Source: an uncultured Chloroflexia bacterium | GTDB taxonomy: Bacteria > Chloroflexota > Anaerolineae > Promineifilales > UBA4811 | Length of the DNA stretch: 64,000 nt | Reading direction: 5' to 3' | NCBI GenBank assembly: GCA_963695825.1 | Contig: CAVOHX010000009.1 | Coordinates: 133,168-197,167, forward strand | Shown: positions 1 to 64,000 of the stretch, one piece after another | Numbering within the stretch: position 1 is the first letter of the stretch | How the letters are laid out: the number at the start of each line of letters is the position of its first letter | Translations under genes and position numbers: made by a program | The notes under the pieces: generated by a model | Database searches by the model: none | The model's input: the letters and a program-made list of their open reading frames with translations, nothing else | What the model was told of the DNA's origin: nothing

Positions 1-314
1 CTGCGTTTGCCGGTCTCAGCGGCGCCATTTTTGCCACCAAGTTGGGTTCTACTTTTCCCCACAGCTTTAAACTGGAGGTCTCGATCTGGGTGCTCTGTCT
101 CATCATCGTCGGTGGGATGGGCAGCATCCCCGGAGTGGCGGTGGGCGCCCTGGCGATGATGGGGCTGCCCGAGTTGTTGCGCACCTTTGCCGAGTACCGG
201 TTGCTGTTCTATGGCGCCATCCTGGTGGTAATGATGCTGGTGCGGCCCGAGGGCCTGTGGCCTGAAGAATCGCGCCGCCGCGAGTTGCACACGCAAGACG
301 AGTTGGTTACCTGA
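1..314 (+). CDS. livM: Branched-chain amino acid ABC permease, C-terminal fragment (LivM-type). The 5' end lies outside the window.
   Basis: The frame is open from the window edge. The hydrophobic tail GGMGSIPGVAVGALAMMGLPELLR...LVRPEGLWP is typical of LivM C-termini. It is followed by livG and livF. Confidence 0.7.
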   Translation, partial: AFAGLSGAIFATKLGSTFPHSFKLEVSIWVLCLIIVGGMGSIPGVAVGALAMMGLPELLRTFAEYRLLFYGAILVVMMLVRPEGLWPEESRRRELHTQDELVT

Positions 315-324
315 GGGAGTAGTC

Positions 325-1179
325 ATGGCAATCCTATCTGCACGCCACGTCACCAAGCGGTTTGGCGGCGTCATTGCCGTCAACACCTTTGACATGGATA
401 TCCAAGAATACTCGATCTCGAGCCTGATCGGACCGAACGGCGCTGGCAAGACGACGTTTTTCAACTGTATCACCGGATTCTACCAGCCCGAGGAAGGCAA
501 GATCACCTTTGATACTGCCATCCGGCGCCGGACCAAGAGTAAAGACACAGGGGCGCCCACTAACGGCCAAAGCGACGGCCGGCTGCTGGTTGGGCTTTCA
601 CCCGATCGCGTCTGCCGTCTGGGCATCAGCCGAACCTATCAGAATGTGCGGCTCTTTCAGAACATGACGGCGATGGAGAACATCCTGGTCGGCCAACATC
701 CACGCATGCGAGCCAACCTGTTTGCCGCGATTTTGCACCTGCGATCGGCCATGGAAGAGGAAGAGCGGGTTCACGCGCGGGCGCGAGAGCTGATCAACTT
801 TGTTGGGTTAAAGGGCATGGGAGATGCTCTGGCCAAGAACCTGCCCTACGGCTATCAACGCCGATTAGAGATCGCACGAGCGTTAGCGAGCGACCCTACC
901 TTGTTGTTGCTGGACGAGCCGACGGCCGGCATGAACCCCGGCGAGACGGAGGAGCTGATCGCCTTTATCCGGCGCTTGCGCGACGACCTGGGGTTGACCG
1001 TCTTTCTGATCGAGCATGACATGAAGGTGGTGATGAGCATCTCCGACCGGGTCACAGTCATGGATTTCGGGCAAAAGATCTCCGAGGGAACCCCGGCCGA
1101 GGTACAGCAGGACCCCAAGGTGATCGAGGCCTACCTGGGCAGGCAACACAAGATGATTCGCCGGCGAGGGGAGGACTAG
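325..1179 (+). CDS. livG: Branched-chain amino acid ABC transporter ATP-binding protein (LivG-type), with an extra roughly 25-residue insert after the Walker A region.
   Basis: Walker A GPNGAGKTT, the motif YGYQRRLEIARALASDP, Walker B LLLLDEPTAGMNP, and the LivG-specific C-terminal KVIEAYLG. Confidence 0.9.
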   Translation: MAILSARHVTKRFGGVIAVNTFDMDIQEYSISSLIGPNGAGKTTFFNCITGFYQPEEGKITFDTAIRRRTKSKDTGAPTNGQSDGRLLVGLSPDRVCRLGISRTYQNVRLFQNMTAMENILVGQHPRMRANLFAAILHLRSAMEEEERVHARARELINFVGLKGMGDALAKNLPYGYQRRLEIARALASDPTLLLLDEPTAGMNPGETEELIAFIRRLRDDLGLTVFLIEHDMKVVMSISDRVTVMDFGQKISEGTPAEVQQDPKVIEAYLGRQHKMIRRRGED

Positions 1180-1180
1180 G

Positions 1181-1896
1181 ATGGCGCTGCTGGAGTTAAA
1201 GGACGTCCATACCTATTACGGCAAGATCCATGCGCTCAAAGGCGTGTCCTTGCACGTGGAAGAAGGCGAGATCGTGACCCTCATTGGCGCCAACGGCGCC
1301 GGCAAGAGCACCACGCTGAACACCATCTGTGGCATCACCCCGCCGCGCGTGGGCGAGGTCTGGCTCGATGGGCAAGCGCATCGATGGGCGTCAAAGCCAA
1401 CCTGATCACCGAGCAGGGCGTAACGCAGGCCCCCGAGGGGCGCCGTGTGTTCGACCGCATGTCGGTTCGCGACAACCTCGAGATGGGGGCGTTTGCCCGC
1501 AAGGATCGGGATGCTATCGGCCGCGACCTGGAGTGGGTCTATGAGCTCTTTCCGCGCCTCAAGGAGCGGGAGCGGCAAAAAGGTGGCACACTCAGTGGCG
1601 GAGAGCAGCAGATGTTGGCCATTGCCCGCGCGTTGATGGGCCGGCCGCGAATCCTGTTGTTGGACGAGCCCTCGATGGGGTTGGCGCCCCTGTTGGTGGA
1701 GACCATCTTTGAGACGGTGGAAAAGCTGAACCAGGAGGGGGTTACCATCTTGTTGGTGGAGCAGAACGCGCTAATCGCGCTCTCTGTTGCCAGTCGTGGC
1801 TATGTGATGCAGACTGGCGAGATTGTGTTGGCCGATACGGCCGAAGCCTTGCGCGAGGATGAAATGGTGCGCAAGGTCTATCTTGGCGAGGCATGA
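1181..1896 (+). CDS. livF: Branched-chain amino acid ABC transporter ATP-binding protein (LivF-type), interrupted by two +1 indels near 1370 and 1386.
   Basis: ORFs 1181-1405 and 1384-1896 join through a third frame (GKRIDG). This restores ...VWLDGKRIDGVKANLITEQGVTQAPEGRRVF, which is collinear with E. coli LivF. Motifs present: GANGAGKST, LSGGEQQMLAIARAL, LLLDEPSMGLAP. Confidence 0.85.
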
Positions 1897-1985
1897 GTGG
1901 AGCATCTCGGAAAGGAGGTGATATCGCGATCGAGATAATGCACGGTCCCCCACACAACGATTTCGGTTCATTTTAAGGAGGAGAG

Positions 1986-4505
1986 ATGTCAGCCTATAAA
2001 AAGTTTAGCCTGTTGTTAAGCGTCCTGATCGTCTTGTCGATGATCCTGGCGGCTTGCGGCGGCGAGGACCCGACCGCCACGCCCAAGCCGCCCGAGCCGA
2101 CGGAGGAGACGCACGAAGAGACGGCCGAAGAGACGACCGAGGAAGCCGGAGACCTGCTCGACCAGGTGATGGCGGCCGGCAAGCTGGTCGTCTCTACCGA
2201 TCCCAACTATGCTCCGCAGAGCTTTCTGAACGATGCCGGCGAGCTGGATGGGTTTGATGTAGAAGTCGCCGAAGAAGTCGCCAAGCGCCTGGGCGTGGAT
2301 ATCGAGTTCACGACCCCGGACTGGGACCTGCTAACCGGCGGCAACTGGGGCGGCCGATGGGATCTCAGCATCGGTTCCATGACCCCGACCGAGCCACGCG
2401 TCGAGGTGCTCTGGTTCACCGACGCCTATTATTTCACGCCTGCGTCCTTTGCGGTGCACAAGGACAACACCTCCATCGGCTCGGTGGGCGATCTGGCGGG
2501 CACTACCCTGGGGTTGGGCACCGCCACCACCTATGAAGCCTACCTGGATGGTTCACTGGCCATCATTGGCGGCGAGGTCCTGTACGATCCGCCTTCGGGC
2601 ATTGAGGTCAAGCCCTACTCGACCGACGCCGAGGCGATTCAGGATCTGGCCCTGGGCGACGGCGTCCGACTGGACGCGGTGATGTCGGCACAGCCGACGA
2701 TTCAGAACGCCATTGACCAAGGTATCCCGCTCAAGTATGTGGGCACGCCAGCCTTTTACGAGCCGCTGGCCTTTGCGTTGGACAAGAGCCGCGGCCCGTC
2801 GGACCACATGGTGGCCAAACTGAACGAGATCATCGCGGCGATGCACGGTGACGGCACCTTGTCGGAACTCTCGATCAAGTGGTACGGCATCGACATCACC
2901 AAACTCGTCGCTCCGGGAGAAGAAGCAGCCGTGGAAGTCTGCACCATGGTCGATGGCCTGATGGTTTGCGAGGCGCCCAATTGCGACTATGGCGGCCAGA
3001 TGCTCAAGATGGAAGCGGTGGACGAGATGACTGTCCAGTTCACCCTGTGTGCACCGGATGTGGCTTTCCCGTCCAAGGTCGCCTTTTCGGCGTTTGCCAT
3101 CCACCCCTCGGAGTATCTCGAATTCACCGGCGGAGGGGGTCAACTGGTAGACAATCCTGTCGGGACTGGCCCCTACATGCTCCAGGAGTGGCGTCGCGGC
3201 GAGCAGATCATCATGGTCAGGAACCCTGACTACTGGGGCACGCCGGCTATCGCCGATACGCTGGTCTTCCGCTGGAGCACCGAGGGCGCGCAGCGACTGG
3301 TCGAGCTCCAGTCGGGCAGCGTTGACGGCATCGACAACCCGAGCCCTGATGATTTCCCCACCATCGAGGCGGATTCGAACCTGACGCTCTACCGACGTGA
3401 GGCGCTCAACATCTTTTACCTGGGGATGAACAACTTTTTCCCGCCGTTTGACAATGAAGTGGTGCGCCAGGCCGTTGCCATGGGCATCGATCGCCAGCGT
3501 ATCGTGGATAACTTTTATCCCGAGGGCTCGGAGGTTGCGTCCCACTTTGTGCCCTGCACAATCCCCGGCGGCTGCGAGGGTGAGGAGTGGTACGAGTTTG
3601 ACGTGGACGCTGCCAAGGCGCTGCTGGCTGAAGCGGGTTTCCCCGACGGCTTTGAGACCAAGATCAGCTATCGCGACGTTTTTCGCAGTTACCTGCCGGA
3701 GCCTGGCCTGGTGGCTCAGGATCTTCAGGCGCAGTTAAAGGCCAATCTCAACATCGATGCCGAGATCGTCGTCATGGAGTCGGGCGAGTTCATCGACGCC
3801 GCCGACGCGGGCGAGTTGGAGGGCTTTCACCTGCTGGGCTGGGGCGCCGACTATCCTGACTGCACCAACTTTCTCGACTATCACTTTGGCGCGGGTGCGT
3901 CGGACCAGTTTGGTGACGGCTTTGAGGACATCTGGGATGCGTTGCGACGCGCTGGTTCGCTGTCCATCCAGGCGGAGCGTAACCCGATCTACGGCGAGGC
4001 CAACGACCTGATCCGGCAACACGTGCCCATGATCCCGGTGGCACACGGAGGCTCGGCGACGGCTTTCCGCGCCGACGTTGCTGGCGCGCATTCCAGCCCG
4101 CTGGGCAACGAGAGCTTCAAGGTGACAGACCCCGGTGGGCGTGACACCATGATCTGGATGCAGAACGCCGAGCCGATCGGCCTCTACTGCGCCGACGAGT
4201 CCGATGGCGAATCGCTGCGGGCTTGCGAGCAGATCAACGAATCGCTGCTGGCCTACATGGTGGCAGGCACCGCCGTCGAGCCATCGCTGGCCGAACGCTA
4301 CGAGGCAAATGAAGAGTTGACAGTGTGGACGTTCTACCTGCGGCCGGGCGTCAAGTTCCACGACGGCACCGATCTGGACGCGAACGACGTGATCCTGTCG
4401 TTGGTGCTTCAGTGGGATGCCGAGCACCCGCTGCATGTGGGTCGTGATGGTTCGTTCACCTACTGGCCAGGTCTCTTTGGCCCGTTCCTGAACGCGCCCG
4501 AGTAG
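1986..4505 (+). CDS. Lipoprotein with an SBP family 3 (polar amino acid-binding) domain fused to a circularly permuted SBP family 5 (Dpp/Opp-type) domain.
   Basis: Lipobox LAAC follows a hydrophobic signal peptide. The SBP3-like block runs from LVVSTDPNYAPQSF to DGFDVEVAEEVAKRLG. The SBP5 core starts at MEAVDEMTVQFTL and includes PVGTGPYMLQEWRRGEQIIMVRNPDYWG. The canonical SBP5 N-terminal block (TVWTFYLRPGVKFHDGTDLDANDV...SFTYWPGLFG) sits at the extreme C-terminus. Confidence 0.85.
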   Translation: MSAYKKFSLLLSVLIVLSMILAACGGEDPTATPKPPEPTEETHEETAEETTEEAGDLLDQVMAAGKLVVSTDPNYAPQSFLNDAGELDGFDVEVAEEVAKRLGVDIEFTTPDWDLLTGGNWGGRWDLSIGSMTPTEPRVEVLWFTDAYYFTPASFAVHKDNTSIGSVGDLAGTTLGLGTATTYEAYLDGSLAIIGGEVLYDPPSGIEVKPYSTDAEAIQDLALGDGVRLDAVMSAQPTIQNAIDQGIPLKYVGTPAFYEPLAFALDKSRGPSDHMVAKLNEIIAAMHGDGTLSELSIKWYGIDITKLVAPGEEAAVEVCTMVDGLMVCEAPNCDYGGQMLKMEAVDEMTVQFTLCAPDVAFPSKVAFSAFAIHPSEYLEFTGGGGQLVDNPVGTGPYMLQEWRRGEQIIMVRNPDYWGTPAIADTLVFRWSTEGAQRLVELQSGSVDGIDNPSPDDFPTIEADSNLTLYRREALNIFYLGMNNFFPPFDNEVVRQAVAMGIDRQRIVDNFYPEGSEVASHFVPCTIPGGCEGEEWYEFDVDAAKALLAEAGFPDGFETKISYRDVFRSYLPEPGLVAQDLQAQLKANLNIDAEIVVMESGEFIDAADAGELEGFHLLGWGADYPDCTNFLDYHFGAGASDQFGDGFEDIWDALRRAGSLSIQAERNPIYGEANDLIRQHVPMIPVAHGGSATAFRADVAGAHSSPLGNESFKVTDPGGRDTMIWMQNAEPIGLYCADESDGESLRACEQINESLLAYMVAGTAVEPSLAERYEANEELTVWTFYLRPGVKFHDGTDLDANDVILSLVLQWDAEHPLHVGRDGSFTYWPGLFGPFLNAPE

Positions 4506-4530
4506 TTCTGTCCCCGGACAGATTGATGCA

Positions 4531-4586
4531 CCGAGACAGAGGATACGGCGAAGGTCCGGATTCGGACATCCCGGCCTCTGTCTCGG
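4531..4586 (+). promoter_or_regulatory. Intercistronic stem-loop between the binding-protein gene and the permease genes, with a perfect 12-bp stem.
   Basis: ccgagacagagg (4531-4542) pairs perfectly with cctctgtctcgg (4575-4586). An inner stem gtccg/cggac is also present. There is no strong U-tract downstream. Confidence 0.5.
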
Positions 4587-4604
4587 TTGCAGAGTGTTTG
4601 CCCA

Positions 4605-4668
4605 GGGGGATGGGGGTGAACGGCGGCAGGTCGCTAACCGACCCGAGTACCAGACACCCACATCCCCC
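4605..4668 (+). promoter_or_regulatory. Second long intercistronic stem-loop (14-bp stem with one mismatch).
   Basis: gggggatgggggtg (4605-4618) pairs with cacccacatccccc (4655-4668). Function unknown. Confidence 0.4.
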
Positions 4669-4703
4669 TCGCCTTTCCCAGACAGTGTAGACAGGCCGAC
4701 CTC

Positions 4704-5777
4704 ATGACGGGTTACGTGTTTCGCAGGCTACTCTTGGCCATCCCCGTGCTGTTGGGCATTGTCTTTGTCGTGTTTGCGCTGGTGCGCATGATCCCGGGCG
4801 ACCCCTGCCGGGCCGCGCTGGGCGAGCGCGCCACCGACGAGATTTGCGATGCCTATATCGCGCGGCGCGGGCTTGACCAGCCGATTCCGGTCCAATTCTT
4901 CCGCTACCTGGGCGAATTGGTTCGGTTTGACTTGGGCGATTCGTTCCGGCAGGGTCGGCCGGTCACCGAAATGCTGACCGAAAAACTCCCGGTCACGATT
5001 GAATTGAGCATGTCGGCCTTGCTCTTTGCCGTGGCCGTGGGTATGCCGCTGGGCATCGTCTCGGCTTACCGGCACAACTCGACGCTTGATGTGGTGACAA
5101 TGGTCATCGCCAACGTCGGCGTGTCGATGCCGGTCTTTTGGCTTGGGTTGATGCTCCAGTACGTTTTTGCCGTCCTGCTGCGTGACACGGCGTGGCAACT
5201 GCCTCCCTCCGGCCGGCTGGCGGCCGGGCTCACGATTGCACCGCTGTACGATACCTGGGGCTGGGAGGTGAGCGGGGTTGCCAAGAGTCTCACCGAGTTT
5301 ATTTCAAATATGCACATCGTGAACGCGTTGGTGACCGGCAATTGGAAGGTCCTCGGGGATGCGCTCAAGCATATGGTTCTGCCGGCAATTGCCTTGGGCA
5401 CGATTCCCATGTCGATCATCGCCCGCATGACCCGTTCCAGCCTGTTGGAGGTCATGGGGCTGGAGTACATCCGGACAGCCCGCGCCAAAGGGCTGCGCGA
5501 ACAGGCGGTGATTCTGCGCCATGGCCTGCGCAACGCCATGTTGCCGGTCGTCACAGTAATCGGCCTCCAGTTTGGGTTGCTCCTGGCTGGAGCGGTGCTC
5601 ACCGAGACCATCTTTGGCCTCTCGGGGATTGGTCGCACGCTGTATGATGCCATTACCGGCCGCGACTATCGCGTGGTTGAAGGCTTTACCCTGGTGATTG
5701 CGGTCATCTTTATCGGCGTCAACATGGTGGTGGACGTCTCGTACGCCTACCTGGACCCGCGGGTGCGTCTGGACTAG
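4704..5777 (+). CDS. Peptide/nickel-type ABC transporter permease (DppB/OppB family).
   Basis: N-terminal MTGYVFRRLLLAIPVLLGIVFVVF. The family-typical motif YIRTARAKGLRE and the tail VVDVSYAYLDPRVR are present. Confidence 0.9.
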   Translation: MTGYVFRRLLLAIPVLLGIVFVVFALVRMIPGDPCRAALGERATDEICDAYIARRGLDQPIPVQFFRYLGELVRFDLGDSFRQGRPVTEMLTEKLPVTIELSMSALLFAVAVGMPLGIVSAYRHNSTLDVVTMVIANVGVSMPVFWLGLMLQYVFAVLLRDTAWQLPPSGRLAAGLTIAPLYDTWGWEVSGVAKSLTEFISNMHIVNALVTGNWKVLGDALKHMVLPAIALGTIPMSIIARMTRSSLLEVMGLEYIRTARAKGLREQAVILRHGLRNAMLPVVTVIGLQFGLLLAGAVLTETIFGLSGIGRTLYDAITGRDYRVVEGFTLVIAVIFIGVNMVVDVSYAYLDPRVRLD

Positions 5778-5802
5778 CCAGAGGCGGCTACGGATAGAAG
5801 AG

Positions 5803-6801
5803 ATGCCGACTCCCGAGAACCAAGATACCCGATCTGGCGATCGACCAGTGGACCTTTTGGACCATGACCTGGCGACCATGGACGAGGTGCTGCGACATGC
5901 GCCCAGCAGCCTCTGGCGGGATGCGCTGCGGCACGTTTTTCGCAAGCGATCCGCCATTGTGGGGATGACTATCCTGGGTGTGCTGGTATTGATCGCCATC
6001 TTTCATCCGCTGCTGGCTACCCACGATCCCAGCATCCCCATGTTGGATATCCCGGAGGAGGTGGCGGCCGGGGTTCGCAAACGAACTCCGCCGTGTATCC
6101 ATCTGCTGGGCTGCCCCGAAGAGCAGCCGCAGCACATCCTGGGCCTGGATGGGAATGTGCGGGACTTTTTCAGTCGCATGATGTACGGCTCCAAGTGGTC
6201 GCTGATCATTGGCTTTACCACGGTTACCTTTGCCATCATCGTGGGTACCATCCTGGGTGCGGTGGCGGGCTATGCCGGCGGATGGGTGGACAATGTCATC
6301 ATGCGGCTGATGGATGTCCTGCTTGCGTTTCCGTCGTTGATTCTCGCCATCGCCATTGTGACTGTGCTGGGGCCCGGCCTGGTTAACGCTCTGCTGGCGA
6401 TCGGCATTGTGTCGATACCGGTCTACGCCCGGATCATGCGGGCCAGCGTGCTGTCGGTCAAGGAGACGGATTACGTCGAGGCGGACCGCGCCCTTGGGGT
6501 TGGCTCGACGCGTTTGCTGTTTCATCGAATCCTGCCCAATGCTCTGACGCCGCTGATTGTCCAGGGGACCCTGGGGATCGCAACCGCTATCCTGGACGCG
6601 GCCGCCCTATCGTTTCTGGGTCTGGGAGCGCAACCGCCGATGCCCGAGTGGGGGTCCATGCTAGGCGCTGAACGCAACCAGGTTTTCAGCGCCCCACACC
6701 TGGTTTTCTTTCCCGGCATCGCCATCATGCTGACGGTCTTGAGCTTTAACCTGCTGGGCGACGGGTTGCGCGATGCGCTGGACCCGCGTCTGAATCGGTG
6801 A
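5803..6801 (+). CDS. Peptide/nickel-type ABC transporter permease (DppC/OppC family).
   Basis: ATG at 5803 lies downstream of the dppB-like stop. Motifs DYVEADRALGVGSTRLLFHRILPN and LGDGLRDALDPR are present. Confidence 0.9.
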   Translation: MPTPENQDTRSGDRPVDLLDHDLATMDEVLRHAPSSLWRDALRHVFRKRSAIVGMTILGVLVLIAIFHPLLATHDPSIPMLDIPEEVAAGVRKRTPPCIHLLGCPEEQPQHILGLDGNVRDFFSRMMYGSKWSLIIGFTTVTFAIIVGTILGAVAGYAGGWVDNVIMRLMDVLLAFPSLILAIAIVTVLGPGLVNALLAIGIVSIPVYARIMRASVLSVKETDYVEADRALGVGSTRLLFHRILPNALTPLIVQGTLGIATAILDAAALSFLGLGAQPPMPEWGSMLGAERNQVFSAPHLVFFPGIAIMLTVLSFNLLGDGLRDALDPRLNR

Positions 6802-6812
6802 AAGGACCAGCG

Positions 6813-7846
6813 ATGGCGATGGCAGATGGCGTCCAGAACCAGGCTGCAGTAGCCGATCAGCGGCCGGCGGCCGACGACATCCTGCTCGATGTGCGTGATT
6901 TGAGGACTCACTTTCACACGCTGGATGGTGTGGTCAAGGCAGTGGATGGGGTGGATTTGGCCGTGCGACGGGGGGAGGTTGTTGGGCTGGTCGGTGAATC
7001 GGGCTGCGGCAAAAGCGTGACGTCGTTCTCAGTGCTACGCCTGATCGCTCATCCCGGCCGGATTGAATCGGGTGAGGTCTGGTTTGATGGGACTAACCTG
7101 CTTGAACTTCCCATCAAAGAGATGACCCGCATCCGCGGCCGCCGTATCTCGATGATCTTTCAGCAGCCGACCGCCTGTTTGAACCCGGTCTACAACACGG
7201 AGTACCAACTGGCTGAGGTCTATCGCATTCACCAGAACCTGAGCCGCAAAGTCGGCCGCCAGCGTGCGCTGGAACTACTGCAAAAGGTCGGCATTCCAGA
7301 TCCCAAGCGTCGCTTGAAGGCGTTTCCGCACGAGCTCTCGGGCGGAATGGCGCAGCGGGTGATGATTGCCATGGCGCTCGCCTGCAACCCGACTTGCTCA
7401 TCGCCGATGAGCCGACCACGGCTCTGGATGTGACGATTCAGGCCCAGATTCTGGACCTGATGCGTGAACTTCAGGCCGAGCTGGGCGCGGCGATTGTCCT
7501 GATCACCCACGACCTGGGTGTTGTGGCCGAGATGGCTTCGCGCATTGCCGTCATGTACGCTGGCCAGATCGTAGAAGAGACCGACATCCGCAGCCTTTAT
7601 CGGTCACCCCAGCACCCATATACGATCGGTCTCATCGGATCGATCCCGGTGCTGGGCCAGATCAAGACCGAGCTTGACGTGATCCCGGGGACGGTGCCGA
7701 ACCTGATCGAGCTGCCCCCGGGCTGTCGGTTTGCCCCTCGATGCCGGGCGCGGGTAGAGAGGCAACTCGATATCTGCCTGCACGAGATCCCGCCATTGGA
7801 TCAGACTGCACCCGGTCACCTGGTCCGTTGCTGGCTTTATTCTTAA
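6813..7846 (+). CDS. Peptide ABC transporter ATP-binding protein (DppD/OppD family), with one frame break near 7390.
   Basis: ORFs 6798-7433 and 7394-7846 join as ...[10 protein letters not shown]|[21 protein letters not shown]. Motifs: [17 protein letters not shown], and the oligopeptide C-terminal motif GCRFAPRC. Confidence 0.85.
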
Positions 7847-7851
7847 CCGCC

Positions 7852-8875
7852 ATGTCCGTCGAACTCGATTGGTTGGTCCAAGAGTCGGAAAGTACTGTGG
7901 AGAACCTGATAGAAGTCCAGGATCTGGTAAAGCATTTCCCGGTCAAGGGAGGCTTGCTTCAACGTGTTCAGGGGTGGGTCAAGGCGGTCGATGGGGTCAG
8001 CTTTGCCATCCGCAGAGGTGAGACGCTGGGCTTGGTGGGCGAGTCGGGCTGTGGCAAGACAACGGTCGGGCGTACCTTGTTGAGACTGATCGAGCCCACC
8101 GCCGGAAAGGTCTTTTTCGAAGGGCGGAATCTCACCCAGTTGACCGCAGAGGAGATCAAACCGCTGCGGCGTGAGATGCAGTTGATCTTTCAGGATCCCT
8201 TTTCGTCGCTGGACCCTCGCTCACAGATTGCCGACGTCATCGGCGAGGGGCTCTATGTCCACGGTCGAGAAGGACGGCAATGAGCGGCGAAGGCAGGTAC
8301 TGGAGATTATGCGCCGGGTGGGGCTGGCAGAGGATCATTTGCGCCGCTATCCGCACGAGTTCTCGGGCGGACAGCGACAGCGCATTGGCATCGCGCGGGC
8401 ATTGATCCTGCGCCCCAAGTTCATCGTGTGTGACGAGCCGGTCTCGGCACTGGATGTGTCAATACAGGCTCAGGTCCTCAACCTATTGCGGAAGCTCCAG
8501 CGCGATTTTGACCTGACCTACCTGTTTATCGCCCACAACATGAGCGTGGTCGAGCACATCAGCGACCGGGTTGCTGTTATGTACCTGGGCAAAATCGTCG
8601 AGATTGCCGGGCAACGCAGTCTCTACAGCAACCCACTTCACCCCTACACCCAGGCCCTGCTGTCAGCGATTCCGGTGGCTGACCCCGACCGCAAGCGACA
8701 GCGGGAAATACTCACCGGCGATGTTCCCAGCCCGCTGAACCCGCCCTCTGGCTGCCGCTTCCACCCTCGCTGTCCCATCGCCAGCACGGATTGCTCGTCG
8801 ATTCAGCCGGAGCTGCGCTCACTGGCGCCTGATCATCAGGTGGCATGTCACTATGCGGAGCAGTTCCTGGTGTAG
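7852..8875 (+). CDS. Peptide ABC transporter ATP-binding protein (DppF/OppF family), with one frame break near 8265.
   Basis: ATG at 7852 lies 6 nt after the dppD-like stop. ORFs 7741-8283 and 8228-8875 join. Motifs: [33 protein letters not shown]. Confidence 0.85.
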
Positions 8876-9041
8876 GTCGGGACACGGCCGGTTGTAGCTG
8901 TTGTCTCTGGTCGGAGGATTGCAGACAGGAGGAGGTGGCCTTGGCTGAGGCGAGCGATGTACTCGACAGCCAGCCAACCCCCAAGCTGCCGGCCGACTGA
9001 TGGCACGCGCGCGTTCAGGCGCTCATGAGGAGGAAACCAAT

Positions 9042-11186
9042 ATGGAGATGCCTGCCGCTTCACAGGAGAAATCGGACCACAAGCTGGTCAGATGGTTGTT
9101 GAATCTGGTCGCCATCACGGTGGCCCTGAGCCTGCTGTATGCTGTACTGTTTTACCTCGGCGGGCCGGTCCGCTTGGCAGTGGTCACCGAGGTGTTGGAC
9201 CTGGCGTTTAAGACTGACGGCGAGCAGCTAGCGGTTGCAGCGCAGGACGGCACGGTCTGGCTCTACGATGTGAGCCGAGACTGGGCGGCAACCGCGCTCT
9301 CTGATCACGAGGCGCCGGTCATCGACGTAGCGATATCCCCTGATGGCTCTTCCCTGGTGTCCGTCGATCAAGAGGGTGAGGTCCGAATCTGGCAGGTTCC
9401 CGGGGGCCGGGTTGAGAAAGCGTTCAGCACCGGGGGCCCAGTGAGTCAGGCAGCCGTTGCGGCCGACGGATCGGTGTTGGCGACCTTGGGCGGCGATGAT
9501 ATCATCCGCACCTGGGAATTGCCCTCCGGTGATCAGCTTCAGTCCATTGGTCCCGAGGAGGGGGTTGGCCTATCGGTCGCGGTGAGTGCAGACGGCTCGC
9601 TGGTGGCGGCCGGCGTGGACGACAAGATCGGCCTCTGGGACTCGCACACCGGGGCGTTGGTGCGCACCCTGGAGGGCTATTGGGAGGATGAAACCCAAGA
9701 GGATTGGCTCGGGCACGACGAGGAAGTCACGGCGCTCGCCTTTAGTCCGGACGGGGAGATGCTCGCCTCGGGCAGCGCGGACACGACGATCAACTTTTGG
9801 GGAGTGGACACGGGCGAGGTGATTTGGCCGTCCGAGGGACACTGGGGGACAGTGACCAAGCTGGTGTTCAACGCCGAAGGCGATCTACTTCTTTCGGGCG
9901 GCAAGGACAACAAGGTCCGGAGTTTCCGGGTAGCCGGCGGTAGAAGCACCGCGCTGTACGAGGGGCACGTGGGTACCATCAATGGCGTCGCCTTTGGACC
10001 TACGCCCGATACCATTCTCACGGCCGCCAACGATGGCTCGGTGCGTCTCTGGGAGACAGCCAACCAGAAGGTCCAACACATCGAGTGGCCTCGGTATGGC
10101 CTGCAATCGGTGTGGGGCGACCTCTTTGGCATCTGGACACTCGTCAGCGGCGTTCTCGGCGCGATATGCCTGGTTGGCCTGCGCCGACGCAAGACATGGA
10201 GCCATCTGGTAACACTGGCGCTGTTCCTGGTGGGACCCATCGTGGTGCTTGGTCTTCCTCTGCTCGAGGCGCTATCGTATCCGATATCGACTGGTATCAA
10301 ACTGCAAATTGGTTGGCCCTTGGTGTTGCTCGCTGCCTGGTATTCGGCGTTGGTGGTGTTGCTAATGCGGGACAGCGTCGTGGCCGTGTATGAGGCTCCG
10401 CGTGATGTGCCGTTGGCCGACCGCTTGGTGATCAGCCAACGCACCGCCAAATCCCGTTTTGGGATCTTTGGTTTGGGGACGTGGATGCTGGTGTTGGTGC
10501 TGCTCTATTCCGTGCTGCGACGCTTTAACCTCGACATCGCGTTCATGGGCCACTTTTTCTCCTTTATCATGCAGGGGAGCTGGATCACGCTGCGCATCTC
10601 GGCCATCTCTATCCTGCTGGCGGTGGTCCTGGCCCTGGTGGGCGCCTTGGGGCGTCTGTCCAAGAACCCGGCTGCGAACGGCTTGGCCAGCTTTTATGTG
10701 TCGCTCATTCGTGGCACACCGCTCCTGGTGCAGGTGTACATTTGGTACCTGGGTTTGCCGCGGTTGGACATTGTGCTTCCCGGAGAGCTAGCCGGCATAT
10801 TGGCGCTCGGGGTGAACTATGGCGCCTATATGTCAGAAACCTTTCGCGCGGGGATTCAGGCGATTGGCAAGGGGCAGTACGAAGCGGCGCAGGCGTTGGG
10901 GATGACGCGAGGGCAGACGTTTCGCAGGATCGTTCTACCACAGGCCTTCCGTATTGTGATTCCACCGATTGGCAACGATTTCATCGCCATGATGAAGGAC
11001 TCGTCGCTGGTGTCGGTGATGGCCATCTGGGAGCTGACGTATCGGGCGCAAAAGATCGGCCGGCAGAACTTTCGCAACATGGAGACCTTTATCATCGCCG
11101 CCGCGTTCTACTGGCTGCTGACGGTGGTATTCCAATTCCTTCAGGGCAAGCTGGAGGATTACATGGCTCGCGGCGAAAGGAGGTAA
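9042..11186 (+). CDS. Seven-bladed WD40 beta-propeller fused, through extra TM helices, to a HisM/GlnP-type polar amino acid ABC permease.
   Basis: AGGAGG lies 8 nt before the ATG at 9042. One N-terminal TM helix precedes seven WD-like repeats ending WLYDV, RIWQV, RTWEL, GLWDS, NFWGV, RSFRV and RLWE. About four TM helices follow. A complete permease domain ends the protein (GTPLLVQVYIWYLGLP, AAQALGMTRGQTFRRIVLPQA). Confidence 0.85.
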   Translation: MEMPAASQEKSDHKLVRWLLNLVAITVALSLLYAVLFYLGGPVRLAVVTEVLDLAFKTDGEQLAVAAQDGTVWLYDVSRDWAATALSDHEAPVIDVAISPDGSSLVSVDQEGEVRIWQVPGGRVEKAFSTGGPVSQAAVAADGSVLATLGGDDIIRTWELPSGDQLQSIGPEEGVGLSVAVSADGSLVAAGVDDKIGLWDSHTGALVRTLEGYWEDETQEDWLGHDEEVTALAFSPDGEMLASGSADTTINFWGVDTGEVIWPSEGHWGTVTKLVFNAEGDLLLSGGKDNKVRSFRVAGGRSTALYEGHVGTINGVAFGPTPDTILTAANDGSVRLWETANQKVQHIEWPRYGLQSVWGDLFGIWTLVSGVLGAICLVGLRRRKTWSHLVTLALFLVGPIVVLGLPLLEALSYPISTGIKLQIGWPLVLLAAWYSALVVLLMRDSVVAVYEAPRDVPLADRLVISQRTAKSRFGIFGLGTWMLVLVLLYSVLRRFNLDIAFMGHFFSFIMQGSWITLRISAISILLAVVLALVGALGRLSKNPAANGLASFYVSLIRGTPLLVQVYIWYLGLPRLDIVLPGELAGILALGVNYGAYMSETFRAGIQAIGKGQYEAAQALGMTRGQTFRRIVLPQAFRIVIPPIGNDFIAMMKDSSLVSVMAIWELTYRAQKIGRQNFRNMETFIIAAAFYWLLTVVFQFLQGKLEDYMARGERR

Positions 11187-11190
11187 TCCG

Positions 11191-11967
11191 ATGACTGAAG
11201 AGCGACAGACTCGAGAGTCCAAGACGATGATCAAGGTACGCGACCTGCACAAGTTCTTTGGACCTCTGCACGTCATCAGAGGGGTGGACCTGGAGGTGGC
11301 GCAGCGCGAGGTCGTGGTAATCATTGGGCCATCAGGCGGCGGCAAGAGCACGTTTTTGCGCTGCTTGAACTTTCTTGAAGAGCCGTCGGCCGGCACGATC
11401 GAGGTAGATGGGGTGGAGATCAGGGCGCGCGAGCCGGCCCGCGAGCAGCGCAAGCACATACGGGAGATCCGGCAAAAAGCGGGCATGGTGTTTCAGCAAT
11501 TCAACCTGTTTCCACACATGACGGCGATTGGCAACATTATCGAAGCGCCGCTCACGGTAAAGAAAATGTCCCGGCCGGAGGCCGTGGCCAAGGGTGAGGA
11601 GCTGTTGAGGTGGGTTGGCCTATCGGAGAAACGGGACGAGTTCCCCTCCCGGCTCTCGGGCGGCCAGCAGCAGCGCGTCGCGATCGCTCGGGCGTTGGCG
11701 ATGGAGCCCAAGATTATGCTATTCGACGAACCTACCTCGGCGCTCGATCCGGAGCTGATCGGCGAGGTGGTAGAGGTGATGGAGCGCATGGCGGACGAGG
11801 GCATGACCATGGTGGTGGTGACCCATGAGCTGCATTTCGCCCGTGACGTGGCTGATCGCGTGATTCTGATGGCCGACGGCGTGTGGGGAGAAATGGCTCC
11901 CCCCGACGTGTTTTTTACGAACCCCAAGGAGGAGCGTACGCGCCAGTTTCTGGCTCACATCTTGTGA
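11191..11967 (+). CDS. Polar amino acid ABC transporter ATP-binding protein (GlnQ/HisP family).
   Basis: AAGGAGG RBS. Motifs: GPSGGGKST, LSGGQQQRVAIARALAMEP, IMLFDEPTSALDPE, VVTHELHFARDVADRV. Confidence 0.9.
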   Translation: MTEERQTRESKTMIKVRDLHKFFGPLHVIRGVDLEVAQREVVVIIGPSGGGKSTFLRCLNFLEEPSAGTIEVDGVEIRAREPAREQRKHIREIRQKAGMVFQQFNLFPHMTAIGNIIEAPLTVKKMSRPEAVAKGEELLRWVGLSEKRDEFPSRLSGGQQQRVAIARALAMEPKIMLFDEPTSALDPELIGEVVEVMERMADEGMTMVVVTHELHFARDVADRVILMADGVWGEMAPPDVFFTNPKEERTRQFLAHIL

Positions 11968-12250
11968 GTTCAGGCGCCGTCGTGTAACGCGGGTATTGAG
12001 GAGAGGAACGATGTTCACTGGTATGGGGTGGCCAAATCTCGCCAGTGGCCTCTAATCCATAGCCCCAGGTGGGCAGATGCGACTGGCTCAAGCGGGCGGC
12101 AAGGGGCCGCTTTGTCTTGTGCCGGCGGCCGTGGGCGGCGTTCAACGCGGCTATCCTCCGCTCTGCCCGTTCCCCATGTGAAAACTAAAGGCAGGTTGCC
12201 GTCTCGCCTGCCGAGATGAACAGACCGTGAATATCAAGGAGAAAAGCGTC

Positions 12251-13716
12251 ATGAGACCGAAACTGAACATACTCGGCGACGAACTGGTTGAGCAGATCAT
12301 CGCTGAAGGATTCGAGTTGCTGATGGACCCGGGCGTCCGGGTCCACAATGCCGAAGCGCTCCGGTTGCTAGCAGAGGCCGGTGCCGCAAGTGCACATGGA
12401 CACGATGATCGCTCACATACCGCAGGCGTTGGTACGAAAGGCGCTAGAGACGCGCCCATCCGAGTTTTATCTCTACGATCTGGACGGCGAGCGGTGGTGC
12501 ATTACGGGGGCGACAGCGTGCAGTTTGACCCCGGCTCGGCCGCCATCACCATCCTGGACAGCGAAACCCAGGAGCAGCGCGTCCCGGTGACGGCCGACTT
12601 TGTCAAGTTTGTCAAGCTGGTGGAGATGATCCCCCAGTTGGACGCCCAGAGCACGGCGATGATCTGCGTCGACGTCCCGGAAGAGGTCGGCGACCTGTAC
12701 CGCCTCTACCTGGCGCTCAACTATATGCGCAAGCCCATCATCACCGGCGCGTTCCGCAAGGACACCTGGTGGACCATGAAGGACATGCTGGTGGCGATGG
12801 TGGGCAGCGAAGAGGCGCTGGCGGCCAAGCCAATCGCCGTGTTCGATGTCTGCCCGTCGCCGCCTTTGCTGTGGAGCGATCTGACCTGCCAGAACATGAT
12901 CGACTGCGGCGCGCTATGGCATCCCGTCGGAGCTGGTCTCGATGCCGCTCGCGGGCGCCACGGCGCCGGTCACCCTGGCGGCCGCGGTTGTCCAGCACAC
13001 GGCCGAGTGCATGAGCGGCGTGACCATCTGCCAATTGGCGCAGGAGGGTGCGCCCATCGTGTGGGGCGGCTCGCCGGCTGCCTTTGACATGCGCGAAGGC
13101 ACCACCCCGATGGGAGCGGTTGGCACCTGGATGATTGACTGCGCCTACACTCAGGTCGGCAAGGCGCTGAACATGCCGACCCACGCCTACCTGGGCATGT
13201 CGCGATGCCAAAGTCGTTGACGCCCAGTGTGGACTCGAGTCGGCCGGCGGCACGATCATGGCGGCGCTGGCGGGCGTCAACATGGTGTCCGGCGCCGGCA
13301 TGATGGACTTTGAGAGCTGCCAGAGTTTCGAAAAGCTGGTGATCGACGCCGAGATCATCGGCATGGCCAAGCGGCTCATCGCCGGTGTCGAGGCGCGCGA
13401 ACAGCCGATTGCGCTGGGTCTGATGCGCAAGCTCCAGCACCGGGCAGACTACCTGGCCCAACCGCATACCCTCAAGTGGTTCAACAAAGAGCTGTACATC
13501 CCGTCGTCGGTGATCGACCGCGCCTCCCTGGATGGCTGGAAGAAAAAGGGCGCCAAAACGACGTGGGAGCGCGCCCAAGACCGCGTGAAGCAGTTGCTGG
13601 CAGCCTATACGCCGCCCGCGGTGTCGGCCGACTTGCGCGCCGAACTGCGGAATATTGCGACCAGTGCGGCGAGCAAATTCGGCATGGACGAATTGCCGCC
13701 GCTCGCTTTTGACTAA
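12251..13716 (+). pseudogene. MttB-superfamily (trimethylamine methyltransferase-like, non-Pyl) methyltransferase, broken by at least 4 frame shifts near 12388, 12491, 12910 and 13202.
   Basis: AAGGAG precedes the ATG at 12251. Fragments in three frames join collinearly: ...AEAGA|VHMDTMIAHIPQALVRKALETRPSEFYLYDLDGER|VVHYGGDSVQFDP...NMIDC|ARYGIPSELVSMPLAGATAPVTLAAAVVQHTAE...AYLGMS|DAKVVDAQCGLESAGG...GAGMMDFES. No in-frame TAG is needed. The breaks may be sequencing indels rather than true decay. Confidence 0.75.
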
Positions 13717-13747
13717 CACCCACCAATCAAGCCTAAGGAGCGCAGAG

Positions 13748-14392
13748 ATGTCAGATGATCTGTATAAACAAATGGTCGCCAGCATTATTGAGGGCGATCC
13801 GGATGTCACGGTAGAGCTGACCAAACAGGGGATTCAAGCCGGTCTTGAGCCGCTTGATATCGTTAACCGGGGCCTGGTGCCGGGGATGGATGTCGTTGGG
13901 GAAAAGTTCCAGACCGGAGAGTACTTTTTGCCCCATCTGATCATCGCTGCTTCGGCCATGCAGCAGGCGATGGCGTTGCTGGAGCCCGAGTTGCAGGCAC
14001 GGCAGCAGGTGGTGGAGGTGGTGGGTACGGTGGTAATCGGCACCGTCGAGGGCGACATCCACGAGATTGGCAAGTCGCTGGTGGCGACCATGTTGTCCGC
14101 GCACGGCTTTCAGGTGTACGATCTGGGAATCGACGTGGCGACCGAGACCTTTGTGGCTGCGGTAAGGGAAAAAGGCGCCAATCTACTGGGGTTGTCAGCG
14201 CTTCTGACCACTACCATGACGGCCCAGCGCAAGGTGATCGAGGCGCTGGACGAGGCGGGCATTCGCGACCAGGTCAAGGTCCTCGTCGGCGGCGCGCCGG
14301 TCAGCCAGGAGTGGGCCAACACAATCGGCGCTGATGGGTATGCGGAGGATGCGATTGGCGCGGTGGAGGTGGCCCGCCAACTGGCAGCCTAG
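13748..14392 (+). CDS. Corrinoid (cobalamin-binding) protein of the methyltransferase system (MtbC/MttC/MtgC-like).
   Basis: An N-terminal B12-binding_2-like helical cap is followed by the DxHxxG motif in GTVEGDIHEIGKSLV. The Rossmann-like segment LLGLSALLTTTM...VLVGGAP is also present. Confidence 0.9.
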   Translation: MSDDLYKQMVASIIEGDPDVTVELTKQGIQAGLEPLDIVNRGLVPGMDVVGEKFQTGEYFLPHLIIAASAMQQAMALLEPELQARQQVVEVVGTVVIGTVEGDIHEIGKSLVATMLSAHGFQVYDLGIDVATETFVAAVREKGANLLGLSALLTTTMTAQRKVIEALDEAGIRDQVKVLVGGAPVSQEWANTIGADGYAEDAIGAVEVARQLAA

Positions 14393-14591
14393 TTAACGGC
14401 GAGAGACTGGACCCGCGACGCGGCGAGCTACGCCGTTCTCCAGCCGCGGTCCAGCCTCGTGATGGAATCGAGTGGCAGGCCCTGCGCTGTTAGGCAGGGC
14501 CTGCTGCAGATTAGGCAGCAGCGAACGAAATCGATGTGCTGAAGGCATGCTGCGCCGTGGATCAACGGACAAACAGAGAAAGGAGTACGTC

Positions 14592-16055
14592 ATGGCAGGC
14601 TCGATCAAAGCCATCACCGACCCCCGATTCAAGCTGGCGGTGCTCAGCGCCGAGGATGTTGAGACGCTCCACACTGCCACGCTGGATGTAATCGAGAATG
14701 TCGGAGTGCGGTTTCCCAGCACGCGTGCCCTCGATATCTGGGAGTCCCACGGCGCGCTGGTTGACCGGGACAGTATGATTGTCCGCGCCCGTGGGGAGCT
14801 GATCCAAGACGCCCTTAAACAAGCGCCACCCCTCTACACGCTGGCGGCGCGCGATTCTGCGTTGGACCTGGCTCTGGATGGGAATCACGCCTACGTGGGC
14901 ACCGACGGTTGTGGGGTGCAGGTGGTCGATATCGAAACTGGAGAGCGCAGGCAGTCCCGTCTGCAGGACGTGGTCGAGATCGCGCGGGTTGCAGATGCGT
15001 TAGAGCAGGTGGCTTTTCATTGGGTAGCGGTCTCGGCTCAAGACTGTCCCCCAGAGACACGCGGCCTGTACGAGATCAAGGCAATCTGGGAAAACTCGAC
15101 CAAGCACGTGCAGACCGAGAGTATCTACTCGGAGCACGAAGCACGGGCAGCAATCGAGATGGCAGCGGCGATCGCCGGCGGCCGTGATGTGCTGCGCCAG
15201 CGGCCGGTCCTGTCCATCATGCAGTGCACGCTGTCCCCGCTGGGCCAGGACGGCGGCAGTCTGGACGCGGCCTTGATCGGCGCCGAGGCCGGCCTACCGG
15301 TGGGCTTTATGACGATGGCTTCCTGCGTGACCACCGGCCCCGCCACACCGGCAGGGAATCTGGTGGTGGGCAACGCAGAGGTGGTAAGCGCCACAGCCTT
15401 GATCCAGCTTGCGCATCCCGGCGCGCCGGTTTTCTACGCGGCGGCTCAGACGGCGGCCGATCTGCGGACCGGGGCCTACACCGGGGGCGGCCCCGAGGAT
15501 TTCCTGTTTGGCGCGGCGACCAACCAGTTGGCCGATTATTATGACATTCCGCTTTCAATGGGCGCGTTTGCCACCGGGGCCAAAGAGCCCGATTGGCAAG
15601 CAGGTGTCGAGAACAGCCTCTCCTGCCTGATGGCGTCGGCCGTGATGTCCGATATGATGTTGGGGATAGGTTTGCTGCACGGCAGCCGTATCTGGTCATA
15701 CGAGCAGATGCTCATGGATTGTGAGGTGTTTGACATCGTTCACGGCATGATGCAGGGGATCGTCGTGAACGATGACACACTGGCACTGGACGTGATCCGG
15801 CAGGTGGGGCCAGGCGGCAACTTTCTCGCCCAAAAGCACACCCTGCAGAACATGGGCGGACTCTGGGTACCCAAATACATGGATCGGCGGCCGTACCAGG
15901 TGTGGGAAACCAAGCGGGACGGCGCCCGGGATTGGGCCAGGAGCGAGGCGCAACGAATCCTGCGCAATCATCAGCCCGAGCCTCTGGAGACGGGCCTGGC
16001 GGCCGAGCTTGCCAGCATCATCGCCTCGACCGAGCGCAGGATCAAGCGCCAGTAG
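14592..16055 (+). CDS. MttB-superfamily methyltransferase, intact, with no amber codon (non-pyrrolysine type, substrate unknown).
   Basis: GAAAGGAG RBS precedes the ATG at 14592. The 487-codon ORF is uninterrupted. Family-typical blocks are present: LSAEDVETLHTATLDVIENVGVRF, GPATPAGNLVVGNAEV, GGNFLAQKHT. Confidence 0.88.
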   Translation: MAGSIKAITDPRFKLAVLSAEDVETLHTATLDVIENVGVRFPSTRALDIWESHGALVDRDSMIVRARGELIQDALKQAPPLYTLAARDSALDLALDGNHAYVGTDGCGVQVVDIETGERRQSRLQDVVEIARVADALEQVAFHWVAVSAQDCPPETRGLYEIKAIWENSTKHVQTESIYSEHEARAAIEMAAAIAGGRDVLRQRPVLSIMQCTLSPLGQDGGSLDAALIGAEAGLPVGFMTMASCVTTGPATPAGNLVVGNAEVVSATALIQLAHPGAPVFYAAAQTAADLRTGAYTGGGPEDFLFGAATNQLADYYDIPLSMGAFATGAKEPDWQAGVENSLSCLMASAVMSDMMLGIGLLHGSRIWSYEQMLMDCEVFDIVHGMMQGIVVNDDTLALDVIRQVGPGGNFLAQKHTLQNMGGLWVPKYMDRRPYQVWETKRDGARDWARSEAQRILRNHQPEPLETGLAAELASIIASTERRIKRQ

Positions 16056-16153
16056 AGCGTCAGGGGCGGGCGCTCGATTTGACCACCCACGCTTTGCAGT
16101 TAGAATTCTGAGGCGGGTGTGACTGCCCGCAAAGGATAAACTCGGAGAGCTGA

Positions 16154-18631
16154 ATGCTGACAAGGCGACCATTGCTGTGGCTTGCGCCGGTGGTGCTGAT
16201 ACTGCTGATCTCTGGCTGTTCCCGCGCCGACGAACCGGCCGGAACACTGGTCCCGGCCGAGGCTACACCGGAGCAAGCGAGCGAGCCTGAACCGACCCCG
16301 CTGCCCGAGATAACGATCGTCGAGCGCGAGCAGTTGGTGGTGGGCGTCGATGCGGCGTTCCCACCCTTTGTGGATCTCAATCGGGATGGCGAGTATATCG
16401 GCATCGAGGTTGATCTATTTGCCGCCATCGCTGATCTCGCCGGCCTGGACTATCAGCTTCAGAGCGCCGACTGGGACGCAGTTTTCGACGACCTGATTAG
16501 TGGGCGGTTCAACATGGTGTTTGGAGGGCTGGTGCAAGACAATGCGCCAGCCGCCCTGGTCGAGCTCACAGAGCCCTACTTTGAGTTGGGCCAGGTGGCG
16601 GTCACGCGGGGGAATAGAGAAGACATCACGGCTCTGGAAGACCTGGCGGGCGCCACCGTTGGCGTCGTTCCTCTCTCCTGGGGAGAATATGCCGTCACGG
16701 GCCAGTCGTCCTCCTTGCCAGGAGGCTACCAGGTGCCGCCAGGCAACATCCGGCATTATGACACCGCCGAGAAGCTGGTGGAAGCGCTCTTTGCTGACTA
16801 TGTGGATGTCATTGTCACCGATCACACGGTGATCGAGAGCTTTCTCGCCGTCAACCCAGACGATATGCGCGTTCTGCGGCCGCGGGGCCAGGAGGGAGAA
16901 GGGGCGGGCTCCGACGCATGGCTGGCGGCTCATCGTTTTCACATCGCGGTCCCCAAGGGGGCCGACGAGTTGCTCGCCTCACTGAACGCAGCCATTGAGC
17001 AGGCCCGGTCCGAGGGCCAGATTGCGGCGGTAATGGAGGGGTGGGGCTTTGTACCCGAGTTTGTCGAACGCCCCCGATTCGTCCAGGACGCCGGGGCATC
17101 CTCGCTGATTGCGGGCGTCGAAAAGGTGGACGATATGACGGTTCGATTCGTCCTCAACCGACCGGACCCCAACTTTGATTACAAAATGGCGGTCCCGGCG
17201 ATGGCCATCCATAGCCCGGCGAACCTAGAGCTGTACGCCGGCGGGGACCTCGGTCTGAACCCGGTTGGCACCGGTCCATATGGTCTGGCTGGATGGGAGC
17301 CAGGCCAGGCGCTCACGCTGACCGCCAGTCCCAGCTATTGGGGAGTGGCGCCGCTGATTGACACGATTCTGGTGCGGACGGTCCCGGACGCGGCCGAACG
17401 ATTTCGATTGTTAAAGGCCGGCGAGGTTCAGTTGGTGGACAGCCTGGGGCCAGAGGACTTGGCGGCGCTCGAAGAAGAGGAAGATGAAAAGATCGTCGTC
17501 TATCCCCGGGCGCCGGTCAACATCGCTTACCTGGGTATGAATCGTGATACGGCGCCGTTTGACGAGCGCCTGGTTCGGTTGGCGGTAGCCACGTGTATCG
17601 ATCAACCGGCGCTGGTAGAGACGGTGTATCCGACGGGCACGCTGGTGGCGCACCAGTTCGTGCCGCCTAACACTTTTGGCTTTTCCCCAGGATTGCTGTG
17701 GTACGATCAGGACAGTGAAGGCGCCGCGGCATTGCTCGCGGATGCCGGGTATTCTGCGGAGCTTGCACTGACCTTGAGCTTTGCCAATGTGCCCAGCGAC
17801 TACCTGCCTGAACCGAGGTTGATCGCCGAGGCGATCCGGGGCCAGCTTGGCGCCTGTGGGATCACGACCACATTGGAGAGCCTCGACGCCGACACGTATG
17901 TTGAACGCCTGGAGGCAGGCGAGCTGCCGTTGCATCTGGGTGGCTGGTCGGCCGATTATCCCGGCCCGATCAGTTTTTTGAACACCCATTTCACCGGCGT
18001 GGGGACCGGTCTGCAATTCGGCGCCCCTTTTCCGGAGGTAGTTGAGCGGCTCGAGCAGGCGGCCGAGAGTTCAGATCGTACGCTTCGCCAGGAGCTATAC
18101 AATCAGGTGAATCAGTTGCTTAAGGAAAAGGTCGTTTTCGTGCCCTTGGCGCATGGTAGCTCGGCGCTGGCTGCCCGATCCACGCTGAACGGTGTCGTCA
18201 CCAACCCTGTGCGGCGGGAATCACTGACCCGGGTGGGACCCTTTACGGACACAGCGACGATCACCACTTTTGTCTATGCCGTGCGCAGCGATCCGCTCTC
18301 CTTGGATCCGACCGACGAATGGGATGATGCAACATTCGAGATAACCAGCCAGGTTTATGACACGTTGGTCGATTTCGAGCCGGCGACGACAGTGCTCACG
18401 CAGGGGCTGGCGATCGAGTGGTCCTCCAACGAGAGCTATGATGTCTGGGAATTCACCCTGCGGCCGGGGGTGCGTTTCCAGGACGGAACGCCGCTAACTG
18501 CCGACGCCGTTATCGTGAACTTTGAACGGCTGTGGGATCCAGAACACCCGTGGCGCAACGGTCGCACAGGGGCATTTCGGTATTTTCGGGCGCTTTTTGG
18601 GGGCTTTAAGGAACCTCAAGGGCGACAGTAG
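16154..18631 (+). CDS. Second lipoprotein with an SBP family 3 domain fused to a circularly permuted SBP family 5 domain (paralog of 1986-4505).
   Basis: Lipobox ISGC. SBP3 block LVVGVDAAFPPFVDLN...GIEVDLFAAIADLAG. The SBP5 core starts at VEKVDDMTVRFVL and includes PVGTGPYGLAGWEPGQALTLTASPSYWG. The canonical SBP5 N-terminal block (FVYAVRSDPLSLDP...WEFTLRPGVRFQDGTPLTADAV...AFRYFRALFGG) sits at the C-terminus. Confidence 0.85.
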   Translation: MLTRRPLLWLAPVVLILLISGCSRADEPAGTLVPAEATPEQASEPEPTPLPEITIVEREQLVVGVDAAFPPFVDLNRDGEYIGIEVDLFAAIADLAGLDYQLQSADWDAVFDDLISGRFNMVFGGLVQDNAPAALVELTEPYFELGQVAVTRGNREDITALEDLAGATVGVVPLSWGEYAVTGQSSSLPGGYQVPPGNIRHYDTAEKLVEALFADYVDVIVTDHTVIESFLAVNPDDMRVLRPRGQEGEGAGSDAWLAAHRFHIAVPKGADELLASLNAAIEQARSEGQIAAVMEGWGFVPEFVERPRFVQDAGASSLIAGVEKVDDMTVRFVLNRPDPNFDYKMAVPAMAIHSPANLELYAGGDLGLNPVGTGPYGLAGWEPGQALTLTASPSYWGVAPLIDTILVRTVPDAAERFRLLKAGEVQLVDSLGPEDLAALEEEEDEKIVVYPRAPVNIAYLGMNRDTAPFDERLVRLAVATCIDQPALVETVYPTGTLVAHQFVPPNTFGFSPGLLWYDQDSEGAAALLADAGYSAELALTLSFANVPSDYLPEPRLIAEAIRGQLGACGITTTLESLDADTYVERLEAGELPLHLGGWSADYPGPISFLNTHFTGVGTGLQFGAPFPEVVERLEQAAESSDRTLRQELYNQVNQLLKEKVVFVPLAHGSSALAARSTLNGVVTNPVRRESLTRVGPFTDTATITTFVYAVRSDPLSLDPTDEWDDATFEITSQVYDTLVDFEPATTVLTQGLAIEWSSNESYDVWEFTLRPGVRFQDGTPLTADAVIVNFERLWDPEHPWRNGRTGAFRYFRALFGGFKEPQGRQ

Positions 18632-18718
18632 CAGGTGTTCAACGAGGATCGAGGTTTGCGGTGGAATCGCGCGCTTTATTTCTCACGTCTGCCCGCCCGA
18701 GCATCTCACCGGCTTGGG

Positions 18719-19385
18719 TCAGGGCCGGTGCTCTGAACTCTGGGTGCGCTGGCGTGCTTTGGCCCGTGGCCCCACCATCCGCTCAGTGCCGGCCCGCAAA
18801 CGTCGGATATTGGGCAACAACGCCAGCACGACAGATGTAGCGGTCAAGATGCCATAAAGCGGGTGAACCCAGGATCCATCCCCGACAGCGGCTCGTAGGG
18901 CAAATCCGACCGGTATGGAAATGGCAACGACCAGGGATGTCACCGACGCATAGCCGGTGAAGTAGGAAAACCGCCACTCCGGCGGGAATGAGCGAAAAAG
19001 CGAACCCGGGCCACAGCGCCATAGCCACTCCCACGTTGGGGCCAGTTCCGGCGCCGCCGCGCAGGCCCAGAAAAATGGACCAATTGTGTCCCACGACCGC
19101 GGCGGCACCCCCCAAGACTTCGGACCATGGGAGCACGGCAGAATCCTGAAACAGCGCACGGGCCACCCACACGGCGCCCGCGCCTTTGACGAGATCGCCA
19201 AGGGCCGTGAGGATGCCCACCACGGCGCCGGCGGCACGCATGGCGTTGGTGCCTCCGGTCCGACCACTGCCGTGCTGGCGCAGATCCTCCCCTTTGAATA
19301 GGAAAACCAGCAGATACCCGATTGGGAGTGAGCCGATCAGGTAGCCGATGGTTAGCGCCCCGGCGATGGCCAAAACGGAATTCAT
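18719..19385 (-). CDS. plsY: Glycerol-3-phosphate acyltransferase PlsY, with one frame break near 18965.
   Basis: ORFs 18783-19385 and 18719-19267 join as ...IPAGVAVFL|YFTGYASVTSL. Motifs: GSLPIGYL, HGSGRTGGTNAMR, GHNWSIFLGLRGGAG. Confidence 0.85.
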
Positions 19386-19463
19386 ACGGTGGTCCTTTCC
19401 ACGTGTGTCACTGATGATAACCCACGGGGGGAAAGTTGGTTACGGTTGGGGATCACGCCAGGC

Positions 19464-19493
19464 AAAAAAAGAGTGATCTACAAGATCACTCTT
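19464..19493 (-). terminator. Rho-independent terminator downstream of the ferredoxin gene.
   Basis: On the minus strand, the hairpin agagtgatc-ttgta-gatcactct is followed by TTTTTTT. Confidence 0.6.
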
Positions 19494-19558
19494 GGATACC
19501 AAATCCGCTCGTCTACCCAGCAGGGCGGGCGAGCGCCTCCTGTTGGTGAGAGCAGCGC

Positions 19559-19825
19559 TTAGGCTGCGCTGTAACCAGGCCCTTCGCTGAAAAAGCGAGC
19601 GTTCAACTCTGTGGCGTCGGCGTATTCATCGGGCACTTCGTCGTCCGTGAAAATGGCGTCAAACGGACACTCGGCCACGCATGCTCCACAGTCGATGCAT
19701 GTGTCGGGATCAATCATGTAGGTTGGCCATTCGTCCTCGGGTGCACCGGGAACGATGCATTCCACTGGACAGACGTCGACGCAAGCGCCATCTCGCTCGC
19801 AAAGTGCAGTAATTACATGTGTCAT
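19559..19825 (-). CDS. Small 2x[4Fe-4S]-type ferredoxin.
   Basis: GGAGG lies 6 nt before the ATG at 19825. Two cysteine clusters are present: CERDGACVDVCP and CIDCGACVAECP. Confidence 0.85.
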   Translation of the reverse strand: MTHVITALCERDGACVDVCPVECIVPGAPEDEWPTYMIDPDTCIDCGACVAECPFDAIFTDDEVPDEYADATELNARFFSEGPGYSAA

Positions 19826-19876
19826 CAAATTCCTCCTGATTCAAGATTGATTATCTGGCTGCCTGTTCCGCTGCGC

Positions 19877-19905
19877 TTGACCTTTGATGGGGTCAATGTT
19901 AAGAT
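19877..19905 (+). promoter_or_regulatory. Candidate sigma70-type promoter (TTGACC-17 nt-TAAGAT). An inverted repeat TTGACC/GGTCAA overlaps the -35 box and spacer.
   Basis: The hexamers and 17-nt spacing were read directly. The site lies about 145 nt upstream of the small zinc-ribbon ORF. Confidence 0.4.
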
Positions 19906-20050
19906 GGACAGACAGCCTGTCCTGGACAGTTCAAACGACATTCTAGTCTCAATCACCGCCTTTGTCAAGCGGTTTGGGGGTGGATGTGGGTCTCAACAGG
20001 GCAGGTTTAGTATTCAAGCAACCGAGTGGGTGGGGGAGAAGGAAAACAGG

Positions 20051-20266
20051 ATGCAGATTCGATGTCAGAGATGCGGTTGGAGTTCAAACGTCGGCCGGGA
20101 TTGGATCGCAGCAGCGATAGAAGAAGCTGACGAAAAGAAGCTCAAGTACACTCAGATCGAGTGCGGCAAATGCCGCCATAACATCAAGGTCCCAATCCGC
20201 CAAATACGACGCTTTGCTCCTCGATCGGTCACTGAGGGTGAAGACGACGCTCAAGTCGACGGCTAG
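20051..20266 (+). CDS. Small zinc-ribbon protein (71 aa), hypothetical.
   Basis: A purine-rich RBS (ggggagaaggaaaacagg) precedes the ATG at 20051. A CxxC...CxxC pair is present (CQRCGW...CGKCRH). I recognise no family. Confidence 0.45.
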   Translation: MQIRCQRCGWSSNVGRDWIAAAIEEADEKKLKYTQIECGKCRHNIKVPIRQIRRFAPRSVTEGEDDAQVDG

Positions 20267-20285
20267 CTGGGTCAGATGTTCGCAC

Positions 20286-21152
20286 TCAGAGCGTCAGCAA
20301 CCTGACACACAACTCGATGAGTTGAAAGCTGGTCGCCAGGCCGGTTCCATCCGGGTCGTGCGTTGGATCAAAACCCGTGACGGTCAACGCAGCCACGTGG
20401 CCGGCCGCAGTGACTGACTCGATGCCAGCCGCCACCGTCTCGATGGCAAGCCCGCCCGGCGCCGGGTACTCCACAGCCGGCATGGATTCTGGGTCCAGGA
20501 CATCCAGGTCAATGTGTAGATAGACCGGGGGCCACTCTTCTAACTCTCTCCCAAGATCCTGGGCGCCGGCCTGGTGCAAGTCGGTAGCGTGCCAGATTGC
20601 CACGTTCGAATCCTCGAGGGCTCGCTTTTCTTCTGGATCGAGCGAGCGCGGTCCGGCAAGCAGGATGTGCCATTCGGGTACGGCCTGCCGAAGGCCAACG
20701 GCGCGAGCCAGGTTCAACGTATCCCGGCCGGCCAGCATCGCCAGCGGCATGCCGACCAACAACCCGCTGGGGGAAGTGGTGGGGGTGTTGAAATCCCCGT
20801 GGGCGTCGAACCAGGCTACCGCCGGAAAGATGCCGGCCAATTGCAGACCCGCCACAACCCCAAGCGACGTTGTAAAGCAATCTCCACCCAACACCAAAGG
20901 GAGATAGCCGGCCGCCACCACAGATTGCACGGTGTCGGCCAACTGCCGCCCCAGGCCGATCACGCGCTCCACGGCAGGCTGATCCGCCGCCGGCGGGGGA
21001 AGGCTGACCCAGAGGGCACGCTCCACCTGGCGAGCAACGAGTTCCACCAGGCCCGCCTGTTGCCACACCGAGGCGGCAGCGTGGCTGACCAGGCTCAGTT
21101 CGTGCGCAGACTGCGCCAGTGCATAGGGTACGCTGATCACCACCAGGTTCAT
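20286..21152 (-). CDS. Arginase/agmatinase/formiminoglutamase-family ureohydrolase. The start could also be the GTG at 21185.
   Basis: Metal-binding motifs WFDAHGDFNTP and HIDLDVLDP are present. The first motif reads GGDCF instead of the canonical GGDHS. Confidence 0.75.
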   Translation of the reverse strand: MNLVVISVPYALAQSAHELSLVSHAAASVWQQAGLVELVARQVERALWVSLPPPAADQPAVERVIGLGRQLADTVQSVVAAGYLPLVLGGDCFTTSLGVVAGLQLAGIFPAVAWFDAHGDFNTPTTSPSGLLVGMPLAMLAGRDTLNLARAVGLRQAVPEWHILLAGPRSLDPEEKRALEDSNVAIWHATDLHQAGAQDLGRELEEWPPVYLHIDLDVLDPESMPAVEYPAPGGLAIETVAAGIESVTAAGHVAALTVTGFDPTHDPDGTGLATSFQLIELCVRLLTL

Positions 21153-21207
21153 CGTGGAGAAACCGGACCGCCCCCCGTGCTGCACGCATCACGGGGGGCG
21201 GCGGTCA

Positions 21208-22332
21208 TCAATACCGCAGGAGCGCGCCTATGCCGCCGGCCGCGTCCAGCGCCTCTTTTTGTTCAACGATCTCGATACCGCCTCCCTGTTCCGTGACCCG
21301 TTGAATGGCCATTTCCACCGCGTCTGGGATCTCGCTGACCTCGCCGGCGCAAAACGGGCAGGCGCTCAGTTGCTGCGAGGTAATGTACGCGCAGCTGCTT
21401 GCAGCGATACCCTGGGGCGTGGTAGCCGTCACTGACGATTAGGGTCTTTACCCGACCCTCATAGACCGCGCCCAACGTGTCGTCGAGCCGGATGACCCCA
21501 TTGCTGCCCTTGGCGGCCGCCGTGACCACAGTCGAAACGAGCGCCGCCTCGCGCTCCTGATCAGCCACCTGGACTATCTCGAGCGATCGCTCCATCACTT
21601 CGTTCTCGTTGGCTATCATGTCGATCGAAAAACTACCCACTACCGCGTCCTGGACTGGTTTTGGCAGCAGTTCTTGAAACTGGGCGACTATGGCGTCGGT
21701 GCCGGCAAGTAGCAGGTGTTGGAGTTTGCGATCCTGGAAAAACGTGTGGTTGCTTCCGCGACCTCGCGCAGGTTTTGGCTGGCGAGTTCACGCTCGCGCT
21801 GGGAACCTCCCCGGCCGCCGCTGCGACTTGCGATGCCTCCCCCTCTGGAAGACCCACCGCCCTTTTTGAGCCGGCGAATCTCTTCTCCCACATAACCGCC
21901 AGTCTCAACGAGCTGGCCCATGTGAAAGTCGAATAGCCGTGCGCCCTGCCGATCGACGATCACGACCCCATAACTACCATACAGGTCAAAGAGGTGGACC
22001 AGCGGTCGGATGAATGGCTTGGGGCCGATCTCCAGGCGGCTGCGGCCCAAGGGCACTGCGAGAGAATAGGTTCTCCACAGCCCGGCCGCCTGGTTGGAAA
22101 ATAGCACCACGCCCCGTCCGCTCCAATCATACTCGTGCTCAAAGAACTTGCTTATTGCCTCCAGATCAGCTTCCAATTCTGGTTGCTGAGCGTCCTTGAG
22201 GAGTCCACGCAACCGGAGTCGATAGGCGTCCACGGTCCTCTGCATGGGGTCAACATTGAGGTACAGGCTGACCACAGAGGTCTCTTGTGGTTCGTAGGCA
22301 GCCAATTCTTGAAGTTCCTTTTCGGTAATCAT
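21208..22332 (-). CDS. eRF1/Pelota-like (bacterial archaeo-eukaryotic release factor-type) protein with a C-terminal zinc ribbon. Two frame breaks near 21740 and 21399.
   Basis: TAAGGAGG RBS precedes the ATG at 22332. The three fragments join at a T5 run (...TTRFFQDRKLQHLLLAGTD...) and at GYRC|SSCAYITSQQLSACPFCAG. A Gly/Arg/Ser-rich loop is present (KKGGGSSRGGGIASRSGGRGG). Confidence 0.7.
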
Positions 22333-22349
22333 CGCATCGTACCTCCTTA

Positions 22350-23555
22350 TTAGTTGGATAAACACTCCACTTCTTGGACGGCGGTATCCAGGCCAGTCCA
22401 AGCCCTACACACCGCTGGTCTAACGGGGCATCTCTCCAGTTCTAGCGTGACCGTGATAGACTCGCCATCACGGATCACCATGAATTCTACCAGGTCACCT
22501 ATATGTTTTTCTTTTTCAAGCAAGAGGGTCAACTCGTCTCTGGTCTTGATGGATTGGCCGTCAGCCGCGACGATGACATCGCCGCCATTGAACACGATGC
22601 GGCGCCCCTGCCGCACGGCCTCGGCCGGGCGCAACCCGGCTCGATCGGCCGGACCACCTGGCGTGACCTCAATGATCAGCAAACCGTTTTCAGGACCTGA
22701 CTCGGAGGGCCTGAGTTCGAAGGAGAGCTCGTAGGAGGAAAAACCGGTCCAGGGGTGGGGAAAGTAACCGCGGCTGATCAACTCTGGCACCACCCGCATG
22801 ACGGTCTCGGCCGGGATGGCAAAGCCGATGCCGACGGACCCTCCGCTGGGAGAACGGATGGCGGTGTTGACGCCGACCACCCGGCCGGAGGCATCCAGCA
22901 GAGGTCCACCCGAGTTGCCGGGGTTGATGGCGGCGTCGGTTTGGATGACCTCGCCCAGCGCCTGTCCTCCCTCGGTTTCAATGGACCGTCCAAGCGCGCT
23001 GACCACGCCGCTCGTGAGGGTCCAGTCGAGGCCGAATGGATTCCCGATGGCGATGACGCGTTGACCGACGCGCAGCCCGGCTGCGCTACCCAGTTCAACG
23101 GGCACGATCAGCTCGGCCGGCGCCTCGATCCGCACCACCGCCAGGTCATTGTACGGATCGGCTCCCACCAACTCGGCCGGGTAGGCGGTTCCGTCCGTCA
23201 ACAGTACCTCGATCTCTTGCGCGTTCTCTATGACGTGGTAATTGGTGACAATGTGACCGCGCTCATCCAAAAAGAAACCCGAACCGCTGCCCTCGCTGGG
23301 AACCACGCCGCGCCAAAAATCGTACACCTCGGACCGGCTGGTGATGTGAACCACCGACGGGCTGACCCGTTCGTACAGGTTGATGATGCGCTCTTCTTCG
23401 CTTTGGACGACCCCCTCTCTAGCCTCGGCGGTGAACGGGGTGGGCGTAGCTACGATTATCCAGGGGGTGGACGTCGCAGCGGGCGCTGCCGTGGGCGCAG
23501 GAAGCGTGAACGAGCAGGCCAGCCCCGCGACGCCAAGTAGCGCTATTGCGAACAT
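22350..23555 (-). CDS. HtrA/DegP-family trypsin-like serine protease with a PDZ domain (copy 2). Lipoprotein-like signal peptide.
   Basis: Signal peptide MFAIALLGVAGLAC. Motifs: HVITS..., GSGSGFFLDERGHIVTNYHV, DLAVVRI, TDAAINPGNSGGPLLD, and a PDZ-like domain LLIIEVTPGGPADRAGLR. Confidence 0.85.
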   Translation of the reverse strand: MFAIALLGVAGLACSFTLPAPTAAPAATSTPWIIVATPTPFTAEAREGVVQSEEERIINLYERVSPSVVHITSRSEVYDFWRGVVPSEGSGSGFFLDERGHIVTNYHVIENAQEIEVLLTDGTAYPAELVGADPYNDLAVVRIEAPAELIVPVELGSAAGLRVGQRVIAIGNPFGLDWTLTSGVVSALGRSIETEGGQALGEVIQTDAAINPGNSGGPLLDASGRVVGVNTAIRSPSGGSVGIGFAIPAETVMRVVPELISRGYFPHPWTGFSSYELSFELRPSESGPENGLLIIEVTPGGPADRAGLRPAEAVRQGRRIVFNGGDVIVAADGQSIKTRDELTLLLEKEKHIGDLVEFMVIRDGESITVTLELERCPVRPAVCRAWTGLDTAVQEVECLSN

Positions 23556-23587
23556 GATGGATCGCAATGCGCGAACGGGAAGCAGCG

Positions 23588-24712
23588 TCAAGGGCGTACT
23601 CCCAGCGTCAACGGGACTTGGATCGTGTTGCCATCGCGAAACACGGTCAGATTGATGACCTGGCCCGGCTCTGTCTTGCCAACCAGGTAGCTTATCAGAT
23701 CGGGAAAAGTCGGTGAGTGACTGGCCGTCAACCTGGGTGATAAAGTCCCCCGCACGCAGGCCGGCATCCTCGGCCGGGCCGCCCGCGATCACCTCGGTAA
23801 CGTACACTCCACGGCTGTCAGGCAGTCCCAACTCTTCCACCGCGAACAGGTTGACTTCCTGCAGGCCGGTCATGCCCATCCACGAATAGGTGTAGGAACC
23901 ATCGCGAATCAGATGAGGGAGCAGTTTCTTGGCCGTGTTGATAGGGGAGGCAAACCCGACGCCGGTGTTTACGCCCGTGTCAGAGCGGATGGCGGTGTTG
24001 ATTCCGATGACCCGACCTCTCATGTCCAGCAGCGGCCCGCCCGAGTTGCCTGGGTTGATCGCGGCGTCAGTCTGGATTATGTCGGGGTTGGAGTATCCGG
24101 CCCCGGTGGGGTCGCGGTCGCGCTGGGATTCGAGCCTGCGCCCCAAGCCACTGACAATGCCTACGGTCATGGTGCTCTGGAGTCCAAAGGGGTTGCCGAT
24201 GGCAATTACCTGCTGGCCTACCTGAACTACCTCCGAGTCGCCAAGTTCCAACGGAGCGACGCCGGCCGGTATCGAATCGAGCTCGAGAACCGCAAGGTCG
24301 GCGTCCAGGTCCGAGCCGATTACGTGACCGCGCGTCCGGCTCGAATCCCAAAAGATGATCTCGATATCCTCTCCCTGCAGAACAACATGGTTGTTCGTAA
24401 GAACGTGTTTTTCATTATCGATCAAGAAACCGGACCCGCTGCCCAGGGGGATTCCGCTGGCATATATCTGGATGTGGACCACCGCCGGGTTAACCTGCTG
24501 GTACAAAGGAATCAGGCTGTCGCTCTGGTCAGAGACGATGACGGGTTGAGCCGGGGTGGGTTCCGGCGCCGCCCTCCGTCGGTTGGGTCTCTCGGGTGGG
24601 GGCTATCAGCGGTGTTGGTGTAGCCAGCGCCGGGCTCAAACAAGCGACGGCCAGTCAACGATAGCACGATGATCAGCAGCCCGACCCATCGGATAGGGTG
24701 TGAACGCGTCAT
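23588..24712 (-). CDS. HtrA/DegP-family serine protease with a PDZ domain (copy 1). Frame breaks near 24600 (C5 run) and 23703 (C3 run).
   Basis: An N-terminal anchor ORF (24512-24712) joins the protease body (GSGSGFLIDNEKHVLTNNHV, DLAVLEL, TDAAINPGNSGGPLLD). Removing one C restores the PDZ tail ...DFSDLISYLVGKTEPGQVINLTVFRDGNTIQVPLTLGVRP and a stop at 23588. The 718-aa ORF in the track is a read-through artefact. Confidence 0.8.
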
Positions 24713-24716
24713 TGGT

Positions 24717-25665
24717 TTACCTTTTGCGCAAAGCAGCTAGTTCATTAAAGAGTTTTTGTTCCCGGTCGGTCAGATTGGTTGGAATCTGGATCACCACACG
24801 GGCATATAGATCGCCGCGTCCGGCTCCACGCAATTTCGGCATCCCTTTACCCCTCAGCCGAAAAAGCTGGTTGCTTTGGGTGCCAGCAGGAATCTTGAGG
24901 GTAAGGTCTCCGCCCAAGGTCTCTACAATGGTTTCGCCTTCCAGGACGGCCGCAAAGAGATCCACTGGCACATCGACGTGCAGGTCGTCGCCTTTACGTT
25001 GGTAGCGGGCGTGGGCAGCCACGGCGACCTTGAGATAGAGATCGCCTGTGATATCGCCCGACCCGGGGTACGCCTGACCTGCCGCCGGATCCTATTGGTT
25101 CCAGTGGCGGCGCCGGGAGGGATTGTGGCGCGCAAGCGGTTCCCGCTTCGTTCCAACATGCGCGTCGTGCCGTGGTAGGCTTCTTCAAGGGTGATCTGGA
25201 CGGGCTGTTCCACGTCGCGCCCACGAGTCACCCGCCCTGCACCGCGACGTGAACCTGCACCGGGCACGCCGCCAAAGAGGTCGCGTCGAAAAAGTCCGAA
25301 AACCCTCCGGCGCCTGCGCCGCGACCAAACAGATCACCGAGGTCGGAGAACTCGACTCGCACGCCACCGCGGGGAGCGCCGCCCGAGGACACCCACTGCG
25401 ACCAGTCAAAGTCAGAAGGGCTGCGGCCGGACCGTTGCCATTGTTGCCAGTTGGATCCCAATTGATCGTATTTGGACCGTTTGCCCGGATCGCTCAGGAC
25501 CTGGTAGGCTTCGTTTATCTCCTTGAAACGGTCCTCGGCCGACTTGTCGTCGGGTTTCAGATCCGGGTGGTGCTCGCGCGCCAATTTCCGGTAGGCGCGC
25601 TTGATGTCGGCCGGGCTGGCATTCCGGTCAACGCCCAGCACCTGGTAATAGTCCTTATAGTCCAT
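24717..25665 (-). CDS. cbpA: J-domain co-chaperone lacking the zinc finger (CbpA/DnaJ class II-like). Two frame breaks near 25281 and 25085.
   Basis: J domain [31 protein letters not shown]. Three fragments join to give the C-terminal substrate-binding repeats ([14 protein letters not shown]..., [28 protein letters not shown]..., [12 protein letters not shown]). Confidence 0.8.
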
Positions 25666-25707
25666 AGTCTAGCACAGTCTTACAAATCGGCCGTCCGGGC
25701 TGATTCC

Positions 25708-25737
25708 ATTCTAAGGCTTTTCGATCTGGGATGTCAA
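25708..25737 (-). promoter_or_regulatory. Candidate sigma70-type promoter for the cbpA-htrA-htrA-eRF1-like gene string (TTGACA-18 nt-TAGAAT on the minus strand).
   Basis: The hexamers were read on the reverse complement. The site lies in an AT-rich spacer about 40 nt upstream of the cbpA ATG. A small palindrome AATCTT-N4-AAGATT sits just upstream. Confidence 0.5.
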
Positions 25738-25768
25738 GGCCATTTGATTGAATCTTATAAAAGATTTA

Positions 25769-26653
25769 TCATTCTTCATACTGCACCGAGTATACCAGGA
25801 TAGTATTGCATCCCTCGTCGTGCCAATCACCCCGGTACTGACCGTCAGGTTCATAGATCTTGATCTTGCTGATTTCCTGCCCCGTGATACGCACCTGGTT
25901 TCCACTTTCAATGGATTTGAGCTGCTGGAAAACCTCCTCGTTGGCAGGAACTGTGTGAAGCAGGTTTATGCGGCCGTCGGGCCGGGCGGACGCCTCCGAG
26001 TACCAAGTGAAGCGATGGTTGCTGACGCTGGTGCTGACCACCTTTGGGTCGGCGTACTCGCCCGCCGTGACCAAAATGTCATGGGTAAGGATGCGAAGAT
26101 TGCCAATGCGGATTGGTGAAGCATGGCGCACCAGGCCGGCGAATGTTGACTCGTCTCGGCGCTCAAAGATGATTTCCCAATTATAATCGTCCGATTGGAC
26201 CTGATCAAATGATTCCGAGATGGTCAGACTGTCAAAATCTGGACCGCGTAGCCCAAAAAAGTTACTGCGCGGAAGGGAATAGACCAGAGTTCCGACCATG
26301 ATCACCACCACCAGCGCCGCAAACAACCAGGTGGCGGTCGCTACGCAACTCTGCCCGCTGGAGGCGCGTCCATGCCGGCCGCCGCCGGCCGGCGGCTCGC
26401 CAGCACCTCCGAGCATGCGGTCGAGCGTGATCCTGGCGTCCTGATCATCGGGATTGATCCGAAGGATATGCTGCAGGCAACGGATCTTTTCCTCGCGAGA
26501 CTCGGCAATCTCACATGCCCAATTCCAGGCTGCCAGATTATCGGGGTCAGCCCGCACTATCTGGGACAAAAGCGCACGCGCCCGGCCGCGGTCGCCCTGT
26601 TGCAGCGAAGCGATAGCGGCCGGTAGTTGCGGGGAGCTATCTCGAGCTTTCAT
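25769..26653 (-). CDS. Hypothetical single-pass membrane protein with an N-terminal TPR-like segment, one TM helix and an uncharacterised C-terminal domain.
   Basis: The ATG at 26653 overlaps the upstream stop (ATGA). TPR-like segment LQQGDRGRARALLSQIVRADPDNLAAWNWACE. TM helix WLFAALVVVIMVGTLVYSL. Confidence 0.6.
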   Translation of the reverse strand: MKARDSSPQLPAAIASLQQGDRGRARALLSQIVRADPDNLAAWNWACEIAESREEKIRCLQHILRINPDDQDARITLDRMLGGAGEPPAGGGRHGRASSGQSCVATATWLFAALVVVIMVGTLVYSLPRSNFFGLRGPDFDSLTISESFDQVQSDDYNWEIIFERRDESTFAGLVRHASPIRIGNLRILTHDILVTAGEYADPKVVSTSVSNHRFTWYSEASARPDGRINLLHTVPANEEVFQQLKSIESGNQVRITGQEISKIKIYEPDGQYRGDWHDEGCNTILVYSVQYEE

Positions 26654-27399
26654 CCACCCGCCTCTTGATCTTGGCGTTGAGTCCAACCGGAGGTCCGCTC
26701 CACGGCTCGAAACAGGTTGACCTGAGCGCGGGGGGCTATCTTTTTGGCGTTGCGGAGCAGTTGCTTGATCTGGCTGCGCTTTGAGTGGTCGGCGTGGGGG
26801 CAGCAGGATGCGGCGCGCCAGAAACTGGCCGCGCGTGCATAGTACACGATGTCCTTTTCCTCAATCAGGGCGAGCGGCCGGATTATCGTGATCATCCCAT
26901 CGAATACTCTTTGCCGCGGCGCGATGGCTTCGAACCGGCCGTGGAAAAAAGGTTGAGCAGGGTGGTTTCCGCAATGTCGTCCGCGTGGTGTCCCAGCGCA
27001 ACTTTGTTGCAGCCAAGCTCTACTGCGGCTGTGAACAGCGCCTTGCGCCGGTTCCGACTGCAGCGAAAGCAAACCAACGACGCCACTTCTTCTGGCGCCA
27101 ACTCGAGAGGAGGAATGGCGTGTTGCAGATCGAGGCCCTGGAAAAGCGTTTCCATCAAAACACAGGTATCGGCCGCTTCAGGCCACGCGGACTCGATGTT
27201 CACGTGCACCGCTGATAGGTCGTAGTGGAAAGTGGCAAATGAATACCACCGGTGAAGCAAGCGCAAGAGGGTCTGGCTGTCCTTGCCCTCCCGAGACGCC
27301 CACCGCGATGCGATCCCCATCCTCAATCAGCCCATAGGTCCGATTGGCCTTGCGCACACTCTTGAGCATAAAGCCGGCAATGCGCTCAGGTTTTTGCAT
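26650..27399 (-). CDS. ttcA: PP-loop ATPase of the TtcA/tRNA 2-thiocytidine biosynthesis type. Two frame breaks near 27287 and 26947.
   Basis: Removing a G restores the PP-loop VGVSGGKDSQTLL. Adding a T to a T6 run restores LLNLFFHGRFEAIAPRQ. Motifs also include CFRCSRNRRKALF, GHHADDIAET and a CCPH cysteine motif. Confidence 0.78.
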
Positions 27400-27674
27400 T
27401 GGGTCATTTATACATCGCCTGGCGGTTCCTGACAACTGACGGCCGGCGCCTCTTACAGCGGCGGCTGGGGGTCATGCTAGTGTTACTGCTTCAGACTCGC
27501 TGCGCACCGGCTATCTTACTTGGACAAAGTAGCGCGACCACAGCGGCGGCGCTATTTGCCGGCCGACGGCGACGGAGGTATAAAGGTATGGTGCTGTCCC
27601 ATGCGCGAGGGCTTGAGCTCCGGTCGGGCGGTCCGACCGTCGAGCTGGCGCCAGATGACGTGAAAGGAAGCGAG

Positions 27675-28820
27675 ATGTCGACGCTGACGGCCGAGGCGAC
27701 AAAAGATGTGCTGACAATGTTCCTGCAGCCGTGGCACGAGTCGCTGGCTGATCCGGCCGCAACTCAGGGTCAGGTACTGGAGCGCCTACTCGAGGGGTAC
27801 CGGATGACCGAGTACGGTGAGCGATGCGGTGCCTCGGCCGTGCAGACGGTCCAAGATTATCGGCGCGCGTTCCCCGCCACGACCTACGAAGGATACCGAC
27901 CGCTCATTCAGGAGGCGATGGAGACCGGTCAGGGGGCGCTGTTGTACGAGGCGCCGTTGGCGTGGGCCATTACCCGCGGCACCACCAAAGGGGAGTCCAA
28001 GTTCATCCCCATGACGCCAACGGATGTGAGGATGCGAACCAGCGCCGGCCGAGCGATCATGAACTATGTGCTCCGGACCTCCAAGTACGAGGTGCTCCAG
28101 GGGGTGAACCTGAATCTGAACTTTCCCTCCGTGGTCGGGACCATGCAGGTTGGAGATAAAGAGATCGAGTACGGCTATAGTTCTGGCATCTACCTCAAGC
28201 ACACTACGTCGTCGCTCATTCGCTCGGTGCCCACCCAGGACGAGATTGATGGGTTGGGCGGCGGCAAGAGCATCGCCGACTGGGAGTGCCGCTTTGAGCT
28301 CGCGTATGCCAAGGGCGAACACGAACCGGTCACCTTTGTCGGAGGGGTGGCGCCGACTGCCGTCTCTTTTGGTCGATATCTTTATCAGGCCCACAAGGTC
28401 TATCCCAAGGACTGTTGGGGGATTTACGTGATGACTCTGGGCAGCGTGCCGGGCATCAACACCCGGTACGCGGCTGTTCTTCGCGCCCTGTACGGACCCA
28501 AGGTGGATGTGGTCGAGATCTATGGCGCCACCGAGGGGATGTTTGGGCAGCAGATGGACGACAAGCGGGCCTGGGCGCCAAATTACGACCTGTTTTTCTT
28601 TGAAGTGGAGACGCGCCGAGGGGTCATCATGCTCCACGAGATGCGGCCGGGCGAGGTGGGCAGCCTGATTGTCTCCACCCCGATCTTGCCGCGCTACAAG
28701 ATAGGCGACCTGATCCGCGCGTTCCAGCCGCCGTACTTTCGCTGTATTGGGCGTGACCAGCCCTTCACCCGGCTGCGCTATTGGTGGGACACGCTGGTGA
28801 TGTGGGACTTTCGGTTGTGA
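27675..28820 (+). CDS. GH3-family-like (adenylate-forming) protein, shorter than typical family members.
   Basis: GAAAGGAAG RBS precedes the ATG at 27675. GH3-like blocks are present: ITRGTTKGESKFIPMT, YSSGIY, IYGATEGMFG. Confidence 0.6.
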   Translation: MSTLTAEATKDVLTMFLQPWHESLADPAATQGQVLERLLEGYRMTEYGERCGASAVQTVQDYRRAFPATTYEGYRPLIQEAMETGQGALLYEAPLAWAITRGTTKGESKFIPMTPTDVRMRTSAGRAIMNYVLRTSKYEVLQGVNLNLNFPSVVGTMQVGDKEIEYGYSSGIYLKHTTSSLIRSVPTQDEIDGLGGGKSIADWECRFELAYAKGEHEPVTFVGGVAPTAVSFGRYLYQAHKVYPKDCWGIYVMTLGSVPGINTRYAAVLRALYGPKVDVVEIYGATEGMFGQQMDDKRAWAPNYDLFFFEVETRRGVIMLHEMRPGEVGSLIVSTPILPRYKIGDLIRAFQPPYFRCIGRDQPFTRLRYWWDTLVMWDFRL

Positions 28821-28838
28821 TCAACCAATAGTCGATGG

Positions 28839-29273
28839 TCAGCGCGGCCGCTGAAAAAAGGCCTGAAACAGGATCGAAAATCCTACCGCGATCAGGATTA
28901 GAGGCCACAGCATCACATCCGTCAGGGCGCTGATGCCAAGGATTATCAAGATGGTCGCCAGGACGATCCGGCCGCGCAAGGGTTGCGCATGAGAGGGCAC
29001 GAGCAGCCGGATGACAATCTCGGCCCCGATCAACACGCCGGCGCCCAGCAGGATGGCGCCCCACACGTTGCCCCAATCGAGCCAATCCAAGAACGTCAGG
29101 TCGAGGGTCACCAGGAGAAACATGGCGCCGGCCCAGATCAGGATCAGCGCCCAAATGCTCCCCCCAAGCGCATCGCGACGCCAGTCTTTTTCACCCCATC
29201 CTTTTTCTTCGGGGCCCTTTTCCGCCCGTTTTTCTTCTTGCTTTTCCTCTGCTTTTTCGTCTTGGTACGCCAT
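28839..29273 (-). CDS. Hypothetical membrane protein (144 aa) with a charged Lys/Glu-rich N-terminus and 3-4 TM helices.
   Basis: AGGAAAGGAG precedes the ATG at 29273. The hydrophobic segments were read directly. I recognise no family. Confidence 0.5.
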   Translation of the reverse strand: MAYQDEKAEEKQEEKRAEKGPEEKGWGEKDWRRDALGGSIWALILIWAGAMFLLVTLDLTFLDWLDWGNVWGAILLGAGVLIGAEIVIRLLVPSHAQPLRGRIVLATILIILGISALTDVMLWPLILIAVGFSILFQAFFQRPR

Positions 29274-29445
29274 GTCGTCTCCTTTCCTGCTCACGATCAC
29301 CCGTCCCATTATACTCGATTTTCTGAAACTGATGACATTCGTCCCGCCGAGTCCGGAGTCATGACAATTACCCGGCGGTGGGTTCCGGATGAGAATACCC
29401 GCACACGATCGTGATTCACCTGGTGCAACTGCAGAAGGAACCGTG

Positions 29446-30645
29446 ATGAACTCGCGAGAACTCATCGCCTTGGAAAACCAATATGGTGCTCAGAACTACC
29501 GTCCCCTGGATGTGGTCATCGACCGCGCGGAAGGGGTGTGGGTCTATGATGTGGATGGGAAGCGATACCTCGACTGTTTGAGCGCCTACTCGGCCGTCAA
29601 CCAGGGGCACTGCCACCCGCGCATCGTGCGCGCCCTCCAGGAGCAGGCTGAGAGGGTGACGCTGACGTCGAGAGCCTATCGCAATGCCCAATTGGGCCTG
29701 TTCGAAAAAGAGCTTTGCGAGCTGACCGGATACGAGATGGCGTTGCCAATGAACTCGGGCGCTGAAGCGGTAGAGACGGCCCTCAAGGCGGCGCGAAAAT
29801 GGGGTTATCGCGTCAAAGGGGTGCCGATCGATCAGGCGGAGATCATTGTATGCGAGGGCAACTTTCACGGCCGGACGATCACTGTTGTTGGTTTCTCGTC
29901 CAATCCCGAATACCGGAATGGGTTTGGCCCCTTTACTCCCGGCTTTAGAATGGTCCCATTTGGGGACGCAGAGGCGTTGAGAGCGACCATCACGCCCAAT
30001 ACGGTAGCCTTTCTCGTAGAACCCATCCAGGGAGAAGGGGGCGTGATTGTGCCGCCTGATGGTTACCTTTGGGAGGCGGCTGAACTCGCCCGCGAGCACC
30101 AGTTTCTGCTCATGACGGACGAGATCCAATCCGGGCTCGGTCGTGCGGGTAAACTGTTCGCGCATCATTATGACAACGTGCGCCCTGACGTGGTGATGTT
30201 GGGCAAGGCGTTGACTGGTGGCGTCTATCCCGTATCAGCGGTGGTGTCGGATCGCCAAGTGCTTGGCCTCTTTACTCCAGGTGAACACGGCAGCACCTTT
30301 GGCGGCAACCCGCTGGGGGCGGCCGTGGCGCGCGAGGCGCTGCGTGTGCTGGTGGAGGAAGGGCTATTCGAGCGCTCGGCCGATCTGGGAGCCTATTTCT
30401 TGGGCAGGTTGCAGAGACTCGAGAGTCCCTTGATCAAGGAGGTGCGCGGGCGGGGGCTCTTTATTGGGCTGGAACTTGATCCCCAAGCTGGCGGCGCGCG
30501 GCGCTATTGCGAGTTGCTGAGCGACCGCGGTCTGCTATGCAAGGAGACCCGAGTGCACACCATCCGCCTGACCCCGCCCCTGGTAATCACCAGGGAAGAG
30601 ATCGACTGGGCGATGCAGCGGATCGCTGACGTGCTAGACGGGTAG
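29446..30645 (+). CDS. rocD: Ornithine--oxo-acid aminotransferase (class III PLP aminotransferase).
   Basis: N-terminal [61 protein letters not shown] and LGKALTGG (PLP lysine) are collinear with RocD/OAT. Confidence 0.88.
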
Positions 30646-31596
30646 TCTGTCCGTGTTGCCTTGCCCCTGGCCCCGTACCTGGGCTTGGTCGCCTTGATGT
30701 TTCAACAGTTCTGAGAGAGGGAGCGCGTTCCCGCCCACCCACACATGCGGGTCGATGGAGCGCTGCTTGATCGGCCGCAACGGGACAAAGCTCTCCACCT
30801 CGGCTATTGGTGGGTGCTCCAGCTTATTGAACAGCGCAGTGATGCGTGCATCACCAGACCCCCGTAGTTTGCGCTCTACCTCGTCGTCCGTCCCCATCAG
30901 ATCATCACGATCGATCACACCGCTTTCCAGGCCAATCTCGATGGCTTGGGCCAGCGACTCGTACAAGTAATTCTCCAACTGGCTGGCCCACCAGGTGTCG
31001 TTCATGTGCTGGAACAGCGTGCCAAAGCGGCCGCCGGCCGCCGGTGACTGCATCACGATCTTGCCCTTGTGAACGAGCAGATCATCAAGGATTCCCTGGG
31101 CTCCGGCGGCCGAGATCTCGCCGACGGCGATCGCATCGCGCAACGAATAGTCGATACGATCGGCGCAGAGCGCGGGCAGGGGCTGCTCCAGCAGGGTGTA
31201 CTGGTGCTCTGCCAGCATGTCTGGGACAGCGTACCCCAATTCCTCTATCGCCGTGCGGATATCGGGCCGGAGCAAAAAGCGCTCCTTGAGTTGTTCGTGA
31301 AGATCCTGCTCTTGCGAATACCAAACAATGTCCACCACGTGGGAAAAGGCCAGGTGGCTGATATCGTGCAGCAGCCCGGCGATTTGCTCTTGCTCGGAGG
31401 CCTGGAGACGTCGCAGCAGCAGGTAGACGCCAAGCGAGTGTTCGAAACGGGTGACGGTCTTGCAGAGGTGGGCGTACTTGGAGGCGCCTGACTGGCTGAT
31501 ACCGCGCAGGCGCTGAAAGGTGGGACACTCCACCAGCCGGTTGACCCGAGGGTCAAGAGTCCAGGCGCCGTAAAGAGAGTCGTTGTAGGTGTGCAC
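30634..31596 (-). CDS. HD-domain phosphohydrolase of the SAMHD1/COG1078 dNTP triphosphohydrolase-like type.
   Basis: Motifs present: [31 protein letters not shown]. Confidence 0.7.
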
Positions 31597-31619
31597 CGGC
31601 GGCCCGAGTCAGCGCCCCG

Positions 31620-32504
31620 CTAGAGCTTGGGAAGCACGATTTCCTGTTGGCGCTGGTACTTGCCCTTTTTGTCCGCGTACGAGACGCTGCACTCTTGGTC
31701 GGCCACAAAAAAGAGCACCTGGGCAATTCCCTCGTTGGCGTAAATCTTGGCCGGCAACGGGGTGGTGTTTGAGATCTCGAGGGTGACAAAACCCTCCCAT
31801 TCGGGTTCGAACGGCGTGACATTGACGATGATGCCACAGCGCGCGTAGGTGCTCTTGCCGACGCAGACTGTGAGCACGCTGCGCGGGATGCGAAAATACT
31901 CGATGGTCCGGGCCAGGGCAAAAGAGTTGGGTGGGATGATGCACTCGATTCCGCGAAAATCGACAAACGATTGCGGGTCAAAGTTCTTGGGGTCCACGAT
32001 GATCGACTTGGTCGATTTCAGGTGATCCAGCACGGCCGCGGCCGCGCTCTGTTTGTCGGTCAGGTAGGGAAAGACCTGGGACAGGATGTACTGGATGTCG
32101 GCCGGACGGGAAACGAGCAGCTCATAGTGGGTTTTTGCGCCCAGCGGCTGTTCGCTAATCCGGCCCGTGCCCACCACCGCACGGACGTTTTCGAGCAGCG
32201 GCCGGTTGGCGCTACCAAACGCGAGCCGCGCAGTCTGAAACCCCTCTGGAGTGGGCGGCATGACGCCGACATAGCCCTGCCCGTCGATCAGCCCGGCGAC
32301 ATAGCCGCGCTGCATGTCCGAGAGCTTGGCGGCCGTAATCTCGGGTTGAAAGATCTTGAATTCATCTGCCACGCGGATGTCATAGCCATAGGAAGACACC
32401 CCGTACGAGATTACGCCATCCCGAATCTGTCCCTCCACAAAGGGTTCGATCATGCCGTGCTCCAACGCCATCTCTCTTATCCAGCGATCTGGTTGCAGTC
32501 CCAT
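31620..32504 (-). CDS. dcd: dCTP deaminase with an in-frame insertion of about 108 residues that has a LAGLIDADG-endonuclease fold.
   Basis: The flanks match short-form Dcd almost residue for residue: [15 protein letters not shown]...[15 protein letters not shown] on one side, and [15 protein letters not shown]...[51 protein letters not shown]...YADKKGKYQ on the other. The insert contains [11 protein letters not shown]. Confidence 0.85.
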
Positions 32505-32559
32505 GTTGCTCCATTCAGGTGTGTGTAGGGTGGTAGGCAGTGCGCCTGCGCTTGGCAGG

Positions 32560-34252
32560 CTACATGCGATCTGGTGCGTTCATTCCCATCAGGTTCAGCG
32601 TGCGAGCGAGGATGATCTGGGCCGCCTGTACCAGCCTGAGGCGGACGGCCGTCTCCCCGGCCTTCACCCCGGGCTCCCCGCTCTTGCGCGGCAGGACCCG
32701 GCAATCGCGGTAAAAGATGCTGAAATGGTTGGCCAATTCCTGCGCGTAATAGGTGAGGTGGTGGGGCGCGAGGTTGACGGCCGCCATCTCGATCACCGCG
32801 CTCAGGTCCACCATCTTGCGAATGAGTGCAAGCTCGGCCGGGTGAGTCGAGCAAGCTCACGTCACCTCCCTCGGCGCTGTACCCACGCTCCATTGCCTCG
32901 CGCAGGATGCTTGCGATGCGCGCGTGGGCGTACTGGACATAGTAGACTGGGTTACGATCCGACTGCTCTTTGGCAAGCTCGACGTCAAACTCCATCTGGC
33001 TGTCGGCCGCGCGTGAGAGCAGGGTAAAGCGGACGGCGTCGGCGCCTACTTCGTCGATCAGCTCACGCAGCTCGACGATGGTTCCTGCTCGTCGTGACAG
33101 CCTGAGGTCCTCACCACCCATCTTGATGGTCACCAGTTGGTACACGATTAGCGTCAGCCGGTCTGGATCCAGTCCCAGCGCCTGCATCATCGCCTTCATC
33201 CGTGGAACGTGGCCCTGGTGATCAGCTCCCCAGACGTCGATCACCCAATGGTGGCCCCGCTCGACAAACTTGTTGTAGTGGTAGGCAATGTCAGAGGCAA
33301 AATAGCCCGGTTGGCCGTTTGAGCGGATGATCACCTCGTCCTTGAGTTGATCGTCGTATTTTGAGGCGGTGAACCAAATGGCGCCGTCCCGCTCAACCAG
33401 CGCATTCCTTAGGCGGAGGATGGACATAATGGTCTCGAACTGACCTTCCTGGTAAAGACTCGTCTCGTGGAACCAGTTGTCATAATCGATCCCAAGATCC
33501 GCACAGTCCTTGCGGGCCCGTGAAAGCACCTTGTCCTCCAGGCCGATATTCCTGATCGCCTTGAGCGCCTCGTCGCGCGGCGTCTCCAGATAGGTCCGGT
33601 CGTGCTCGGCGGCGATCTCTTGTCCCCATTGGACCAGGTAATCGCCCTGATAACCGCCGTCTGGCACCTGAACATCGTGGCCCAAGGCCTGAGCATAGCG
33701 GGCAAAGATGCTCTCAGCCAACAGGTCCATCTGGTTTCCAGCATCATTGACATAATACTCCCGCTGCACCTGGTATCCGGCGGCCGCCAACACGTTGGCA
33801 ATGCCGTCGCCCAAAACCAGGTTGCGCCCGGTGCCCATGTGCAAAGGACCTGTCGGGTTGGCGCTGCCATACTCGACCTGGACCCGTTTGTCATCCCCCA
33901 GATTGATGTCCGCATAGGTACCGCCCTGGTCCAGGACTGCGTTCACCTGCGTCTGCAACCAATCGGTTGCCAGGGTCAGGTTGATAAACCCAGGATGTGA
34001 GACGGTGATCTCCCCAATATAGTCGGTAGGGGGGAAGCGTTTTACCACCTGGGCCGCGATGTCCATGGGGGGCATCTTGGCCAGGCGCGCCATGGCAAGG
34101 CAGACGGGGGTGGCATAGTCTCCGAACTCGGCCGATTTTGGTCGCTCGATGACTATCTCGGGGATATCGAACCGCGGCAGGTCTTTTTTCTTTTGCGCCT
34201 TGCGGATGGCCTGATGGATCTGCTGCGAAAGATCATGTTGGATTCGAGGCAT
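32560..34252 (-). CDS. argS: Arginine--tRNA ligase, with one frame break near 32848.
   Basis: The class I motif region includes [11 protein letters not shown]. The anticodon-binding tail ORF (32560-32814) ends ...NAPDRM. The join reads ...LLDSP|[12 protein letters not shown]. Confidence 0.9.
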
Positions 34253-34296
34253 GATCGCTCCTTGAACGATTGGCCGCCAGCAGCGGGTGGCTGGTT

Positions 34297-35568
34297 TTAA
34301 TCACCGCTTCGCCGTCTGGCGGCCGACCGATGGACTTGGGACACTCGGCATGGGCGCCGCTGCGCGTCAGAGGGCCCTTGGTCGTCCAGTGCGGCTACGC
34401 CGGGCAGGGTTTTGCCTTCCAGGAACTCGAGGCTGGCGCCGCCGCCGGTCGATATGTGGGACATGGCGGATGCGAGCCCTAGTTGGGCCACGGCGGCGGC
34501 CGAGTCGCCGCCACCGATGATGGTCACGCCGCCGGCCGCGGTGATGTCGGCGAGCAGTTGGGCAATGGCCAGCGTGCCGGCCGCAAATCGGGGGAACTCG
34601 AAAACGCCCATGGGGCCGTTCCAGACAACCGTCCGCGCACCCGCCAGCGCCCGAGCGAAACGTTCGACGGTGGCGTTGCCGATGTCCATGATGCGCCATC
34701 CAGGTGGAATCTCGCTGGCCGGCACCGTCATCGCGTCGGCCGAGGCATCGAACGCGTCGGCAATGACGACGTCGTCTGGCAGCACCAGCTTTTCGCCAGC
34801 GCGCCCCAGCAGTTCGCTCGCCATCTCCACCCGATCATCCTCGACCAGCGAGTCGCCGACCTCCAGACCTTGCGCCTTGAGGAAGGTGTTTGCCATGCCG
34901 CCGCCGACCAGCAGGCGGTCCACCCGGCCGAGCAAACTCTCCATGACGTCAATCTTGCCCGAAACCTTGGCGCCGCCGATGATGGCGACAAAGGGGCGCT
35001 CCGGGCTTTCCAAGGCGCTGCCCAGATAGGTCAGCTCCTTTTCCATTAGGAACCCGGCTACCGCTGGTCTCCCCTTGGCTCTCATTACCCGCGCCACCCC
35101 TTCGGTGCTGGCGTGGGCGCGGTGGGCCGAACCAAAGGCGTCATTGACATAAACGTCGGCAAGCGCCGCCAGTTGCGCCGCCAGCTCGGGATGGTTCTTT
35201 GTCTCGCCGCTCTCAAAGCGGGTGTTCTCGAGCAAAAGCACCTGGCCCGGCTTGAGCGCCGCCGTCGCGGCGGTCGCCTCTGGGCCGGCGACCGTATTTG
35301 CCATGATGACCGGCCGATCCAACAGCTCGCCCAGGCAGTTGGCTACGGGGTCTAGAGATAACGCCGGATCGATTCCTTTTGGCCGGCCGAGGTGAGAACA
35401 GAGGATCAATGCCGCTCCTCGATCAAGCAGGTAGTTGAGCGTCGGCAGGGCGGCAACGATGCGCGTATCGTCAGAGACCCGGCCGTCCTGGAGCGGCACG
35501 TTGAAATCGACGCGCACGAGCACCCGTTGCCCTTGGACGTTGAGGTCGCGGATAGTCTGTTTCAGCAT
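34297..35568 (-). CDS. pgk: Phosphoglycerate kinase. It carries an atypical C-terminal extension of about 28 residues that could be an undetected indel artefact.
   Basis: [33 protein letters not shown] and [20 protein letters not shown] are present. A non-conserved tail follows. Confidence 0.9.
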
Positions 35569-35632
35569 GTTGTCACCAATTGACATAAACGAGGAGCAGG
35601 AGCCTGCATGCCGCTCTCTATGACCGCCGGAA

Positions 35633-36652
<1,020 letters not shown>

Positions 36653-36677
36653 TCATCGCTCCTTGTGATGCATAGCG

Positions 36678-38039
36678 TTAATAGTCGGGGCTCGGCGCCC
36701 GCTTGATGTGGGTGCGAGCCAAAGGCAGCAGCCTCTGGGTCAGCTTGTCACTATCGTGGCGCCACGGGTACTGCTCGTCTATCAGATCGTCCGCGATCAG
36801 TGGCATTCGATCCAGTGTTCCCAACTCGACAAACTCGGTGTTGCCTCGCTCGTGGTCGGCGAGAAACCGGTTGTTCACCACCATGACGTCGATCATGTCC
36901 TCACCGATGTGGCGTTTGAGCGCCCGACTGAAATCGTCCGTCGTAAAGTTGTCCGTCTCGCCTGGTTGGTTGGCCACGTTGCAAACGTACACGACCGGCG
37001 CCTCTGTGGTTCGCAGCGCTTGCTGAATTCCCCGCACCAGCAGGTTGGGCATGACACTGGTATAGAGGCTGCCTGGGCCCAACACAACCAGATCAGCGGT
37101 GAGGATCGCCCGCACCGCGGCCGGGTATGCCGGCGCGCCCTCGGGCATCAAGTAGACCCGCTCGATCACCCCGTTGACCTGAGGGATGCGGGACTCACCC
37201 TGGACCCGATGGATGCCTGGACGGACGACGTCCGGGTCGGGGTCGTCTATTGGTTGTTTACGAACGTCGCCGACAAGTGTAACATCTGCCAGAGTGGATG
37301 GCAAGATGTCCCCCTGGATCGCCAACACCTGGCTGGAGCGCTCCAAGCCACGCTCAAAGCTGCCGGTGACGCCGGTCATGGCAGCAATAAAGAGGTTGCC
37401 GAAACTGTGACCAGAGAGCTCGCCGCTCTCGGCGCCCTCGTGGGAGGGTAGGCCAAACCGATACTGAAATAGTTGCGTGACCAAAGATTCATCGTCCGCC
37501 AGCGCGGCGATGCAATTTCGAAAGTCACCCGGCGGCGGCACGCCCAACTCGCGTCGCAGGCGCCCCGAGCTTCCGCCGTCGTCAGCCACCGTGATGATTG
37601 CGGTGATGTTGTTGGTGTGCCGTTTGAGCCCACGCAGGAGGGTAGCCAGCCCGGTTCCTCCACCGATGGCAACAACCTGCGGTCCCTTATCTCGCTGGCG
37701 GAGGCGATAAACGGCGTCCGCCAGTGGAATCCCACCTGTTTGGATAAAGGGGCTCAGCACCGATTGGTTCAGGCGGTGCAGGGCCAGGGCAACGGCGGCC
37801 GTCCCTACCGCGACTGCCAACGCCATTCGGGCCAACGGCGGCAGGAATTGCAGAGTGAGCGCTGTGTACCACGAGGCAGGCAACACCCCGGCGGTGTTCA
37901 AGGAGACCAGGGCCAGGGCAGCGCCCAACCCGAGGATCGCCACTCCGATGCCGAGCAGCCCCAGCCAGCGCTTAACGCCAATGCCTGGAATGAGCCACAT
38001 GAGGTTTGTGAACGGCGACGGCCGGCCCGTAGATCGCAT
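36678..38039 (-). CDS. yvcK: YvcK/CofD-family (gluconeogenesis factor-like) protein with an N-terminal membrane extension of about 110 residues.
   Basis: VVAIGGGTGLATLLRGLK...ITAIITVADDGGSSGRLRRELGVPPPGDFRNC is preceded by 2-3 predicted TM helices. Confidence 0.82.
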   Translation of the reverse strand: MRSTGRPSPFTNLMWLIPGIGVKRWLGLLGIGVAILGLGAALALVSLNTAGVLPASWYTALTLQFLPPLARMALAVAVGTAAVALALHRLNQSVLSPFIQTGGIPLADAVYRLRQRDKGPQVVAIGGGTGLATLLRGLKRHTNNITAIITVADDGGSSGRLRRELGVPPPGDFRNCIAALADDESLVTQLFQYRFGLPSHEGAESGELSGHSFGNLFIAAMTGVTGSFERGLERSSQVLAIQGDILPSTLADVTLVGDVRKQPIDDPDPDVVRPGIHRVQGESRIPQVNGVIERVYLMPEGAPAYPAAVRAILTADLVVLGPGSLYTSVMPNLLVRGIQQALRTTEAPVVYVCNVANQPGETDNFTTDDFSRALKRHIGEDMIDVMVVNNRFLADHERGNTEFVELGTLDRMPLIADDLIDEQYPWRHDSDKLTQRLLPLARTHIKRAPSPDY

Positions 38040-38060
38040 GGTTGAGGTGGGGCGCCTCCC

Positions 38061-39089
38061 CTACTCGATGGCGTGGATCCTTTTTATCTCTGCAATCCGG
38101 TTGTCGATGGGGGTCTCCTGGTACGGTGAACGTCCAATAGGGTCCAGGAGAGTCGAGTCGCCGAGCAGAGCAAAGCAGGTGTTGCACACTGCGTTCGAGA
38201 GCACGGCCGGGTCATAGCCGCCCTCTAGCACAAAGACCAACCGACCGTCGCACAACTCGCCGGAAAGAGAGACGAGTTCGCGGGCCAGGTGGGCATAGCC
38301 GGGCAACGAAAGACCCATCATGGCTAACGGGTCGCTCCAATGAGCATCAAACCCGGCCGAGACCAGGATGAGCTGGGGGTCGTAGCGGTGCGCCAGCGGG
38401 CGCACGATCTGTTCCATGATCTCGCCAAAGCCCACATCACCAACCCCCGGCGACAACGGCACGTTGACAACCGTTCCGGCGCCCTCGCCGTGGCCGCCCT
38501 CGCCCACACTCCCGGTGCCGGGATAGTACGGGTATTGATGGGTGGAGATGAACAACACGTCAGGCGCAGCGGCGAACGCGTCCTGGGTACCGTTGCCATG
38601 GTGCACATCGAAATCAAAGATCATGACCCGCTCCACATCGGGACGGGCGAGGGCGTCGCGGGCGGCGACCGCGATGTTGTTAAAGAGGCAAAAGCCCATT
38701 CCGCGGCCGGGGGTGGCATGGTGGCCCGGCGGCCGCACGAGTGCAAACCCGTTATCTGCCTCGCCTTCAAGCACCGCTCGCACCAAGGCGAGCACGCCGC
38801 CGGCCGCCAACCGGGCGGTCTCAAAAGAGTGGGCGTTCATATAGGTATCCGGGTCCAGGTGCCCGCCACCTCTTTCTGCCACACGGCGTACCTGCTCCAT
38901 GTAGGATCGTGTGTGGACCCGGGTGATCTCCTCTTGGGTCGCTGCAACCACTTTTATCGGTGCGAGTTGGGCAAGCAGACCGTTGTGCTCCAAGCCGGCC
39001 ACGATGGCCTTGAGCCGGCCGGCGTTTTCCGGATGACCGGGGTAGTCGTGCAGTAGAAAGCGATCGTCGTAGCAATAGGCAGTGGTCAT
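38061..39089 (-). CDS. Histone deacetylase/acetoin utilisation (AcuC)-family deacetylase.
   Basis: The ATG at 39089 has an AGGGGAG RBS. Motifs: RPPGHHA, DFDVHHGNGTQ, EGGY. Confidence 0.85.
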   Translation of the reverse strand: MTTAYCYDDRFLLHDYPGHPENAGRLKAIVAGLEHNGLLAQLAPIKVVAATQEEITRVHTRSYMEQVRRVAERGGGHLDPDTYMNAHSFETARLAAGGVLALVRAVLEGEADNGFALVRPPGHHATPGRGMGFCLFNNIAVAARDALARPDVERVMIFDFDVHHGNGTQDAFAAAPDVLFISTHQYPYYPGTGSVGEGGHGEGAGTVVNVPLSPGVGDVGFGEIMEQIVRPLAHRYDPQLILVSAGFDAHWSDPLAMMGLSLPGYAHLARELVSLSGELCDGRLVFVLEGGYDPAVLSNAVCNTCFALLGDSTLLDPIGRSPYQETPIDNRIAEIKRIHAIE

Positions 39090-39142
39090 GACGCTCCCCT
39101 TGGCTGTACTGCGAACAGTATAGCAGTTTTGGAGGGGGGTGG

Positions 39143-39180
39143 CAAAAAGAAAACCGCCCTGGTCATCATGACCAGGGCGG
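39143..39180 (-). terminator. Rho-independent terminator downstream of hppA.
   Basis: On the minus strand, a perfect 13-bp stem (ccgccctggtcat/atgaccagggcgg) is followed by TTTTCTTTTT. Confidence 0.65.
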
Positions 39181-39204
39181 CTCAAGAGCGAAAAAGAACC
39201 GGGA

Positions 39205-41464
39205 TTACCCCAGACCCTCCTGTACATCGCGTTTGCTCTGGCGGACCGACCAGATGAGCAGCGCCGACAGCACGACGATGGCAGTGATCACGCCGGCCGT
39301 CTGGTTCCTGACCTGAGCTTGTACGATCACCGGCGCCGCCAGCAGGCTGACCAGGTTGACCACCTTGATCATCGGGTTGAGAGCCGGACCGGCGGTGTCC
39401 TTGAGGGGGTCGCCCACCGTGTCACCGACCACGCCGGCCGTGTGGGCCTCAGAGCCCTTGCCGCCCAGGTTGCCGTCCTCAATGAACTTTTTGGCGTTGT
39501 CCATGGCGCCGCCGGCGATCGCCATAAAGACCGCCAGCAATTGCCCGGAGAGAATGACCCCGGCCAAAAAGGCGCCCAGCGCCTCGATCTGAAAGATCAA
39601 CCCCACCAGCAGCGGCACTGTGACCGACAGGATGACCAGGCTGACCAGTTCCTTCTGGGCCGCGGCCGTGGTGATGCCGACCACCCTTTGATAGTCAGGC
39701 TTGACCGTGCCCTCCATAACCCCCTCAACCTTGAACTGGCGCCGGACCTCTTCGACCACCAGGCCAGCGCCGCGCGATACCGCCCGCAGCGAAAAGGCGG
39801 AAAAGAGAAAAGGCAGGGCGCCGCCGATCAGAAAGCCGATGGTCCCCTCGAGGGTTGACACGCGAATCGTTCGGATGATATCGGCCGCCGCCACCCCCAA
39901 GCGCTGCTGAACGAGGCCGACGTCGGTGACAAAAGCAAAGAACAAGCTGGTCGCCGCAATTACGGCCGAGGCGATCGCAATCTGTTTGGTAATGGCTTTG
40001 GTCGTGTTGCCCACGGCGTCCAACTCGGCCATGATCTTCCATGCCTTTTTATCGACGCCGGTCAATTCGCCGATGCCGTTGGCATTGTCGGCAATTGGGC
40101 CAAACGAGTCCATCGCTACATTGTTGCCGGTGTGCGAGAGCATGCCAATGCCGATCATGGCCACGCCGTAGAGGCCATAGATGGCCGGCTGGTCGCGGTA
40201 GATCAAAAAGCTGGTACCCAGGACGGCGGCAACGGCGAGCAGACTCCACACACTGGCCTCCATGCCCACCGCCAGCCCAGAAAGGACAGTAGTGGCCGAG
40301 CCTGTCTTGGTGACTCTCGACGATCTCTTGGACTGGTTTATGCCTGGTGGCGGTAAAGTAGGCGGTGAGCGGGTTAAAGATCACCGCCAGGCCGACGCCG
40401 ATGGCGTTAAGCAACGCCAACTGCCATTCGTGGGCGTAGAACCAGGAAAAGAGAAACGCAAAGACGACCGTGTTGATGCTCGAAACCTCGTAAGAGTGGA
40501 ACATGGCGTCTTCGGCATTCTTGGCCCGCAGGAACTTGACCGGAAAGTTCTCCCAGATGGGAACGGTAAAGGTGCCCAGGATGGACGAGATGACGCCGAT
40601 GGCGCGGACGATAAGCGGGTAGACGATCCAGACGGTGTCGCCAGTCATGTGGTAGAGCACGATGCCCAGGATGAGGGTCGAGACGATCGTCACCTCGTAG
40701 GATTCAAAGATGTCGGCCGCCATTCCGGCGCAGTCGCCCACATTGTCTCCGACCAGGTCAGCGATGACGGCCGCGTTGCGCGGATCGTCCTCGGGCAAAC
40801 CCGCCTCTACCTTGCCCACCAGGTCGGCGCCCACGTCGGCCGCTTTGGTATAAATGCCGCCGCCGATCCGCATAAAGAGCGCGACCAGGGTGCCGCCAAA
40901 GCCAAAACCGAGCAGCGCATCCGGCGCCGCCTTGCCAAAGATCATGAAAATAGCTGTGCCGCCCAAAAGCCCTAAACCGTCGGTCAACATTCCGGTGAAT
41001 GTGCCGGCCCGGTAGGCGACGGTGAGCGCTCCGTTATAGTTGTCATCCACCGCCTGCGCTGTGACCCGGATATTGCCTTCGATGGCCACGCGCATGCCCA
41101 ATTGCCCTACGATCGTAGAGAATGATGCGCCCAGAATAAAGGCGACCGTTCGGCCGATGGCGATGATGATCCGGGCGTCATCCCCGTAGAGGCGTTGCGC
41201 CTCCTCTGTGGGGGGCACCACATATACGCTCAAAAACATGCCCACTGTCAGGATCAGCAAGATGGGCAGCATGGTTTTGAGCTGCTGTCCGAGGTATGCC
41301 TCGGCGCCTGCCTTGATAGCCGCCCAGACCTCTTTCATCTTCTTGCTGCCTGTGCCGCGCCTCAGCGTGTCGCGCCACAACCACCATGCGTAAGCCAGGC
41401 TGATAAAAGCAACCGCAACGACTCCCCACATCATTGCCTGTTCCGTAAAGTTTAATTCTTGCAT
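39205..41464 (-). CDS. hppA: Membrane-bound proton-translocating pyrophosphatase, with one frame break near 40312.
   Basis: ORFs 40049-41464 and 39205-40269 join as ...VQEIVES|TKTGSATTVLSGLAVGMEA. Motifs: GGGIYTKAADVGADLVGKVE, DNVGDCAGMAADIFESY, GDTVGDPLKDTAGPALNP. Confidence 0.9.
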
Positions 41465-41506
41465 AGATCCTCCTTCCTCGCGACTAATCCCAAGTACTCA
41501 GCAGGC

Positions 41507-41546
41507 AGAAAAGACAAAAGGCTGGCGGTGACAGTGTCCCGCCAGC
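41507..41546 (-). terminator. Candidate rho-independent terminator between ppk2 and hppA.
   Basis: On the minus strand, the stem ggctggcgg/ccgccagcc (9 bp) is followed by TTTTGTCTTTTC. Confidence 0.5.
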
Positions 41547-41705
41547 CCTATTCTTCTTCAGGATGCGGATGGGAACGGGGCACGCATGAAAAAGCCTATC
41601 GAAATTGCCTTGGTGTCTGTTCAGGGGCAATAGTCTACTCGGGATTGGGCAAATGGTCAAATCGCGTTGTCCGAAAAACCCGCGCCGAATCTCTTGCCGT
41701 GTGCC

Positions 41706-42515
41706 TCAATCGGGTATGACGACCTGGTCCAGATCTGGCTCGCCTGGGGGGTAGTGCATGTCGAGCGACTCCATCGCTTCGACCAGAACCCGCGATATGA
41801 CCAGATTGCGGTACCATTTATGGTTGGCAGGGATGACGTACCAGGGGGCATCTTTTGTGCTGCAGCGGGAGAGCGCCTCCTCGTACGCGGATATATAGTC
41901 AGGCCACAGTGCGCGCTCGCGCAGGTCACCTCGGGAGAATTTCCAATTCTTGCGCGGGTTGAGCAGGCGTTTTTCAAAGCGTTCCTTCTGCTCCTCTTTG
42001 GATATGTGCAGAAAGAACTTACGGATGGTCACGCCGCTGTCGGACAACAGGCGCTCAAAGGCATTAATGTGGTCGTAGCGCGGCCGCCACACCGATTCAG
42101 GTACCAGGCTGTGCACCCGTACAACCAACACGTCTTCATAGTGAGAGCGGTTGAAAATCGAAATCTCCCCCCGTCCAGGCGTGTGCTGGTGAATGCGCCA
42201 GAGGAAATCGTGGGCCAACTCGCGCGAGGTTGGGACTTTGAAACTGGCGACGTGGACGCCCTGAGGATTGAGCCCTCCCATCACGTGGCGGATGGTGCCA
42301 TCCTTGCCGCCGGCGTCCATCGCCTGCAAGACAAAAAGCAGGGCGTGCTTGCCTTCAGCATAGAGAACGTTCTGCAGGTCCTTGAGCCGCTCGACATTTG
42401 CCTCCAGCTCTTCTTCAGCGTCGTCCCGGTCGCGGAATCCACCAATGTCATCAGGGTCGTGGTCCGCCATATTAACCAGAGTATTGGGTGGGATCCGGTA
42501 GGATGTTGTCTCCAT
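41706..42515 (-). CDS. ppk2: Polyphosphate kinase 2 family protein.
   Basis: AAGGAG lies 8 nt before the ATG at 42515. Motifs: VLQAMDAGGKDGTI, FLWRIHQHTPGRGEISIFNRSHYEDV. Confidence 0.85.
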   Translation of the reverse strand: METTSYRIPPNTLVNMADHDPDDIGGFRDRDDAEEELEANVERLKDLQNVLYAEGKHALLFVLQAMDAGGKDGTIRHVMGGLNPQGVHVASFKVPTSRELAHDFLWRIHQHTPGRGEISIFNRSHYEDVLVVRVHSLVPESVWRPRYDHINAFERLLSDSGVTIRKFFLHISKEEQKERFEKRLLNPRKNWKFSRGDLRERALWPDYISAYEEALSRCSTKDAPWYVIPANHKWYRNLVISRVLVEAMESLDMHYPPGEPDLDQVVIPD

Positions 42516-42677
42516 CGTCGCTGCTCCTTTCATTTCTAGGGGGTCTTGCCGCCAGCCGCAGCGTCCATTATACCTCATGCTCAATGGGTAGCCACTCGCG
42601 CTCGGCTACCCAAGGCGCGGATCGTGTATGCCTGGGCCACGCAGGATCACGCCGGCGGCACGAAACCCTCACCCTCA

Positions 42678-43466
42678 TCAAGCGTTGGGCAGTCGCCGCA
42701 GTTTGAGCGCGCGGGTGGCAACAAAGCCCGGCATAAATCTTGAGAGCAGTTCCTCGGGGTCAGCGTCCTCGTAGAAACCGGCGATCAATAGCCCGGCCTC
42801 CAGTTGCCCGCCGATCTGATCCTCCAGGAGGTGCCCGAACTCGAGGGGCGTCCCAGCCTCCTGGCAGCGAGCCTGCTCGGCCGGACTGAGGCTCTGCAGG
42901 TCGGAATAGGGCAGCGAGTGTTTCGGCTGCAAAACCCCCTGCTCGTATAGCTCCAAGTCAAAGATATAGATGGTCGGGTTGCTAAAGCCGGCGAGCAACG
43001 AGCCGCCAGGGCGCAGTACGCGATACGCTTCGCGCCAGACCGGCCGCACATCGGGCACAAAGACGTTCGAGACCGGATGAAAGATCAGATCGAACGATTC
43101 ATCAGCGAACATGGACAGATCAGCCATATCGCCTTCCACGGTGCGGATGGCGAGCGACTCTCTGGCGGCGACCATCTCATCCTGGGCTAGTTGGTGCGGC
43201 GAGTTGTCCAGGATGGTCACCTTGGCGCCGGCCGCAGCCAGGATGGGTCCCTGTTGACCACCGGCGGACGCCAGACCAAGCACGTCAAGCCCTTCCAGGT
43301 CCGGGAACCAATCACCAGGCACCGGTTTGGTCGGCGTCAGCAAGAGCTGCCAGTCGCCCTCCCGCGCTCGGGAAATCGCTTCCGGCGACACGGGCACCGT
43401 CCAGCGGTTGCCGAATTCTACCTGGCGGTTCCAGGCGCGCTTGTTGTGTTCGAGCACATTGGTCAC
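42678..43466 (-). CDS. Class I SAM-dependent methyltransferase.
   Basis: A GTG at 43466 has a GGAGGAG RBS. Motif I-like [34 protein letters not shown] is present. Confidence 0.72.
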
Positions 43467-43580
43467 AGTCGTTCTCCTCCCTATGGGCCGATAACGGGTC
43501 AGGGTAGCCTTGCGCCGGCCGTGGTGGAGGTACAATGCCCCTTTAGGTTGCGCCGGACCTGACAGATGCCAACCCCAAAG

Positions 43581-46500
43581 CTAGTCGCCGCTGCTCGGCA
43601 GCGCCCCGGTCACCTCGTTGCGCACGATAAACCGGCTTTGCACGGTGGCGCCATCGGGCAGCACCAGCTTGTCACCCAACTCGAGTTTGTCGGCGTCCTT
43701 GCCGGCCGGGATCGAACGGGGCAGGGTGATGATCTGTAGGGGCGTGCCCTCTTGATTGGCGTTCTTTTTACAGTACGCCAGGCCGGTGAGGTAGCCGTCG
43801 CGGTCGATGGAGCAGCTTGTGACATAGCCGATGACCTGCCCGCGGCGGTCGGCGACCGGATCGCCGGTTTTGGGCACACGCACCCCCTTGTCGTTCATGC
43901 GAAAGCGGAGCACCTCCCGGGTGCGTTTGCCCTCCACCGCCAGCAGTGCATCCCGACCAATAAAGAAAGGCTTGTGATACTTGACATAACCGGGAAAGCC
44001 GGCCTCGATTGGGTCGATGTTCCAGGTCCCGGCAAGCTCGTGGCCATAGAGCGGCAACCCAAACTCGGTGCGGGTGCTGTCGCGCGCCGCCAGACCGGCC
44101 GGCTTGACCCCATGAGGCGCGCCCTTTGTCAGGATCAGGGTCCAGAGTTCGGCCGCCCGGTCGGGGTGGACGAAAATCTCATAGCCAATGTCCTCGCCGG
44201 TATAGCCGGTGCGAGCGATCACCAGCGGAATGCCGGACAGCTCGACCGAGATCAAGTCGGTTCGGCGCAGCCGCTTTAGAGCCGCCTTTACTTTGGGGTC
44301 GTCCGTCATGTCCTGCAGGGTCGGCAGTGCGGCCGCGCCCTGAAAGGCAATGTCCACCTTGCAGTCGGGGCCGTTGGTTGGGTCCTTGAGGTCGCGGATC
44401 ACGGCGTGCACGCCCACCTCGGTTCCCGGCCGTTCCCGGTTGATGATCACCCGGCCGTCGTTGACGGCGTTGAGCCAATCCCAGTCCTTTTCGGCGTTGG
44501 CGGCGTTGACCACCATCAGGTAGCGGTCGCGGGCCAGGCAATAGACAAAAATGTCGTCGATTACATCCCCGTCCGGATCGAGCAGGTACGAATAGCAGGA
44601 TTGACCCGGGTCGAGCCAGGCAATATAGTTGCTTGCCACCACGTCCAGGAAGCGGGTAGCGTGGGGCCCCGATACCTCGAAAACGCCCATGTGGGCGACG
44701 TCAAATAGCCCGGCCGTCTGGCGCACCGCCAGGTGCTCTTCCATCACACTGGTGGCGTAGCGGACAGGCATCTCCCAGCCGGCAAAGGGTACCATGCGAC
44801 CCCCAGACTGGTGATGGATGGCGTTCAGCGGGGTCTGGCGCAGTGGCAAGTCCGGCTCCTGCCACGTCCAAGAGAGCTTGGCGTCCGCGGCGGGCAGGTT
44901 GGCGGCTAGCGCAGCCATCCCCACAAAGTAGGGCTTGTTGAGATCAAACAGCTCCGGGAACCCAGCACAGAGCTCGGCCGCGGCCGGTGGTGTATCACGA
45001 TAGCGGACGCCAGTTTCAGCGCCTGCGACCTTGGCAAGCTCATAGTCCTGTACCTCTTGTATAACGGCCGGTCCCTGTACCTTTCGATAGAGGTCATCCC
45101 GGTCAAACAGGATGTATCCATCGGCCAGGCCGCGCAACCAGGCCGCCACCCCGTTGGAGCGCTCGGGATGGACTGCCATCCGAAACTGGGCGCGCCCACG
45201 GCCGTCGTCCTGCAACCGCATCACGGTGACCTGATCGATCAGCTTGCCGTGACGGTCCAGAAGAAAGGTGGGCGTGCTGGCGCCCGGGGTCAACCCCGCC
45301 AGGCGCCCTGTGCACACTTCGTCCAGGAACTGCGCTGCGCGCCACCCGCTGATCTCCAAAACGACCGGCTGATCGCTCGCCCCGCGGAACTCGGCCGCGG
45401 GCGGGATGTCAAAGTGCGGATAGGCTGACTGGGGGCCGTCATATTCCGCGGCCGCCTGGTCACACAGGTCCGCCACGCCACGCTTGACCTGGCCCAAGAC
45501 GTCCAGGTCGATCTTGCCGCGTGGCAGCACGCCGGCCAGCCCATGGTAGGCGAACGGCTCTATGTTGGTGACCACATCGTGAATCAAACCGGCTAGAGTG
45601 TCCATCTCTGGCTCCCGCAGGCCGCGTTGGGTCACCCAGGGGGTTCCCAGCCGCACACCGCTGGCGAGCGCAGTGAGATCATCCCCGGGTATGGTGTTCT
45701 TGTTGGCCACGATGCCGGCGATGTCCAGGAGGCGCACTGCCACCTCACCGCGGAGCGGAAAACCGGTCTTGGTGGGGATGGCGCCCACGTCCAGTAGCAG
45801 AAGGTGGGTGTCGGTGCCGCCGTACGCCAGCTTGAGCCCGCGCCGCACCAGACCGCCGGCTAGCGCGGCCGCGTTCTTGACAATCTGTCGCTGCAACTCG
45901 GCAAACGAGTCGGTCTGGGCGAGTTTCATAGCGACGCATATCGCGGCAAACTTGTTGGTGTGGGGCCCGCCCTGTGCGCCGGGAAAGACTGCCAGATCGA
46001 GTTTGAGACCGACCTCCTCGTTGGTGGTCATCACGACCGCGCCGCGCGGGCCGCAGAGGGTTTTGTGGGTGGTATAGGTGATCACATCCGCGATTCCGAC
46101 CGGTGTGGGATGGACGCCCGCCACCACCATGCCGGCCGTGTGGCTGATGTCCGCCATTAGGTAGGCCCCGACCGCGTCGGCAATCTCCCGGAACCGCGCC
46201 CAGTCGGGCGACCAGGGGTAGGAGGTGAATCCACCGATGATGAGCTTGGGCCGGTGTTCCTGCGCCAGTTCCAACATGGCGTCGTAATCCAGTTTGCCGG
46301 TTGCCGGATCGACGCCATAAGAGACCACGTGATAGCGTTTGCCCGAGAGGTTGAACTCGCTGCCGTGGGTGAGATGCCCGCCCTGGAACAGATCCATGCC
46401 CATGAGCGTGTCACCCGCGTCTAGCAGCGTGTCATAGACTGCCAGGTTGGCGGCCGAGCCGGACAACGCCTGCACATTGACATAAATATCTTCCGGCGCC

Positions 46501-46863
46501 ACGCTGTCGGTGGCAAAGGCCTGCGCAGCTCGACGCTGGGCCAGCGTCTCGATAAAGTGGACGTAATCGACGCCTTTGTAAAAGCGCCGATCCGCGTAAC
46601 GGCGATAGTAAACCAACTGGTGCGCCTGGTCCAGCAACAAATCCTCGTCGTCGCGGGTCATGCGCAGCGGGGGATATCCCTCGGCATAGATGTTCTGAAA
46701 GACCGAGCCCAGAGCTTGCCGGACGGCGCGGCGGCGCATAGCTCTCGGAGGGGATCATGATGAGTTTGCGCGCTTGGCGCTCGGCTTCGCGCTCGATCAA
46801 CCCGGCAATGTCGGGGGCGGCCGCGGTAATGTCGTCTCGAAGTATATGGTCGGCGTGAGGCAT
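43581..46863 (-). CDS. Fusion protein of about 1,094 residues: an N-terminal serine hydroxymethyltransferase and a C-terminal GcvT-type (aminomethyltransferase, folate-binding) domain. One frame break near 46730.
   Basis: AAGGAG precedes the ATG at 46863. SHMT blocks: LIMIPSESYAP|AVRQALGSVFQNIYAEGYP, HLTHGS, TYTTHKTLCGPRG. GcvT blocks: MVPFAGWEMPVRY, AGLFDVAHMGVFEVSG, ARTGYTGEDIGYEIF, RDSTRTEFGLPLYGHEL. Confidence 0.85.
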
Positions 46864-47018
46864 TGTGTGTTGCTCCTTGTCGGAATCCAGTTTCTGACGC
46901 GGAATATATTTGGAATATTCTACAAGCGACTCATGGTCGGCCCAATGGAGAAACGGCATAACAAGACGTGATGGTTGTCACCGGTGCGCTTCACAACGTT
47001 GTCAGCCGCGTTATCCGA

Positions 47019-48470
47019 CTAGCCCTTCATGACGCCTAGCGGCCGCATACGGGCCACCTTGCGCGCCAGGCCGGCGCTGTGCACCACCTCTACGACCATG
47101 TCCACATCCTTGTAGGCCACTGGAGCTTCCTCGGCCAATCCCGCCATGCTTCCGGCGCGCACCTGGATGCCTTGAGCTTCGAGCTGTTCGCGCAACTCGC
47201 CGCCCCAAACAGTCTTTTTCGCCTGCGAGCGGCTCATGGTGCGACCTGCACCATGGCATGAACTGCCAAAGCTCTGTTGCATCGAGAGTTCGGTTCCCAC
47301 CAGCACCCAGGAGGCGGTACCCATGCTGCCAGGTACCAGCACCGGTTGCCCGACAGCGCGGTACTCGGGCGACAGTTCTTCGAATCCCGGCCCAAACGCG
47401 CGCGTGGCGCCCTTGCGGTGGACACAGAGTTTGGTCAGCGCCCCCTCGATCGAGTGCGTCTCGACCTTGGCAATGTTGTGCGCGATGTCATAGACTTGAT
47501 GCAGGTCGGATCGCTTGGTAACCGGCGCCAGCACTTGCTCAAAGCTCTGGCGTACCCAATGGGTCAGCAATTGGCGATTGGCAAAGGCATAGTTGGCGGC
47601 CGCGCACATGGCCCCGAAATAGTCCTGCCCTTCGCGGGAGTCAAAGGGTGCGCAAACCAGTTCGCGATCCGGCAACTGAATGCCATACTTGTGCACCGCC
47701 TGCTGGAAGGATTTGACATAGTCTGACGCCACTTGATGGCCCAAACCACGTGAGCCGGTGTGGATCTGGACCACAATCTGCCCCGGCCGGAGCCCGAACG
47801 CGTCCGCTGCGACCGGGTCAAACACCTCCTCCACCACATCCACTTCGATAAAGTGGTTGCCAGCGCCCAGGGTGCCGAGCTGGGGTTGACCGCGTTTCTT
47901 GGCTCGTGGGCTCAACTTGGAGGGGTCGGCGCCGGGAATGCGACCGTTGGATTCGGTCCGCTGCAAGTCCTCCTTTCGCGCATAGCCCTTGCCCAGCGCC
48001 CACCCGGCGCCATCGGTCAGCAGCCGGTCCATCTCGCGGTCGCTGATCTTGAGCGTCCCGCCCTTGCCGACGCCGCTCGGGCAATTGCGGTTGATGCTGG
48101 TCATGAGATCCGAGATGTGGTCGGCGATCTCTACCTGGTCGAGATCGGACCGCAGCAGCCGGACCCCGCAGTTGATGTCGTATCCCACGCCGCCTGGCGA
48201 TATCACCCCCTTGGGGAGCTCGGTTGCCAGCACGCCGCCGATACAAAAGCCATATCCCTGGTGGGCGTCGGGCATGGCGGCTGCCCAACCCACTGCACCG
48301 GGTAGGGTGGTCATGTTGACCAGTTGTTCGGCCGTGCGATCGGATAGCGTCGCGTCCAACATCTGCCGGCTGGCAAAAAGCCGCGCCGGTACGCGCATAT
48401 CGTGGCGGTAGTTGGCTGGCACCTCCCACACCATCTCTTGGATCTGATGGAAATCTTTTTTCTGCACCAT
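47019..48470 (-). CDS. rtcB: RtcB RNA 3'-phosphate/2',3'-cyclic phosphate ligase.
   Basis: GGAGG RBS precedes the ATG at 48470. Motifs: [43 protein letters not shown]. Confidence 0.9.
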
Positions 48471-48581
48471 GTTGACCTCCTTGACGGTAGATGTCACGGT
48501 CTTGGCTAGTAGCAACGGCTTTCAGTGGATAGTGAATCAGGGCAGTCGGCCGGGAGCTGGATGAACCGGCCGCTTGCCGGG

Positions 48582-48977
48582 CTATACGTCGAATACTATA
48601 GACGTCTCATACCCGCCGGCGATGGGGCGGATCGCCAGGTTGTGAAAGGTCACCGCTTTGATCAGCTTTTCAATACCGTTCGCGGGGCTGATCACCAGCC
48701 TGGCCGTGAGCGAGTTTGGTGCCAGAGTGACCTGAGTGAAAACGTGAACCATTGCACCCTCGGTTTCCAACCACAGCGACAGTTCCTCCAGCCATGTGAC
48801 CAGCAGGGTCTCCAGATCGGGCGCCTCGAGCGTCACTTGCCTGTCAGCGTGCGGTTGGGTTGGGTTCGCACCTGTCAAGGCGTACATGCCTCGGGCAGCT
48901 TCGATGAACAGCTCCGACAGGTCTCTGCCCCGGACGCGGATCGCATAATCAGCGGTGTGATCGATCTCCTCGAACAT
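48582..48977 (-). CDS. Archease (RtcB activator).
   Basis: FEEIDHTADYAIRVRG...KAVTFHNLAI is present. The gene lies immediately upstream of rtcB on the same strand. Confidence 0.85.
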   Translation of the reverse strand: MFEEIDHTADYAIRVRGRDLSELFIEAARGMYALTGANPTQPHADRQVTLEAPDLETLLVTWLEELSLWLETEGAMVHVFTQVTLAPNSLTARLVISPANGIEKLIKAVTFHNLAIRPIAGGYETSIVFDV

Positions 48978-49028
48978 CGCGACTCCTAATCGTCAGTATA
49001 GCGTATTGAAGGCGGTGCCGCAAGACGA

Positions 49029-49057
49029 TTGACCCACTCTGGTGCATCGGCTATAAT
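49029..49057 (+). promoter_or_regulatory. Near-consensus sigma70 promoter (TTGACC-17 nt-TATAAT). It ends 6 nt before the GTG start of the FHA gene, so a leaderless mRNA is likely.
   Basis: The hexamers and spacing were read directly. The GTG at 49064 starts a protein whose N-terminus (LSRFERMAQRLVEGSLGRLF) matches FhaA-type N-termini, so the start cannot be far downstream. Confidence 0.6.
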
Positions 49058-49063
49058 CGCGGC

Positions 49064-49843
49064 GTGCGAAATTCTCTTTCCCGGTTTGAACGTATGGCTC
49101 AGCGACTCGTTGAGGGGTCGCTGGGGCGGCTGTTTGACGGCCGTTTGCGGGTGCAAGAGGTCGTGGCCCAGCTTACCCGGGCGCTTGAGGATGGCGCAGA
49201 GGGCAGCCACGCGCCCGACCATTATACTGTGATGCTGAACCCTGAGGACCACGCAGTGTTGCTGGGCGCCCATCCAGACCTGGCAGTCTATCTGGCGGAC
49301 CAGGTGCTCAAGCTAACACAGCAGGCGGGCCTGGAGCTATCCCACGCCCCAATGCTCAGGTTGCAGCCGGCGCTAGATCTGCCTGCCGGGTCTCTCCGTG
49401 TCAAGGCCGAGGTGAGTGAGCATGTCAGGGAGCAGACTCAGGCGTTAAGGCCGGCGGACGTCGCCAGCAGCCTCCGCCAGGACGAGCCGGATGGCGATGT
49501 CTATTTGATCATTGACGGGCATCGTCACGTCGTGCTCGACCAACCGGTGTACACGTTGGGCAGGCGACTGGACTGCGATGTGGTGCTGAGTGACCCGCGC
49601 GTGTCGCGCCGCCACGTCCAGTTGCGCTGGCGCTTCGGACGGTACATCCTGTATGACCTCGGCAGCACGGGCGGCACCATGCTTAACGGGCATCCGGTGA
49701 TCGAGGCCGTGCTGGAACCCGGCGATGTCTTTTCCTTGGGCGGAGTGGACGTTATCTACGGCCGGGAACCGGGCGATGACCTACCGCCGACGGCCGGAGA
49801 TACAACTAACACCTGGGTGCGCCCGGTTCTTCCATCCGAGTGA
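49064..49843 (+). CDS. FhaA-like protein with an N-terminal DUF3662-type domain and a C-terminal FHA domain.
   Basis: An RFER...LVEG...RLF start is followed by the FHA signature YTLGRRLDCDVVLSDPRVSRRHVQL...YDLGSTGGTMLNG. Confidence 0.8.
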   Translation: MRNSLSRFERMAQRLVEGSLGRLFDGRLRVQEVVAQLTRALEDGAEGSHAPDHYTVMLNPEDHAVLLGAHPDLAVYLADQVLKLTQQAGLELSHAPMLRLQPALDLPAGSLRVKAEVSEHVREQTQALRPADVASSLRQDEPDGDVYLIIDGHRHVVLDQPVYTLGRRLDCDVVLSDPRVSRRHVQLRWRFGRYILYDLGSTGGTMLNGHPVIEAVLEPGDVFSLGGVDVIYGREPGDDLPPTAGDTTNTWVRPVLPSE

Positions 49844-50283
49844 CCGTGACTCCCGAGACCGTTGTCCTGGCGCTGCGGCTGGTCGGTGGGCTGCTATTGT
49901 TCACCTTTGTGGCTGCACTGCTCATCGTGATTCGCCGCGATATGGCGCTGGCGGCGGCTCAGGTAGCCGCCCGTGAGCGCAAGCATGGCGATCTGGTAGT
50001 GGTCGCGGTCGAGGGGGTGGACGTCCCCATAGGCAGCACCTACCCTCTGCTGCCTATCACCACTCTTGGCCGAGCGCCAACCAACACGGTCCACTTGGCG
50101 GACACTTTTGCGTCTTACCATCACGCCTTGTTGACCCTGCGTACCGGGCGCTGGTGGCTGGAGGATCGCGACAGCAGAAATGGCACCACCTTGAACGGGC
50201 AACCGGTGGAGGTCCCCACCGTGGTGGATGCCGGAGACGTCATTGGTGTGGGCCGAGTGGAGTTCAAGATCGAGTTGGCGTAG
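49840..50283 (+). CDS. FhaB-like membrane-anchored FHA-domain protein.
   Basis: The GTG overlaps the upstream stop (GTGA). An N-terminal TM helix is followed by TTLGRAPTNTVHLADTFASYHHALL...EDRDSRNGTTLNG. Confidence 0.8.
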   Translation: MTVTPETVVLALRLVGGLLLFTFVAALLIVIRRDMALAAAQVAARERKHGDLVVVAVEGVDVPIGSTYPLLPITTLGRAPTNTVHLADTFASYHHALLTLRTGRWWLEDRDSRNGTTLNGQPVEVPTVVDAGDVIGVGRVEFKIELA

Positions 50284-50349
50284 AACTGTGGGCGGTCCGC
50301 CAGGATTAGGCTGTAAAGGTGGGCCCCTTTTTATTACTAGGAGGCACCA

Positions 50350-51142
50350 ATGGATCTAGGTCTTGTAGGCAAGGTAGCGCTGGTGACTGCATCCAGCCAG
50401 GGATTAGGCGCGGCCGTCGCATCGCTTTTTGCACAAGAGGGTGCGCAGGTAGTCATCTGCTCGCGCGACAAGGGGCGGATTGAGAAGCGCGCAACTCTGA
50501 TCCGGCAAGAGACCGGGGTGGACGTTCGGCCGGTGGTGGCGGACGTGACGCGCGCCGATGACGTGGAAAACCTGGTCCACACCACAATCGCCGAGTACGG
50601 CCGCCTGGACATTCTCATCACCAACGCAGGGGGGCCGCCGGCGGCTCGAACTTTATCGATCTCACTCCAGAGGATTTCGAGACTGCATTCCAGGTTAATA
50701 TGATGAGCGCGGTGCGACTCTGCTACGCGGCGGTGCCGCACATGATCAGGCAGGGGGGCGGCAGCATCGTCACCATCACCTCGTTGTCAGTCAAGCAACC
50801 CATCGAAAACCTGGTGCTCTCGAACAGCATACGGCTGGGCGTCATCGGCCTGACCAAGACGCTGGCCAACGAGCTTGGTCCACGGGGGATACGGGTAACA
50901 GCGTTCTCCCCGGCTGGACGCGTACATTGCATATGGAAGAGTTGCTCGAGCGCAAGGCAGAGATCAACCACACAACGGTGGCCGCCGAGGCGGAGCGGAT
51001 GGTGGGCTCATTTCCGCTGAGAAGAATGGCAGAACCCGACGAGTTTGCCCGGGTGACTGTTTTCCTGGCCTCTCCGGCCGCCAGCTATGTACACGGGGTG
51101 GCGTTGCAGGTGGACGGTGGGGCCTACCAGGGGGCCTTGTAA
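50350..51142 (+). CDS. Short-chain dehydrogenase/reductase (SDR). Two frame breaks near 50653 and 50898.
   Basis: AGGAGG RBS. Motifs: GKVALVTASSQGLG, NAGGPP. The fragments join to give ...NFIDLTPEDFETAFQVNMMSAV... and ...GIRVNSVLPGWTRT.... The C-terminal is GVALQVDGG. Confidence 0.8.
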
Positions 51143-51151
51143 GGAGGCGGG

Positions 51152-52019
51152 ATGAAAGAGGTTCAAGTTGCCGTGATCGGCGGCAGCGGCCTATACGGCA
51201 TGCGGGAACTCGATCAGGTCGAGGAACACCGGGTTGACACACCGTTCGGCGAACCGTCGGACGTTATCCACATCGGGGTGCTGCGAGGAGTGCGCGTGGC
51301 TTTTCTGGCTCGTCATGGCCGAGGCCATCTGCACACGCCCAGTCAGGTGCCTTACCTCGCCAACATCTATGCCCTCAAAACCTTGGGGGTCGAGCAGGTC
51401 ATCTCGGTCAGCGCCTGTGGCAGCCTACGGGAGCACCTGCACCCGGGCGAGATCGTGGTTCCAGATCAGCTCTATGACAATACAAAGTTCCGCGTGAACA
51501 CCTTTTTTGGGAACGGGCTGGCGGCGCACATCGGGGTGGCGGATCCGTTCTGCCCGCATCTGAGCGGTCACTTGGTTGACGCTGTCGAGGCGGCCGGCGG
51601 CGTGGTACATCGTGGCGGCACCGTGATCACGATTGAGGGACCTCGCTTTAGCACCAAGGGTGAGTACTCATACGTTCCGGCGCTGGGGGATGGACCTGAT
51701 CAACATGACCACTTGCCCTGAGGCGTTCCTGGCTCGGGAGGCCGAAATGTGTTACGCGGTCATGAATCACATTAGCGATTACGACGTCTGGCATGAGAGT
51801 GAAGAGCCGGTGACGGTAGAGGCCGTCATCGAGATACTCCATCGAAATGCCATTCTCGCTCAGATAGCGCTCGCAAACGTCGTGGGGCGGCTGGCAGGGG
51901 CAGATCGGACTGCGTGTGGTTGCGGAGACGCATTGGGCCAAGCCCTGATCACCCAGCGCGATCGGGTTCCGCCCGCCACGGTCGCCAAGCTCGGCCCCCT
52001 GGTGGAGCGTTATTTGTGA
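51152..52019 (+). CDS. mtnP: S-methyl-5'-thioadenosine phosphorylase, with one frame break near 51665.
   Basis: Motifs: VAVIGGSGLY, FLARHGRGH, GPRFSTKGE|..FRRWGMDLINMTTCPEAFLAREAEMCYA. Confidence 0.85.
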
Positions 52020-52082
52020 TCGACGGCCCCACGATCTGCGGCCGCCGACGAGCGACAACTTTTTTCTGGGTCAGACAGGCCC

Positions 52083-53456
52083 GTGTCGATGGTCGTTCCG
52101 GCTGAGCAACTGTACCATCTGGAGGAGCGCGGCCTAGATTCTCGTCGTCGCGAGCGCGCTCTGTTGGCGTTGGCGGCCGCCTTTGTTGCTGTAACCGCCG
52201 TCGCGCACAGTCTGGTGGTTGACGGCCGCCTTGCCTGGAGCCACCTGTGGCAGGCGCTTGTCTGGGGCGTCACCGTTCTCGTTGCCCATCTGCTCCTGAA
52301 TCGCCTTCAGCCGCTGCGGGATCCGTTGTTGTTTCCCTCTGTCAGCCTTTTGACTGGCTGGGGCGTGGTGCTCATCGACAGGCTGGCGCCACCCTTTGCG
52401 GCGCGGCAGGCGCTCTGGCTCGTGCTGGGAACAGCCGCCATGTTGGCCGTCGCGCTGTGGCCCGCCGGGCGACCCGGCGATCCGGCCGGGCTGCGCTGGT
52501 TGCGTCGTTATCGCTACACCTGGCTCATTCTCGGCATCCTGTTGTTGGCGCTCACGTTTCTCTTTGGCGTCAATCCATCGGGTCGGGGCCTGCGGTTCTG
52601 GCTGGGCGCCCACCTGCCTCTGATCGGCCCGGCCTATTTTCAGCCCTCGGAGCTGCTCAAACTGCTGGCAGTCATCTTTCTCGCCAGCTATATGGCAGAA
52701 AAGGAAGGGATGATCCGGTTGCGTTATCTGCAAATCGGGCGCTTTCGCATAGCACGGCCGCCCTTTGCATACCTGGCGCCACTGCTGGTCATGTGGGGGG
52801 TGAGCGTGGCCCTGCTCGTCTGGCAACGGGATTTGGGGGCAGCGACGCTGTTCTTTCTTGTTTTCGTCGTCATGTTGTACCTGGCGAGCGGCCGGTGGGA
52901 GGCTGTTGTCTCGGGCCTGGTTCTCTTGATTGCACTGGTGGCAATTGCCTACCTGCTGCCGTTAAGTGAGTTGGAGGTTGTGCGCCTGCGGCTGAGCACC
53001 TGGTGGGACCCCTGGAGGGATGCCCAGGGCAGTGGCTTTCAGATCGTCCAGGCCCTGTTGGCGCTGTCGGCGGGCGGCCTGGTAGGCCAGGGGGTTGGGC
53101 AGGGTTTCCCGACCTACATCCCGGTGGTGCACTCTGATTTCGCGTTCGCCGCTCTCGCCGAGGAGTGGGGTCTGGTGGGCACCATGGCAGTGCTGGCCTG
53201 CGTGCTGGTGTTGGTATCCCGCGGCATGCGCCTGGCGTTGCTGGCGCGCCATCCGTTTCTGACCTTTTTGGCGGCCGGCATCTCGGCTTTTGTTGGGATT
53301 CAAACCCTCATCATCGTGGGCGGCGTGACCAAACTGATTCCTCTGACCGGGGTCACCTTTCCGTTTCTGAGCTACGGAGGGAGTTCGTTGATGGTCAGTT
53401 TCCTGATGGTGGGATTGCTCATCAAGGTATCGGGTGAGGTGATGCGGGGTGATTGA
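52083..53456 (+). CDS. rodA: SEDS-family peptidoglycan polymerase (RodA/FtsW).
   Basis: About ten TM segments. Motifs: QPSELLKL, DLGAATLFF, HSDFAFAALAEEWGL, PLTGVTFPFLSYGGSS. Confidence 0.88.
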   Translation: MSMVVPAEQLYHLEERGLDSRRRERALLALAAAFVAVTAVAHSLVVDGRLAWSHLWQALVWGVTVLVAHLLLNRLQPLRDPLLFPSVSLLTGWGVVLIDRLAPPFAARQALWLVLGTAAMLAVALWPAGRPGDPAGLRWLRRYRYTWLILGILLLALTFLFGVNPSGRGLRFWLGAHLPLIGPAYFQPSELLKLLAVIFLASYMAEKEGMIRLRYLQIGRFRIARPPFAYLAPLLVMWGVSVALLVWQRDLGAATLFFLVFVVMLYLASGRWEAVVSGLVLLIALVAIAYLLPLSELEVVRLRLSTWWDPWRDAQGSGFQIVQALLALSAGGLVGQGVGQGFPTYIPVVHSDFAFAALAEEWGLVGTMAVLACVLVLVSRGMRLALLARHPFLTFLAAGISAFVGIQTLIIVGGVTKLIPLTGVTFPFLSYGGSSLMVSFLMVGLLIKVSGEVMRGD

Positions 53457-53489
53457 GATAGATTCGAGGGCCCCTGGCGGCCGTGGTGC

Positions 53490-54897
53490 GTGATGTCTGA
53501 TCGGCTGAGACGGATCAACACGGTTTATCTGCTGCTCATAGGCGTGCTATCCGCGGCCCTCATCTATTGGACCGTGCTGCGCGCCCCAGGTCTGTTGGCC
53601 CGCGACGACAATCCCCGGCTGGTGGAGGCCGAGTTGCGCGTCGCCCGAGGTCGAATTCTCGATCGTGGTGAGGTTGTGTTGGCTCGGACTGTGGGCGAGC
53701 CGGGTCAGTTTCGCGCGCCGCTACGACCTGCCAGACGTGCCCGCGATCGGCTACTATAGTCTGCGCCATGGGGTGGCTGGTGTGGAGGCTGCCTATGACC
53801 TTGCGCTGCGCGGCGGCCTGGGTAGCGCGTGGGCAGACCTTTGGGCCGAGTTTACGCACCGGCATCCGGTCGGCCGGGATGTGCAACTGACCCTGGAGGC
53901 CGACCTTCAAGCTGCCGCCAACGCCGCGTTGGCCGGCCGCGCCGGCGCCGCGGTGGTGTTGGATGCCCGCACCGGCGACATTTTGGCGCTCGCCAGCCAA
54001 CCCACCTACGATCCGAACCAATTGGATGAGCGATTCAACGATTATCAGAACGACGAGGGCGCTCCGTTGCTGAATCGAGCAACGCAAGCGCTGTACCAAC
54101 CCGGCGCGGCTATTTTCCCATTTTTGCTGGCGGCGGGGCTGGAATTCGATATCCTGTCACCCTCAACGCCGATCACGGATGGCAGATCAGCGAGCAACGG
54201 CCCGGTGTGGGGTGACTGTGCTCAAGCGCCGGCCAAAGGCGAGGCGATGCCCACAGAGATCAACCTCTCTGAAGCCATGGCGTACGGGTGCCCGGCCCCG
54301 TTTGTGGACTTGGTTGCCGCGTTGGGGCCGACCAAATTGATAGCTGGACTGTCTCGACTTGGACTGTTCGAGTTGGCGGATCTGCCCCTCGAGTTGGCGA
54401 CGACTGCAGTTCCTGATTTTGCCAACGGGGGACTGGACGCCGAGGCGGTGGGGCAGGGCCAGCTCACCATGAGCCCGCTGCACATGGCCTGGGCGGTGGC
54501 TGCCATCGCCGCCGAGGGCGTTCTGCCGCCTCTGCGGCTGGTCAGCCAGGTCCAGAGCGAGACCGGCGACTGGCAGGTTCAGGTTTCTCCCGCGCTGCCG
54601 GCCGAATTGGGTCTGTCGCCAGCGGCGGCCGAGGGCACCGGCACGGCGCTGGCAGCGGCGGTTCAAACTGGATCAACACAAGCGGCGCTGATTCAGGGCC
54701 AGCAAGCGGTCGGGTATGCCGCGACCGCCTTGACGGGGCCCGGCGAGTCACGCAATGCCTGGTTTCTCGGCTATCTCCACGGCCCCTCGAGCCGCTATGT
54801 GGTGGTGGTCCTGCTGGAGGATACAGACCGATCCGATACCGCTGCCCGGTCAGCGCGCGTTATCTTTCAGGCGCTGGTCGATTGGCAGTCCGGATAG
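53490..54897 (+). CDS. Class B penicillin-binding protein (PBP2/PbpA-like transpeptidase), with one frame break near 53710 (T run).
   Basis: The N-terminal anchor ORF (53490-53759) joins as ...GEPGQF|ARRYDLPDVPAIGYYS. The dimerisation and transpeptidase blocks are collinear with PbpA-type proteins. The gene is adjacent to rodA. Confidence 0.8.
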
Positions 54898-54908
54898 GCG
54901 GACTGGTG

Positions 54909-56894
54909 CTAAAGATCGACATAGCCATCGGGGATGGTCTGCACGGGGTTGATTTCATCGAATAGGTCCATCAACTCGGCGATGAGCGCTGCCTTGCGTT
55001 CAGCATCCCGGATAGACCAGGTTCGAGATTTGATCTCGACGAAATAGCTCTCCTTGGGTGGCTGTAGCAGTCGGTCCAGGTTGACGGCAAAGTCCGTGTC
55101 CTGGTAGCGAATGCGCCAGCGGCGGCGCTCCTTGTCAACCTGGCGGGTCGCCTTGGGTTGAAAATACTCGTGATAGAAGCGCAGACTCTTGTCGGCCGGG
55201 GCGAGATAGCGCGAGCGAGACAGCATGACTGCGCCCGGGAATTCGCGTTCGCTGGAGAGGCCGATGAGAGTGAGGCGGTTGCGGGCGTCCACCACCTCAC
55301 CGGCGGCACTGACGATCTGATCCTCGCGGAAGCGCAGCCGGTCTGCATCGGGATCGGTCTGGTCAAACAGGAAATAGGTGTCGTACTGCCGGTAGTGTGA
55401 TTGGTTGGTAATCGTGATCGCCGGATTTCCTAGCACCGCCTCAACATGGCGCAGCGCCGGCTCTCCCAGCACCCCTTTGACCTGCACCTCAAAGCTCTCT
55501 TCCTGCCTGACCCCGCCGATGACCAGCAGTTTGCTCAGCACGCTTTGTTCGCGCTCGATCAAAAAGGTATCAATCCGCTTGCCAAGCTGGCTCGCCTCTT
55601 GCAGGATTTCCTCCTGGTTCAAAGTAAGCAGGCGCCGGTCGCGCAGTAGCCAGCGGCCGTTGACCAGCACGTGCAACACATCAGTGCTCTTGGCGGCGTA
55701 GATGAGCTGCGCATAGACTGCGTCGGGGTCGCGGCCGAACCGGGGTGTGTTGTGCAGGCCGGTGAGCTCGACGACGGCAATGTCCGCCCGTTTGCCGGCT
55801 TCCAGGGAACCGATCTCGTCGACCAGGTGAATCGCGCGCGCCCCCTCAATGGTGGCAAGGGCCAGCGCCTGGCGCGCCGGCAATGCGGTCGGGTCGCCGC
55901 TGGTACCCTTGGCCAAAAAGGCCGCCAGCCGGATCTCGTCCAGCATGTCCAGGTCGTTGTTGCTGGCTGCGCCGTCGGTACCAATGCCCACGGTGAGGCC
56001 CAGCTCTAGCATGCGACGGACCGGGGCGATGCCGCTCGCCAGTTTCAGGTTGCTGGAGGGATTGTGGATCACCCCTGCTTTGTGGTTGCGCAAGAGCTGC
56101 ATTTCGCTGTCCCCCAAGTGGACGCAGTGCGCCGCAATTAGCTTGGTGTCCAGCAGCCCGTTCCTCTGCAGCCAGGGCACGACCGGCATGCCGTTTTCCC
56201 GCAGGCTGATCTCCACCTCCTCGGCGGTCTCGCTGATGTGGGTCAGCAGCGGGACATTGTGTTCGCGCGCCAGTTCGGCGCAGGCCCGCAGGATTTCGGT
56301 GGTGCAGGTATAGTGAGCGTGGGGACCTACGGCCGGGGTGACCAGCGGGTGTCCGATCCAATGGTCGATGAATTCATGGCAGCGGCGCAGGCTGGCGTCG
56401 TAGCTGTTGGCGTCAGGGGTTGGGTATTTGAGGATCGTCTCGGCGCACACGGCGCGCATGCCAGCGTCGGCCGCCGCCCCAGCCACGTATTCTTCAAAAT
56501 AATACATGTCTGCAAAGCAGGTCACACCGGCGCGGATCATTTCGGCGCACGCAAGCCGCGTGCCGAGGCGCACGAATTCCGGGCGCACAAACTCTCTCTC
56601 GACGGGCATGACGTAGCCGAGCAACCAGACATCCAGCCGGAGGTCGTCTGCCAGGCCGCGGAGCAGCGACATAGGCGCGTGCGTATGGCCGTTGATCAGG
56701 CCCGGCATGATGACCTTGCCGGCGCAGTCTATGGTTTCGGCGGCCGCAAATCTGCCCGCAAGCTGCTCGGCCGGCCCGACGGCAACGATGCGATCTTCCA
56801 GAATGGCCACCGAACCAGGCGCCACGTGGGAAAAGGCGCGATCCATAGTAAGCACCATCCCGTTTACCAGCATCAGATCGATAGGTTGAGCCAT
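54909..56894 (-). CDS. Fusion of an MtaD-type amidohydrolase (5-methylthioadenosine/S-adenosylhomocysteine deaminase family) with a C-terminal CYTH-like domain.
   Basis: Amidohydrolase motifs: PGLINGHTHAPMS, HISET, GTDGAASNN. The C-terminal region of about 215 residues has a CYTH-like strand pattern (FEVQVK..., RLRFRE, YFVEIKSR). Confidence 0.75.
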   Translation of the reverse strand: MAQPIDLMLVNGMVLTMDRAFSHVAPGSVAILEDRIVAVGPAEQLAGRFAAAETIDCAGKVIMPGLINGHTHAPMSLLRGLADDLRLDVWLLGYVMPVEREFVRPEFVRLGTRLACAEMIRAGVTCFADMYYFEEYVAGAAADAGMRAVCAETILKYPTPDANSYDASLRRCHEFIDHWIGHPLVTPAVGPHAHYTCTTEILRACAELAREHNVPLLTHISETAEEVEISLRENGMPVVPWLQRNGLLDTKLIAAHCVHLGDSEMQLLRNHKAGVIHNPSSNLKLASGIAPVRRMLELGLTVGIGTDGAASNNDLDMLDEIRLAAFLAKGTSGDPTALPARQALALATIEGARAIHLVDEIGSLEAGKRADIAVVELTGLHNTPRFGRDPDAVYAQLIYAAKSTDVLHVLVNGRWLLRDRRLLTLNQEEILQEASQLGKRIDTFLIEREQSVLSKLLVIGGVRQEESFEVQVKGVLGEPALRHVEAVLGNPAITITNQSHYRQYDTYFLFDQTDPDADRLRFREDQIVSAAGEVVDARNRLTLIGLSSEREFPGAVMLSRSRYLAPADKSLRFYHEYFQPKATRQVDKERRRWRIRYQDTDFAVNLDRLLQPPKESYFVEIKSRTWSIRDAERKAALIAELMDLFDEINPVQTIPDGYVDL

Positions 56895-56956
56895 GGGGCT
56901 TTCCTCGTGAATGGGGTTGCGATCACCAGTAACCTGGTGCGGGTATTATATGCGGC

Positions 56957-56985
56957 TTTCAGGGAGCAAGCAACCATGCTATAAT
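56957..56985 (+). promoter_or_regulatory. Candidate promoter (TTTCAG-17 nt-TATAAT) upstream of the class IV aminotransferase gene.
   Basis: The -10 box is a perfect TATAAT. The -35 box is weak. Confidence 0.35.
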
Positions 56986-57049
56986 CGCCGCCAACAATCA
57001 AGCGCCACGGCCGGCTTGCCTCCGGCAGCGGACGGGCGGAGAGGTCATC

Positions 57050-57946
57050 ATGTCTGGTTACTTGGTTCATTTGAACGGCCGGCTGATTCCGGAATCAGAG
57101 GCCGCGCTCTCTATCTGGGATCAGGGCTTTACCCGCGGCGACGCGGTATACGATACCACGCGTACCTTTCGCCACCAGCCGTTCAAACTCGAAGCGCATA
57201 TCGCCCGGCTCTACCGTTCGCTGCGATACGTCTATATTGATCCAGGGGTGACGCCCAGTGAGTTCCAGCGGGCGGCGCTGGCGACGTTGGAGGCAAATCA
57301 CGGTCTGATAGACGGCGAGGACGACATGAGTTTGGTTTTTCGCGTCTCCCGCGGCGTGCCGGGCCAGGGCGCCACGGTGCTGATCACGTGCCGGCCGATC
57401 GAGTTCGAACGCTTTGCGCATCTGTACGAGCCCGGGGTTGACCTGGTCACCCCAACGGTGAGGGCGATCTCGCGTGACATCATGGATCCAAGGGTCAAGA
57501 CTCAGAGCCGCATCGTCAGCGTGCTGGCCGAGATCCAGGCAACGGCCGCCAATCCAGGCGCCTGGCCCCTGCTTTGCAACAGCCACGGCATCATCACCGA
57601 GAGTTCACGCGCCAGTTTTTTGACGGTCCAGAATGGGGTGATCTTGACCCCAAAAGGGGGGCGGGTGCTCGCCGGTGTGACGGCCGCTGTCACCACTGGC
57701 TTGGCCGAGGGGCAGGGGTATCGCGTCGAGGAGCGTGACCTGACGCCCTATGACGTCTTGCTGGCAGACGAAGCGTTTGTCACCGCCACTAGCATCTGCG
57801 TGCTACCGGTGCGCAGCTTGAACGGCACACCTATCAACGGCCGCGGTAGCTTTCCGGGCCAGGTCACGGCTGCGCTGATAAACGCGTGGCGCGAGTTGAC
57901 CGGGGTGGATTTTGTGGTTCAGGCGAATAGATACGCTCGGCGCTGA
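57050..57946 (+). CDS. Class IV (branched-chain amino acid/D-amino acid/ADC lyase-type) aminotransferase.
   Basis: GGAGAGG RBS. A fold-type IV pattern is present: RGDAVYDTTRTF...KLEAHIARLYRS, EERDLTPYDVLLADEAFVTATS. Confidence 0.78.
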   Translation: MSGYLVHLNGRLIPESEAALSIWDQGFTRGDAVYDTTRTFRHQPFKLEAHIARLYRSLRYVYIDPGVTPSEFQRAALATLEANHGLIDGEDDMSLVFRVSRGVPGQGATVLITCRPIEFERFAHLYEPGVDLVTPTVRAISRDIMDPRVKTQSRIVSVLAEIQATAANPGAWPLLCNSHGIITESSRASFLTVQNGVILTPKGGRVLAGVTAAVTTGLAEGQGYRVEERDLTPYDVLLADEAFVTATSICVLPVRSLNGTPINGRGSFPGQVTAALINAWRELTGVDFVVQANRYARR

Positions 57947-57971
57947 TAGCACACTGAAAGAAGGGACAAAG

Positions 57972-59324
57972 ATGGTCGAGATTGTCATCGCCAACGGCAC
58001 GGTGATCACCGCCGGTGCCCAGTTTGGCGCCGATGTGGCGCTCCAAGGCGGCCGTATCGTGGCTGTCGGAGAACGACTCGAGGGCGGACGGGTGGTCGAT
58101 GCGACCGGGTGCTATGTCATTCCGGGTGGCGTTGACGTACACGTGCATCTCCAGATGCCGGCCGGCAAGTACACCAGCGCCGATGACTTTACCAGTGGTT
58201 CAATCGCCGCGGCTTGCGGGGGCACCACCACGCTGATGGACTTTGTCGAACCGGAGGGCGAGGAGCCCATGATGGCGGCGCTGGCGAAACGCCGCGCCGA
58301 GGCGAACGGCCGGGTTGCGATTGATTACGGGTTGCACATGACCATCCCGGCCTGGCACGCCGATCACGCGCTGAAGGAAATACGGGCCGTGATGGCGGCC
58401 GGTATCCGCTCGTTCAAGATGTACCAGGCGTACGGGGCGCTCTGCCTGAACGATGTGCAGCTCTTTAAGGCATTGCGCGCCCTGGGCCAGTCCGGCGCGC
58501 TGCCCATCCTGCACAGCGAGAACGGACCGGTGATCGACCAGTTGCGGGCTGACGCACTGGCGGCCGGGAACACCGCGCCCATCTGGCACGCGCGCACCCG
58601 GCCGGCCACACTCGAGGAGCAGGCGGTTCGTGGGGCGATCGAGCTGGCGCGGCAAGCGAACTCGCGCCTCTACGTGGTGCACGTCTCCTGCCCAGAGGCG
58701 CTACAGGCGATCCAGGTGGCCCGTGAACGAGGTCAGGCGGTCATGGGCGAGACCTGTCCCCAATATCTCTTTTTGTCAGAAGAGATGCTAGCAGGCCCGC
58801 ACGGTGAACGGTACGTCTGCGCTCCGCCACTGCGGCCGGCGGCAAACTGGGAGGCGATGTGGCGCGGGTTGGCGCTCGGGGACCTGCAGGTGATCAGCAC
58901 CGACCATTGCCCGTTCACGGCGGCCGAAAAGGCGGCCGAGCCCGATTTCACCAGGATTCCAGGTGGTCTGTCGTCGGTAGAATCGCGACTTGCGCTCGTC
59001 CACGATGCGGCGCGCCGCGGGAGGCTCAGCCTGCAAGGCTGGGTCGATGCGTGCTGCACTGCGCCGGCGAGGATCTTTGGCCTGTCGAACAAGGGGCACA
59101 TCGCACCCAACTTTGACGCCGACGTGGTGGTCTTTGACCCAAACAAACCGGTCGTCCTCTCGGCATCAAGTTTGCACGAGCGAGCAGATTGGAGTCCGTA
59201 CGAAGGATTCGAGCTGATGGGTTGGCCGCGAGACGTGTTCTCTCGTGGCAACCAGATCGTGCAGGACGGACAGTTTGTAGGCGCCACAGACCAGGGCCGG
59301 TTTCTGCCCGTCCGCGGCGGCTAG
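57972..59324 (+). CDS. Dihydropyrimidinase/D-hydantoinase (cyclic amidohydrolase).
   Basis: Motifs: PGGVDVHVHLQMP, the carboxylated-lysine context IRSFKMYQAY, HSENG, VVHVS, STDHCPF. Confidence 0.85.
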   Translation: MVEIVIANGTVITAGAQFGADVALQGGRIVAVGERLEGGRVVDATGCYVIPGGVDVHVHLQMPAGKYTSADDFTSGSIAAACGGTTTLMDFVEPEGEEPMMAALAKRRAEANGRVAIDYGLHMTIPAWHADHALKEIRAVMAAGIRSFKMYQAYGALCLNDVQLFKALRALGQSGALPILHSENGPVIDQLRADALAAGNTAPIWHARTRPATLEEQAVRGAIELARQANSRLYVVHVSCPEALQAIQVARERGQAVMGETCPQYLFLSEEMLAGPHGERYVCAPPLRPAANWEAMWRGLALGDLQVISTDHCPFTAAEKAAEPDFTRIPGGLSSVESRLALVHDAARRGRLSLQGWVDACCTAPARIFGLSNKGHIAPNFDADVVVFDPNKPVVLSASSLHERADWSPYEGFELMGWPRDVFSRGNQIVQDGQFVGATDQGRFLPVRGG

Positions 59325-59382
59325 GGTCTCGCGCTGTGGGGTCCCTGGCCTGGTGCTACCCTGCCAGCCCGTCGGCGGAAAG

Positions 59383-60048
59383 CTAGCCCGGTGTCGCCGC
59401 TCGCAGCGCGGCGATGCTATCGGCAATGGAAATGGATCGGCCAAAGATAGCCGAGCCGGCGACCAACACGGTAGCGCCGGCGGCGACGATCTCGGCCGCG
59501 TTTTCGGGGTTGACCCCGCCATCCACCTCGATCTCGACCTCGACCAAGCCTCGATCGTCCAGCGTCCGCCGCAGGCTGGCAATCTTGGCAGTGCTGGTCG
59601 GAATGTAGGACTGGCCCCCAAAGCCGGGGTTGACCGACATGATGAGCACCAGGTCGACATAAGGCAAGATCTCGTCCAGGGTGTGGAGAGGCGTCGCCGG
59701 ATTCAATGTGACGCCGGGCTGCACGCCAAGCTCGCGCAACGCTTGGATCGTGCGGTGCAAATGGGGACAGGTCTCCACATGGACGGTGATACGGTCCGCC
59801 CCCGCCCGAGCAAAGTCGGGGATGCGTCGATCTGGTCGCTCGATCATCAGGTGCACGTCCAGGGGGAGGTCGGTGACCGGGCGCAAGGCCCGCACGATGA
59901 GCGGCCCTACCGTGATGTCGGGCACAAAGTGGCCATCCATGACGTCGACGTGGATCCAATCGGCGCCGGCCGCTTCGGCCTCGCAGACCTGGTCTGCCAG
60001 CCGGGCAAAGTCGGCCGACAGGATCGAGGGGGCGATCACCACGCTCAC
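59383..60048 (-). CDS. rpe: Ribulose-phosphate 3-epimerase.
   Basis: Motifs: APSILSADFARL, HVDVMDGHFVPN-like, DVHLM, MSVNPGFGGQ, VDGG. Confidence 0.9.
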   Translation of the reverse strand: MSVVIAPSILSADFARLADQVCEAEAAGADWIHVDVMDGHFVPDITVGPLIVRALRPVTDLPLDVHLMIERPDRRIPDFARAGADRITVHVETCPHLHRTIQALRELGVQPGVTLNPATPLHTLDEILPYVDLVLIMSVNPGFGGQSYIPTSTAKIASLRRTLDDRGLVEVEIEVDGGVNPENAAEIVAAGATVLVAGSAIFGRSISIADSIAALRAATPG

Positions 60049-60050
60049 GG

Positions 60051-60763
60051 CTATCTGACCCTCTCCGGCCGCTCGAGAACCCGAACCCCGTCTCGGCCGG
60101 CGGCAATGACCGTGCCCGCCATGTCCAAAAAAAGGCCGTGCTCGATCACGCCCGGGCGCTGCTTCAGGCTCAATGCCAGGGCATAGGGGTCCGTGATGCC
60201 AGTCGGGAACCAGCAGCGGGCCAGATAGTTGCCGTGATCGGTCACGACGGGTTCACCGGTAGCTTCCTCCAACCACAGCTCGGCGCGGCAGCCCAGCGTG
60301 TTGAGCCAACCGACGTGGGCGTCAACTCCAAAGGGGATCAGCTCGACCGGCACTGGGCCTTGGTCCCCAACCGGCCCACCAGCTTGGACTCGTCAACGAC
60401 GATCAGCAAATGGCTGGCGTGCATCTCGACGATCTTTTCTCGCAGCAGCGCACGGCCGAGGCCCTTGATGAGGTCAAGCCTCGGATCCACCTCATCAGCG
60501 CCGTCGATCGCCAGGTCCAGGTGTGGTGCTGAGCCCAGCGTGACAAGTGGAATCCCCCGCCGCCTGGCATGGTTCGAGGTTCGGTCCGAGGTTGGCACCG
60601 CGACAATATCGCGCAGCGCGCCGCTATCCAGGCGGTCCCCCAACAGGTCGATGAAATGGGCGGTAGTCGATCCAGTGCCCAGGCCAAGCACCATGCCGCT
60701 CTGGACCCAGTCCAGGGCGTGCAAGGCAGCCCGCTGTTTTACGTCTGCGAGGGCGGAGGGCAT
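60051..60763 (-). CDS. rpiA: Ribose-5-phosphate isomerase A, with one frame break near 60358 (G run).
   Basis: GLGTGSTTAHFI and DGADEVDPRLDLIKGLGRALLREKIV are present. The join reads ...LGTKG|PVPVELIPFG. Confidence 0.85.
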
Positions 60764-60780
60764 GCTGCTCGTCTTTATGC

Positions 60781-61734
60781 CTAGCCGAAAAAGGCGTCTC
60801 GGACGGCCTTTAATCGGCCTGCGCTGCCCAGTTTCTCGTTCTTGTGGGCGATAAAGTCGGCATAAGCGGCCACAAAGATCTTGCCCGGACCGCGAAAGTC
60901 AAACTTGGCCGGTTGATCGCGAAAGAATTCGCGGTGGACGCGCGTCCATACCAGCCGGCCGTCAGTGTCGATGTTCACCTTGGTAACGCCGAGAGGAACC
61001 GCCTTGGCAAAATCGTCCTCGTCCACGCCGCGGGCCGACGGATCCAACGCGCCACCGGCCTGGTTGATTCGCTCCACTTCGTCACGGGGCACTGACGACG
61101 AGCCGTGCATCACCAATGGAAAACCAGGGAGCCGGCTCTGAATCTCGGCCAGCCGGCCAAAGTGAAGGCCCTGCCGGCCCGTGAATTTGTAGGCGCCGTG
61201 GCTGGTTCCGATTGCCACCGCCAAACTGTCACAGCCCGAGCGGCGCACAAACTCGGCCGCTTCGTCGGGGTCGGTGAGCAGGGCGTGTTTCTCGTCCACC
61301 TGGATGTCCTCTTCCACGCCGCCCAGCATCCCCAACTCGGCCTCGACACTGATGCCTTGGTCGTGGGCGCGATCCACCACCCGCCTGGTGATGGCAATGT
61401 TCTCCTCCAGGGGGTGGTGCGAGGCGTCGATCATCACCGAGCTGTAAAAACCGGATTCGATGCAGTCATAGGCGGTCTCTTCATCCCCGTGGTCCAGGTG
61501 GACTGCAAAGACCGTCTCGGGATACATCTCTTCAGCTGCTCGGATGATCGCTTCGATCATCTTGACGTTGGCGTACTCGCGAGAGCCCTTGGAGATCTGC
61601 ACGACAAAGGGCGCCTGAGATTGGAGGTTCCCCTGGAACAATCCCAATGCCTGTTCCATGTTGTTGATGTTATAGGCGCCGATGGCGAAACGGCCATAGG
61701 CCGTCTTGAATAGCTCATTGGTTGTAACGATCAT
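60781..61734 (-). CDS. fba: Class II fructose-bisphosphate aldolase.
   Basis: Motifs: YAIGAYNINN, HLDHG, SVMIDAS, ELG.LGG, GTSHGAYKF, MHGSS. Confidence 0.9.
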   Translation of the reverse strand: MIVTTNELFKTAYGRFAIGAYNINNMEQALGLFQGNLQSQAPFVVQISKGSREYANVKMIEAIIRAAEEMYPETVFAVHLDHGDEETAYDCIESGFYSSVMIDASHHPLEENIAITRRVVDRAHDQGISVEAELGMLGGVEEDIQVDEKHALLTDPDEAAEFVRRSGCDSLAVAIGTSHGAYKFTGRQGLHFGRLAEIQSRLPGFPLVMHGSSSVPRDEVERINQAGGALDPSARGVDEDDFAKAVPLGVTKVNIDTDGRLVWTRVHREFFRDQPAKFDFRGPGKIFVAAYADFIAHKNEKLGSAGRLKAVRDAFFG

Positions 61735-61803
61735 TGCACACTCCGATATGGGTTAATACACATAGGGGCCGGCACAGCCCACACCATTTTTACCATAAAA
61801 TAC

Positions 61804-63582
61804 TCAAAAAGAAAGCTCCCCCGCCTGCGAGAGTTTCAGATGCTGGAGCTGCCACATCTGATGATACAGCCCCTCGAGTTGAACCAGGTCGTGATGACGC
61901 CCTCGCTCAACCACCCGGCCGGCGCGCATTACCAGGATTTCATCCATCTCCTCCAGGCCCGCCAGGCGGTGGGTGATATAAAGTGTGGAGCGCTCGTGCA
62001 TCAGGGAATGCAGCGCCCGTATGACCTCCTGTTCGGTGATCGGGTCGAGGTTGGCGGTGGCTTCATCGAGGATCAACAGGCAAGGGTCCCGCAGGATAGC
62101 GCGGGCGATCGCTAGGCGTTGGCGCTCGCCGCCACTGAGAAGCAGGCCCTGTTCGCCGATCCAGGTGTCATAGCCATCCGGCAATGACTGGATGAACTCG
62201 TAGAGTTGGGCGCTCCGGGCGGCCGACTCGAGTTCGTCCAAGGTCGCCCCTGGCCGCGCCAGTAGCAGGTTCTCGCGCAGGGTGCCTGTGAATAGATGGG
62301 TGTTCTGTGAGACGACCCCAGTTATGGCTCGCATCGCCTCCTGCGAAAGGGTTCTGATCTCGTGCTTGCCGAGCCTGATGCTCCCCTCGTCGTAATCCCA
62401 AAAGCGTAGGATCAGATTGGCCAGGGTGGACTTGCCGGCGCCGCTGGGCCCGACGATCGCGACGCGACCTCGGGGGGCCACATACAGACTGATACGGTCG
62501 AGGGCCAATGGTTCGTCTGGCGCATATCTGAAGGAGAGGCCCTCCATCGTGAGCGATGCCTCGGGAGGCACTGGGATCGGGTCAGATGGATCGTGGACAG
62601 CGGGACTAGCGTCCACGATCTCGAACAGGCGCCGCCCGGCCGCCAGGTTGGTCTCCAGGTGCTGGAAGGCGGCCGGCAGCGGGAGCACTCCCTCGAAACT
62701 GGCGATCAAGCCTAACAGGATCACGGCTAGCATGACGCCGTCCAGAGCGCCCCGGTTAACCAGGGGAACGGCGACCAACAGCGCAGCCAGGACAGTCAGG
62801 TTTACCAACAGGGAAGAGAGGGCGGTGTGCAGGGCGGTGACGCGGGCCATCCGCGCCTGTACTTGGACCAATCGCCGCCCAAGATCGGTGATCAACGCCA
62901 GGTGGCGCTTCTCCTGACCCAGTGACAGCAGGTCGGCCAACCCCTGGACGTCATCGCCCAGGGCCACGTGCAGGCTCGACCGGACCTCGACCAGCGCGGC
63001 GCCGGGTTGCCGGCCGAGTTGCCTGGTGAGGAGCGGCAGCCCGACCCCAACCACGACCAGGCTGGCGAGCGCCCCCCAGGCGAGGGTCGGGTGTAAACTG
63101 CCCAACACCCACCAGACGAGCGCGCCGATTAGTGCCGCGACCAACGGCGGCGCCAGCACGCGGACGTACAGGTTCTCCAGGGTCTCGACGTCAGCCACGA
63201 TCCGGCTCAACAGATCGCCGCTGCGGAACCGGCCGAGGCGCGCGGGTGCGAGCGGCTCCAACGCCTGATAGAGCCACACGCGCAGGCGGGCGATGATCCG
63301 GAAATTGACCTCGTGCGAGAGGACTCGTTCCAGGTAGCGAAACACGCCGCGCGCGATGCCGAAAAAGCGAACACCGACGATAGCAACCTGAAGGCTGGCG
63401 ATAGAGGGGTGCAGCGCTGCCCGGGAGATGACATAGGCGGAGGTAGCCATCAGGCCGATACTGGCGCCCACGGTGGCAAAGCCCAGCGCGGCTGCCAGCA
63501 GAACGGCGTGCCAAAAGGGAACCGCCAAGCGCGCGAGCCTCCAGAGCACACGTGCGCTCTTCATGGCGAGAAGGCTCCCCAC
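61804..63582 (-). CDS. cydC: ABC exporter fused TMD-NBD subunit, CydC-like (thiol reductant exporter type).
   Basis: A six-TM N-terminal half is followed by [35 protein letters not shown] and THRLAGL. It overlaps the upstream paralog. Confidence 0.75.
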
Positions 63583-64000
63583 GCTACCGCCGGGTCGGCT
63601 CTATCCGGCCGGCCCCTGGCGGGATGGAACGCGCCGATCAGGCTCTGATAGAGGCCCTCCTCGGCCGACAATGTCTGGTGATTCCCAGATTGAACGACTC
63701 GACCGGCCTGCAGCACAAAGATCTGATCCGCATCCATTACAGTGTTGAGCCGATGGGCGATGACGAGCGCGGTGCGGCCGATCAGCAATCGTCGGAGCGA
63801 TTCCTGGATCATGCGCTCGGTAGCGGGGTCGAGGTTGGCGGTGGCTTCGTCCAGTACCAGCAGTGGAGCGTCTTTGAGAAAGGCGCGCGCCAGCGCGATG
63901 CGTTGTGCCTGTCCGCCGCTGAGACGGGCGCCCCGTTCGCCTATCGGGGTTGCATAGCCGGCCGGGAGCGCCATGATGAACTCGTGGGCATGCGCCTGTG
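63561..64000 (-). CDS. cydD: ABC exporter subunit, CydD-like. Only the C-terminal NBD fragment is present; the 5' end lies outside the window.
   Basis: [28 protein letters not shown] and IAHRL are present. The frame stays open to the window edge. Confidence 0.7.

What the first reader, a model, noticed from the sequence alone, without database searches (positions are those of the whole stretch)
1986..4505. Lipoprotein combining an SBP3 domain with a circularly permuted SBP5 (Dpp/Opp-type) domain
After the lipobox and an acidic linker comes a full family-3 (amino acid-type) binding domain, then a family-5 domain.

The family-5 part begins at the strand that in E. coli DppA is ...SEVKKVDDNTVQFVL (here MEAVDEMTVQFTL). 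It runs to the normal C-terminal end (...IPVAHGGSATAFRADV...). It then continues into what is normally the N-terminal roughly 120 residues (…TVWTFYLRPGVKFHDGTDLDANDV…SFTYWPGLFG, compare DppA KTYTFHLRKGVKWHD…SYEYFEGMG).

The old termini are therefore joined, and new termini are opened in the loop between YEYFEGMG and LPELISEVKKVDD. The result is one polypeptide carrying binding modules for two different ABC importer classes, both of which are encoded next door.
Basis: partly seen in the sequence, partly recalled or inferred. Interest (0 to 1): 0.72.

Follow-up and report, generated by a model that had tools for sequence, protein, structure and literature searches.

The report
Two-module lipoprotein with circularly permuted peptide binder
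This gene encodes a membrane-anchored nutrient-capture protein that joins an amino-acid-binding module to a peptide-binding module whose chain order is naturally rearranged; the rearranged module defines a large, apparently undescribed family in Chloroflexota, and each fused module has its matching transporter encoded next door.

Summary
ORF 1986-4505 (839 aa) reads: lipoprotein signal, acidic linker, SBP3 domain, then an SBP5 (DppA-like) domain in swapped order. Residues 338-715 match DppA 126-502 and residues 720-839 match DppA 1-125, with the old termini joined by about 4 residues. Moving the tail to the front in silico turns a two-piece swapped match into one colinear match to DppA/HbpA. 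AlphaFold models the domain as one compact fold (pLDDT 96, pTM 0.91).

It is not an assembly artefact. The same order occurs in at least 122 protein clusters and in all 80 best loci from species-representative genomes, all Chloroflexota, including cultured Bellilinea caldifistulae. The permutation is a family trait independent of the SBP3 fusion: most members are standalone, and others are fused behind SBP1+SBP3, type-I SBPs, Ser/Thr kinases, TIR or caspase domains. A canonical-order relative, a tandem SBP5-SBP5 fusion and a second break-point variant point to permutation by duplication.

Domain content tracks neighbouring permeases: DppBC follows 67/71 genes, and a polar-amino-acid permease occurs in 8/9 loci with SBP3 against 0/54 without. 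DppA's dipeptide-clamp residues are conserved. The best reading is one tethered protein feeding two ABC importers. I rate it a new variant of a known kind.

The parts
1986..4505 (+). Whole ORF, 839 aa plus stop: lipoprotein with an SBP3 module and a circularly permuted SBP5 module
   Evidence: It is colinear with 58 full-length homologues at 51-81% identity.
1986..2057 (+). Signal peptide with lipobox (ILAAC, Cys24)
   Evidence: Sequence read directly. Cys24 is conserved in at least 90% of alignment A1. Lipidation itself is inferred.
2058..2150 (+). Acidic Glu/Pro/Thr-rich flexible tether, residues 25-55
   Evidence: Sequence. pLDDT is below 50 in the full-length model.
2151..2906 (+). SBP family 3 (polar amino acid type) binding domain, residues 56-307
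   Evidence: PF00497 E 4e-30. Foldseek TM 0.86-0.89 to Lys/Arg/Orn and Arg binders. The best PDB sequence hit is the GlnPQ SBD1-SBD2 tandem, 6h30. T133, R138, T181/T182 and D230 are invariant or nearly invariant.
2907..2996 (+). Short interdomain linker plus a family-specific beta-hairpin and CDYGG segment that opens the permuted domain, residues 308-337
   Evidence: Strands at 319-322 and 325-329. pLDDT is 87-97 in the domain-only model. In P0130 this segment follows directly after the tail's ...FLNAE. C333 is invariant.
2997..4130 (+). Permuted SBP5 'core', residues 338-715, equivalent to mature E. coli DppA ~126-502. It carries the ligand clamp R567 and D622.
   Evidence: PF00496 profile positions 64-365. 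PDB alignments. Foldseek rmsd 2.3-2.8 A over ~385 columns. Clamp residues conserved.
4131..4142 (+). Junction of the ancestral C- and N-termini, residues 716-719 (PGGR)
   Evidence: Alignments. The junction-spanning query matches at least 122 cluster representatives, nearly all as a single stretch.
4143..4502 (+). Permuted SBP5 'N-block', residues 720-839, equivalent to mature DppA ~1-125, here at the C-terminus
   Evidence: PF00496 profile positions 2-49, E 3.8e-14. Aligns to HbpA 17-124 and DppA 59-146 in precursor numbering. pLDDT is 92-99 except for the last few residues. Many invariant residues.
4704..5777 (+). DppB-type permease with the scoop-loop residues E41-R42
   Evidence: PF19300 + PF00528. 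E41 and R42 counted directly. Their role in E. coli is described in PMC12136057.
5803..6801 (+). DppC-type permease (mechanical ORF starts at 5698; the likely start is Met36 at 5803)
   Evidence: PF12911 + PF00528.
6798..7846 (+). DppD-type ATPase, broken by a 1-base gap near 7385
   Evidence: ABC_tran in ORF 6798-7433 and oligo_HPY in ORF 7394-7846. Frame switch at ...AACCCGACTTGCTC....
7852..8875 (+). DppF-type ATPase, broken by a frameshift near 8230-8280
   Evidence: ABC_tran split across ORFs 7741-8283 and 8228-8875, plus oligo_HPY.
9000..11186 (+). Polar-amino-acid (PAAT-type) ABC permease with a WD40 beta-propeller inserted between TM1 and TM2
   Evidence: WD40 families at residues ~60-360 and BPD_transp_1 at 543-719. 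TM candidates at 33-51 and 375-393 onwards. The same fusion occurs in L002 and L009.
11191..11967 (+). GlnQ-like ABC ATPase of the polar-amino-acid importer
   Evidence: PF00005 E 5e-35.
16154..18631 (+). Second SBP3 + permuted SBP5 paralogue (825 aa, 30% identical), with no adjacent permease. It has Ser in place of the carboxylate-clamp Arg.

Best explanation
The gene encodes a lipid-anchored, two-module substrate-binding protein on the outer face of the cytoplasmic membrane.

Module 1 is a family-3 amino-acid binder. Module 2 is a DppA-like family-5 binder whose chain is circularly permuted. It starts in the loop equivalent to DppA residue ~125, runs to the ancestral C-terminus, crosses a ~4-residue join into the ancestral N-terminus, and ends at ~residue 125. 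The break lies in the extra domain of cluster-C SBPs, away from the hinge and the ligand clamp. The fold and the Venus-flytrap mechanism are therefore predicted to be intact.

Each module is inferred to capture its own ligand and deliver it to its own importer encoded downstream:
- Module 2 binds a dipeptide-like molecule with a free alpha-amino and carboxylate group and delivers it to DppBCDF.
- Module 1 binds an amino acid and delivers it to the WD40-fused polar-amino-acid permease plus its ATPase, which has no SBP gene of its own.

The permutation is an inherited family trait. It most likely arose by tandem fusion of two SBP5 units followed by loss of both ends, in a lineage that habitually strings binding domains together.

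Shown here: the domain order, the completeness of the fold, conservation across the family, and the gene-context correlation. Inferred: lipidation, ligand classes, delivery to two transporters, and the evolutionary route.
For: Permutation:
- The Pfam hit is split in swapped order.
- PDB alignments are swapped.
- The de-permuted sequence is colinear with HbpA 18-507 and DppA 33-502 in one stretch, and with the canonical relative P0266 in one HSP.

Intact fold:
- The domain-only AlphaFold model has pLDDT 96.1 and pTM 0.91, with no weak segment.
- Foldseek gives rmsd 2.3-2.8 A over ~385 of 507 DppA residues and TM ~0.69. That is close to the most a sequential aligner can give when a quarter of the target sits elsewhere in the chain.
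- In P0130/P0272 the tail's end runs straight into the hairpin that opens the window's domain.

Family trait:
- All SBP5-containing hits among the 120 best homologues have core-then-tail order.
- At least 122 cluster representatives match the junction query at E<=1e-30, and nearly all of the 150 best hits listed match it as one stretch.
- 80 of the 80 best GTDB loci are colinear, all from Chloroflexota.

Function:
- R567 and D622 align with DppA R355 and D408. Those residues salt-bridge the dipeptide's carboxyl and amino groups, and the double mutant loses binding (PMC12136057; PMC3295651).
- R567 and D622 are conserved in 74/75 and 75/75 SBP3-fused members.
- The window's DppB keeps the scoop residues E41 and R42 that pair with them.
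- DppB follows the permuted SBP5 gene in 67/71 loci.
- A PAAT permease is present in 8/9 loci with an SBP3 module and in 0/54 without, p=2.3e-9.
- CUT1-like permease pairs occur only beside SBP1-containing triple fusions, 2/2 against 0/60.
- L012 and L014 carry the same parts unfused.

Origin:
- The tandem canonical SBP5-SBP5 protein P0187 aligns to the native permuted domain in one HSP across its inter-unit junction, which has the same linker length.
Against: - No binding or transport data exist for any member.
- The DppD and DppF genes of this window are frameshifted. This is probably sequencing error, but pseudogenisation is not excluded.
- One SBP3-fused locus (L013) and the window's own paralogue (16154-18631) have no adjacent permeases, so not every copy is tied to a neighbouring transporter.
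- The PBP6-fused member in L011 has no Liv-type permease nearby.
- In the unfused loci the gene order is cpSBP5 then SBP3, the opposite of the domain order in the fusion, so the fusion is not a simple read-through.
- Three-dimensional superposition of the tail onto DppA's N-block could not be computed, because no model coordinates were available.
- P0187's two units are close paralogues of each other. It illustrates the route but is not the ancestor.
Confidence: 0.72

Rival explanations
1. The ORF is an assembly or annotation artefact: two SBP5 genes, or an SBP3 gene and SBP5 genes, merged by mis-assembly or indel errors in a low-quality long-read assembly.
For: The window carries indel errors. 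LivF, DppD and DppF are each broken at G/C runs.
Against: The identical block order is found in 58 full-length homologues from NCBI, ENA, JGI and Logan assemblies. It is also found in 80 species-representative genomes, including an isolate genome, and in at least 122 cluster representatives. The ORF has no internal frame break and is colinear with all of them.
Confidence: 0.01
2. The SBP5 part is N-terminally truncated, and the C-terminal 120 residues are a vestigial fragment of a second SBP5 copy that does not complete the fold. The module would then be non-functional or work differently.
For: Permutation by duplication passes through such states. Foldseek aligns only ~75% of DppA.
Against: The tail is among the best-conserved parts of the family, with about 20 invariant positions. 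It covers the whole missing block with no overlap or gap. It is modelled at pLDDT 92-99 inside one compact fold with pTM 0.91. In P0130 it is joined to the core in the canonical way.
Confidence: 0.03
3. Only one module feeds a transporter. The other acts as a tether, a co-receptor, a local ligand sink or a sensor, or both modules serve the same importer complex.
For: - The permuted module is used as a sensor domain in kinases and in TIR and caspase proteins.
- Some fused copies have no adjacent permease: L013 and the window paralogue.
- In L006-L008 the DppBC and PAAT permease genes share an operon with a single adjacent ATPase gene.
Against: The PAAT permease and ATPase next door have no other SBP gene. 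Their presence tracks SBP3 strictly, 8/9 against 0/54, and DppBC tracks the permuted SBP5, 67/71. Both modules keep canonical ligand-binding residues.
Confidence: 0.2
4. The permutation arose independently several times, or by a route other than tandem duplication such as fission and re-fusion of gene fragments. In that case it is not a single-origin family trait.
For: A second break point exists in P0130/P0272. The tandem P0187 is a recent duplication, not the ancestor.
Against: All members share the same short old-termini junction and the same hairpin-CDYGG insert, P0130 included. The junction query matches them as one stretch down to ~35% identity. No phylogeny was built here.
Confidence: 0.1

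Closest known systems
E. coli / Yersinia DppA and Haemophilus GbpA/HbpA (cluster C, SBP family 5; PDB 1DPP, 5F1Q, 3M8U, 3TPA)
   Same: ~29-31% identity. Every fold element is present. rmsd is 2.3-2.8 A over ~385 residues. The dipeptide clamp Arg355/Asp408 is conserved as R567/D622. The gene is followed by DppBC(DF) genes, and DppB keeps scoop residues E41/R42.
   Different: The chain order is circularly permuted, with new termini at DppA ~125 and the old termini fused. There is a family-specific hairpin-CDYGG insert at the new N-terminus. The protein is lipid-anchored and fused behind another SBP. No PDB chain shares this connectivity.
Treponema pallidum Tp0684 (MglB-2), the founding 'Cluster Bc / Type Ic' circularly permuted SBP (PMC4990184)
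   Same: It is a natural circular permutation of an ABC-transporter binding protein. It is a tethered lipoprotein and forms a family of homologues with the same topology.
   Different: It has a different fold class: cluster B, a type-I sugar binder. Its permutation adds a fourth hinge crossing, and the permuted part is barely recognisable by sequence. Here the break is inside one lobe (inferred from published DppA domain boundaries recalled from memory, not checked here), both pieces are clearly homologous to DppA (E 1e-10 to 1e-50), and plausible intermediates survive.
Lactococcus lactis GlnPQ tandem substrate-binding domains SBD1-SBD2 (PDB 6H30)
   Same: It is the best PDB sequence match to the SBP3 module. 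It shows the same principle of several tethered binding domains in series near a transporter.
   Different: In GlnPQ both domains are family 3. They are fused to the permease itself and serve one transporter. Here the modules belong to different SBP classes, hang from a lipid anchor, and correlate with two or three different importers.
SBP-type extracellular domains of signalling proteins, such as the Ser/Thr kinase StpK7 and SBP-stimulated receptors (reviewed in PMC8050422)
   Same: Relatives of the permuted module sit outside a single TM helix on kinases and on TIR and caspase-FHA proteins. NCBIfam's StpK7 model matches part of the SBP3 module.
   Different: The window protein has no TM helix or signalling domain, and it sits in a transporter operon. 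The review does not mention a permuted family-5 domain.

Membership tests
SBP family 5 / cluster C (Pfam PF00496, DppA/OppA/NikA type) | Significant profile match above the curated threshold | tested here: met
   272 bits against a cut-off of 32.4. The DppA NCBIfam model gives E 2e-59 but falls far below its equivalog cut-off of 1005 bits, so this is not a DppA orthologue.
SBP family 5 / cluster C (Pfam PF00496, DppA/OppA/NikA type) | Complete set of fold elements (both lobes plus the extra domain) | tested here: met
   The de-permuted sequence aligns 15-506 to HbpA 18-507 in one stretch. The compact model has pTM 0.91.
SBP family 5 / cluster C (Pfam PF00496, DppA/OppA/NikA type) | Canonical N-to-C order of those elements | tested here: not met
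   Profile positions 64-365 precede positions 2-49. PDB matches are swapped.
SBP family 5 / cluster C (Pfam PF00496, DppA/OppA/NikA type) | Genetic association with DppB/DppC-type permeases | tested here: met
   Present in the window at 4704-6801, and in 67/71 related loci.
DppA-type dipeptide binders | Arg355 and Asp408 (mature numbering) clamping the ligand's carboxylate and ammonium groups | tested here: met
   R567 and D622 align to them. They are invariant in A1 and conserved in 74/75 and 75/75 fused members. Their role comes from PMC12136057 and PMC3295651.
DppA-type dipeptide binders | Demonstrated dipeptide binding | not testable with these tools
   Needs ITC or DSF on purified protein.
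SBP family 3 / polar amino acid binders (PF00497) | Profile match, the fold, and the conserved Arg and Asp for the alpha-carboxylate and alpha-amino groups | tested here: met
   104.6 bits against a cut-off of 26.4. TM 0.86-0.89 to 3VV5, 6SVF and 5T0W. R138 aligns with the Arg of the MTIT-E-R motif in GlnPQ SBD1 and AncQR. R138 and D230 are conserved. The ligand roles of these residues are taken from general knowledge of the family.
SBP family 3 / polar amino acid binders (PF00497) | Association with a PAAT-type permease and ATPase | tested here: met
   Present in the window at 9000-11967. Co-occurrence is 8/9 against 0/54.
Bacterial lipoproteins | Signal peptide ending in a lipobox [LVI][ASTVI][GAS]C | tested here: met
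   ...SMILAAC24. Cys24 is nearly invariant. Actual acylation is not testable here.
Circular permutants (general definition) | Same fold, ancestral termini covalently joined, new termini opened elsewhere, no net loss or duplication | tested here: met
   Met at the sequence level and supported by model confidence.
Circular permutants (general definition) | Permutation-aware 3-D superposition (CE-CP or TM-align -cp) covering ~100% of the canonical structure | not testable with these tools
   Model coordinates are not exposed. Foldseek is sequential and stops at ~385 of 507 columns.
GlnPQ-type tethered tandem SBDs | Binding domains fused to the permease polypeptide and all of one SBP family | tested here: not met
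   The ORF has no BPD_transp domain. The modules belong to PF00497 and PF00496. The tether is a lipobox.
Cluster Bc (TpMglB-2-like permuted SBPs) | Cluster B / type-I fold with the permuted N-lobe | tested here: not met
   The fold matches are all cluster C. Only the principle is shared.

The most novel reading that the evidence does not exclude
Chloroflexota build 'beads-on-a-string' receptor arrays. A single lipid-anchored polypeptide carries two or three different binding modules (SBP1, SBP3, type-I, permuted SBP5). It physically gathers the matching ABC importers into one uptake supercomplex, with the extracytoplasmic WD40 propeller on the amino-acid permease acting as the docking scaffold. 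On this reading the permuted topology was retained because it places the attachment point on the face of the domain away from the permease-docking surface. That would also explain why the same module is reused as the C-terminal sensor of single-pass kinases and of TIR and caspase proteins.
Probability: 0.2. Interest if true: 0.8.

Novelty: new variant of a known kind. Interest (0 to 1): 0.6.

Why it matters
Binding proteins of ABC importers are a textbook fold, and their classification (clusters A-G) assumes a fixed connectivity. The only natural circular permutant I found in the searched literature is a cluster-B sugar binder from Treponema.

Here a cluster-C (peptide-type) permutant turns out to be a phylum-wide family, not a curiosity. 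Living relatives represent the steps of the 'permutation by duplication' route: canonical order, a tandem fusion, the permutant, and a second permutant. That makes it a clean natural case for studying how protein topology evolves.

The strict match between fused modules and neighbouring permeases suggests that one tethered protein can serve several importers. This is a different solution from the GlnPQ-type domains fused to the permease.

Practical consequences:
- Standard annotation sees only 'SBP_bac_5' and misses the rearrangement. Domain boundaries and homology models for these proteins will therefore be wrong.
- A naturally tolerated break point in the DppA fold is useful for biosensor design.
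- Reuse of the module on kinases and on TIR and caspase proteins points to peptide-like signals sensed by filamentous Chloroflexota.

Tried and rejected
- **Mis-assembly or chimera.** Rejected because of the many independent assemblies with the same order.
- **Vestigial tail.** Rejected on conservation and model confidence.
- **Source contig of the identical protein P0001.** It is not indexed, so the window's own organism name was not obtained. The closest named relatives are Anaerolineae MAGs.
- **First genome scan with the 30-sequence alignment A2.** It failed for lack of a conserved stretch. It was repeated with the closer set A3.
- **Literature searches for a prior description.** I tried circular permutation + substrate-binding protein; circularly permuted + OppA; SBP_bac_5 + permut; fused/tandem + Chloroflexi; Anaerolineae + fusion; and SBP_bac_3 + SBP_bac_5. 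They returned only the Treponema MglB-2 case and general reviews. The library lacks most subscription-journal papers, so absence is not proof.
- **Fusion by stop-codon loss between adjacent genes.** The unfused loci L012 and L014 have the opposite order, cpSBP5 then SBP3, so that simple route is unlikely.
- **The restricted co-occurrence test.** Using only GTDB loci with at least 6 kb downstream left too few SBP3 loci (2/1 against 0/51, p=0.002). It was redone with all independent loci.
Full report
**1. What is in the sequence**

The ORF 1986..4505 (+) is real and encodes 839 aa. It opens with MSAYKKFSLLLSVLIVLSMILAAC, a signal peptide ending in a lipobox with Cys24. A Glu/Pro/Thr-rich stretch follows, residues 25-55.

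Pfam finds SBP_bac_3 at residues 67-301 (E 4e-30). It finds SBP_bac_5 in two stretches. Scanning the pieces separately shows the following:
- Residues 338-638 match profile positions 64-365 of 368.
- The C-terminal tail, residues ~764-811, matches profile positions 2-49 (E 3.8e-14).

Against PDB sequences the SBP5 part gives two stretches in swapped order. Query 341-712 aligns to HbpA/DppA ~126-507, and query ~729-830 aligns to ~17-146.

**2. It is a complete circular permutation**

I moved residues 716-839 in front of residues 330-715 and searched again. The match collapsed to a single colinear stretch: 15-506 to HbpA 18-507, and 36-507 to E. coli DppA 33-502.

The same holds for a canonical-order relative from the metagenome library, P0266. 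The de-permuted sequence gives one HSP (7-509 to 39-539, 33% identity), while the native order gives two swapped HSPs.

Nothing is missing or duplicated. The ancestral termini are joined by about four residues (PGGR, 716-719). The new termini lie in the loop equivalent to DppA ~120-126.

**3. Structure models**

| Model | Residues | Mean pLDDT | pTM |
|---|---|---|---|
| Full length | 1-839 | 85.6 | 0.64 |
| Permuted domain alone | 316-839 | 96.1 | 0.91 |

The domain-only model has no weak segment across the junction or the tail.

Foldseek finds DppA, GbpA and HbpA as best matches, with rmsd 2.3-2.8 A over ~385 of 507 residues and TM ~0.69. A sequential aligner should behave this way when a quarter of the target sits elsewhere in the chain. 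The model fits closed, liganded DppA better than the open form. No PDB chain aligns over the full length at low rmsd, so no solved structure has this connectivity.

I could not run a permutation-aware superposition, because coordinates are not exposed.

**4. It is not an artefact, and it is not peculiar to this protein**

The window does contain indel errors. LivF, DppD and DppF are each broken at G/C runs. Even so, the 839-aa ORF is colinear with 58 full-length homologues of 51-81% identity from independent assemblies.

Mapping the three blocks (SBP3, core, tail) onto the 120 best homologues shows that every SBP5-containing protein has the core before the tail.

A 200-residue query spanning the fused old termini can match continuously only in permuted proteins. 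It finds 122 cluster representatives at E<=1e-30. Nearly all of the 150 best hits listed match as one stretch at the protein's C-terminal end, down to ~35% identity.

A scan of one genome per species returned at least 538 relatives. The 80 best are all colinear over residues 1-510. All carry Chloroflexota-type names: Anaerolineales, Caldilineales, Ardenticatenales and Chloroflexales. They include the cultured Bellilinea caldifistulae GOMI-1. Three bins are labelled Acidimicrobiia.

Among those 80 loci the architectures are:
- 73 standalone
- 4 SBP3-fused
- 2 fused to a type-I (Peripla_BP_6) SBP
- 1 SBP1+SBP3 triple fusion

**5. A reusable module**

In the representative library the permuted domain is also the C-terminal part of Ser/Thr kinases, TIR proteins, a caspase-FHA protein and a zinc-ribbon protein. 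Each has exactly one predicted TM helix before the domain. These are single-pass receptors with the module outside the cell.

In every architecture seen, the permuted module comes after its partner domains and is the last binding or signalling domain. A few members carry a further C-terminal extension, for example P0161 and P0166.

**6. Traces of the evolutionary route**

- **P0266** keeps the canonical order.
- **P0187 (1202 aa)** is a tandem of two canonical SBP5 units. The native permuted domain aligns to it in one HSP running from unit 1's core into unit 2's N-block (185-668). The inter-unit linker has the same length as the family's junction. Its two units are recent paralogues of each other, so it illustrates the route and is not the ancestor.
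- **P0130/P0272 (575 aa)** has a genuine lipoprotein signal and was seen on several contigs. It keeps the same fused junction but opens the ring elsewhere, before ...KITLSYR. In it the tail's ...FLNAE runs directly into the hairpin-CDYGG segment that forms the N-terminus of the window's domain. This shows independently that the two ends of the window's domain are neighbours in an uninterrupted chain.

Together these fit the established duplication-then-truncation model of circular permutation. The lineage also makes SBP3-SBP3 tandems and an SBP3-PBP6-SBP3 triple fusion.

**7. How it probably works**

E. coli DppA residues R383 and D436 (mature R355 and D408) salt-bridge the dipeptide's carboxylate and ammonium groups. 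The double mutant loses binding. The same residues pair with E41 and R42 of the DppB scoop loop (PMC12136057; D408 also in PMC3295651).

In the window protein R567 and D622 align with them. They are invariant among the full-length homologues and conserved in 74/75 and 75/75 SBP3-fused members. The downstream DppB has E41 and R42. In standalone members these positions vary more, consistent with diversified ligands.

The SBP3 module keeps the Arg of the MT-T-E-R motif and a conserved Asp. It matches Lys/Arg/Orn-type binders at TM 0.86-0.89.

**8. Gene context**

The gene order in the window is:
1. Liv ATPases
2. the fusion SBP
3. DppB, DppC, DppD, DppF
4. a WD40-fused polar-amino-acid permease
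5. its ATPase

No separate SBP3 gene accompanies that permease.

Across related loci:

| Test | Result |
|---|---|
| DppB follows the permuted SBP5 gene | 67/71 loci |
| PAAT permease present, SBP3 module in locus | 8/9 |
| PAAT permease present, no SBP3 module | 0/54 (Fisher p=2.3e-9) |
| CUT1-like permease pair beside SBP1-containing triple fusion | 2/2 |
| CUT1-like permease pair beside other architectures | 0/60 (p=5e-4) |

Two loci (L012, L014) have the same parts as separate genes.

I therefore read the protein as one tethered polypeptide that feeds two importers. I put about 0.7 confidence on the overall explanation. The dual-delivery step is inferred, not shown.

Exceptions exist. L013 and the window's own 30%-identical paralogue at 16154-18631 have no adjacent permease. 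That paralogue has Ser at the Arg clamp position.

**9. Comparison with what is known**

- **DppA/GbpA/HbpA.** The module works like these proteins and belongs to SBP family 5 by every test except chain order.
- **T. pallidum MglB-2.** The only natural permuted SBP I found described is this cluster-B protein, for which the authors coined 'Cluster Bc' (PMC4990184). By analogy the present family would be a 'Cluster C, permuted' subclass. Two differences stand out. The break here is inside one lobe and so adds no hinge crossing (inferred from published DppA domain boundaries, which I recalled from memory and did not check). Both pieces also remain clearly alignable.
- **GlnPQ.** The tethered multi-domain principle resembles GlnPQ's tandem SBDs, which are the best PDB sequence match to the SBP3 module. 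Those are homotypic, fused to the permease, and serve one transporter.
- **Profile libraries.** In the Pfam and NCBIfam scans the only matches to this domain were canonical-order SBP5 models, split into two stretches.
- **Literature.** The searches found no description of it. The library omits most subscription-journal papers.

**10. Verdict**

The observation and interpretation are confirmed and extended. This is a new variant of a known kind, not a new kind of system. It is of interest mainly for protein-topology evolution, for SBP classification and annotation, and for the idea of multi-specific tethered receptor arrays. Interest: 0.6.

Noticed in passing
window ~1370-1385 (LivF), ~7385 (DppD), ~8230-8280 (DppF): Three ABC ATPase genes within 9 kb are each split by frameshifts at G/C homopolymer runs. 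This looks like residual indel error from a long-read assembly, but real pseudogenisation is not excluded. A split ATPase is also called in L002 (20410-21163).
   Followed up: partly
window 9000-11186 (+); also L002 18165-20447 and L009 13860-16061: A ~300-residue WD40 beta-propeller sits between the first and second TM helices of a polar-amino-acid ABC permease, so it is probably extracytoplasmic. The fusion occurs only in the closest relatives. More distant loci have a plain permease. Its role is unknown; it could be a docking platform.
   Followed up: partly
window 16154-18631 (+), with 12227-16055 upstream: A second SBP3 + permuted SBP5 paralogue, 825 aa and only 30% identical, has Ser in place of the carboxylate-clamp Arg and no adjacent permease. 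It sits directly after MttB-family methyltransferase genes (one looks truncated, 12227-13087) and a corrinoid B12-binding protein (13655-14392). This hints at a methylated-amine-type ligand.
   Followed up: partly
window 43581-46739 (-): A 1052-aa ORF combines serine hydroxymethyltransferase (SHMT) with a GcvT aminomethyltransferase domain in one polypeptide.
   Followed up: no
window 22350-24506 (-): A 718-aa protein has two trypsin-like protease domains, each followed by a PDZ domain (a tandem HtrA-like arrangement).
   Followed up: no
P0144, P0139, P0159, P0170, P0193, P0236 (kinases); P0138, P0173 (TIR); P0140 (caspase-FHA); P0177 (zinc ribbon): The permuted SBP5 domain serves as the extracellular C-terminal domain of single-pass signalling proteins, with one TM helix before it in every case.
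   Followed up: partly
P0130 / P0272 (575 aa): A second circular permutation exists within the family. It has the same fused old termini, but the chain opens before ...KITLSYR (about window residue 555). It has its own lipoprotein signal and was seen on several contigs.
   Followed up: partly
P0187 (1202 aa): Two canonical-order SBP5 units are fused head to tail, with a linker the same length as the permuted family's junction, followed by a ~160-residue C-terminal extension.
   Followed up: partly
L003, L006-L008 and 31 of 50 GTDB loci with at least 6 kb downstream: DppB and DppC follow the permuted SBP5 gene without any DppD/DppF-type ATPase genes nearby. In L006-L008, DppBC is followed directly by the amino-acid permease and a single ATPase. 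The Dpp-type permeases may use ATPases encoded elsewhere, or a shared one.
   Followed up: no
L005/L011 13918-16953; L057 4050-10696: L005/L011 has a 986-aa SBP3 + Peripla_BP_6 + SBP3 triple fusion next to a PBP6 + permuted SBP5 fusion. L057 has an SBP3 + permuted SBP5 gene lying between DppB and DppC, after a standalone permuted SBP5 gene.
   Followed up: no
P0029, P0030, P0039, P0042 and others (~570 aa): Tandem SBP3-SBP3 lipoproteins in which each half is ~66-72% identical to the window's SBP3 module. The amino-acid module is therefore also duplicated homotypically in this lineage.
   Followed up: no
L018, L042, L081: Three MAGs labelled Acidimicrobiia carry permuted SBP5 genes 65-70% identical to the window's. 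This could be mis-binning or lateral transfer out of Chloroflexota.
   Followed up: no
L045, L059, L064, L066, L069, L075, L088: The whole SBP-DppB-DppC module is duplicated in tandem. The second SBP5 matches only the core query, and in L069 there is a clearly canonical-order SBP5 gene. Permuted and canonical paralogues therefore sit side by side.
   Followed up: no

Follow-up and report, generated by a model that had tools for sequence, protein, structure and literature searches.

Gene content and chromosomal setting

The cluster occupies positions 1986 to 18631 of a 64-kb stretch of DNA, which was analysed as a whole and is referred to here as the window. The gene order and the plus-strand orientation of all genes, as given in the original prediction, were borne out by Pfam and NCBIfam scans. 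First, a gene for a lipoprotein receptor with an SBP3 and an SBP5 module (receptor 1, 1986-4505; Pfam SBP_bac_3 and SBP_bac_5) is followed by genes for a DppB-type permease of 357 aa (4704-5777; BPD_transp_1_N and BPD_transp_1; NCBIfam DppB, 294 bits), a DppC-type permease with an uncertain start codon (5803-6801; OppC_N and BPD_transp_1), a DppD-type ATPase (6798-7846) and a DppF-type ATPase (7852-8875). Both ATPase genes are frame-broken as assembled, each being represented by two ORFs with ABC_tran and oligo_HPY. Second, a PAAT-family permease of 728 aa that carries a WD40 domain (9000-11186; Pfam WD40 families and BPD_transp_1) precedes a GlnQ/TcyN-type ABC ATPase of 258 aa (11191-11967; ABC_tran). 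Third, MttB-like 1 (MttB1, 12251-13716), frame-broken as assembled into three ORF pieces that all match PF06253, is followed by a corrinoid protein of 214 aa (13748-14392; B12-binding_2 and B12-binding) and by the intact MttB-like 2 (MttB2, 487 aa, 14592-16055; PF06253, 289 bits). Last in the row is a second SBP3-SBP5 lipoprotein receptor of 825 aa (receptor 2, 16154-18631), assigned by its Pfam domains. A consensus scan also gave weak evidence for two sites on the plus strand, namely a terminator-like hairpin (12094-12112) within the 284 nt that separate glnQ from MttB1, and a sigma-70-like promoter match 5' of receptor 2 (16079-16106; TTGACC, 16 nt, TAGAAT). The counts of terminator-like and promoter-like sites in the window were not above those in shuffled sequence.

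The genes of the cluster are tightly spaced and run in one direction. Since the GC content was uniform and the genes flanking the cluster were syntenic in relatives, the cluster is chromosomal and operon-like rather than a mobile island. Its host was placed in the Anaerolineales (Chloroflexota).

Three genes are interrupted in the assembly. Single frame breaks were located by tblastn near 7385-7391 in dppD (frame 3, then frame 2, with an intact 343-aa ortholog as query) and near 8265-8270 in dppF (frame 1, then frame 2). DNA alignment of MttB1 with the intact 488-aa ortholog of UBA2181 revealed four single-base indels, near 12382, 12488, 12912 and 13203. DppC was 88% identical to its UBA2181 counterpart from nucleotide 5866 on. 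The breaks in dppD, dppF and MttB1 are most likely assembly indels, since nearby housekeeping genes are broken too. For MttB1, the four indels in 1.47 kb compare with about 0.5 expected at the local error rate (P ~0.001), so that the gene could be a genuine pseudogene here.

With about 0.3 frame breaks per kb across the first 30 kb of the window, and with HtrA1 and HtrA2 artificially merged into one 718-aa ORF, it could be asked if the fused receptors or the gene content are themselves products of an error-prone assembly in which frameshifts joined neighbouring genes. However, over 100 protein clusters, drawn from many assemblies and sources independent of each other, showed the same fused architecture and module order, and each receptor is encoded by an uninterrupted ORF of about 2.5 kb and aligned with its homologs from end to end. 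Thus, an assembly artefact was essentially refuted as an explanation.

Fused receptors with a circularly permuted SBP5 module

Receptor 1 (type 1, 839 aa) starts with a signal peptide that has the lipobox LAAC (Cys24) and contains a Pro/Glu/Thr-rich linker. Its SBP3 module spans about aa 57-305, and its permuted SBP5 module, which is DppA-like, about aa 326-839. The lipoboxes read from the translations are ...MILAAC24GG in receptor 1 and ...LLISGC22SR in receptor 2. By this lipobox with its invariant Cys (C24 of receptor 1 was nearly invariant in the homolog alignment), both receptors are classified as lipoproteins.

The Pfam match of SBP_bac_5 in receptor 1 was split into two stretches. A phmmer search against the PDB aligned aa 341-711 with residues 133-507 of HbpA/DppA and aa 729-829 with residues 17-124. 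The canonical order of SBP5 segments is therefore not kept: the module begins with profile positions 64-365, and the approximately 125 residues that are N-terminal in the canonical order stand at its end. Fold and sequence of the permuted module still match a DppA-like receptor of cluster C (SBP_bac_5), and the best Foldseek matches of the AF2 model of receptor 1 (mean pLDDT 76.8) were DppA and GbpA. A stand-alone SBP5 protein of 580 aa was colinear with the permuted module, with 73% identity.

In E. coli DppA, R383 and D436 (precursor numbering) bind the dipeptide at its carboxyl and amino groups and also contact E41 and R42 of DppB (PMC12136057). R567 and D622 of receptor 1 align to these two residues; D622 was invariant in the alignment, and each of the 12 aligned receptors of type 1 had R567. 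In the SBP3 module, R138 occupies the position of the canonical Arg motif (T-x-[ED]-R). The Arg of this SBP_bac_3 motif, R77 in HisJ, binds the alpha-carboxylate of the ligand. Judged by these few clamp residues, receptor 1 would most likely bind dipeptides and an alpha-amino acid.

Receptor 2 (type 2) shows the same order of SBP3 and permuted SBP5 and is colinear with receptor 1, with 30% identity. Its family is small, comprising 25 clusters with 52-65% identity. The SBP3 Arg is replaced by Pro in receptor 2 and all 25 relatives, and the equivalent of DppA R383 is Ser in receptor 2 and Ser or Thr in all 25 family members. The Asp equivalent to D436 is kept in receptor 2 and its family. Because the carboxylate-binding Arg has been lost in both modules, receptor 2 probably binds a different, non-carboxylate class of ligands. 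It is probably an old paralog of receptor 1 that uses the same translocators.

Translocators and their association with receptor modules

The DppB of the window matched E. coli DppB (8z1v) with E = 1e-79. The genes follow the order DppB, DppC, DppD, DppF of the E. coli DppABCDF system (PDB 1dpp, 8z1v-8z1z; PMC12136057), and the permuted receptor module shares the fold of DppA (Foldseek TM-score on target 0.58-0.66). Both sides of the known contact are kept, namely the R383/D436-equivalent clamps in receptor 1 and, at the same positions, the scoop-loop residues E41 and R42 in DppB. We infer that the permuted SBP5 module docks on DppBC like DppA, with R567/D622 pairing with E41/R42. In contrast to E. 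coli DppA, the module is permuted with its first approximately 125 residues at the C-terminus, is lipid-anchored and is fused behind an SBP3 module. The ATPase genes differ in their location as well: dppDF are not adjacent in most Chloroflexota relatives, and most Chloroflexota loci carry dppBC without neighbouring ATPase genes.

Behind its N-terminal TM helix, the PAAT permease carries a WD40 beta-propeller (aa 64-374) and then four more TM helices, with the permease core at about aa 510-728. It carries the 3-TM signature of the PAAT family (TIGR01726, aa 520-617, 93 bits versus a cutoff of 42.2 bits), and the substrate-specific NCBIfam models TcyL, EhuC, EhuD and GlnP all scored under their cutoffs on this protein. 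The GlnQ-type ATPase likewise scored under each cutoff for TcyN (336 bits), GlnQ (309 bits) and EhuA (295 bits). By hydropathy and the positive-inside rule, with the acidic WD40 loop opposite a KR-rich loop, the propeller is predicted to be extracytoplasmic. The WD40-PAAT architecture was found about 3-4 times among 1.84 billion cluster representatives; in lineage L004, the PAAT permease carries an unrelated acidic domain of 207 aa at the WD40 position.

The SBP3 module would dock on this PAAT permease. As in Lactococcus lactis GlnPQ (PDB 6h30, 4kqp), a PAAT permease is combined with a GlnQ ATPase and the receptors are covalently tethered near the translocator, and as for HisJ and LAO on HisQMP, several receptors share one translocator. 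In GlnP, however, tandem SBDs are fused to the permease, whereas here SBP3 is fused to a substrate-binding protein of a different family and the permease position of the GlnP SBDs is occupied by the WD40 propeller or, in L004, by the acidic domain.

At E <= 1e-20, 2588 homologs were counted. At least 563 stretches lay in species-representative genomes, and 80 loci were kept, nearly all of them from Chloroflexota and two binned as Actinomycetota. These permuted and repeatedly fused SBP5 receptors form a large, so far undescribed family in Chloroflexota. In species-representative Chloroflexota genomes, dppB and dppC came directly or closely after the permuted SBP5 module at 49 of 53 loci. A PAAT permease was present in 10/12 loci with an SBP3-carrying receptor as compared to 1/41 without SBP3 (Fisher p = 3.6e-8). 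A triple receptor with UgpB-like, SBP3 and SBP5 modules adjoined UgpAE-like permeases, dppBCDF and a WD40-permease with glnQ. An exception was found at locus L022, where a fusion of Peripla_BP_6 with a permuted SBP5 lacked dppBC nearby. Since the modules co-vary with the translocators and the triple receptor has three matching translocators, the assignment proposed originally, of SBP3 to the PAAT permease with GlnQ and of SBP5 to the Dpp-type importer, was supported.

ABC importers are usually described with one receptor family per translocator and, to our knowledge, the sugar binder TpMglB-2 is the one ABC receptor for which a natural circular permutation has been documented. This 'Cluster Bc' lipoprotein of Treponema pallidum binds glucose and has kept its receptor function despite the permutation, and its new topology was suggested to be an adaptation to tethering (PMC4990184). 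Like the receptors described here, it is naturally permuted and membrane-tethered (PMC4990184), but it is a type I/cluster B sugar binder that is not fused to a second receptor, whereas the module found here is a peptide binder of cluster C. Three properties of the family are thus unusual: a permuted receptor of the peptide type (cluster C), its repeated fusion to other receptor families, and modules that track the neighbouring translocators. For these reasons, the family offers a natural test case for docking constraints of tethering and topology, for physical clustering of different importers and for the use made of receptor modularity in monoderm-like Chloroflexota.

The MttB-like proteins, the corrinoid protein and their placement

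Both MttB-like proteins belong to PF06253, with MttB2 covering profile positions 5-496 of 500 and the three pieces of MttB1 covering 29-490. In the PDB, both matched MtgB and MttB with E-values of 1e-59 to 1e-70, and they were 27-32% identical to the MtgB and MttB comparison sequences, which were rebuilt from PDB alignments. As anticipated, both are non-Pyl proteins: the Pyl position is Met (ATG 13197-13199) in MttB1 and Ala in MttB2, and MttB2 scored 434 bits with TIGR02369 (Pyl-dependent MttB), below the cutoff of 525 bits. An Rfam match to PYLIS_3 that begins exactly at the MttB1 ATG in place of the Pyl codon reached 29 bits versus a gathering threshold of 38 bits; it reflects coding-sequence homology. 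MttB1 and MttB2-type proteins were only 22-27% identical to each other.

The glycine-betaine-binding motif of MtgB consists of Y97, R312, H348 and F356, and the Arg equivalent to R312, which forms a salt bridge with the acidic group of the substrate, is conserved in all characterised quaternary-amine members (PMC13080624). At these four sites, MttB1 has S, H, S and E (E or L at the last site within its clade), while in the MttB2 clade they are occupied by G/C, S, L or a gap, and S; the residues at the MtgB substrate sites were otherwise invariant within each clade. An assignment of MttB1 or MttB2 as MtgB glycine betaine methyltransferase was rejected because all four binding residues are absent in both. 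Likewise, acidic quaternary-amine demethylases of the MtcB, MtpB, MtyB or MthB type were rejected, the R312 equivalent being His in MttB1 and Ser in MttB2.

By its TIGR02370 score (236.5 bits versus a cutoff of 215.3 bits), both Pfam domains and a DxHxxG motif (GDIHEIG in the translation), the corrinoid protein is classified as a methyltransferase-cognate corrinoid protein. The MtgC-specific and MtbC models remained under cutoff on it (MtgC-specific 216 versus 310, and 210 versus 370). Among the ORFs of at least 180 aa in the 64-kb window, none contained a pterin-binding methyltransferase domain or a RamA domain, in agreement with the original prediction, nor was there one for a CoM methyltransferase. 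The neighbourhoods of the relatives likewise contained no MT2 or RamA.

In the MtgB/MtgC/MtgA system and in E. limosum MtpB, MtcB, MtyB and MthB (PMC13080624, PMC8604678, PMC12155760), a non-Pyl MttB of PF06253 also stands beside a TIGR02370-type corrinoid protein. However, the MttBs of the window are as distant from MtgB as MtgB is from MttB, their equivalents of Y97, R312, H348 and F356 are all replaced, two divergent MttBs occur per corrinoid protein, and neither MT2 nor RamA is adjacent. In Ruegeria pomeroyi, a non-methanogenic and non-acetogenic host, an MttB-family enzyme and a corrinoid protein work with distant MT2 and RamA: MtgB, MtgC, MtgD and RamA are encoded at separate loci, the substrate is glycine betaine, and the phylogenetically distinct corrinoid protein is shared with methionine synthesis (PMC12478193). 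In the cluster described here, the MttBs presumably methylate the corrinoid protein from a methylated substrate other than glycine betaine or the characterised acidic quaternary amines; genes for the downstream methyl acceptor enzyme and for the reductive activase would lie in other parts of the genome.

MttB1 and the corrinoid protein were located between glnQ and receptor 2 in four of six receptor-2 lineages (window, L096, L097 and L091) and were absent in the other two (L004, L095). MttB2 occurred at this position in this genome only and in none of the relatives compared, including the closest one. A trio of corrinoid protein, MttB2 and MttB1 was found elsewhere in Chloroflexota without transporters (L009, L010, L093). 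Most relatives had the transporter cassette and no MttB; the MttB set was present in few lineages only. In L097, Uma2, DUF5647 and IS1595-type zinc-ribbon genes lie near the MttB set.

The original prediction held that the whole cluster is one pathway, in which a methylated amine or amino-acid derivative enters by way of both importers with their receptors and is then demethylated by the MttBs. The co-directional, tightly spaced genes and the shared position of MttB1 and the corrinoid protein in those four lineages lend this proposal some support, and the loss of the carboxylate-binding Arg in receptor 2 and in both MttBs would fit a shared non-acidic methylamine substrate. However, of 12 fused-receptor loci, 11 had the cassette without any MttB or corrinoid protein, as did L004, L005 and L095. 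The permuted SBP5 of receptor 1 was 63-86% identical across Chloroflexota classes with or without MttB, its dipeptide clamps being kept, and the scoop residues E41 and R42 are retained in DppB. Both MttBs lack the glycine-betaine-binding residues of MtgB. Moreover, MttB2 is missing from the syntenic locus of the closest relative, and the window lacks a methylcorrinoid:THF methyltransferase and RamA. A single pathway is therefore rather unlikely.

Somewhat better placed, yet still doubtful, is the explanation that an uptake operon for peptides and amino acids took up the MttB and corrinoid genes at a permissive intergenic site, as passengers that are functionally unrelated to the transporters. 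The trio found elsewhere stands beside unrelated genes (a KamA-like radical SAM enzyme, an M20 peptidase and a hydrolase), the hairpin after glnQ and the promoter-like site before receptor 2 bracket the set, and the genes near the set in L097 would fit as well. On the other hand, the insertion position was constant across lineages whose receptor 2 is only 52-65% identical, and no repeats or mobile-element scars were found beside the MttB/corrinoid set in the window.

The reading preferred here, to which we assign a probability of roughly 60%, is that of two type I ABC importers with fused receptors and a lineage-restricted insertion of MttB1 and the corrinoid protein. DppBCDF on the one hand and a homodimer of the PAAT-family permease with GlnQ on the other would be otherwise canonical importers whose receptors are fused into single membrane-anchored lipoproteins, each module passing its ligand on to the translocator that it serves. 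MttB1 and the corrinoid protein would have been inserted between glnQ and receptor 2 in some lineages, and MttB2 would have been added in this genome only, recreating the trio. Of this reading, the arrangement of domains, the permutation, the synteny counts and the conserved residues were observed, whereas the ligands and the docking, as well as a functional link of the methyltransferases to the transporter, are inferred.

Alternatively, the two MttBs and the corrinoid protein could form a self-contained transmethylase that replaces a pterin-binding MT2, with one MttB loading the corrinoid protein from a donor and the other unloading it onto an acceptor. The combination of one corrinoid protein with two such divergent MttBs was found in four contexts without MT2 nearby, and the window as a whole contains no MT2. 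This is nevertheless highly improbable, given that L096, L097 and L091 have MttB1 and the corrinoid protein but no MttB2 and that the genes for MT2 and RamA often lie far away; moreover, no member of the MttB family is known to act as MT2.

A more far-reaching version of the preferred reading may also be considered. The receptors could be multi-port hubs, in which a permuted DppA scaffold bearing SBP3, UgpB-like or LivJ-like modules feeds two to three translocators side by side, with the WD40 propeller as a docking platform, and the type-2 receptor, MttB1 and the corrinoid protein could form a route for a non-carboxylated methylated amine. The latter is suggested by the loss of the clamping Arg in both receptor modules and of R312 in the MttBs. 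Taken together, this proposal is speculative and improbable.

Both MttB clades are common in metagenomes and are devoid of all known substrate-binding residues; they point to as yet unassigned substrates of corrinoid-dependent demethylation outside methanogens and acetogens, and receptor 2 provides a concrete handle for finding one such MttB substrate. The MttB2 clade was very abundant and conserved in Chloroflexota, with more than 120 clusters at 71-80% identity.

Permuted chimeric receptors and their translocators

The cluster at positions 1986–18631 comprises eleven co-directional genes on the plus strand, and their originally predicted order was borne out by an ORF listing and Pfam/NCBIfam scans. 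The first gene encodes a lipoprotein of 839 aa with SBP_bac_3 and SBP_bac_5 domains (receptor 1; 1986–4505). It is followed by dppB, dppC, dppD and dppF (genes 2–5), by a gene for a 728-aa protein in which WD40 repeats (aa ~60–360) precede the core of a permease of the amino-acid-type PAAT family (gene 6) and by a gene for a GlnQ/TcyN-like ATPase (gene 7). Genes 8–10 code for an MttB-family protein (MttB1), a B12-binding corrinoid protein and another MttB-family protein (MttB2), and gene 11 for a second SBP_bac_3 and SBP_bac_5 lipoprotein of 825 aa (receptor 2; 16154–18631).

In both receptors, an N-terminal signal peptide with a lipobox (LAAC24 in receptor 1 and ISGC22 in receptor 2) precedes a Pro/Glu/Thr-rich linker. 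When receptor 1 was compared with PDB sequences by phmmer, its residues 341–711 matched residues 133–507 of HbpA/DppA and its residues 729–829 matched residues 17–124, i.e., the two stretches occur in reversed order. Since receptor 2 (30% identical to receptor 1) is colinear with receptor 1 from end to end, it is permuted in the same order. The AlphaFold2 model of receptor 1 (13 homologs, mean pLDDT of 76.8) found its best Foldseek matches in Y. pestis and E. coli DppA and in GbpA (TM-scores on target of 0.58–0.66 over ~390 columns); as the Foldseek alignment is sequential and blind to permutation, these ~390 columns represent the colinear part and confirm a DppA-like fold only. The permutation is older than the fusion: the stand-alone SBP5 lipoprotein P0093 (580 aa) was colinear with residues 326–837 of receptor 1 (73% identity). 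An ABC receptor that is circularly permuted in nature, likewise among tethered lipoproteins, has been described in TpMglB-2 (PMC4990184), which the receptors studied here resemble in this respect. Within an incomplete coverage of the literature, which leaves novelty unproven, no description was found of a permuted cluster C (SBP5) receptor, of a lipoprotein in which SBPs of different families are fused, or of a co-variation of such fusions with co-encoded translocators.

The permuted-receptor family yielded 2588 matches at E ≤ 1e-20 and at least 563 stretches in the species representatives of GTDB. Of the 80 loci kept, nearly all belonged to Chloroflexota (Anaerolineae, Caldilineae, Ardenticatenia and Chloroflexia), and two were binned as Actinomycetota. 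The permuted SBP5 module occurred alone, fused to SBP3 (~820 aa), fused to SBP1 and SBP3 (~1260 aa) or fused to Peripla_BP_6 (911 aa). Across lineages, its identity amounted to 63–86%. SBP3 identity was only 24–31% between lineages with SBP5 at 72–86% (e.g., locus L004), and thus the N-terminal module has been exchanged or has diverged much faster than SBP5.

It had been proposed that each module serves its own translocator, i.e., SBP3 the PAAT permease with GlnQ and SBP5 the Dpp-type system. The window proteins were compared by tblastn with 90 fetched loci, and species-representative loci with at least 6.5 kb downstream were counted. The 12 loci with fused SBP3-SBP5 receptors contained dppBC in 11 cases, a PAAT permease in 10, a PAAT permease with GlnQ in 8, dppDF in 2 and MttB in 1; the respective numbers for the 41 loci with permuted SBP5 alone were 38, 1, 1, 8 and 0. 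The association of the SBP3 module with the PAAT permease (10/12 vs 1/41; Fisher p = 3.6e-8) supported the proposed assignment. It was also backed by the triple receptor P0017 (1264 aa; UgpB-like, SBP3 and permuted SBP5) of locus L094:7018–21163, which is flanked 5' by two UgpA/UgpE-like CUT1 permeases and 3' by dppBCDF, a WD40-permease and glnQ, so that three translocators stand beside three receptor modules. No stronger evidence was obtained for the proposed assignment. An exception was locus L022:10001–17500, where a fusion of Peripla_BP_6 (LivJ-like) with permuted SBP5 (911 aa) lacks dppBC nearby; downstream of it lie SBP3 genes of their own, a PAAT permease gene and glnQ.

No ABC ATPase gene was present within ~9 kb downstream of SBP5, dppB and dppC in 30 of the 38 stand-alone loci, and these DppBC proteins must share ATPases or receive them in trans. 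Powering of DppBC by GlnQ where dppDF is missing was not favoured; as most stand-alone loci lack any ATPase gene nearby, provision in trans is the simpler explanation. Such loci include L026, L029–L031, L034–L042, L045–L047 and others from Chloroflexota species representatives. The chimeric receptor and its matched translocators form the conserved unit, and the methyltransferases are an add-on in a few lineages. For the model of transporter and receptor given here, we estimate a probability of roughly 0.6.

Ligand clamps and the WD40-permease

The SBP3 module of receptor 1 retains the Arg of the T-x-E-x-R motif, which we take to correspond to the alpha-carboxylate clamp of HisJ (R77). In the same receptor, R567 and D622 align to DppA R383 and D436 and are kept in all 12 type-1 receptors aligned. 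R383 and D436 of E. coli DppA form salt bridges to a dipeptide's carboxyl group and its amino group and, in docked DppA, are paired with the scoop-loop residues E41 and R42 of DppB; no dipeptide is bound by the R383D+D436R mutant (PMC12136057). The DppB of the window (E = 1e-79 against E. coli DppB) aligns with an ungapped N-terminus and possesses both E41 and R42. Judged by these residues, the Dpp part looks mechanistically canonical, and uptake of dipeptides and an alpha-amino acid is the most economical reading for receptor 1.

Receptor 2 belongs to a small family (25 clusters, 52–65% identity), and a metagenome scan with receptor 2 returned two loci, one of them L091. In 25 of 25 members, Pro takes the place of the SBP3 Arg and Ser/Thr that of the DppA R383 equivalent, and the Asp is kept. 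Both modules of receptor 2 thus lost their carboxylate clamps together, and the ligands may belong to a class that carries an amino group and no carboxylate at that position.

According to hydropathy, the WD40 domain of the permease (aa 64–374) is located between TM1 (33–51) and TM2 (375–393). Since this domain is acidic (17 Lys+Arg vs 50 Asp+Glu) and the 9-residue loop after TM2 contains four Lys/Arg, the propeller is predicted to be extracytoplasmic by the positive-inside rule. Tandem SBDs fused to GlnP are well known, and L. lactis GlnP carries substrate-binding domains at the permease position where the window has the WD40 propeller. In a 65%-identity relative (L004:16767–18134), an acidic extracytoplasmic domain of 207 aa without a Pfam match replaces WD40, and the permease of locus L005 has nothing at this position. 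Thus, the N-terminal extracellular add-on of the PAAT permease is itself modular. When 1.84 billion cluster representatives were searched with the WD40-permease, giant WD40 proteins dominated the output, and both propeller and permease were matched colinearly by only ~3–4 proteins. A function of the propeller as docking site or scaffold for the chimeric receptors is speculation.

Methyltransferase genes beside receptor 2

The genes for MttB1 (12251–13716) and the corrinoid protein (13748–14392) separate glnQ from receptor 2 in the window (where MttB2 is added), in the UBA2181-like relative L096 and in loci L097 and L091. In L004 and L095, receptor 2 directly follows glnQ with no insert. Among the lineages with receptor 2, MttB2 (14592–16055) occupies the cassette position in the window only. 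MttB1 and the corrinoid protein are a lineage-restricted insertion, and a search for repeats flanking the MttB insertion gave chance-level matches only. Elsewhere in Chloroflexota, a trio of a corrinoid protein, an MttB2 ortholog (74–78% identical) and an MttB1-type partner (52–57% identical to MttB1) recurs (L009:9342–15304; L010:9343–14309; L093:9353–14186). The neighbours of the trio are unrelated genes (KamA-like radical SAM enzyme, hydrolase and M20 peptidase). At two loci the trio lies beside a radical SAM gene of the lysine-2,3-aminomutase-like kind, or else beside an M20 peptidase gene, and these MttB clades may therefore act on a methylated amino acid or beta-amino acid. Since the trio recurs elsewhere and MttB2 joins the cassette in the window only, the window reassembled the trio inside the transporter cluster. 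MttB2 orthologs were also found among other MttB paralogs. The Anaerolineae contig L007 (6995–17254) contains four genes or gene fragments of the MttB family, among which are interspersed a gene with an alanine-racemase fold, two genes of the C45 (AAT) peptidase family, an amidohydrolase gene and an ordinary SBP5-dppBCDF operon.

MttB1 and MttB2 share 22–26% identity with each other and 27–32% with D. hafniense MtgB and M. barkeri MttB, which are 30% identical to one another. As predicted, both are non-Pyl proteins, with Met (MttB1) and Ala (MttB2) at the Pyl position. MtgB binds glycine betaine through Y97, R312, H348 and F356, and R312 is reported to be shared by every member with an established function, i.e., MtgB, MtcB, MtyB, MtpB and MthB (PMC13080624). 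At these four sites, in the same order, the MttB2 clade has G/C, S, L or a gap, and S, and the MttB1 clade has S, H, S, and E or L; the residues are invariant inside each clade. As the MtgB residues are replaced, MttB1 and MttB2 cannot be grouped with MtgB or with the characterised acidic quaternary-amine demethylases. The corrinoid protein scored above the TIGR02370 cutoff, contains the DxHxxG motif and stayed below cutoff with the MtgC and MtbC models. A match to PYLIS_3 (Rfam; mttB pyrrolysine insertion element) at 13197–13297 (+ strand; 29 bits vs the gathering threshold of 38 bits, E = 0.016) begins exactly at the MttB1 ATG that replaces the Pyl UAG and is most simply explained by coding-sequence homology. 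One of the four MttB1 indels is located 4–6 nt 3' of this ATG. Apart from this sub-threshold match, no RNA elements or riboswitches were detected in positions 1–22000.

The original prediction combined all eleven genes into one pathway for uptake and demethylation of a methylated amine. With regard to conservation of the neighbourhood in relatives, the transporter cassette is syntenic, and the MttB set is present in a few lineages. MttB1 and the corrinoid protein are stably placed beside receptor 2, but the cassette exists without MttB in L004 and L095, and a single pathway spanning the whole island is considered improbable. It is also doubtful, if less so, that the MttB genes of this lineage-restricted insertion are unrelated passengers. 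The stable place of MttB1 and the corrinoid protein by receptor 2 and the parallel loss of carboxylate-binding Arg in receptor 2 and both MttBs keep a functional link plausible, by which a non-acidic methylated amine would be imported and then demethylated. As had been noted before, partner enzymes are missing locally, and domain scans detected neither a pterin-binding methylcorrinoid methyltransferase (MT2) nor a domain like that of the reductive activase RamA in any ORF of at least 180 aa in the 64-kb window. Since the genes for MtgB, MtgC, MtgD and RamA are scattered over the genome of Ruegeria pomeroyi (PMC12478193), the lack of MT2 and RamA nearby does not disqualify a working pathway. 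No precedent for an Anaerolineae MttB was found in the literature, coverage of which was incomplete.

Genomic setting and frame breaks

The cluster is preceded by livG and livF and followed on the minus strand by plsY, an arginase-family gene and htrA. The nearest relative of the window is Anaerolineales bacterium UBA2181 (79–85% identity). plsY adjoins the cassette in L004, L005, L095 and the window. Synteny of the window with L096 and L095 extends from the region 3' of receptor 2 (with a Fer4 gene in L096) to ~30 kb, and the shared downstream stretch contains arginase, baeRF, htrA, dnaJ and GH3 genes. Thus, the chromosomal position of the cassette is conserved. A horizontally acquired island was rejected because GC is flat along the window (0.59–0.63) and both flanks are syntenic in relatives. 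Promoter and terminator scans gave site counts not above those of shuffled sequence.

In the assembly, dppD and dppF each appear as two separate ORFs and MttB1 as three. Intact orthologs from UBA2181 and related metagenome contigs served as reference and revealed a single frame break in dppD, another in dppF and four single-base indels in MttB1 (at ~12382, 12488, 12912 and 13203). livF (1181–1890), plsY (18731–19370), htrA (22350–24506), dnaJ (24720–25665; two breaks) and a tilS-like gene (26683–27399; two breaks) are also broken, and the H+-pyrophosphatase gene (39205–41464) is likewise split. As genes whose products have to be functional show ~0.3 breaks per kb (window positions 1–30000), consensus indel errors are the likeliest cause. 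That dppD and dppF are true pseudogenes was rejected, since these other genes are broken too. The four indels in 1.47 kb of MttB1 exceed the local break rate (Poisson P ~0.001), and MttB1 may be a real pseudogene in this genome.

Since the assembly probably contains uncorrected indels, pseudogenes or fusions seen in a lone gene of the window call for caution. Two adjacent htrA genes run together as a single 718-aa ORF. On the minus strand (43581–46739), a 1052-aa ORF combines serine hydroxymethyltransferase (aa 48–393) with a GcvT-type aminomethyltransferase (aa 633–1003), and the ~240 residues between the two domains had no match; this ORF could be a genuine fusion of C1 metabolism or two neighbours merged by an assembly indel.

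What the first reader, a model, noticed from the sequence alone, without database searches (positions are those of the whole stretch)
9042..11186. WD40 beta-propeller fused to the membrane domain of a polar amino acid ABC importer
One uninterrupted ORF encodes, in order:
- a basic N-terminus and one TM helix;
- seven recognisable WD-type blades;
- about four additional TM helices;
- a complete HisM/GlnP-type permease domain.

Its GlnQ-type ATPase starts 4 nt downstream. Positive-inside reasoning places the propeller outside the membrane. That is the position where the fused importers I know of (GlnPQ-type) carry their substrate-binding domains. I do not know of a characterised ABC importer with an extracytoplasmic propeller fused to the TMD.

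No stand-alone SBP3 gene accompanies this permease. The only SBP3 modules nearby are in the two fusion lipoproteins. The propeller could therefore be a docking platform, a receptor surrogate or a regulatory module.

There is no SD motif before the internal Met at the permease boundary (…NLDIAFMGHFF…). This argues against two separate genes.
Basis: partly seen in the sequence, partly recalled or inferred. Interest (0 to 1): 0.8.

Follow-up and report, generated by a model that had tools for sequence, protein, structure and literature searches.

The report
Propeller-bearing amino-acid ABC importer permease
This is a real gene, conserved in uncultured Chloroflexota, in which the membrane subunit of an amino-acid-type ABC importer carries a seven-bladed WD40 propeller on the outside of the cell; no transporter of this design appears to have been studied, and what the propeller does is unknown.

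Summary
ORF 9042-11186 (714 aa) encodes one anchor helix, a seven-bladed WD40 propeller, four extra membrane helices and a complete polar-amino-acid-type (PAAT) ABC permease core. A GlnQ-type ATPase starts 4 nt downstream.

It is not an assembly artefact. At least 120 protein clusters (58-67% identical, full length) and 30 species-level genomes carry the same fusion. All named sources are uncultured Chloroflexota, mostly Anaerolineae.

Helix parity places the propeller outside the membrane. So does a sister lineage (P0124), which has a signal peptide and an SBP3 receptor domain in exactly the propeller's position.

The "receptor surrogate" idea is not supported. An SBP3 module 72-84% identical to the one in the window's lipoprotein 1986-4505 lies upstream of the permease in all 23 related loci with enough upstream DNA. 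This transporter therefore has a normal cognate receptor, supplied as a lipoprotein that is often fused to other binding-protein domains.

My best guess, which is inference only, is that the propeller is a protein-docking platform holding the lipid-anchored receptor or another envelope partner next to the translocator. I found no literature on this architecture. I rate it a new variant of a known kind, with moderately high interest.

The parts
9027..9033 (+). Shine-Dalgarno GAGGAGG, 8 nt before the ATG at 9042
   Evidence: Read directly from the sequence.
9042..11186 (+). WD40-propeller / PAAT permease fusion gene (714 aa plus stop)
   Evidence: ORF list. Identical database protein P0001 and at least 120 full-length homologue clusters.
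9090..9155 (+). TM0: N-terminal signal-anchor helix, aa 17-38, with conserved polar positions (T26, S30, Y33, Q36)
   Evidence: Family hydropathy, AF2 helix 6-38, conserved columns.
9174..10091 (+). Seven-bladed WD40 beta-propeller, aa 45-350. Blades 5-7 (aa 225-348) are the most conserved.
   Evidence: Pfam, AF2 28 strands, Foldseek TM-score 0.89 to 7-bladed propellers, conservation by loop.
10107..10526 (+). Four-helix membrane scaffold (TMa-TMd), aa 356-495. It includes the cytoplasmic 30-aa c-d loop and the invariant RRFNLD junction.
   Evidence: The profile of this region finds only 6 clusters among 1.84 billion representatives.
10533..11174 (+). PAAT-type permease core, aa 498-711; it aligns with the whole of ArtQ (five helices, own knowledge)
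   Evidence: phmmer against ArtQ 4YMS_D residues 4-217, E 2e-42. PF00528 and TIGR01726.
10881..10940 (+). EAA coupling motif, EAAQALGMTRGQTFRRIVLP (EAA-x3-G-x9-I-x-LP), aa 614-633
   Evidence: Translation; invariant columns E614 A615 A616 G620 P633.
11191..11967 (+). GlnQ/TcyN-type ABC ATPase, translationally coupled (4-nt gap; AGGAGG inside the end of the permease ORF)
   Evidence: Found directly downstream in every related locus with enough downstream DNA.
1986..4505 (+). Lipoprotein f1 (lipobox LAAC). Its SBP3 module (nt 2139-2933) is the inferred cognate receptor; the C-terminal part is SBP5-like.
   Evidence: Pfam, N-terminus, synteny at 72-84% identity in 23/23 loci, 56% identity to the SBP3 fused in P0124.
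16154..18631 (+). Lipoprotein f2 (lipobox ISGC), a second and more divergent SBP3+SBP5 fusion. It may be a second receptor.
   Evidence: Pfam, N-terminus. Orthologues lie downstream of the ATPase in L002 and L027.

Best explanation
Shown:
- The ORF is the membrane subunit of a PAAT-family type I ABC importer.
- Its ATPase is the translationally coupled gene at 11191-11967.
- Its architecture is signal-anchor helix TM0, seven-bladed WD40 propeller, four-helix membrane scaffold, then the PAAT permease core.

Inferred from single-gene synteny: the membrane subunit acts as a homodimer.

Strongly inferred from synteny: the substrate receptor is the SBP3 module of lipoprotein f1 (1986-4505).

Strongly inferred from helix parity and from a sister protein that carries a secreted SBP3 in the same slot: the propeller lies outside the cytoplasmic membrane, next to where the receptor docks.

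Proposed function (inference only): the propeller does not bind the transported substrate. It is a protein-interaction platform that keeps the lipid-anchored, often multi-domain receptor at the translocator. In this view it does non-covalently what covalent fusion of the binding domain does in GlnPQ and in P0124. Transport itself would follow the ordinary type I cycle: the loaded SBP3 docks on the permease dimer, ATP binding closes the ATPase dimer through the EAA coupling helices, and the substrate passes.
For: Architecture.

Real and conserved gene:
- At least 120 clusters at 58-67% identity and 96-100% coverage (5 of the 120 rows fall outside this range) carry the same architecture; both PF00400 and PF00528 are visible in nearly every row, the few exceptions being truncated Pfam lists.
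- 30 GTDB species loci, every record titled as a Chloroflexota-group MAG.

Outside location:
- Three core helices separate D498 from the cytoplasmic EAA loop, and four helices separate D498 from the propeller.
- K/R enrichment is in the a-b, c-d and core 1-2 loops, while the b-c loop is net acidic.
- P0124 has a signal peptide, SBP_bac_3, and then the same four helices and permease. It is 50% identical over aa 356-714 (E 6e-98) and was seen on 3 contigs.
- P0122 has a PBP_like_2 binding-protein fold inserted in the propeller's blade 4-5 loop.

Cognate receptor:
- The SBP3 module lies upstream in 23/23 loci with enough upstream DNA, at 72-84% identity. That is far above the propeller's 39-57%.
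- It is 56% identical to the fused SBP3 of P0124.
- f1 and f2 have lipoboxes.

Pattern behind the docking idea:
- Where SBP3 is fused to the permease (P0124, L035-37), there is no propeller and no separate SBP3 among the few genes visible on these short contigs.
- Where SBP3 is a separate lipoprotein, the propeller is always present.
- A second importer permease in the same lineage (the OppB type in L038) also carries a propeller-like insert, next to a triple-SBP lipoprotein.
Against: - No direct evidence links the propeller to the receptor.
- The propeller does not co-vary with the receptor's architecture. Identity is 0.48 within receptor types and 0.45 between them, and the types are interleaved in the clustering.
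- The mutually exclusive pattern rests on a single fused-SBP3 lineage.
- I had no model coordinates, no PAE and no multimer prediction, so the position of the propeller relative to the docking face is unknown.
- The propeller's conserved positions (GH, D, T, W in blades 5-7) are largely the structural WD40 signature and do not identify a binding surface.
- The topology is predicted, not measured.
- Variant P0270 has a cytoplasmic-type PLP enzyme joined within TMb. It fits the parity argument only if a 14-residue remnant spans the membrane.
Confidence: 0.4

Rival explanations
1. The propeller recruits a different extracytoplasmic partner, not the receptor. Candidates are a peptidase or hydrolase that releases the substrate next to the importer, or a cell-wall or S-layer component that positions the transporter.
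For: WD40 propellers are generic protein-binding scaffolds (established knowledge). The propeller does not co-vary with receptor architecture. Variant P0121 adds a second repeat domain of unrelated type N-terminal to the WD40, which suggests an extendable outward-facing scaffold.
Against: No conserved candidate partner gene lies in the loci. Apart from SBP3, the permease and the ATPase, the neighbours differ from locus to locus. This idea also does not explain why the fused-SBP3 lineage lacks the propeller.
Confidence: 0.2
2. The propeller is an extracytoplasmic regulatory or sensor module. It would gate the importer in response to an external ligand or envelope state and pass the signal through the four-helix scaffold and its conserved cytoplasmic c-d loop to the ATPase.
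For: TM0, the four scaffold helices and the 30-aa cytoplasmic c-d loop are conserved (YEAP, QRT.K.R; invariant R472, W481, RRFNLD). AF2 models the scaffold helices with the propeller at pLDDT above 90 up to about aa 450, falling to 82-89 for aa 451-490. Regulatory domains on ABC importers are known, for example in MetN, ModC and OpuA (own knowledge; OpuA).
Against: Known regulatory domains of ABC importers are cytoplasmic and sit on the ATPase. No ligand-binding signature was found in the propeller. Sister protein P0124 keeps the scaffold but swaps the propeller for the receptor, so the scaffold does not need a propeller.
Confidence: 0.15
3. Receptor surrogate: the propeller itself captures the substrate and delivers it to the permease, replacing a binding protein.
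For: It occupies the slot used by fused binding domains. The window has no stand-alone SBP3 gene.
Against: A highly conserved SBP3 module accompanies the permease in 23/23 informative loci. The SBP3, permease and ATPase are each 72-90% conserved, while the propeller is 39-57%. No type I importer is known to accept a non-SBP receptor (own knowledge).
Confidence: 0.06
4. Artefact: two genes joined by an assembly indel. This assembly does have frameshifts in neighbouring genes. A related alternative is that the propeller is really cytoplasmic.
For: OppD, OppF and one MttB gene in the window are each split by a frameshift relative to intact orthologues. Related long-read MAG loci show similar splits.
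Against: At least 120 independent clusters from many assemblies and sequencing projects have the same uninterrupted architecture with 96-100% coverage (5 of the 120 listed rows have lower coverage). The junction RRFNLD-AFMGHFF is invariant. There is no Shine-Dalgarno motif at the internal Met. A cytoplasmic location is contradicted by helix parity and by P0124.
Confidence: 0.03

Closest known systems
Art(QN)2 amino-acid ABC importer of Thermoanaerobacter tengcongensis (PDB 4YMS-4YMW), permease ArtQ
   Same: The permease core aa 498-711 aligns with ArtQ residues 4-217 of 220 at E 2e-42. It has the EAA motif and a single permease gene with one ATPase gene, which implies a homodimeric type I importer served by an SBP3-type receptor.
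   Different: ArtQ is only the permease core (five helices, own knowledge). It has no N-terminal anchor helix, no propeller and no four-helix scaffold.
GlnPQ of Lactococcus lactis (substrate-binding domains fused in tandem to the N-terminus of the PAAT permease)
   Same: An extracytoplasmic domain is fused N-terminally to a PAAT permease and paired with a GlnQ ATPase (abstract of the GlnPQ paper). The window's SBP3 module has GlnPQ's SBDs as its best PDB match (6h30, 1e-26).
   Different: The fused domain here is a WD40 propeller, not a binding domain. The receptor is a separate lipoprotein. Four extra membrane helices lie between the external domain and the permease core, and the N-terminus is an uncleaved anchor rather than a signal peptide.
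P0124 (MBM4035514.1, 'ABC transporter substrate-binding protein/permease', uncharacterised MAG protein)
   Same: It has the same four-helix scaffold and permease (50% identity, E 6e-98). Its SBP3 type matches the window's f1 (56% identity). An ATPase lies directly downstream.
   Different: A signal peptide and SBP3 replace TM0 and the propeller. No separate SBP3 gene is called on these short contigs.
Prokaryotic WD40 propellers such as Thermomonospora curvata PkwA (PDB 5YZV)
   Same: Seven-bladed WD40 fold, TM-score 0.89 and 33% identity.
   Different: PkwA's propeller is attached to a Ser/Thr kinase (kinase partner and cytoplasmic location are own knowledge). The 2017 survey of prokaryotic WD40 proteins never uses the word 'transporter' in its main text.
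Extracytoplasmic bacterial beta-propellers (TolB, BamB) - own knowledge, not tested here
   Same: They show that propellers can be exported and can act as periplasmic protein-docking modules.
   Different: They are not WD40-signature repeats at this level of sequence match, are not fused to a transporter permease, and are not part of an ABC importer.

Membership tests
PAAT-family (polar amino acid) type I ABC importer permease | BPD_transp_1 permease domain above the Pfam gathering score | tested here: met
   PF00528 at 88.9 bits against a cutoff of 26.4, aa 529-705.
PAAT-family (polar amino acid) type I ABC importer permease | His/Glu/Gln/Arg/opine N-terminal permease signature (TIGR01726) and similarity to a solved PAAT permease | tested here: met
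   TIGR01726 at 93.1 bits against a cutoff of 42.2. ArtQ 4YMS_D at E 2e-42 over its whole length.
PAAT-family (polar amino acid) type I ABC importer permease | EAA-x3-G-x9-I-x-LP coupling motif | tested here: met
   EAAQALGMTRGQTFRRIVLP at aa 614-633, invariant in the family.
PAAT-family (polar amino acid) type I ABC importer permease | Adjacent HisP/GlnQ-type ATPase and an SBP_bac_3 receptor | tested here: met
   The ATPase matches TcyN at 1e-100 and GlnQ at 2e-92. The SBP3 module is conserved in synteny in 23/23 loci.
PAAT-family (polar amino acid) type I ABC importer permease | Equivalog-level assignment to a named substrate system (TcyL, EhuC/D, GlnP, HisQ/M, ArtQ/M) | tested here: not met
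   All equivalog models score below their cutoffs. The best is TcyL at 179.8 against 300, then EhuD at 175.9 against 205. The substrate is therefore unassigned.
GlnPQ-type importers with fused substrate-binding domains | SBP_bac_3 domain(s) covalently fused to the permease | tested here: not met
   The window protein has no SBP_bac_3 match, and WD40 occupies the slot. Sister protein P0124 does meet this feature.
GlnPQ-type importers with fused substrate-binding domains | Extracytoplasmic N-terminal domain followed by a permease core whose N-terminus faces outward | tested here: inconclusive
   Predicted from helix parity, K/R distribution and homology to P0124. There is no experimental topology and no dedicated topology predictor was available.
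WD40 repeat beta-propeller | Multiple WD40 repeats above threshold that fold as a closed seven-bladed propeller | tested here: met
   PF00400 at 137.7 bits against a cutoff of 27. AF2 gives 28 strands with block-mean pLDDT of about 80-96. Foldseek gives 7bie and 5yzv at TM-score 0.89.
WD40 repeat beta-propeller | Acts as a protein-protein interaction platform | not testable with these tools
   No multimer prediction, PAE or coordinates were available, and there are no experimental data.

The most novel reading that the evidence does not exclude
Uncultured Anaerolineae may build receptor-sharing importer assemblies. In this reading, giant lipoproteins that fuse binding proteins of different classes (SBP3+SBP5, SBP8+SBP3, SBP8+SBP3+SBP5) serve two different ABC translocators encoded side by side: an Opp- or sugar-type system and the PAAT-type system. 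Propellers grafted onto the permeases (WD40 on the PAAT permease, a Reg_prop-like insert on OppB in L038) would be the docking stations that organise this assembly. In several loci a single GlnQ-type ATPase gene is the only ATPase present.
Probability: 0.12. Interest if true: 0.85.

Novelty: new variant of a known kind. Interest (0 to 1): 0.6.

Why it matters
Type I ABC importers are thought to receive substrate only through a binding protein, which is either free, lipid-anchored or fused to the permease. A conserved extracytoplasmic WD40 propeller on the permease, mounted on its own five-helix membrane base, would be an accessory module of a kind not described for these transporters. A relative carries the receptor in exactly the same slot.

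If the propeller docks the receptor, it would be a third, non-covalent way to raise the local receptor concentration in cells without an outer membrane. It would also give a tractable system for asking how multi-domain receptors are presented to a translocator. If it binds something else or regulates transport, that would be new for ABC importers.

The finding also flags that current annotation ('ABC transporter permease subunit') hides this architecture.

Tried and rejected
- Looking up the window's own protein P0001 to identify its contig returned 'not on record', so the organism is inferred only from the names of homologues.
- Model coordinates are not exposed. I therefore could not measure on which side of the membrane plane the propeller lies relative to the EAA loop, or which face points to the permease. 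I deduced from strand order that both connections leave the d-a/b-c ('top') face. I hold this loosely, because P0122 has a 220-aa domain inserted in a top-face loop.
- A second AF2 run on aa 350-714 alone, meant for a fold search of the four-helix scaffold, gave pLDDT 49 and was not searched further.
- The Foldseek search with the full model was dominated by WD40 hits and said nothing about the scaffold.
- I tested whether the propeller co-varies with receptor architecture and found no signal (0.48 against 0.45).
- The top and bottom loop conservation comparison was not interpretable, because the conserved positions are the structural WD40 signature.
- Seven literature searches found no description of this fusion.
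- An Rfam scan of the window found nothing.
- The idea that the fusion is a frameshift artefact was considered because neighbouring genes are frameshifted. It was rejected on the homologue evidence.
Full report
**Observation**

The window has one uninterrupted ORF at 9000..11186. It is also the start of the identical database protein P0001.

Domain evidence:
- Pfam finds WD40 repeats (PF00400, 5.4e-41, about aa 45-346) and the ABC importer permease domain (PF00528, 4.5e-25, aa 529-705) in the same polypeptide.
- NCBIfam finds the His/Glu/Gln/Arg/opine permease signature TIGR01726 above its cutoff. The nearest equivalog models (TcyL, EhuD, EhuC, GlnP) all score below their cutoffs.
- The next ORF, 11191-11967, is a TcyN/GlnQ-like ATPase. 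It starts 4 nt after the stop codon, with AGGAGG inside the end of the permease ORF.
- There is no ribosome-binding motif before the internal Met502 at 10545.

Every factual element of the finding is therefore confirmed.

**Not an artefact**

This mattered because the same window has frameshifted neighbours. OppD (about 7388-7391), OppF (about 8270-8277) and one MttB gene are each split relative to intact orthologues. The fusion itself is nevertheless solid:
- The 120 best clusters returned by the 5.8-billion-protein search mostly span 96-100% of the query at 58-67% identity and are mostly about 680-760 aa long (range 620-856). Five rows fall outside the coverage and identity ranges. Both PF00400 and PF00528 are visible in nearly every row; the few exceptions have truncated Pfam lists. 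The clusters come from NCBI, ENA, JGI and Logan assemblies.
- The junction sequence LYSVLRRFNLD-AFMGHFF is invariant or nearly so.
- A scan of GTDB species representatives with a profile of the junction region found 30 loci. Every record is a metagenome-assembled genome titled Anaerolineae, Anaerolineales, Anaerolineaceae, Ardenticatenales, 'Chloroflexia' or Chloroflexota, and none is a cultured isolate.
- Sources name these proteins only 'ABC transporter permease subunit' or 'polar amino acid transport system permease protein'.

**Anatomy**

A 113-sequence family alignment and AlphaFold2 agree on the layout. AF2 gave mean pLDDT 81, above 90 for aa 11-480 and lower for the permease, as expected for a monomer taken out of its complex.
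- A long N-terminal helix (aa 17-38) has nearly invariant polar positions.
- Twenty-eight strands form seven four-stranded blades (aa 51-348).
- Four long helices follow: 356-381, 385-410, 417-441 and 458-494.
- The permease core comes last. It aligns with all of ArtQ, whose five-helix core I state from my own knowledge.

Foldseek matches the propeller to seven-bladed WD40 domains at TM-score 0.89 (7bie; 5yzv, T. curvata PkwA). The permease core aligns with essentially the whole of ArtQ from the solved Art(QN)2 importer (residues 4-217 of 220, E 2e-42), starting at D498 directly after the fourth extra helix. The EAA coupling motif is intact at aa 614-633. Conservation is uneven: the permease is most conserved (mean top-residue frequency 0.87), then TM0 (0.75) and the four-helix scaffold (0.70), and the propeller least (0.65). 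Blades 5-7 are clearly more conserved than blades 1-3.

**Topology**

Two independent arguments place the propeller outside.

1. Helix parity. The EAA loop must face the cytoplasmic ATPase. Three helices separate it from D498, so D498 is outside. Four more helices separate D498 from the end of the propeller, so that end is outside too. TM0 then runs from inside to outside. The charge distribution agrees: the a-b, c-d and core 1-2 loops are net positive, and the b-c loop is net acidic.

2. Comparison with relatives. A full HMMER scan of 1.84 billion representative proteins with a profile of the scaffold region found only six clusters that cover it.
   - P0124 has a cleavable-type signal peptide, an SBP_bac_3 domain, and then the same four helices and permease. 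It is 50% identical to the window protein from aa 356 to the end (E 6e-98). It was seen on three contigs from different samples, each with the ATPase directly downstream and no separate SBP3 gene called on these short contigs. A binding-protein domain behind a signal peptide is extracytoplasmic, so the slot is extracytoplasmic.
   - P0122 has a PBP_like_2 binding-protein fold inserted into the loop between blades 4 and 5 of the propeller.

   One variant is awkward. P0270 joins a cytoplasmic-type PLP-dependent decarboxylase-like domain to the middle of the second scaffold helix. It fits only if the short remnant spans the membrane, and I leave it unexplained.

**The receptor**

Comparative synteny argues against this. 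I mapped the window's proteins onto 34 related loci (31 unique).
- Every locus with enough upstream DNA (23 of 23) has an SBP3 module 72-84% identical to the SBP3 module of the window's lipoprotein f1 (1986-4505). The loci without it are cut by contig ends.
- Every locus with enough downstream DNA has the ATPase, at 73-90% identity.
- SBP3, permease core and ATPase are thus much more conserved than the propeller (39-57%).
- The f1 SBP3 module is also 56% identical to the SBP3 that is fused into P0124.

The form of the receptor varies:
- fused to an SBP5-like part, with OppB and OppC genes in between (the window and at least ten other loci);
- fused behind an SBP_bac_8 domain (L001, L008);
- tandem SBP3-SBP3 (L017, L024);
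- single (L030-32);
- part of a 1244-aa SBP8+SBP3+SBP5 protein (L038).

f1 and f2 have lipoboxes; f1 also has a Pro/Thr/Glu-rich linker and f2 a Pro/Glu/Ala-rich one. The transporter therefore has an ordinary cognate SBP3, delivered as a lipid-anchored and often multi-domain protein.

**Mechanism**

The transport cycle itself can be assumed to be the standard type I cycle, from the intact permease core, the EAA motif, the ATPase and the SBP3. What the propeller adds is not shown by anything I could compute.

My preferred reading is a docking or retention platform for the lipoprotein receptor. It rests on four points:
- The propeller sits in the slot where a relative carries the receptor.
- The pattern is complementary: fused SBP3 with no propeller, against separate SBP3 with a propeller always present.
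- WD40 domains generally act as protein-binding scaffolds.
- A second permease in the same lineage carries a propeller-type insert beside a triple-SBP lipoprotein. This is the 771-aa OppB-type protein in L038, with Reg_prop repeats above the Pfam cutoff.

Against this reading:
- The propeller does not co-vary with receptor architecture.
- The complementary pattern rests on one fused lineage.
- I have no interface prediction.

The rivals are recruitment of another envelope partner, an external regulatory sensor acting through the conserved scaffold and its cytoplasmic c-d loop, and direct substrate capture. I rank direct substrate capture lowest because of the conserved SBP3.

**Substrate**

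The substrate is unassigned. The SBP3 module is closest to the GlnPQ binding domains and to reconstructed Gln/Arg binders among solved structures, and to cystine and Lys/Arg/Orn binders among NCBIfam models, all below cutoff.

The window also has two MttB-family methyltransferase genes, a corrinoid protein and an SHMT-GcvT fusion nearby. MttB and corrinoid genes recur in L015 and L027. Other loci instead have amidohydrolase or arginase genes.

From memory, and not tested here: the SBP3 keeps the arginine of the 'SMTPTEPR' motif that binds the alpha-carboxylate in GlnBP and HisJ, but it has 'SA' where those proteins have the aspartate that binds the alpha-ammonium group. It also has an invariant Trp-rich segment. 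A betaine-like or N-substituted amino acid is a lead worth testing.

**Novelty and score**

I found no paper describing a WD40 or other propeller fused to an ABC importer permease. The systematic survey of prokaryotic WD40 proteins never uses the word 'transporter' in its main text. The kind of system, a PAAT type I importer, is well known. The accessory module and its membrane scaffold are not. I therefore rate it a new variant of a known kind. Interest is 0.6. The architecture is conserved, unannotated and sits at a mechanistically meaningful position. Its function is unknown, the organisms are uncultured, and the most striking reading (receptor surrogate) is not supported.

Noticed in passing
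window 1986-4505 and 16154-18631; L001 7137-9371; L017 573-2393; L024 6850-8748; L038 1-1742: These are lipoproteins that fuse binding-protein domains of different classes: SBP3+SBP5 (window, 839 and 825 aa), SBP8+SBP3, tandem SBP3x2, and a 1244-aa SBP8+SBP3+SBP5. In the window proteins the SBP5 part matches DppA-type profiles only from about position 150 onward and is followed by about 125 extra C-terminal residues. The SBP5 part may therefore be rearranged rather than simply appended.
   Followed up: partly
L038 1829-4144: This OppB-type permease is 771 aa long. It has an insert of about 450 aa carrying Reg_prop (two-component regulator propeller) repeats between its first helix region and the permease core. 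It is a second, different propeller-decorated importer permease in the same lineage.
   Followed up: partly
window 6798-8875; L002, L004, L006, L013, L021, L025, L027: In the window, OppD and OppF each carry one frameshift (about 7388-7391 and about 8270-8277) relative to intact orthologues in L023 and L033. In about nine related loci there are no OppD/F genes at all, and OppB-OppC are followed directly by the WD40-permease and a single GlnQ-type ATPase. I could not determine whether the Opp-type permeases use ATPases encoded elsewhere.
   Followed up: partly
window 12227-13716, 13655-14392, 14472-16055: These are two MttB-family methyltransferase genes (the first split by a frameshift) flanking a corrinoid B12-binding protein, directly downstream of the transporter. 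MttB and corrinoid genes recur near the transporter in L015 and L027. This hints at a methylated-amine substrate in some members.
   Followed up: partly
window 43581-46739 (-): A 1051-aa ORF fuses serine hydroxymethyltransferase (SHMT) with an aminomethyltransferase folate-binding domain (GCV_T).
   Followed up: no
window 22350-24506 (-): A 717-aa ORF has two HtrA-like units (Trypsin_2 + PDZ, twice). In L002 the corresponding region has two separate HtrA genes, so this may be a real fusion or another assembly indel.
   Followed up: no
P0270 / P0125 (JGI and NCBI 'Planctomycetota' MAG contigs): A complete PLP-dependent decarboxylase-like domain without a signal peptide is fused to half of scaffold helix b, then helices c and d and the PAAT permease. 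It was seen on several contigs. It may be an enzyme-importer fusion, but its topology is unclear.
   Followed up: partly
P0121 / L030-L032 (about 8100-9100 in L030): One clade of the family has about 330 extra residues between TM0 and the WD40 propeller. They consist of repeats of about 45 aa (…YASLALD..GRPHIAYYD…) with a weak BNR_4 match, probably a second propeller-like domain.
   Followed up: no
window 2139-2933 (SBP3 module of f1): The module keeps the Arg of the SMTPTEPR motif but has 'DAVMSAQP' where GlnBP and HisJ, as I recall, have the Asp that binds the alpha-ammonium group. It also has an invariant Trp-rich segment, TPDWD..GGNWGGRWD. The comparison is from memory and was not tested here.
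   Followed up: no
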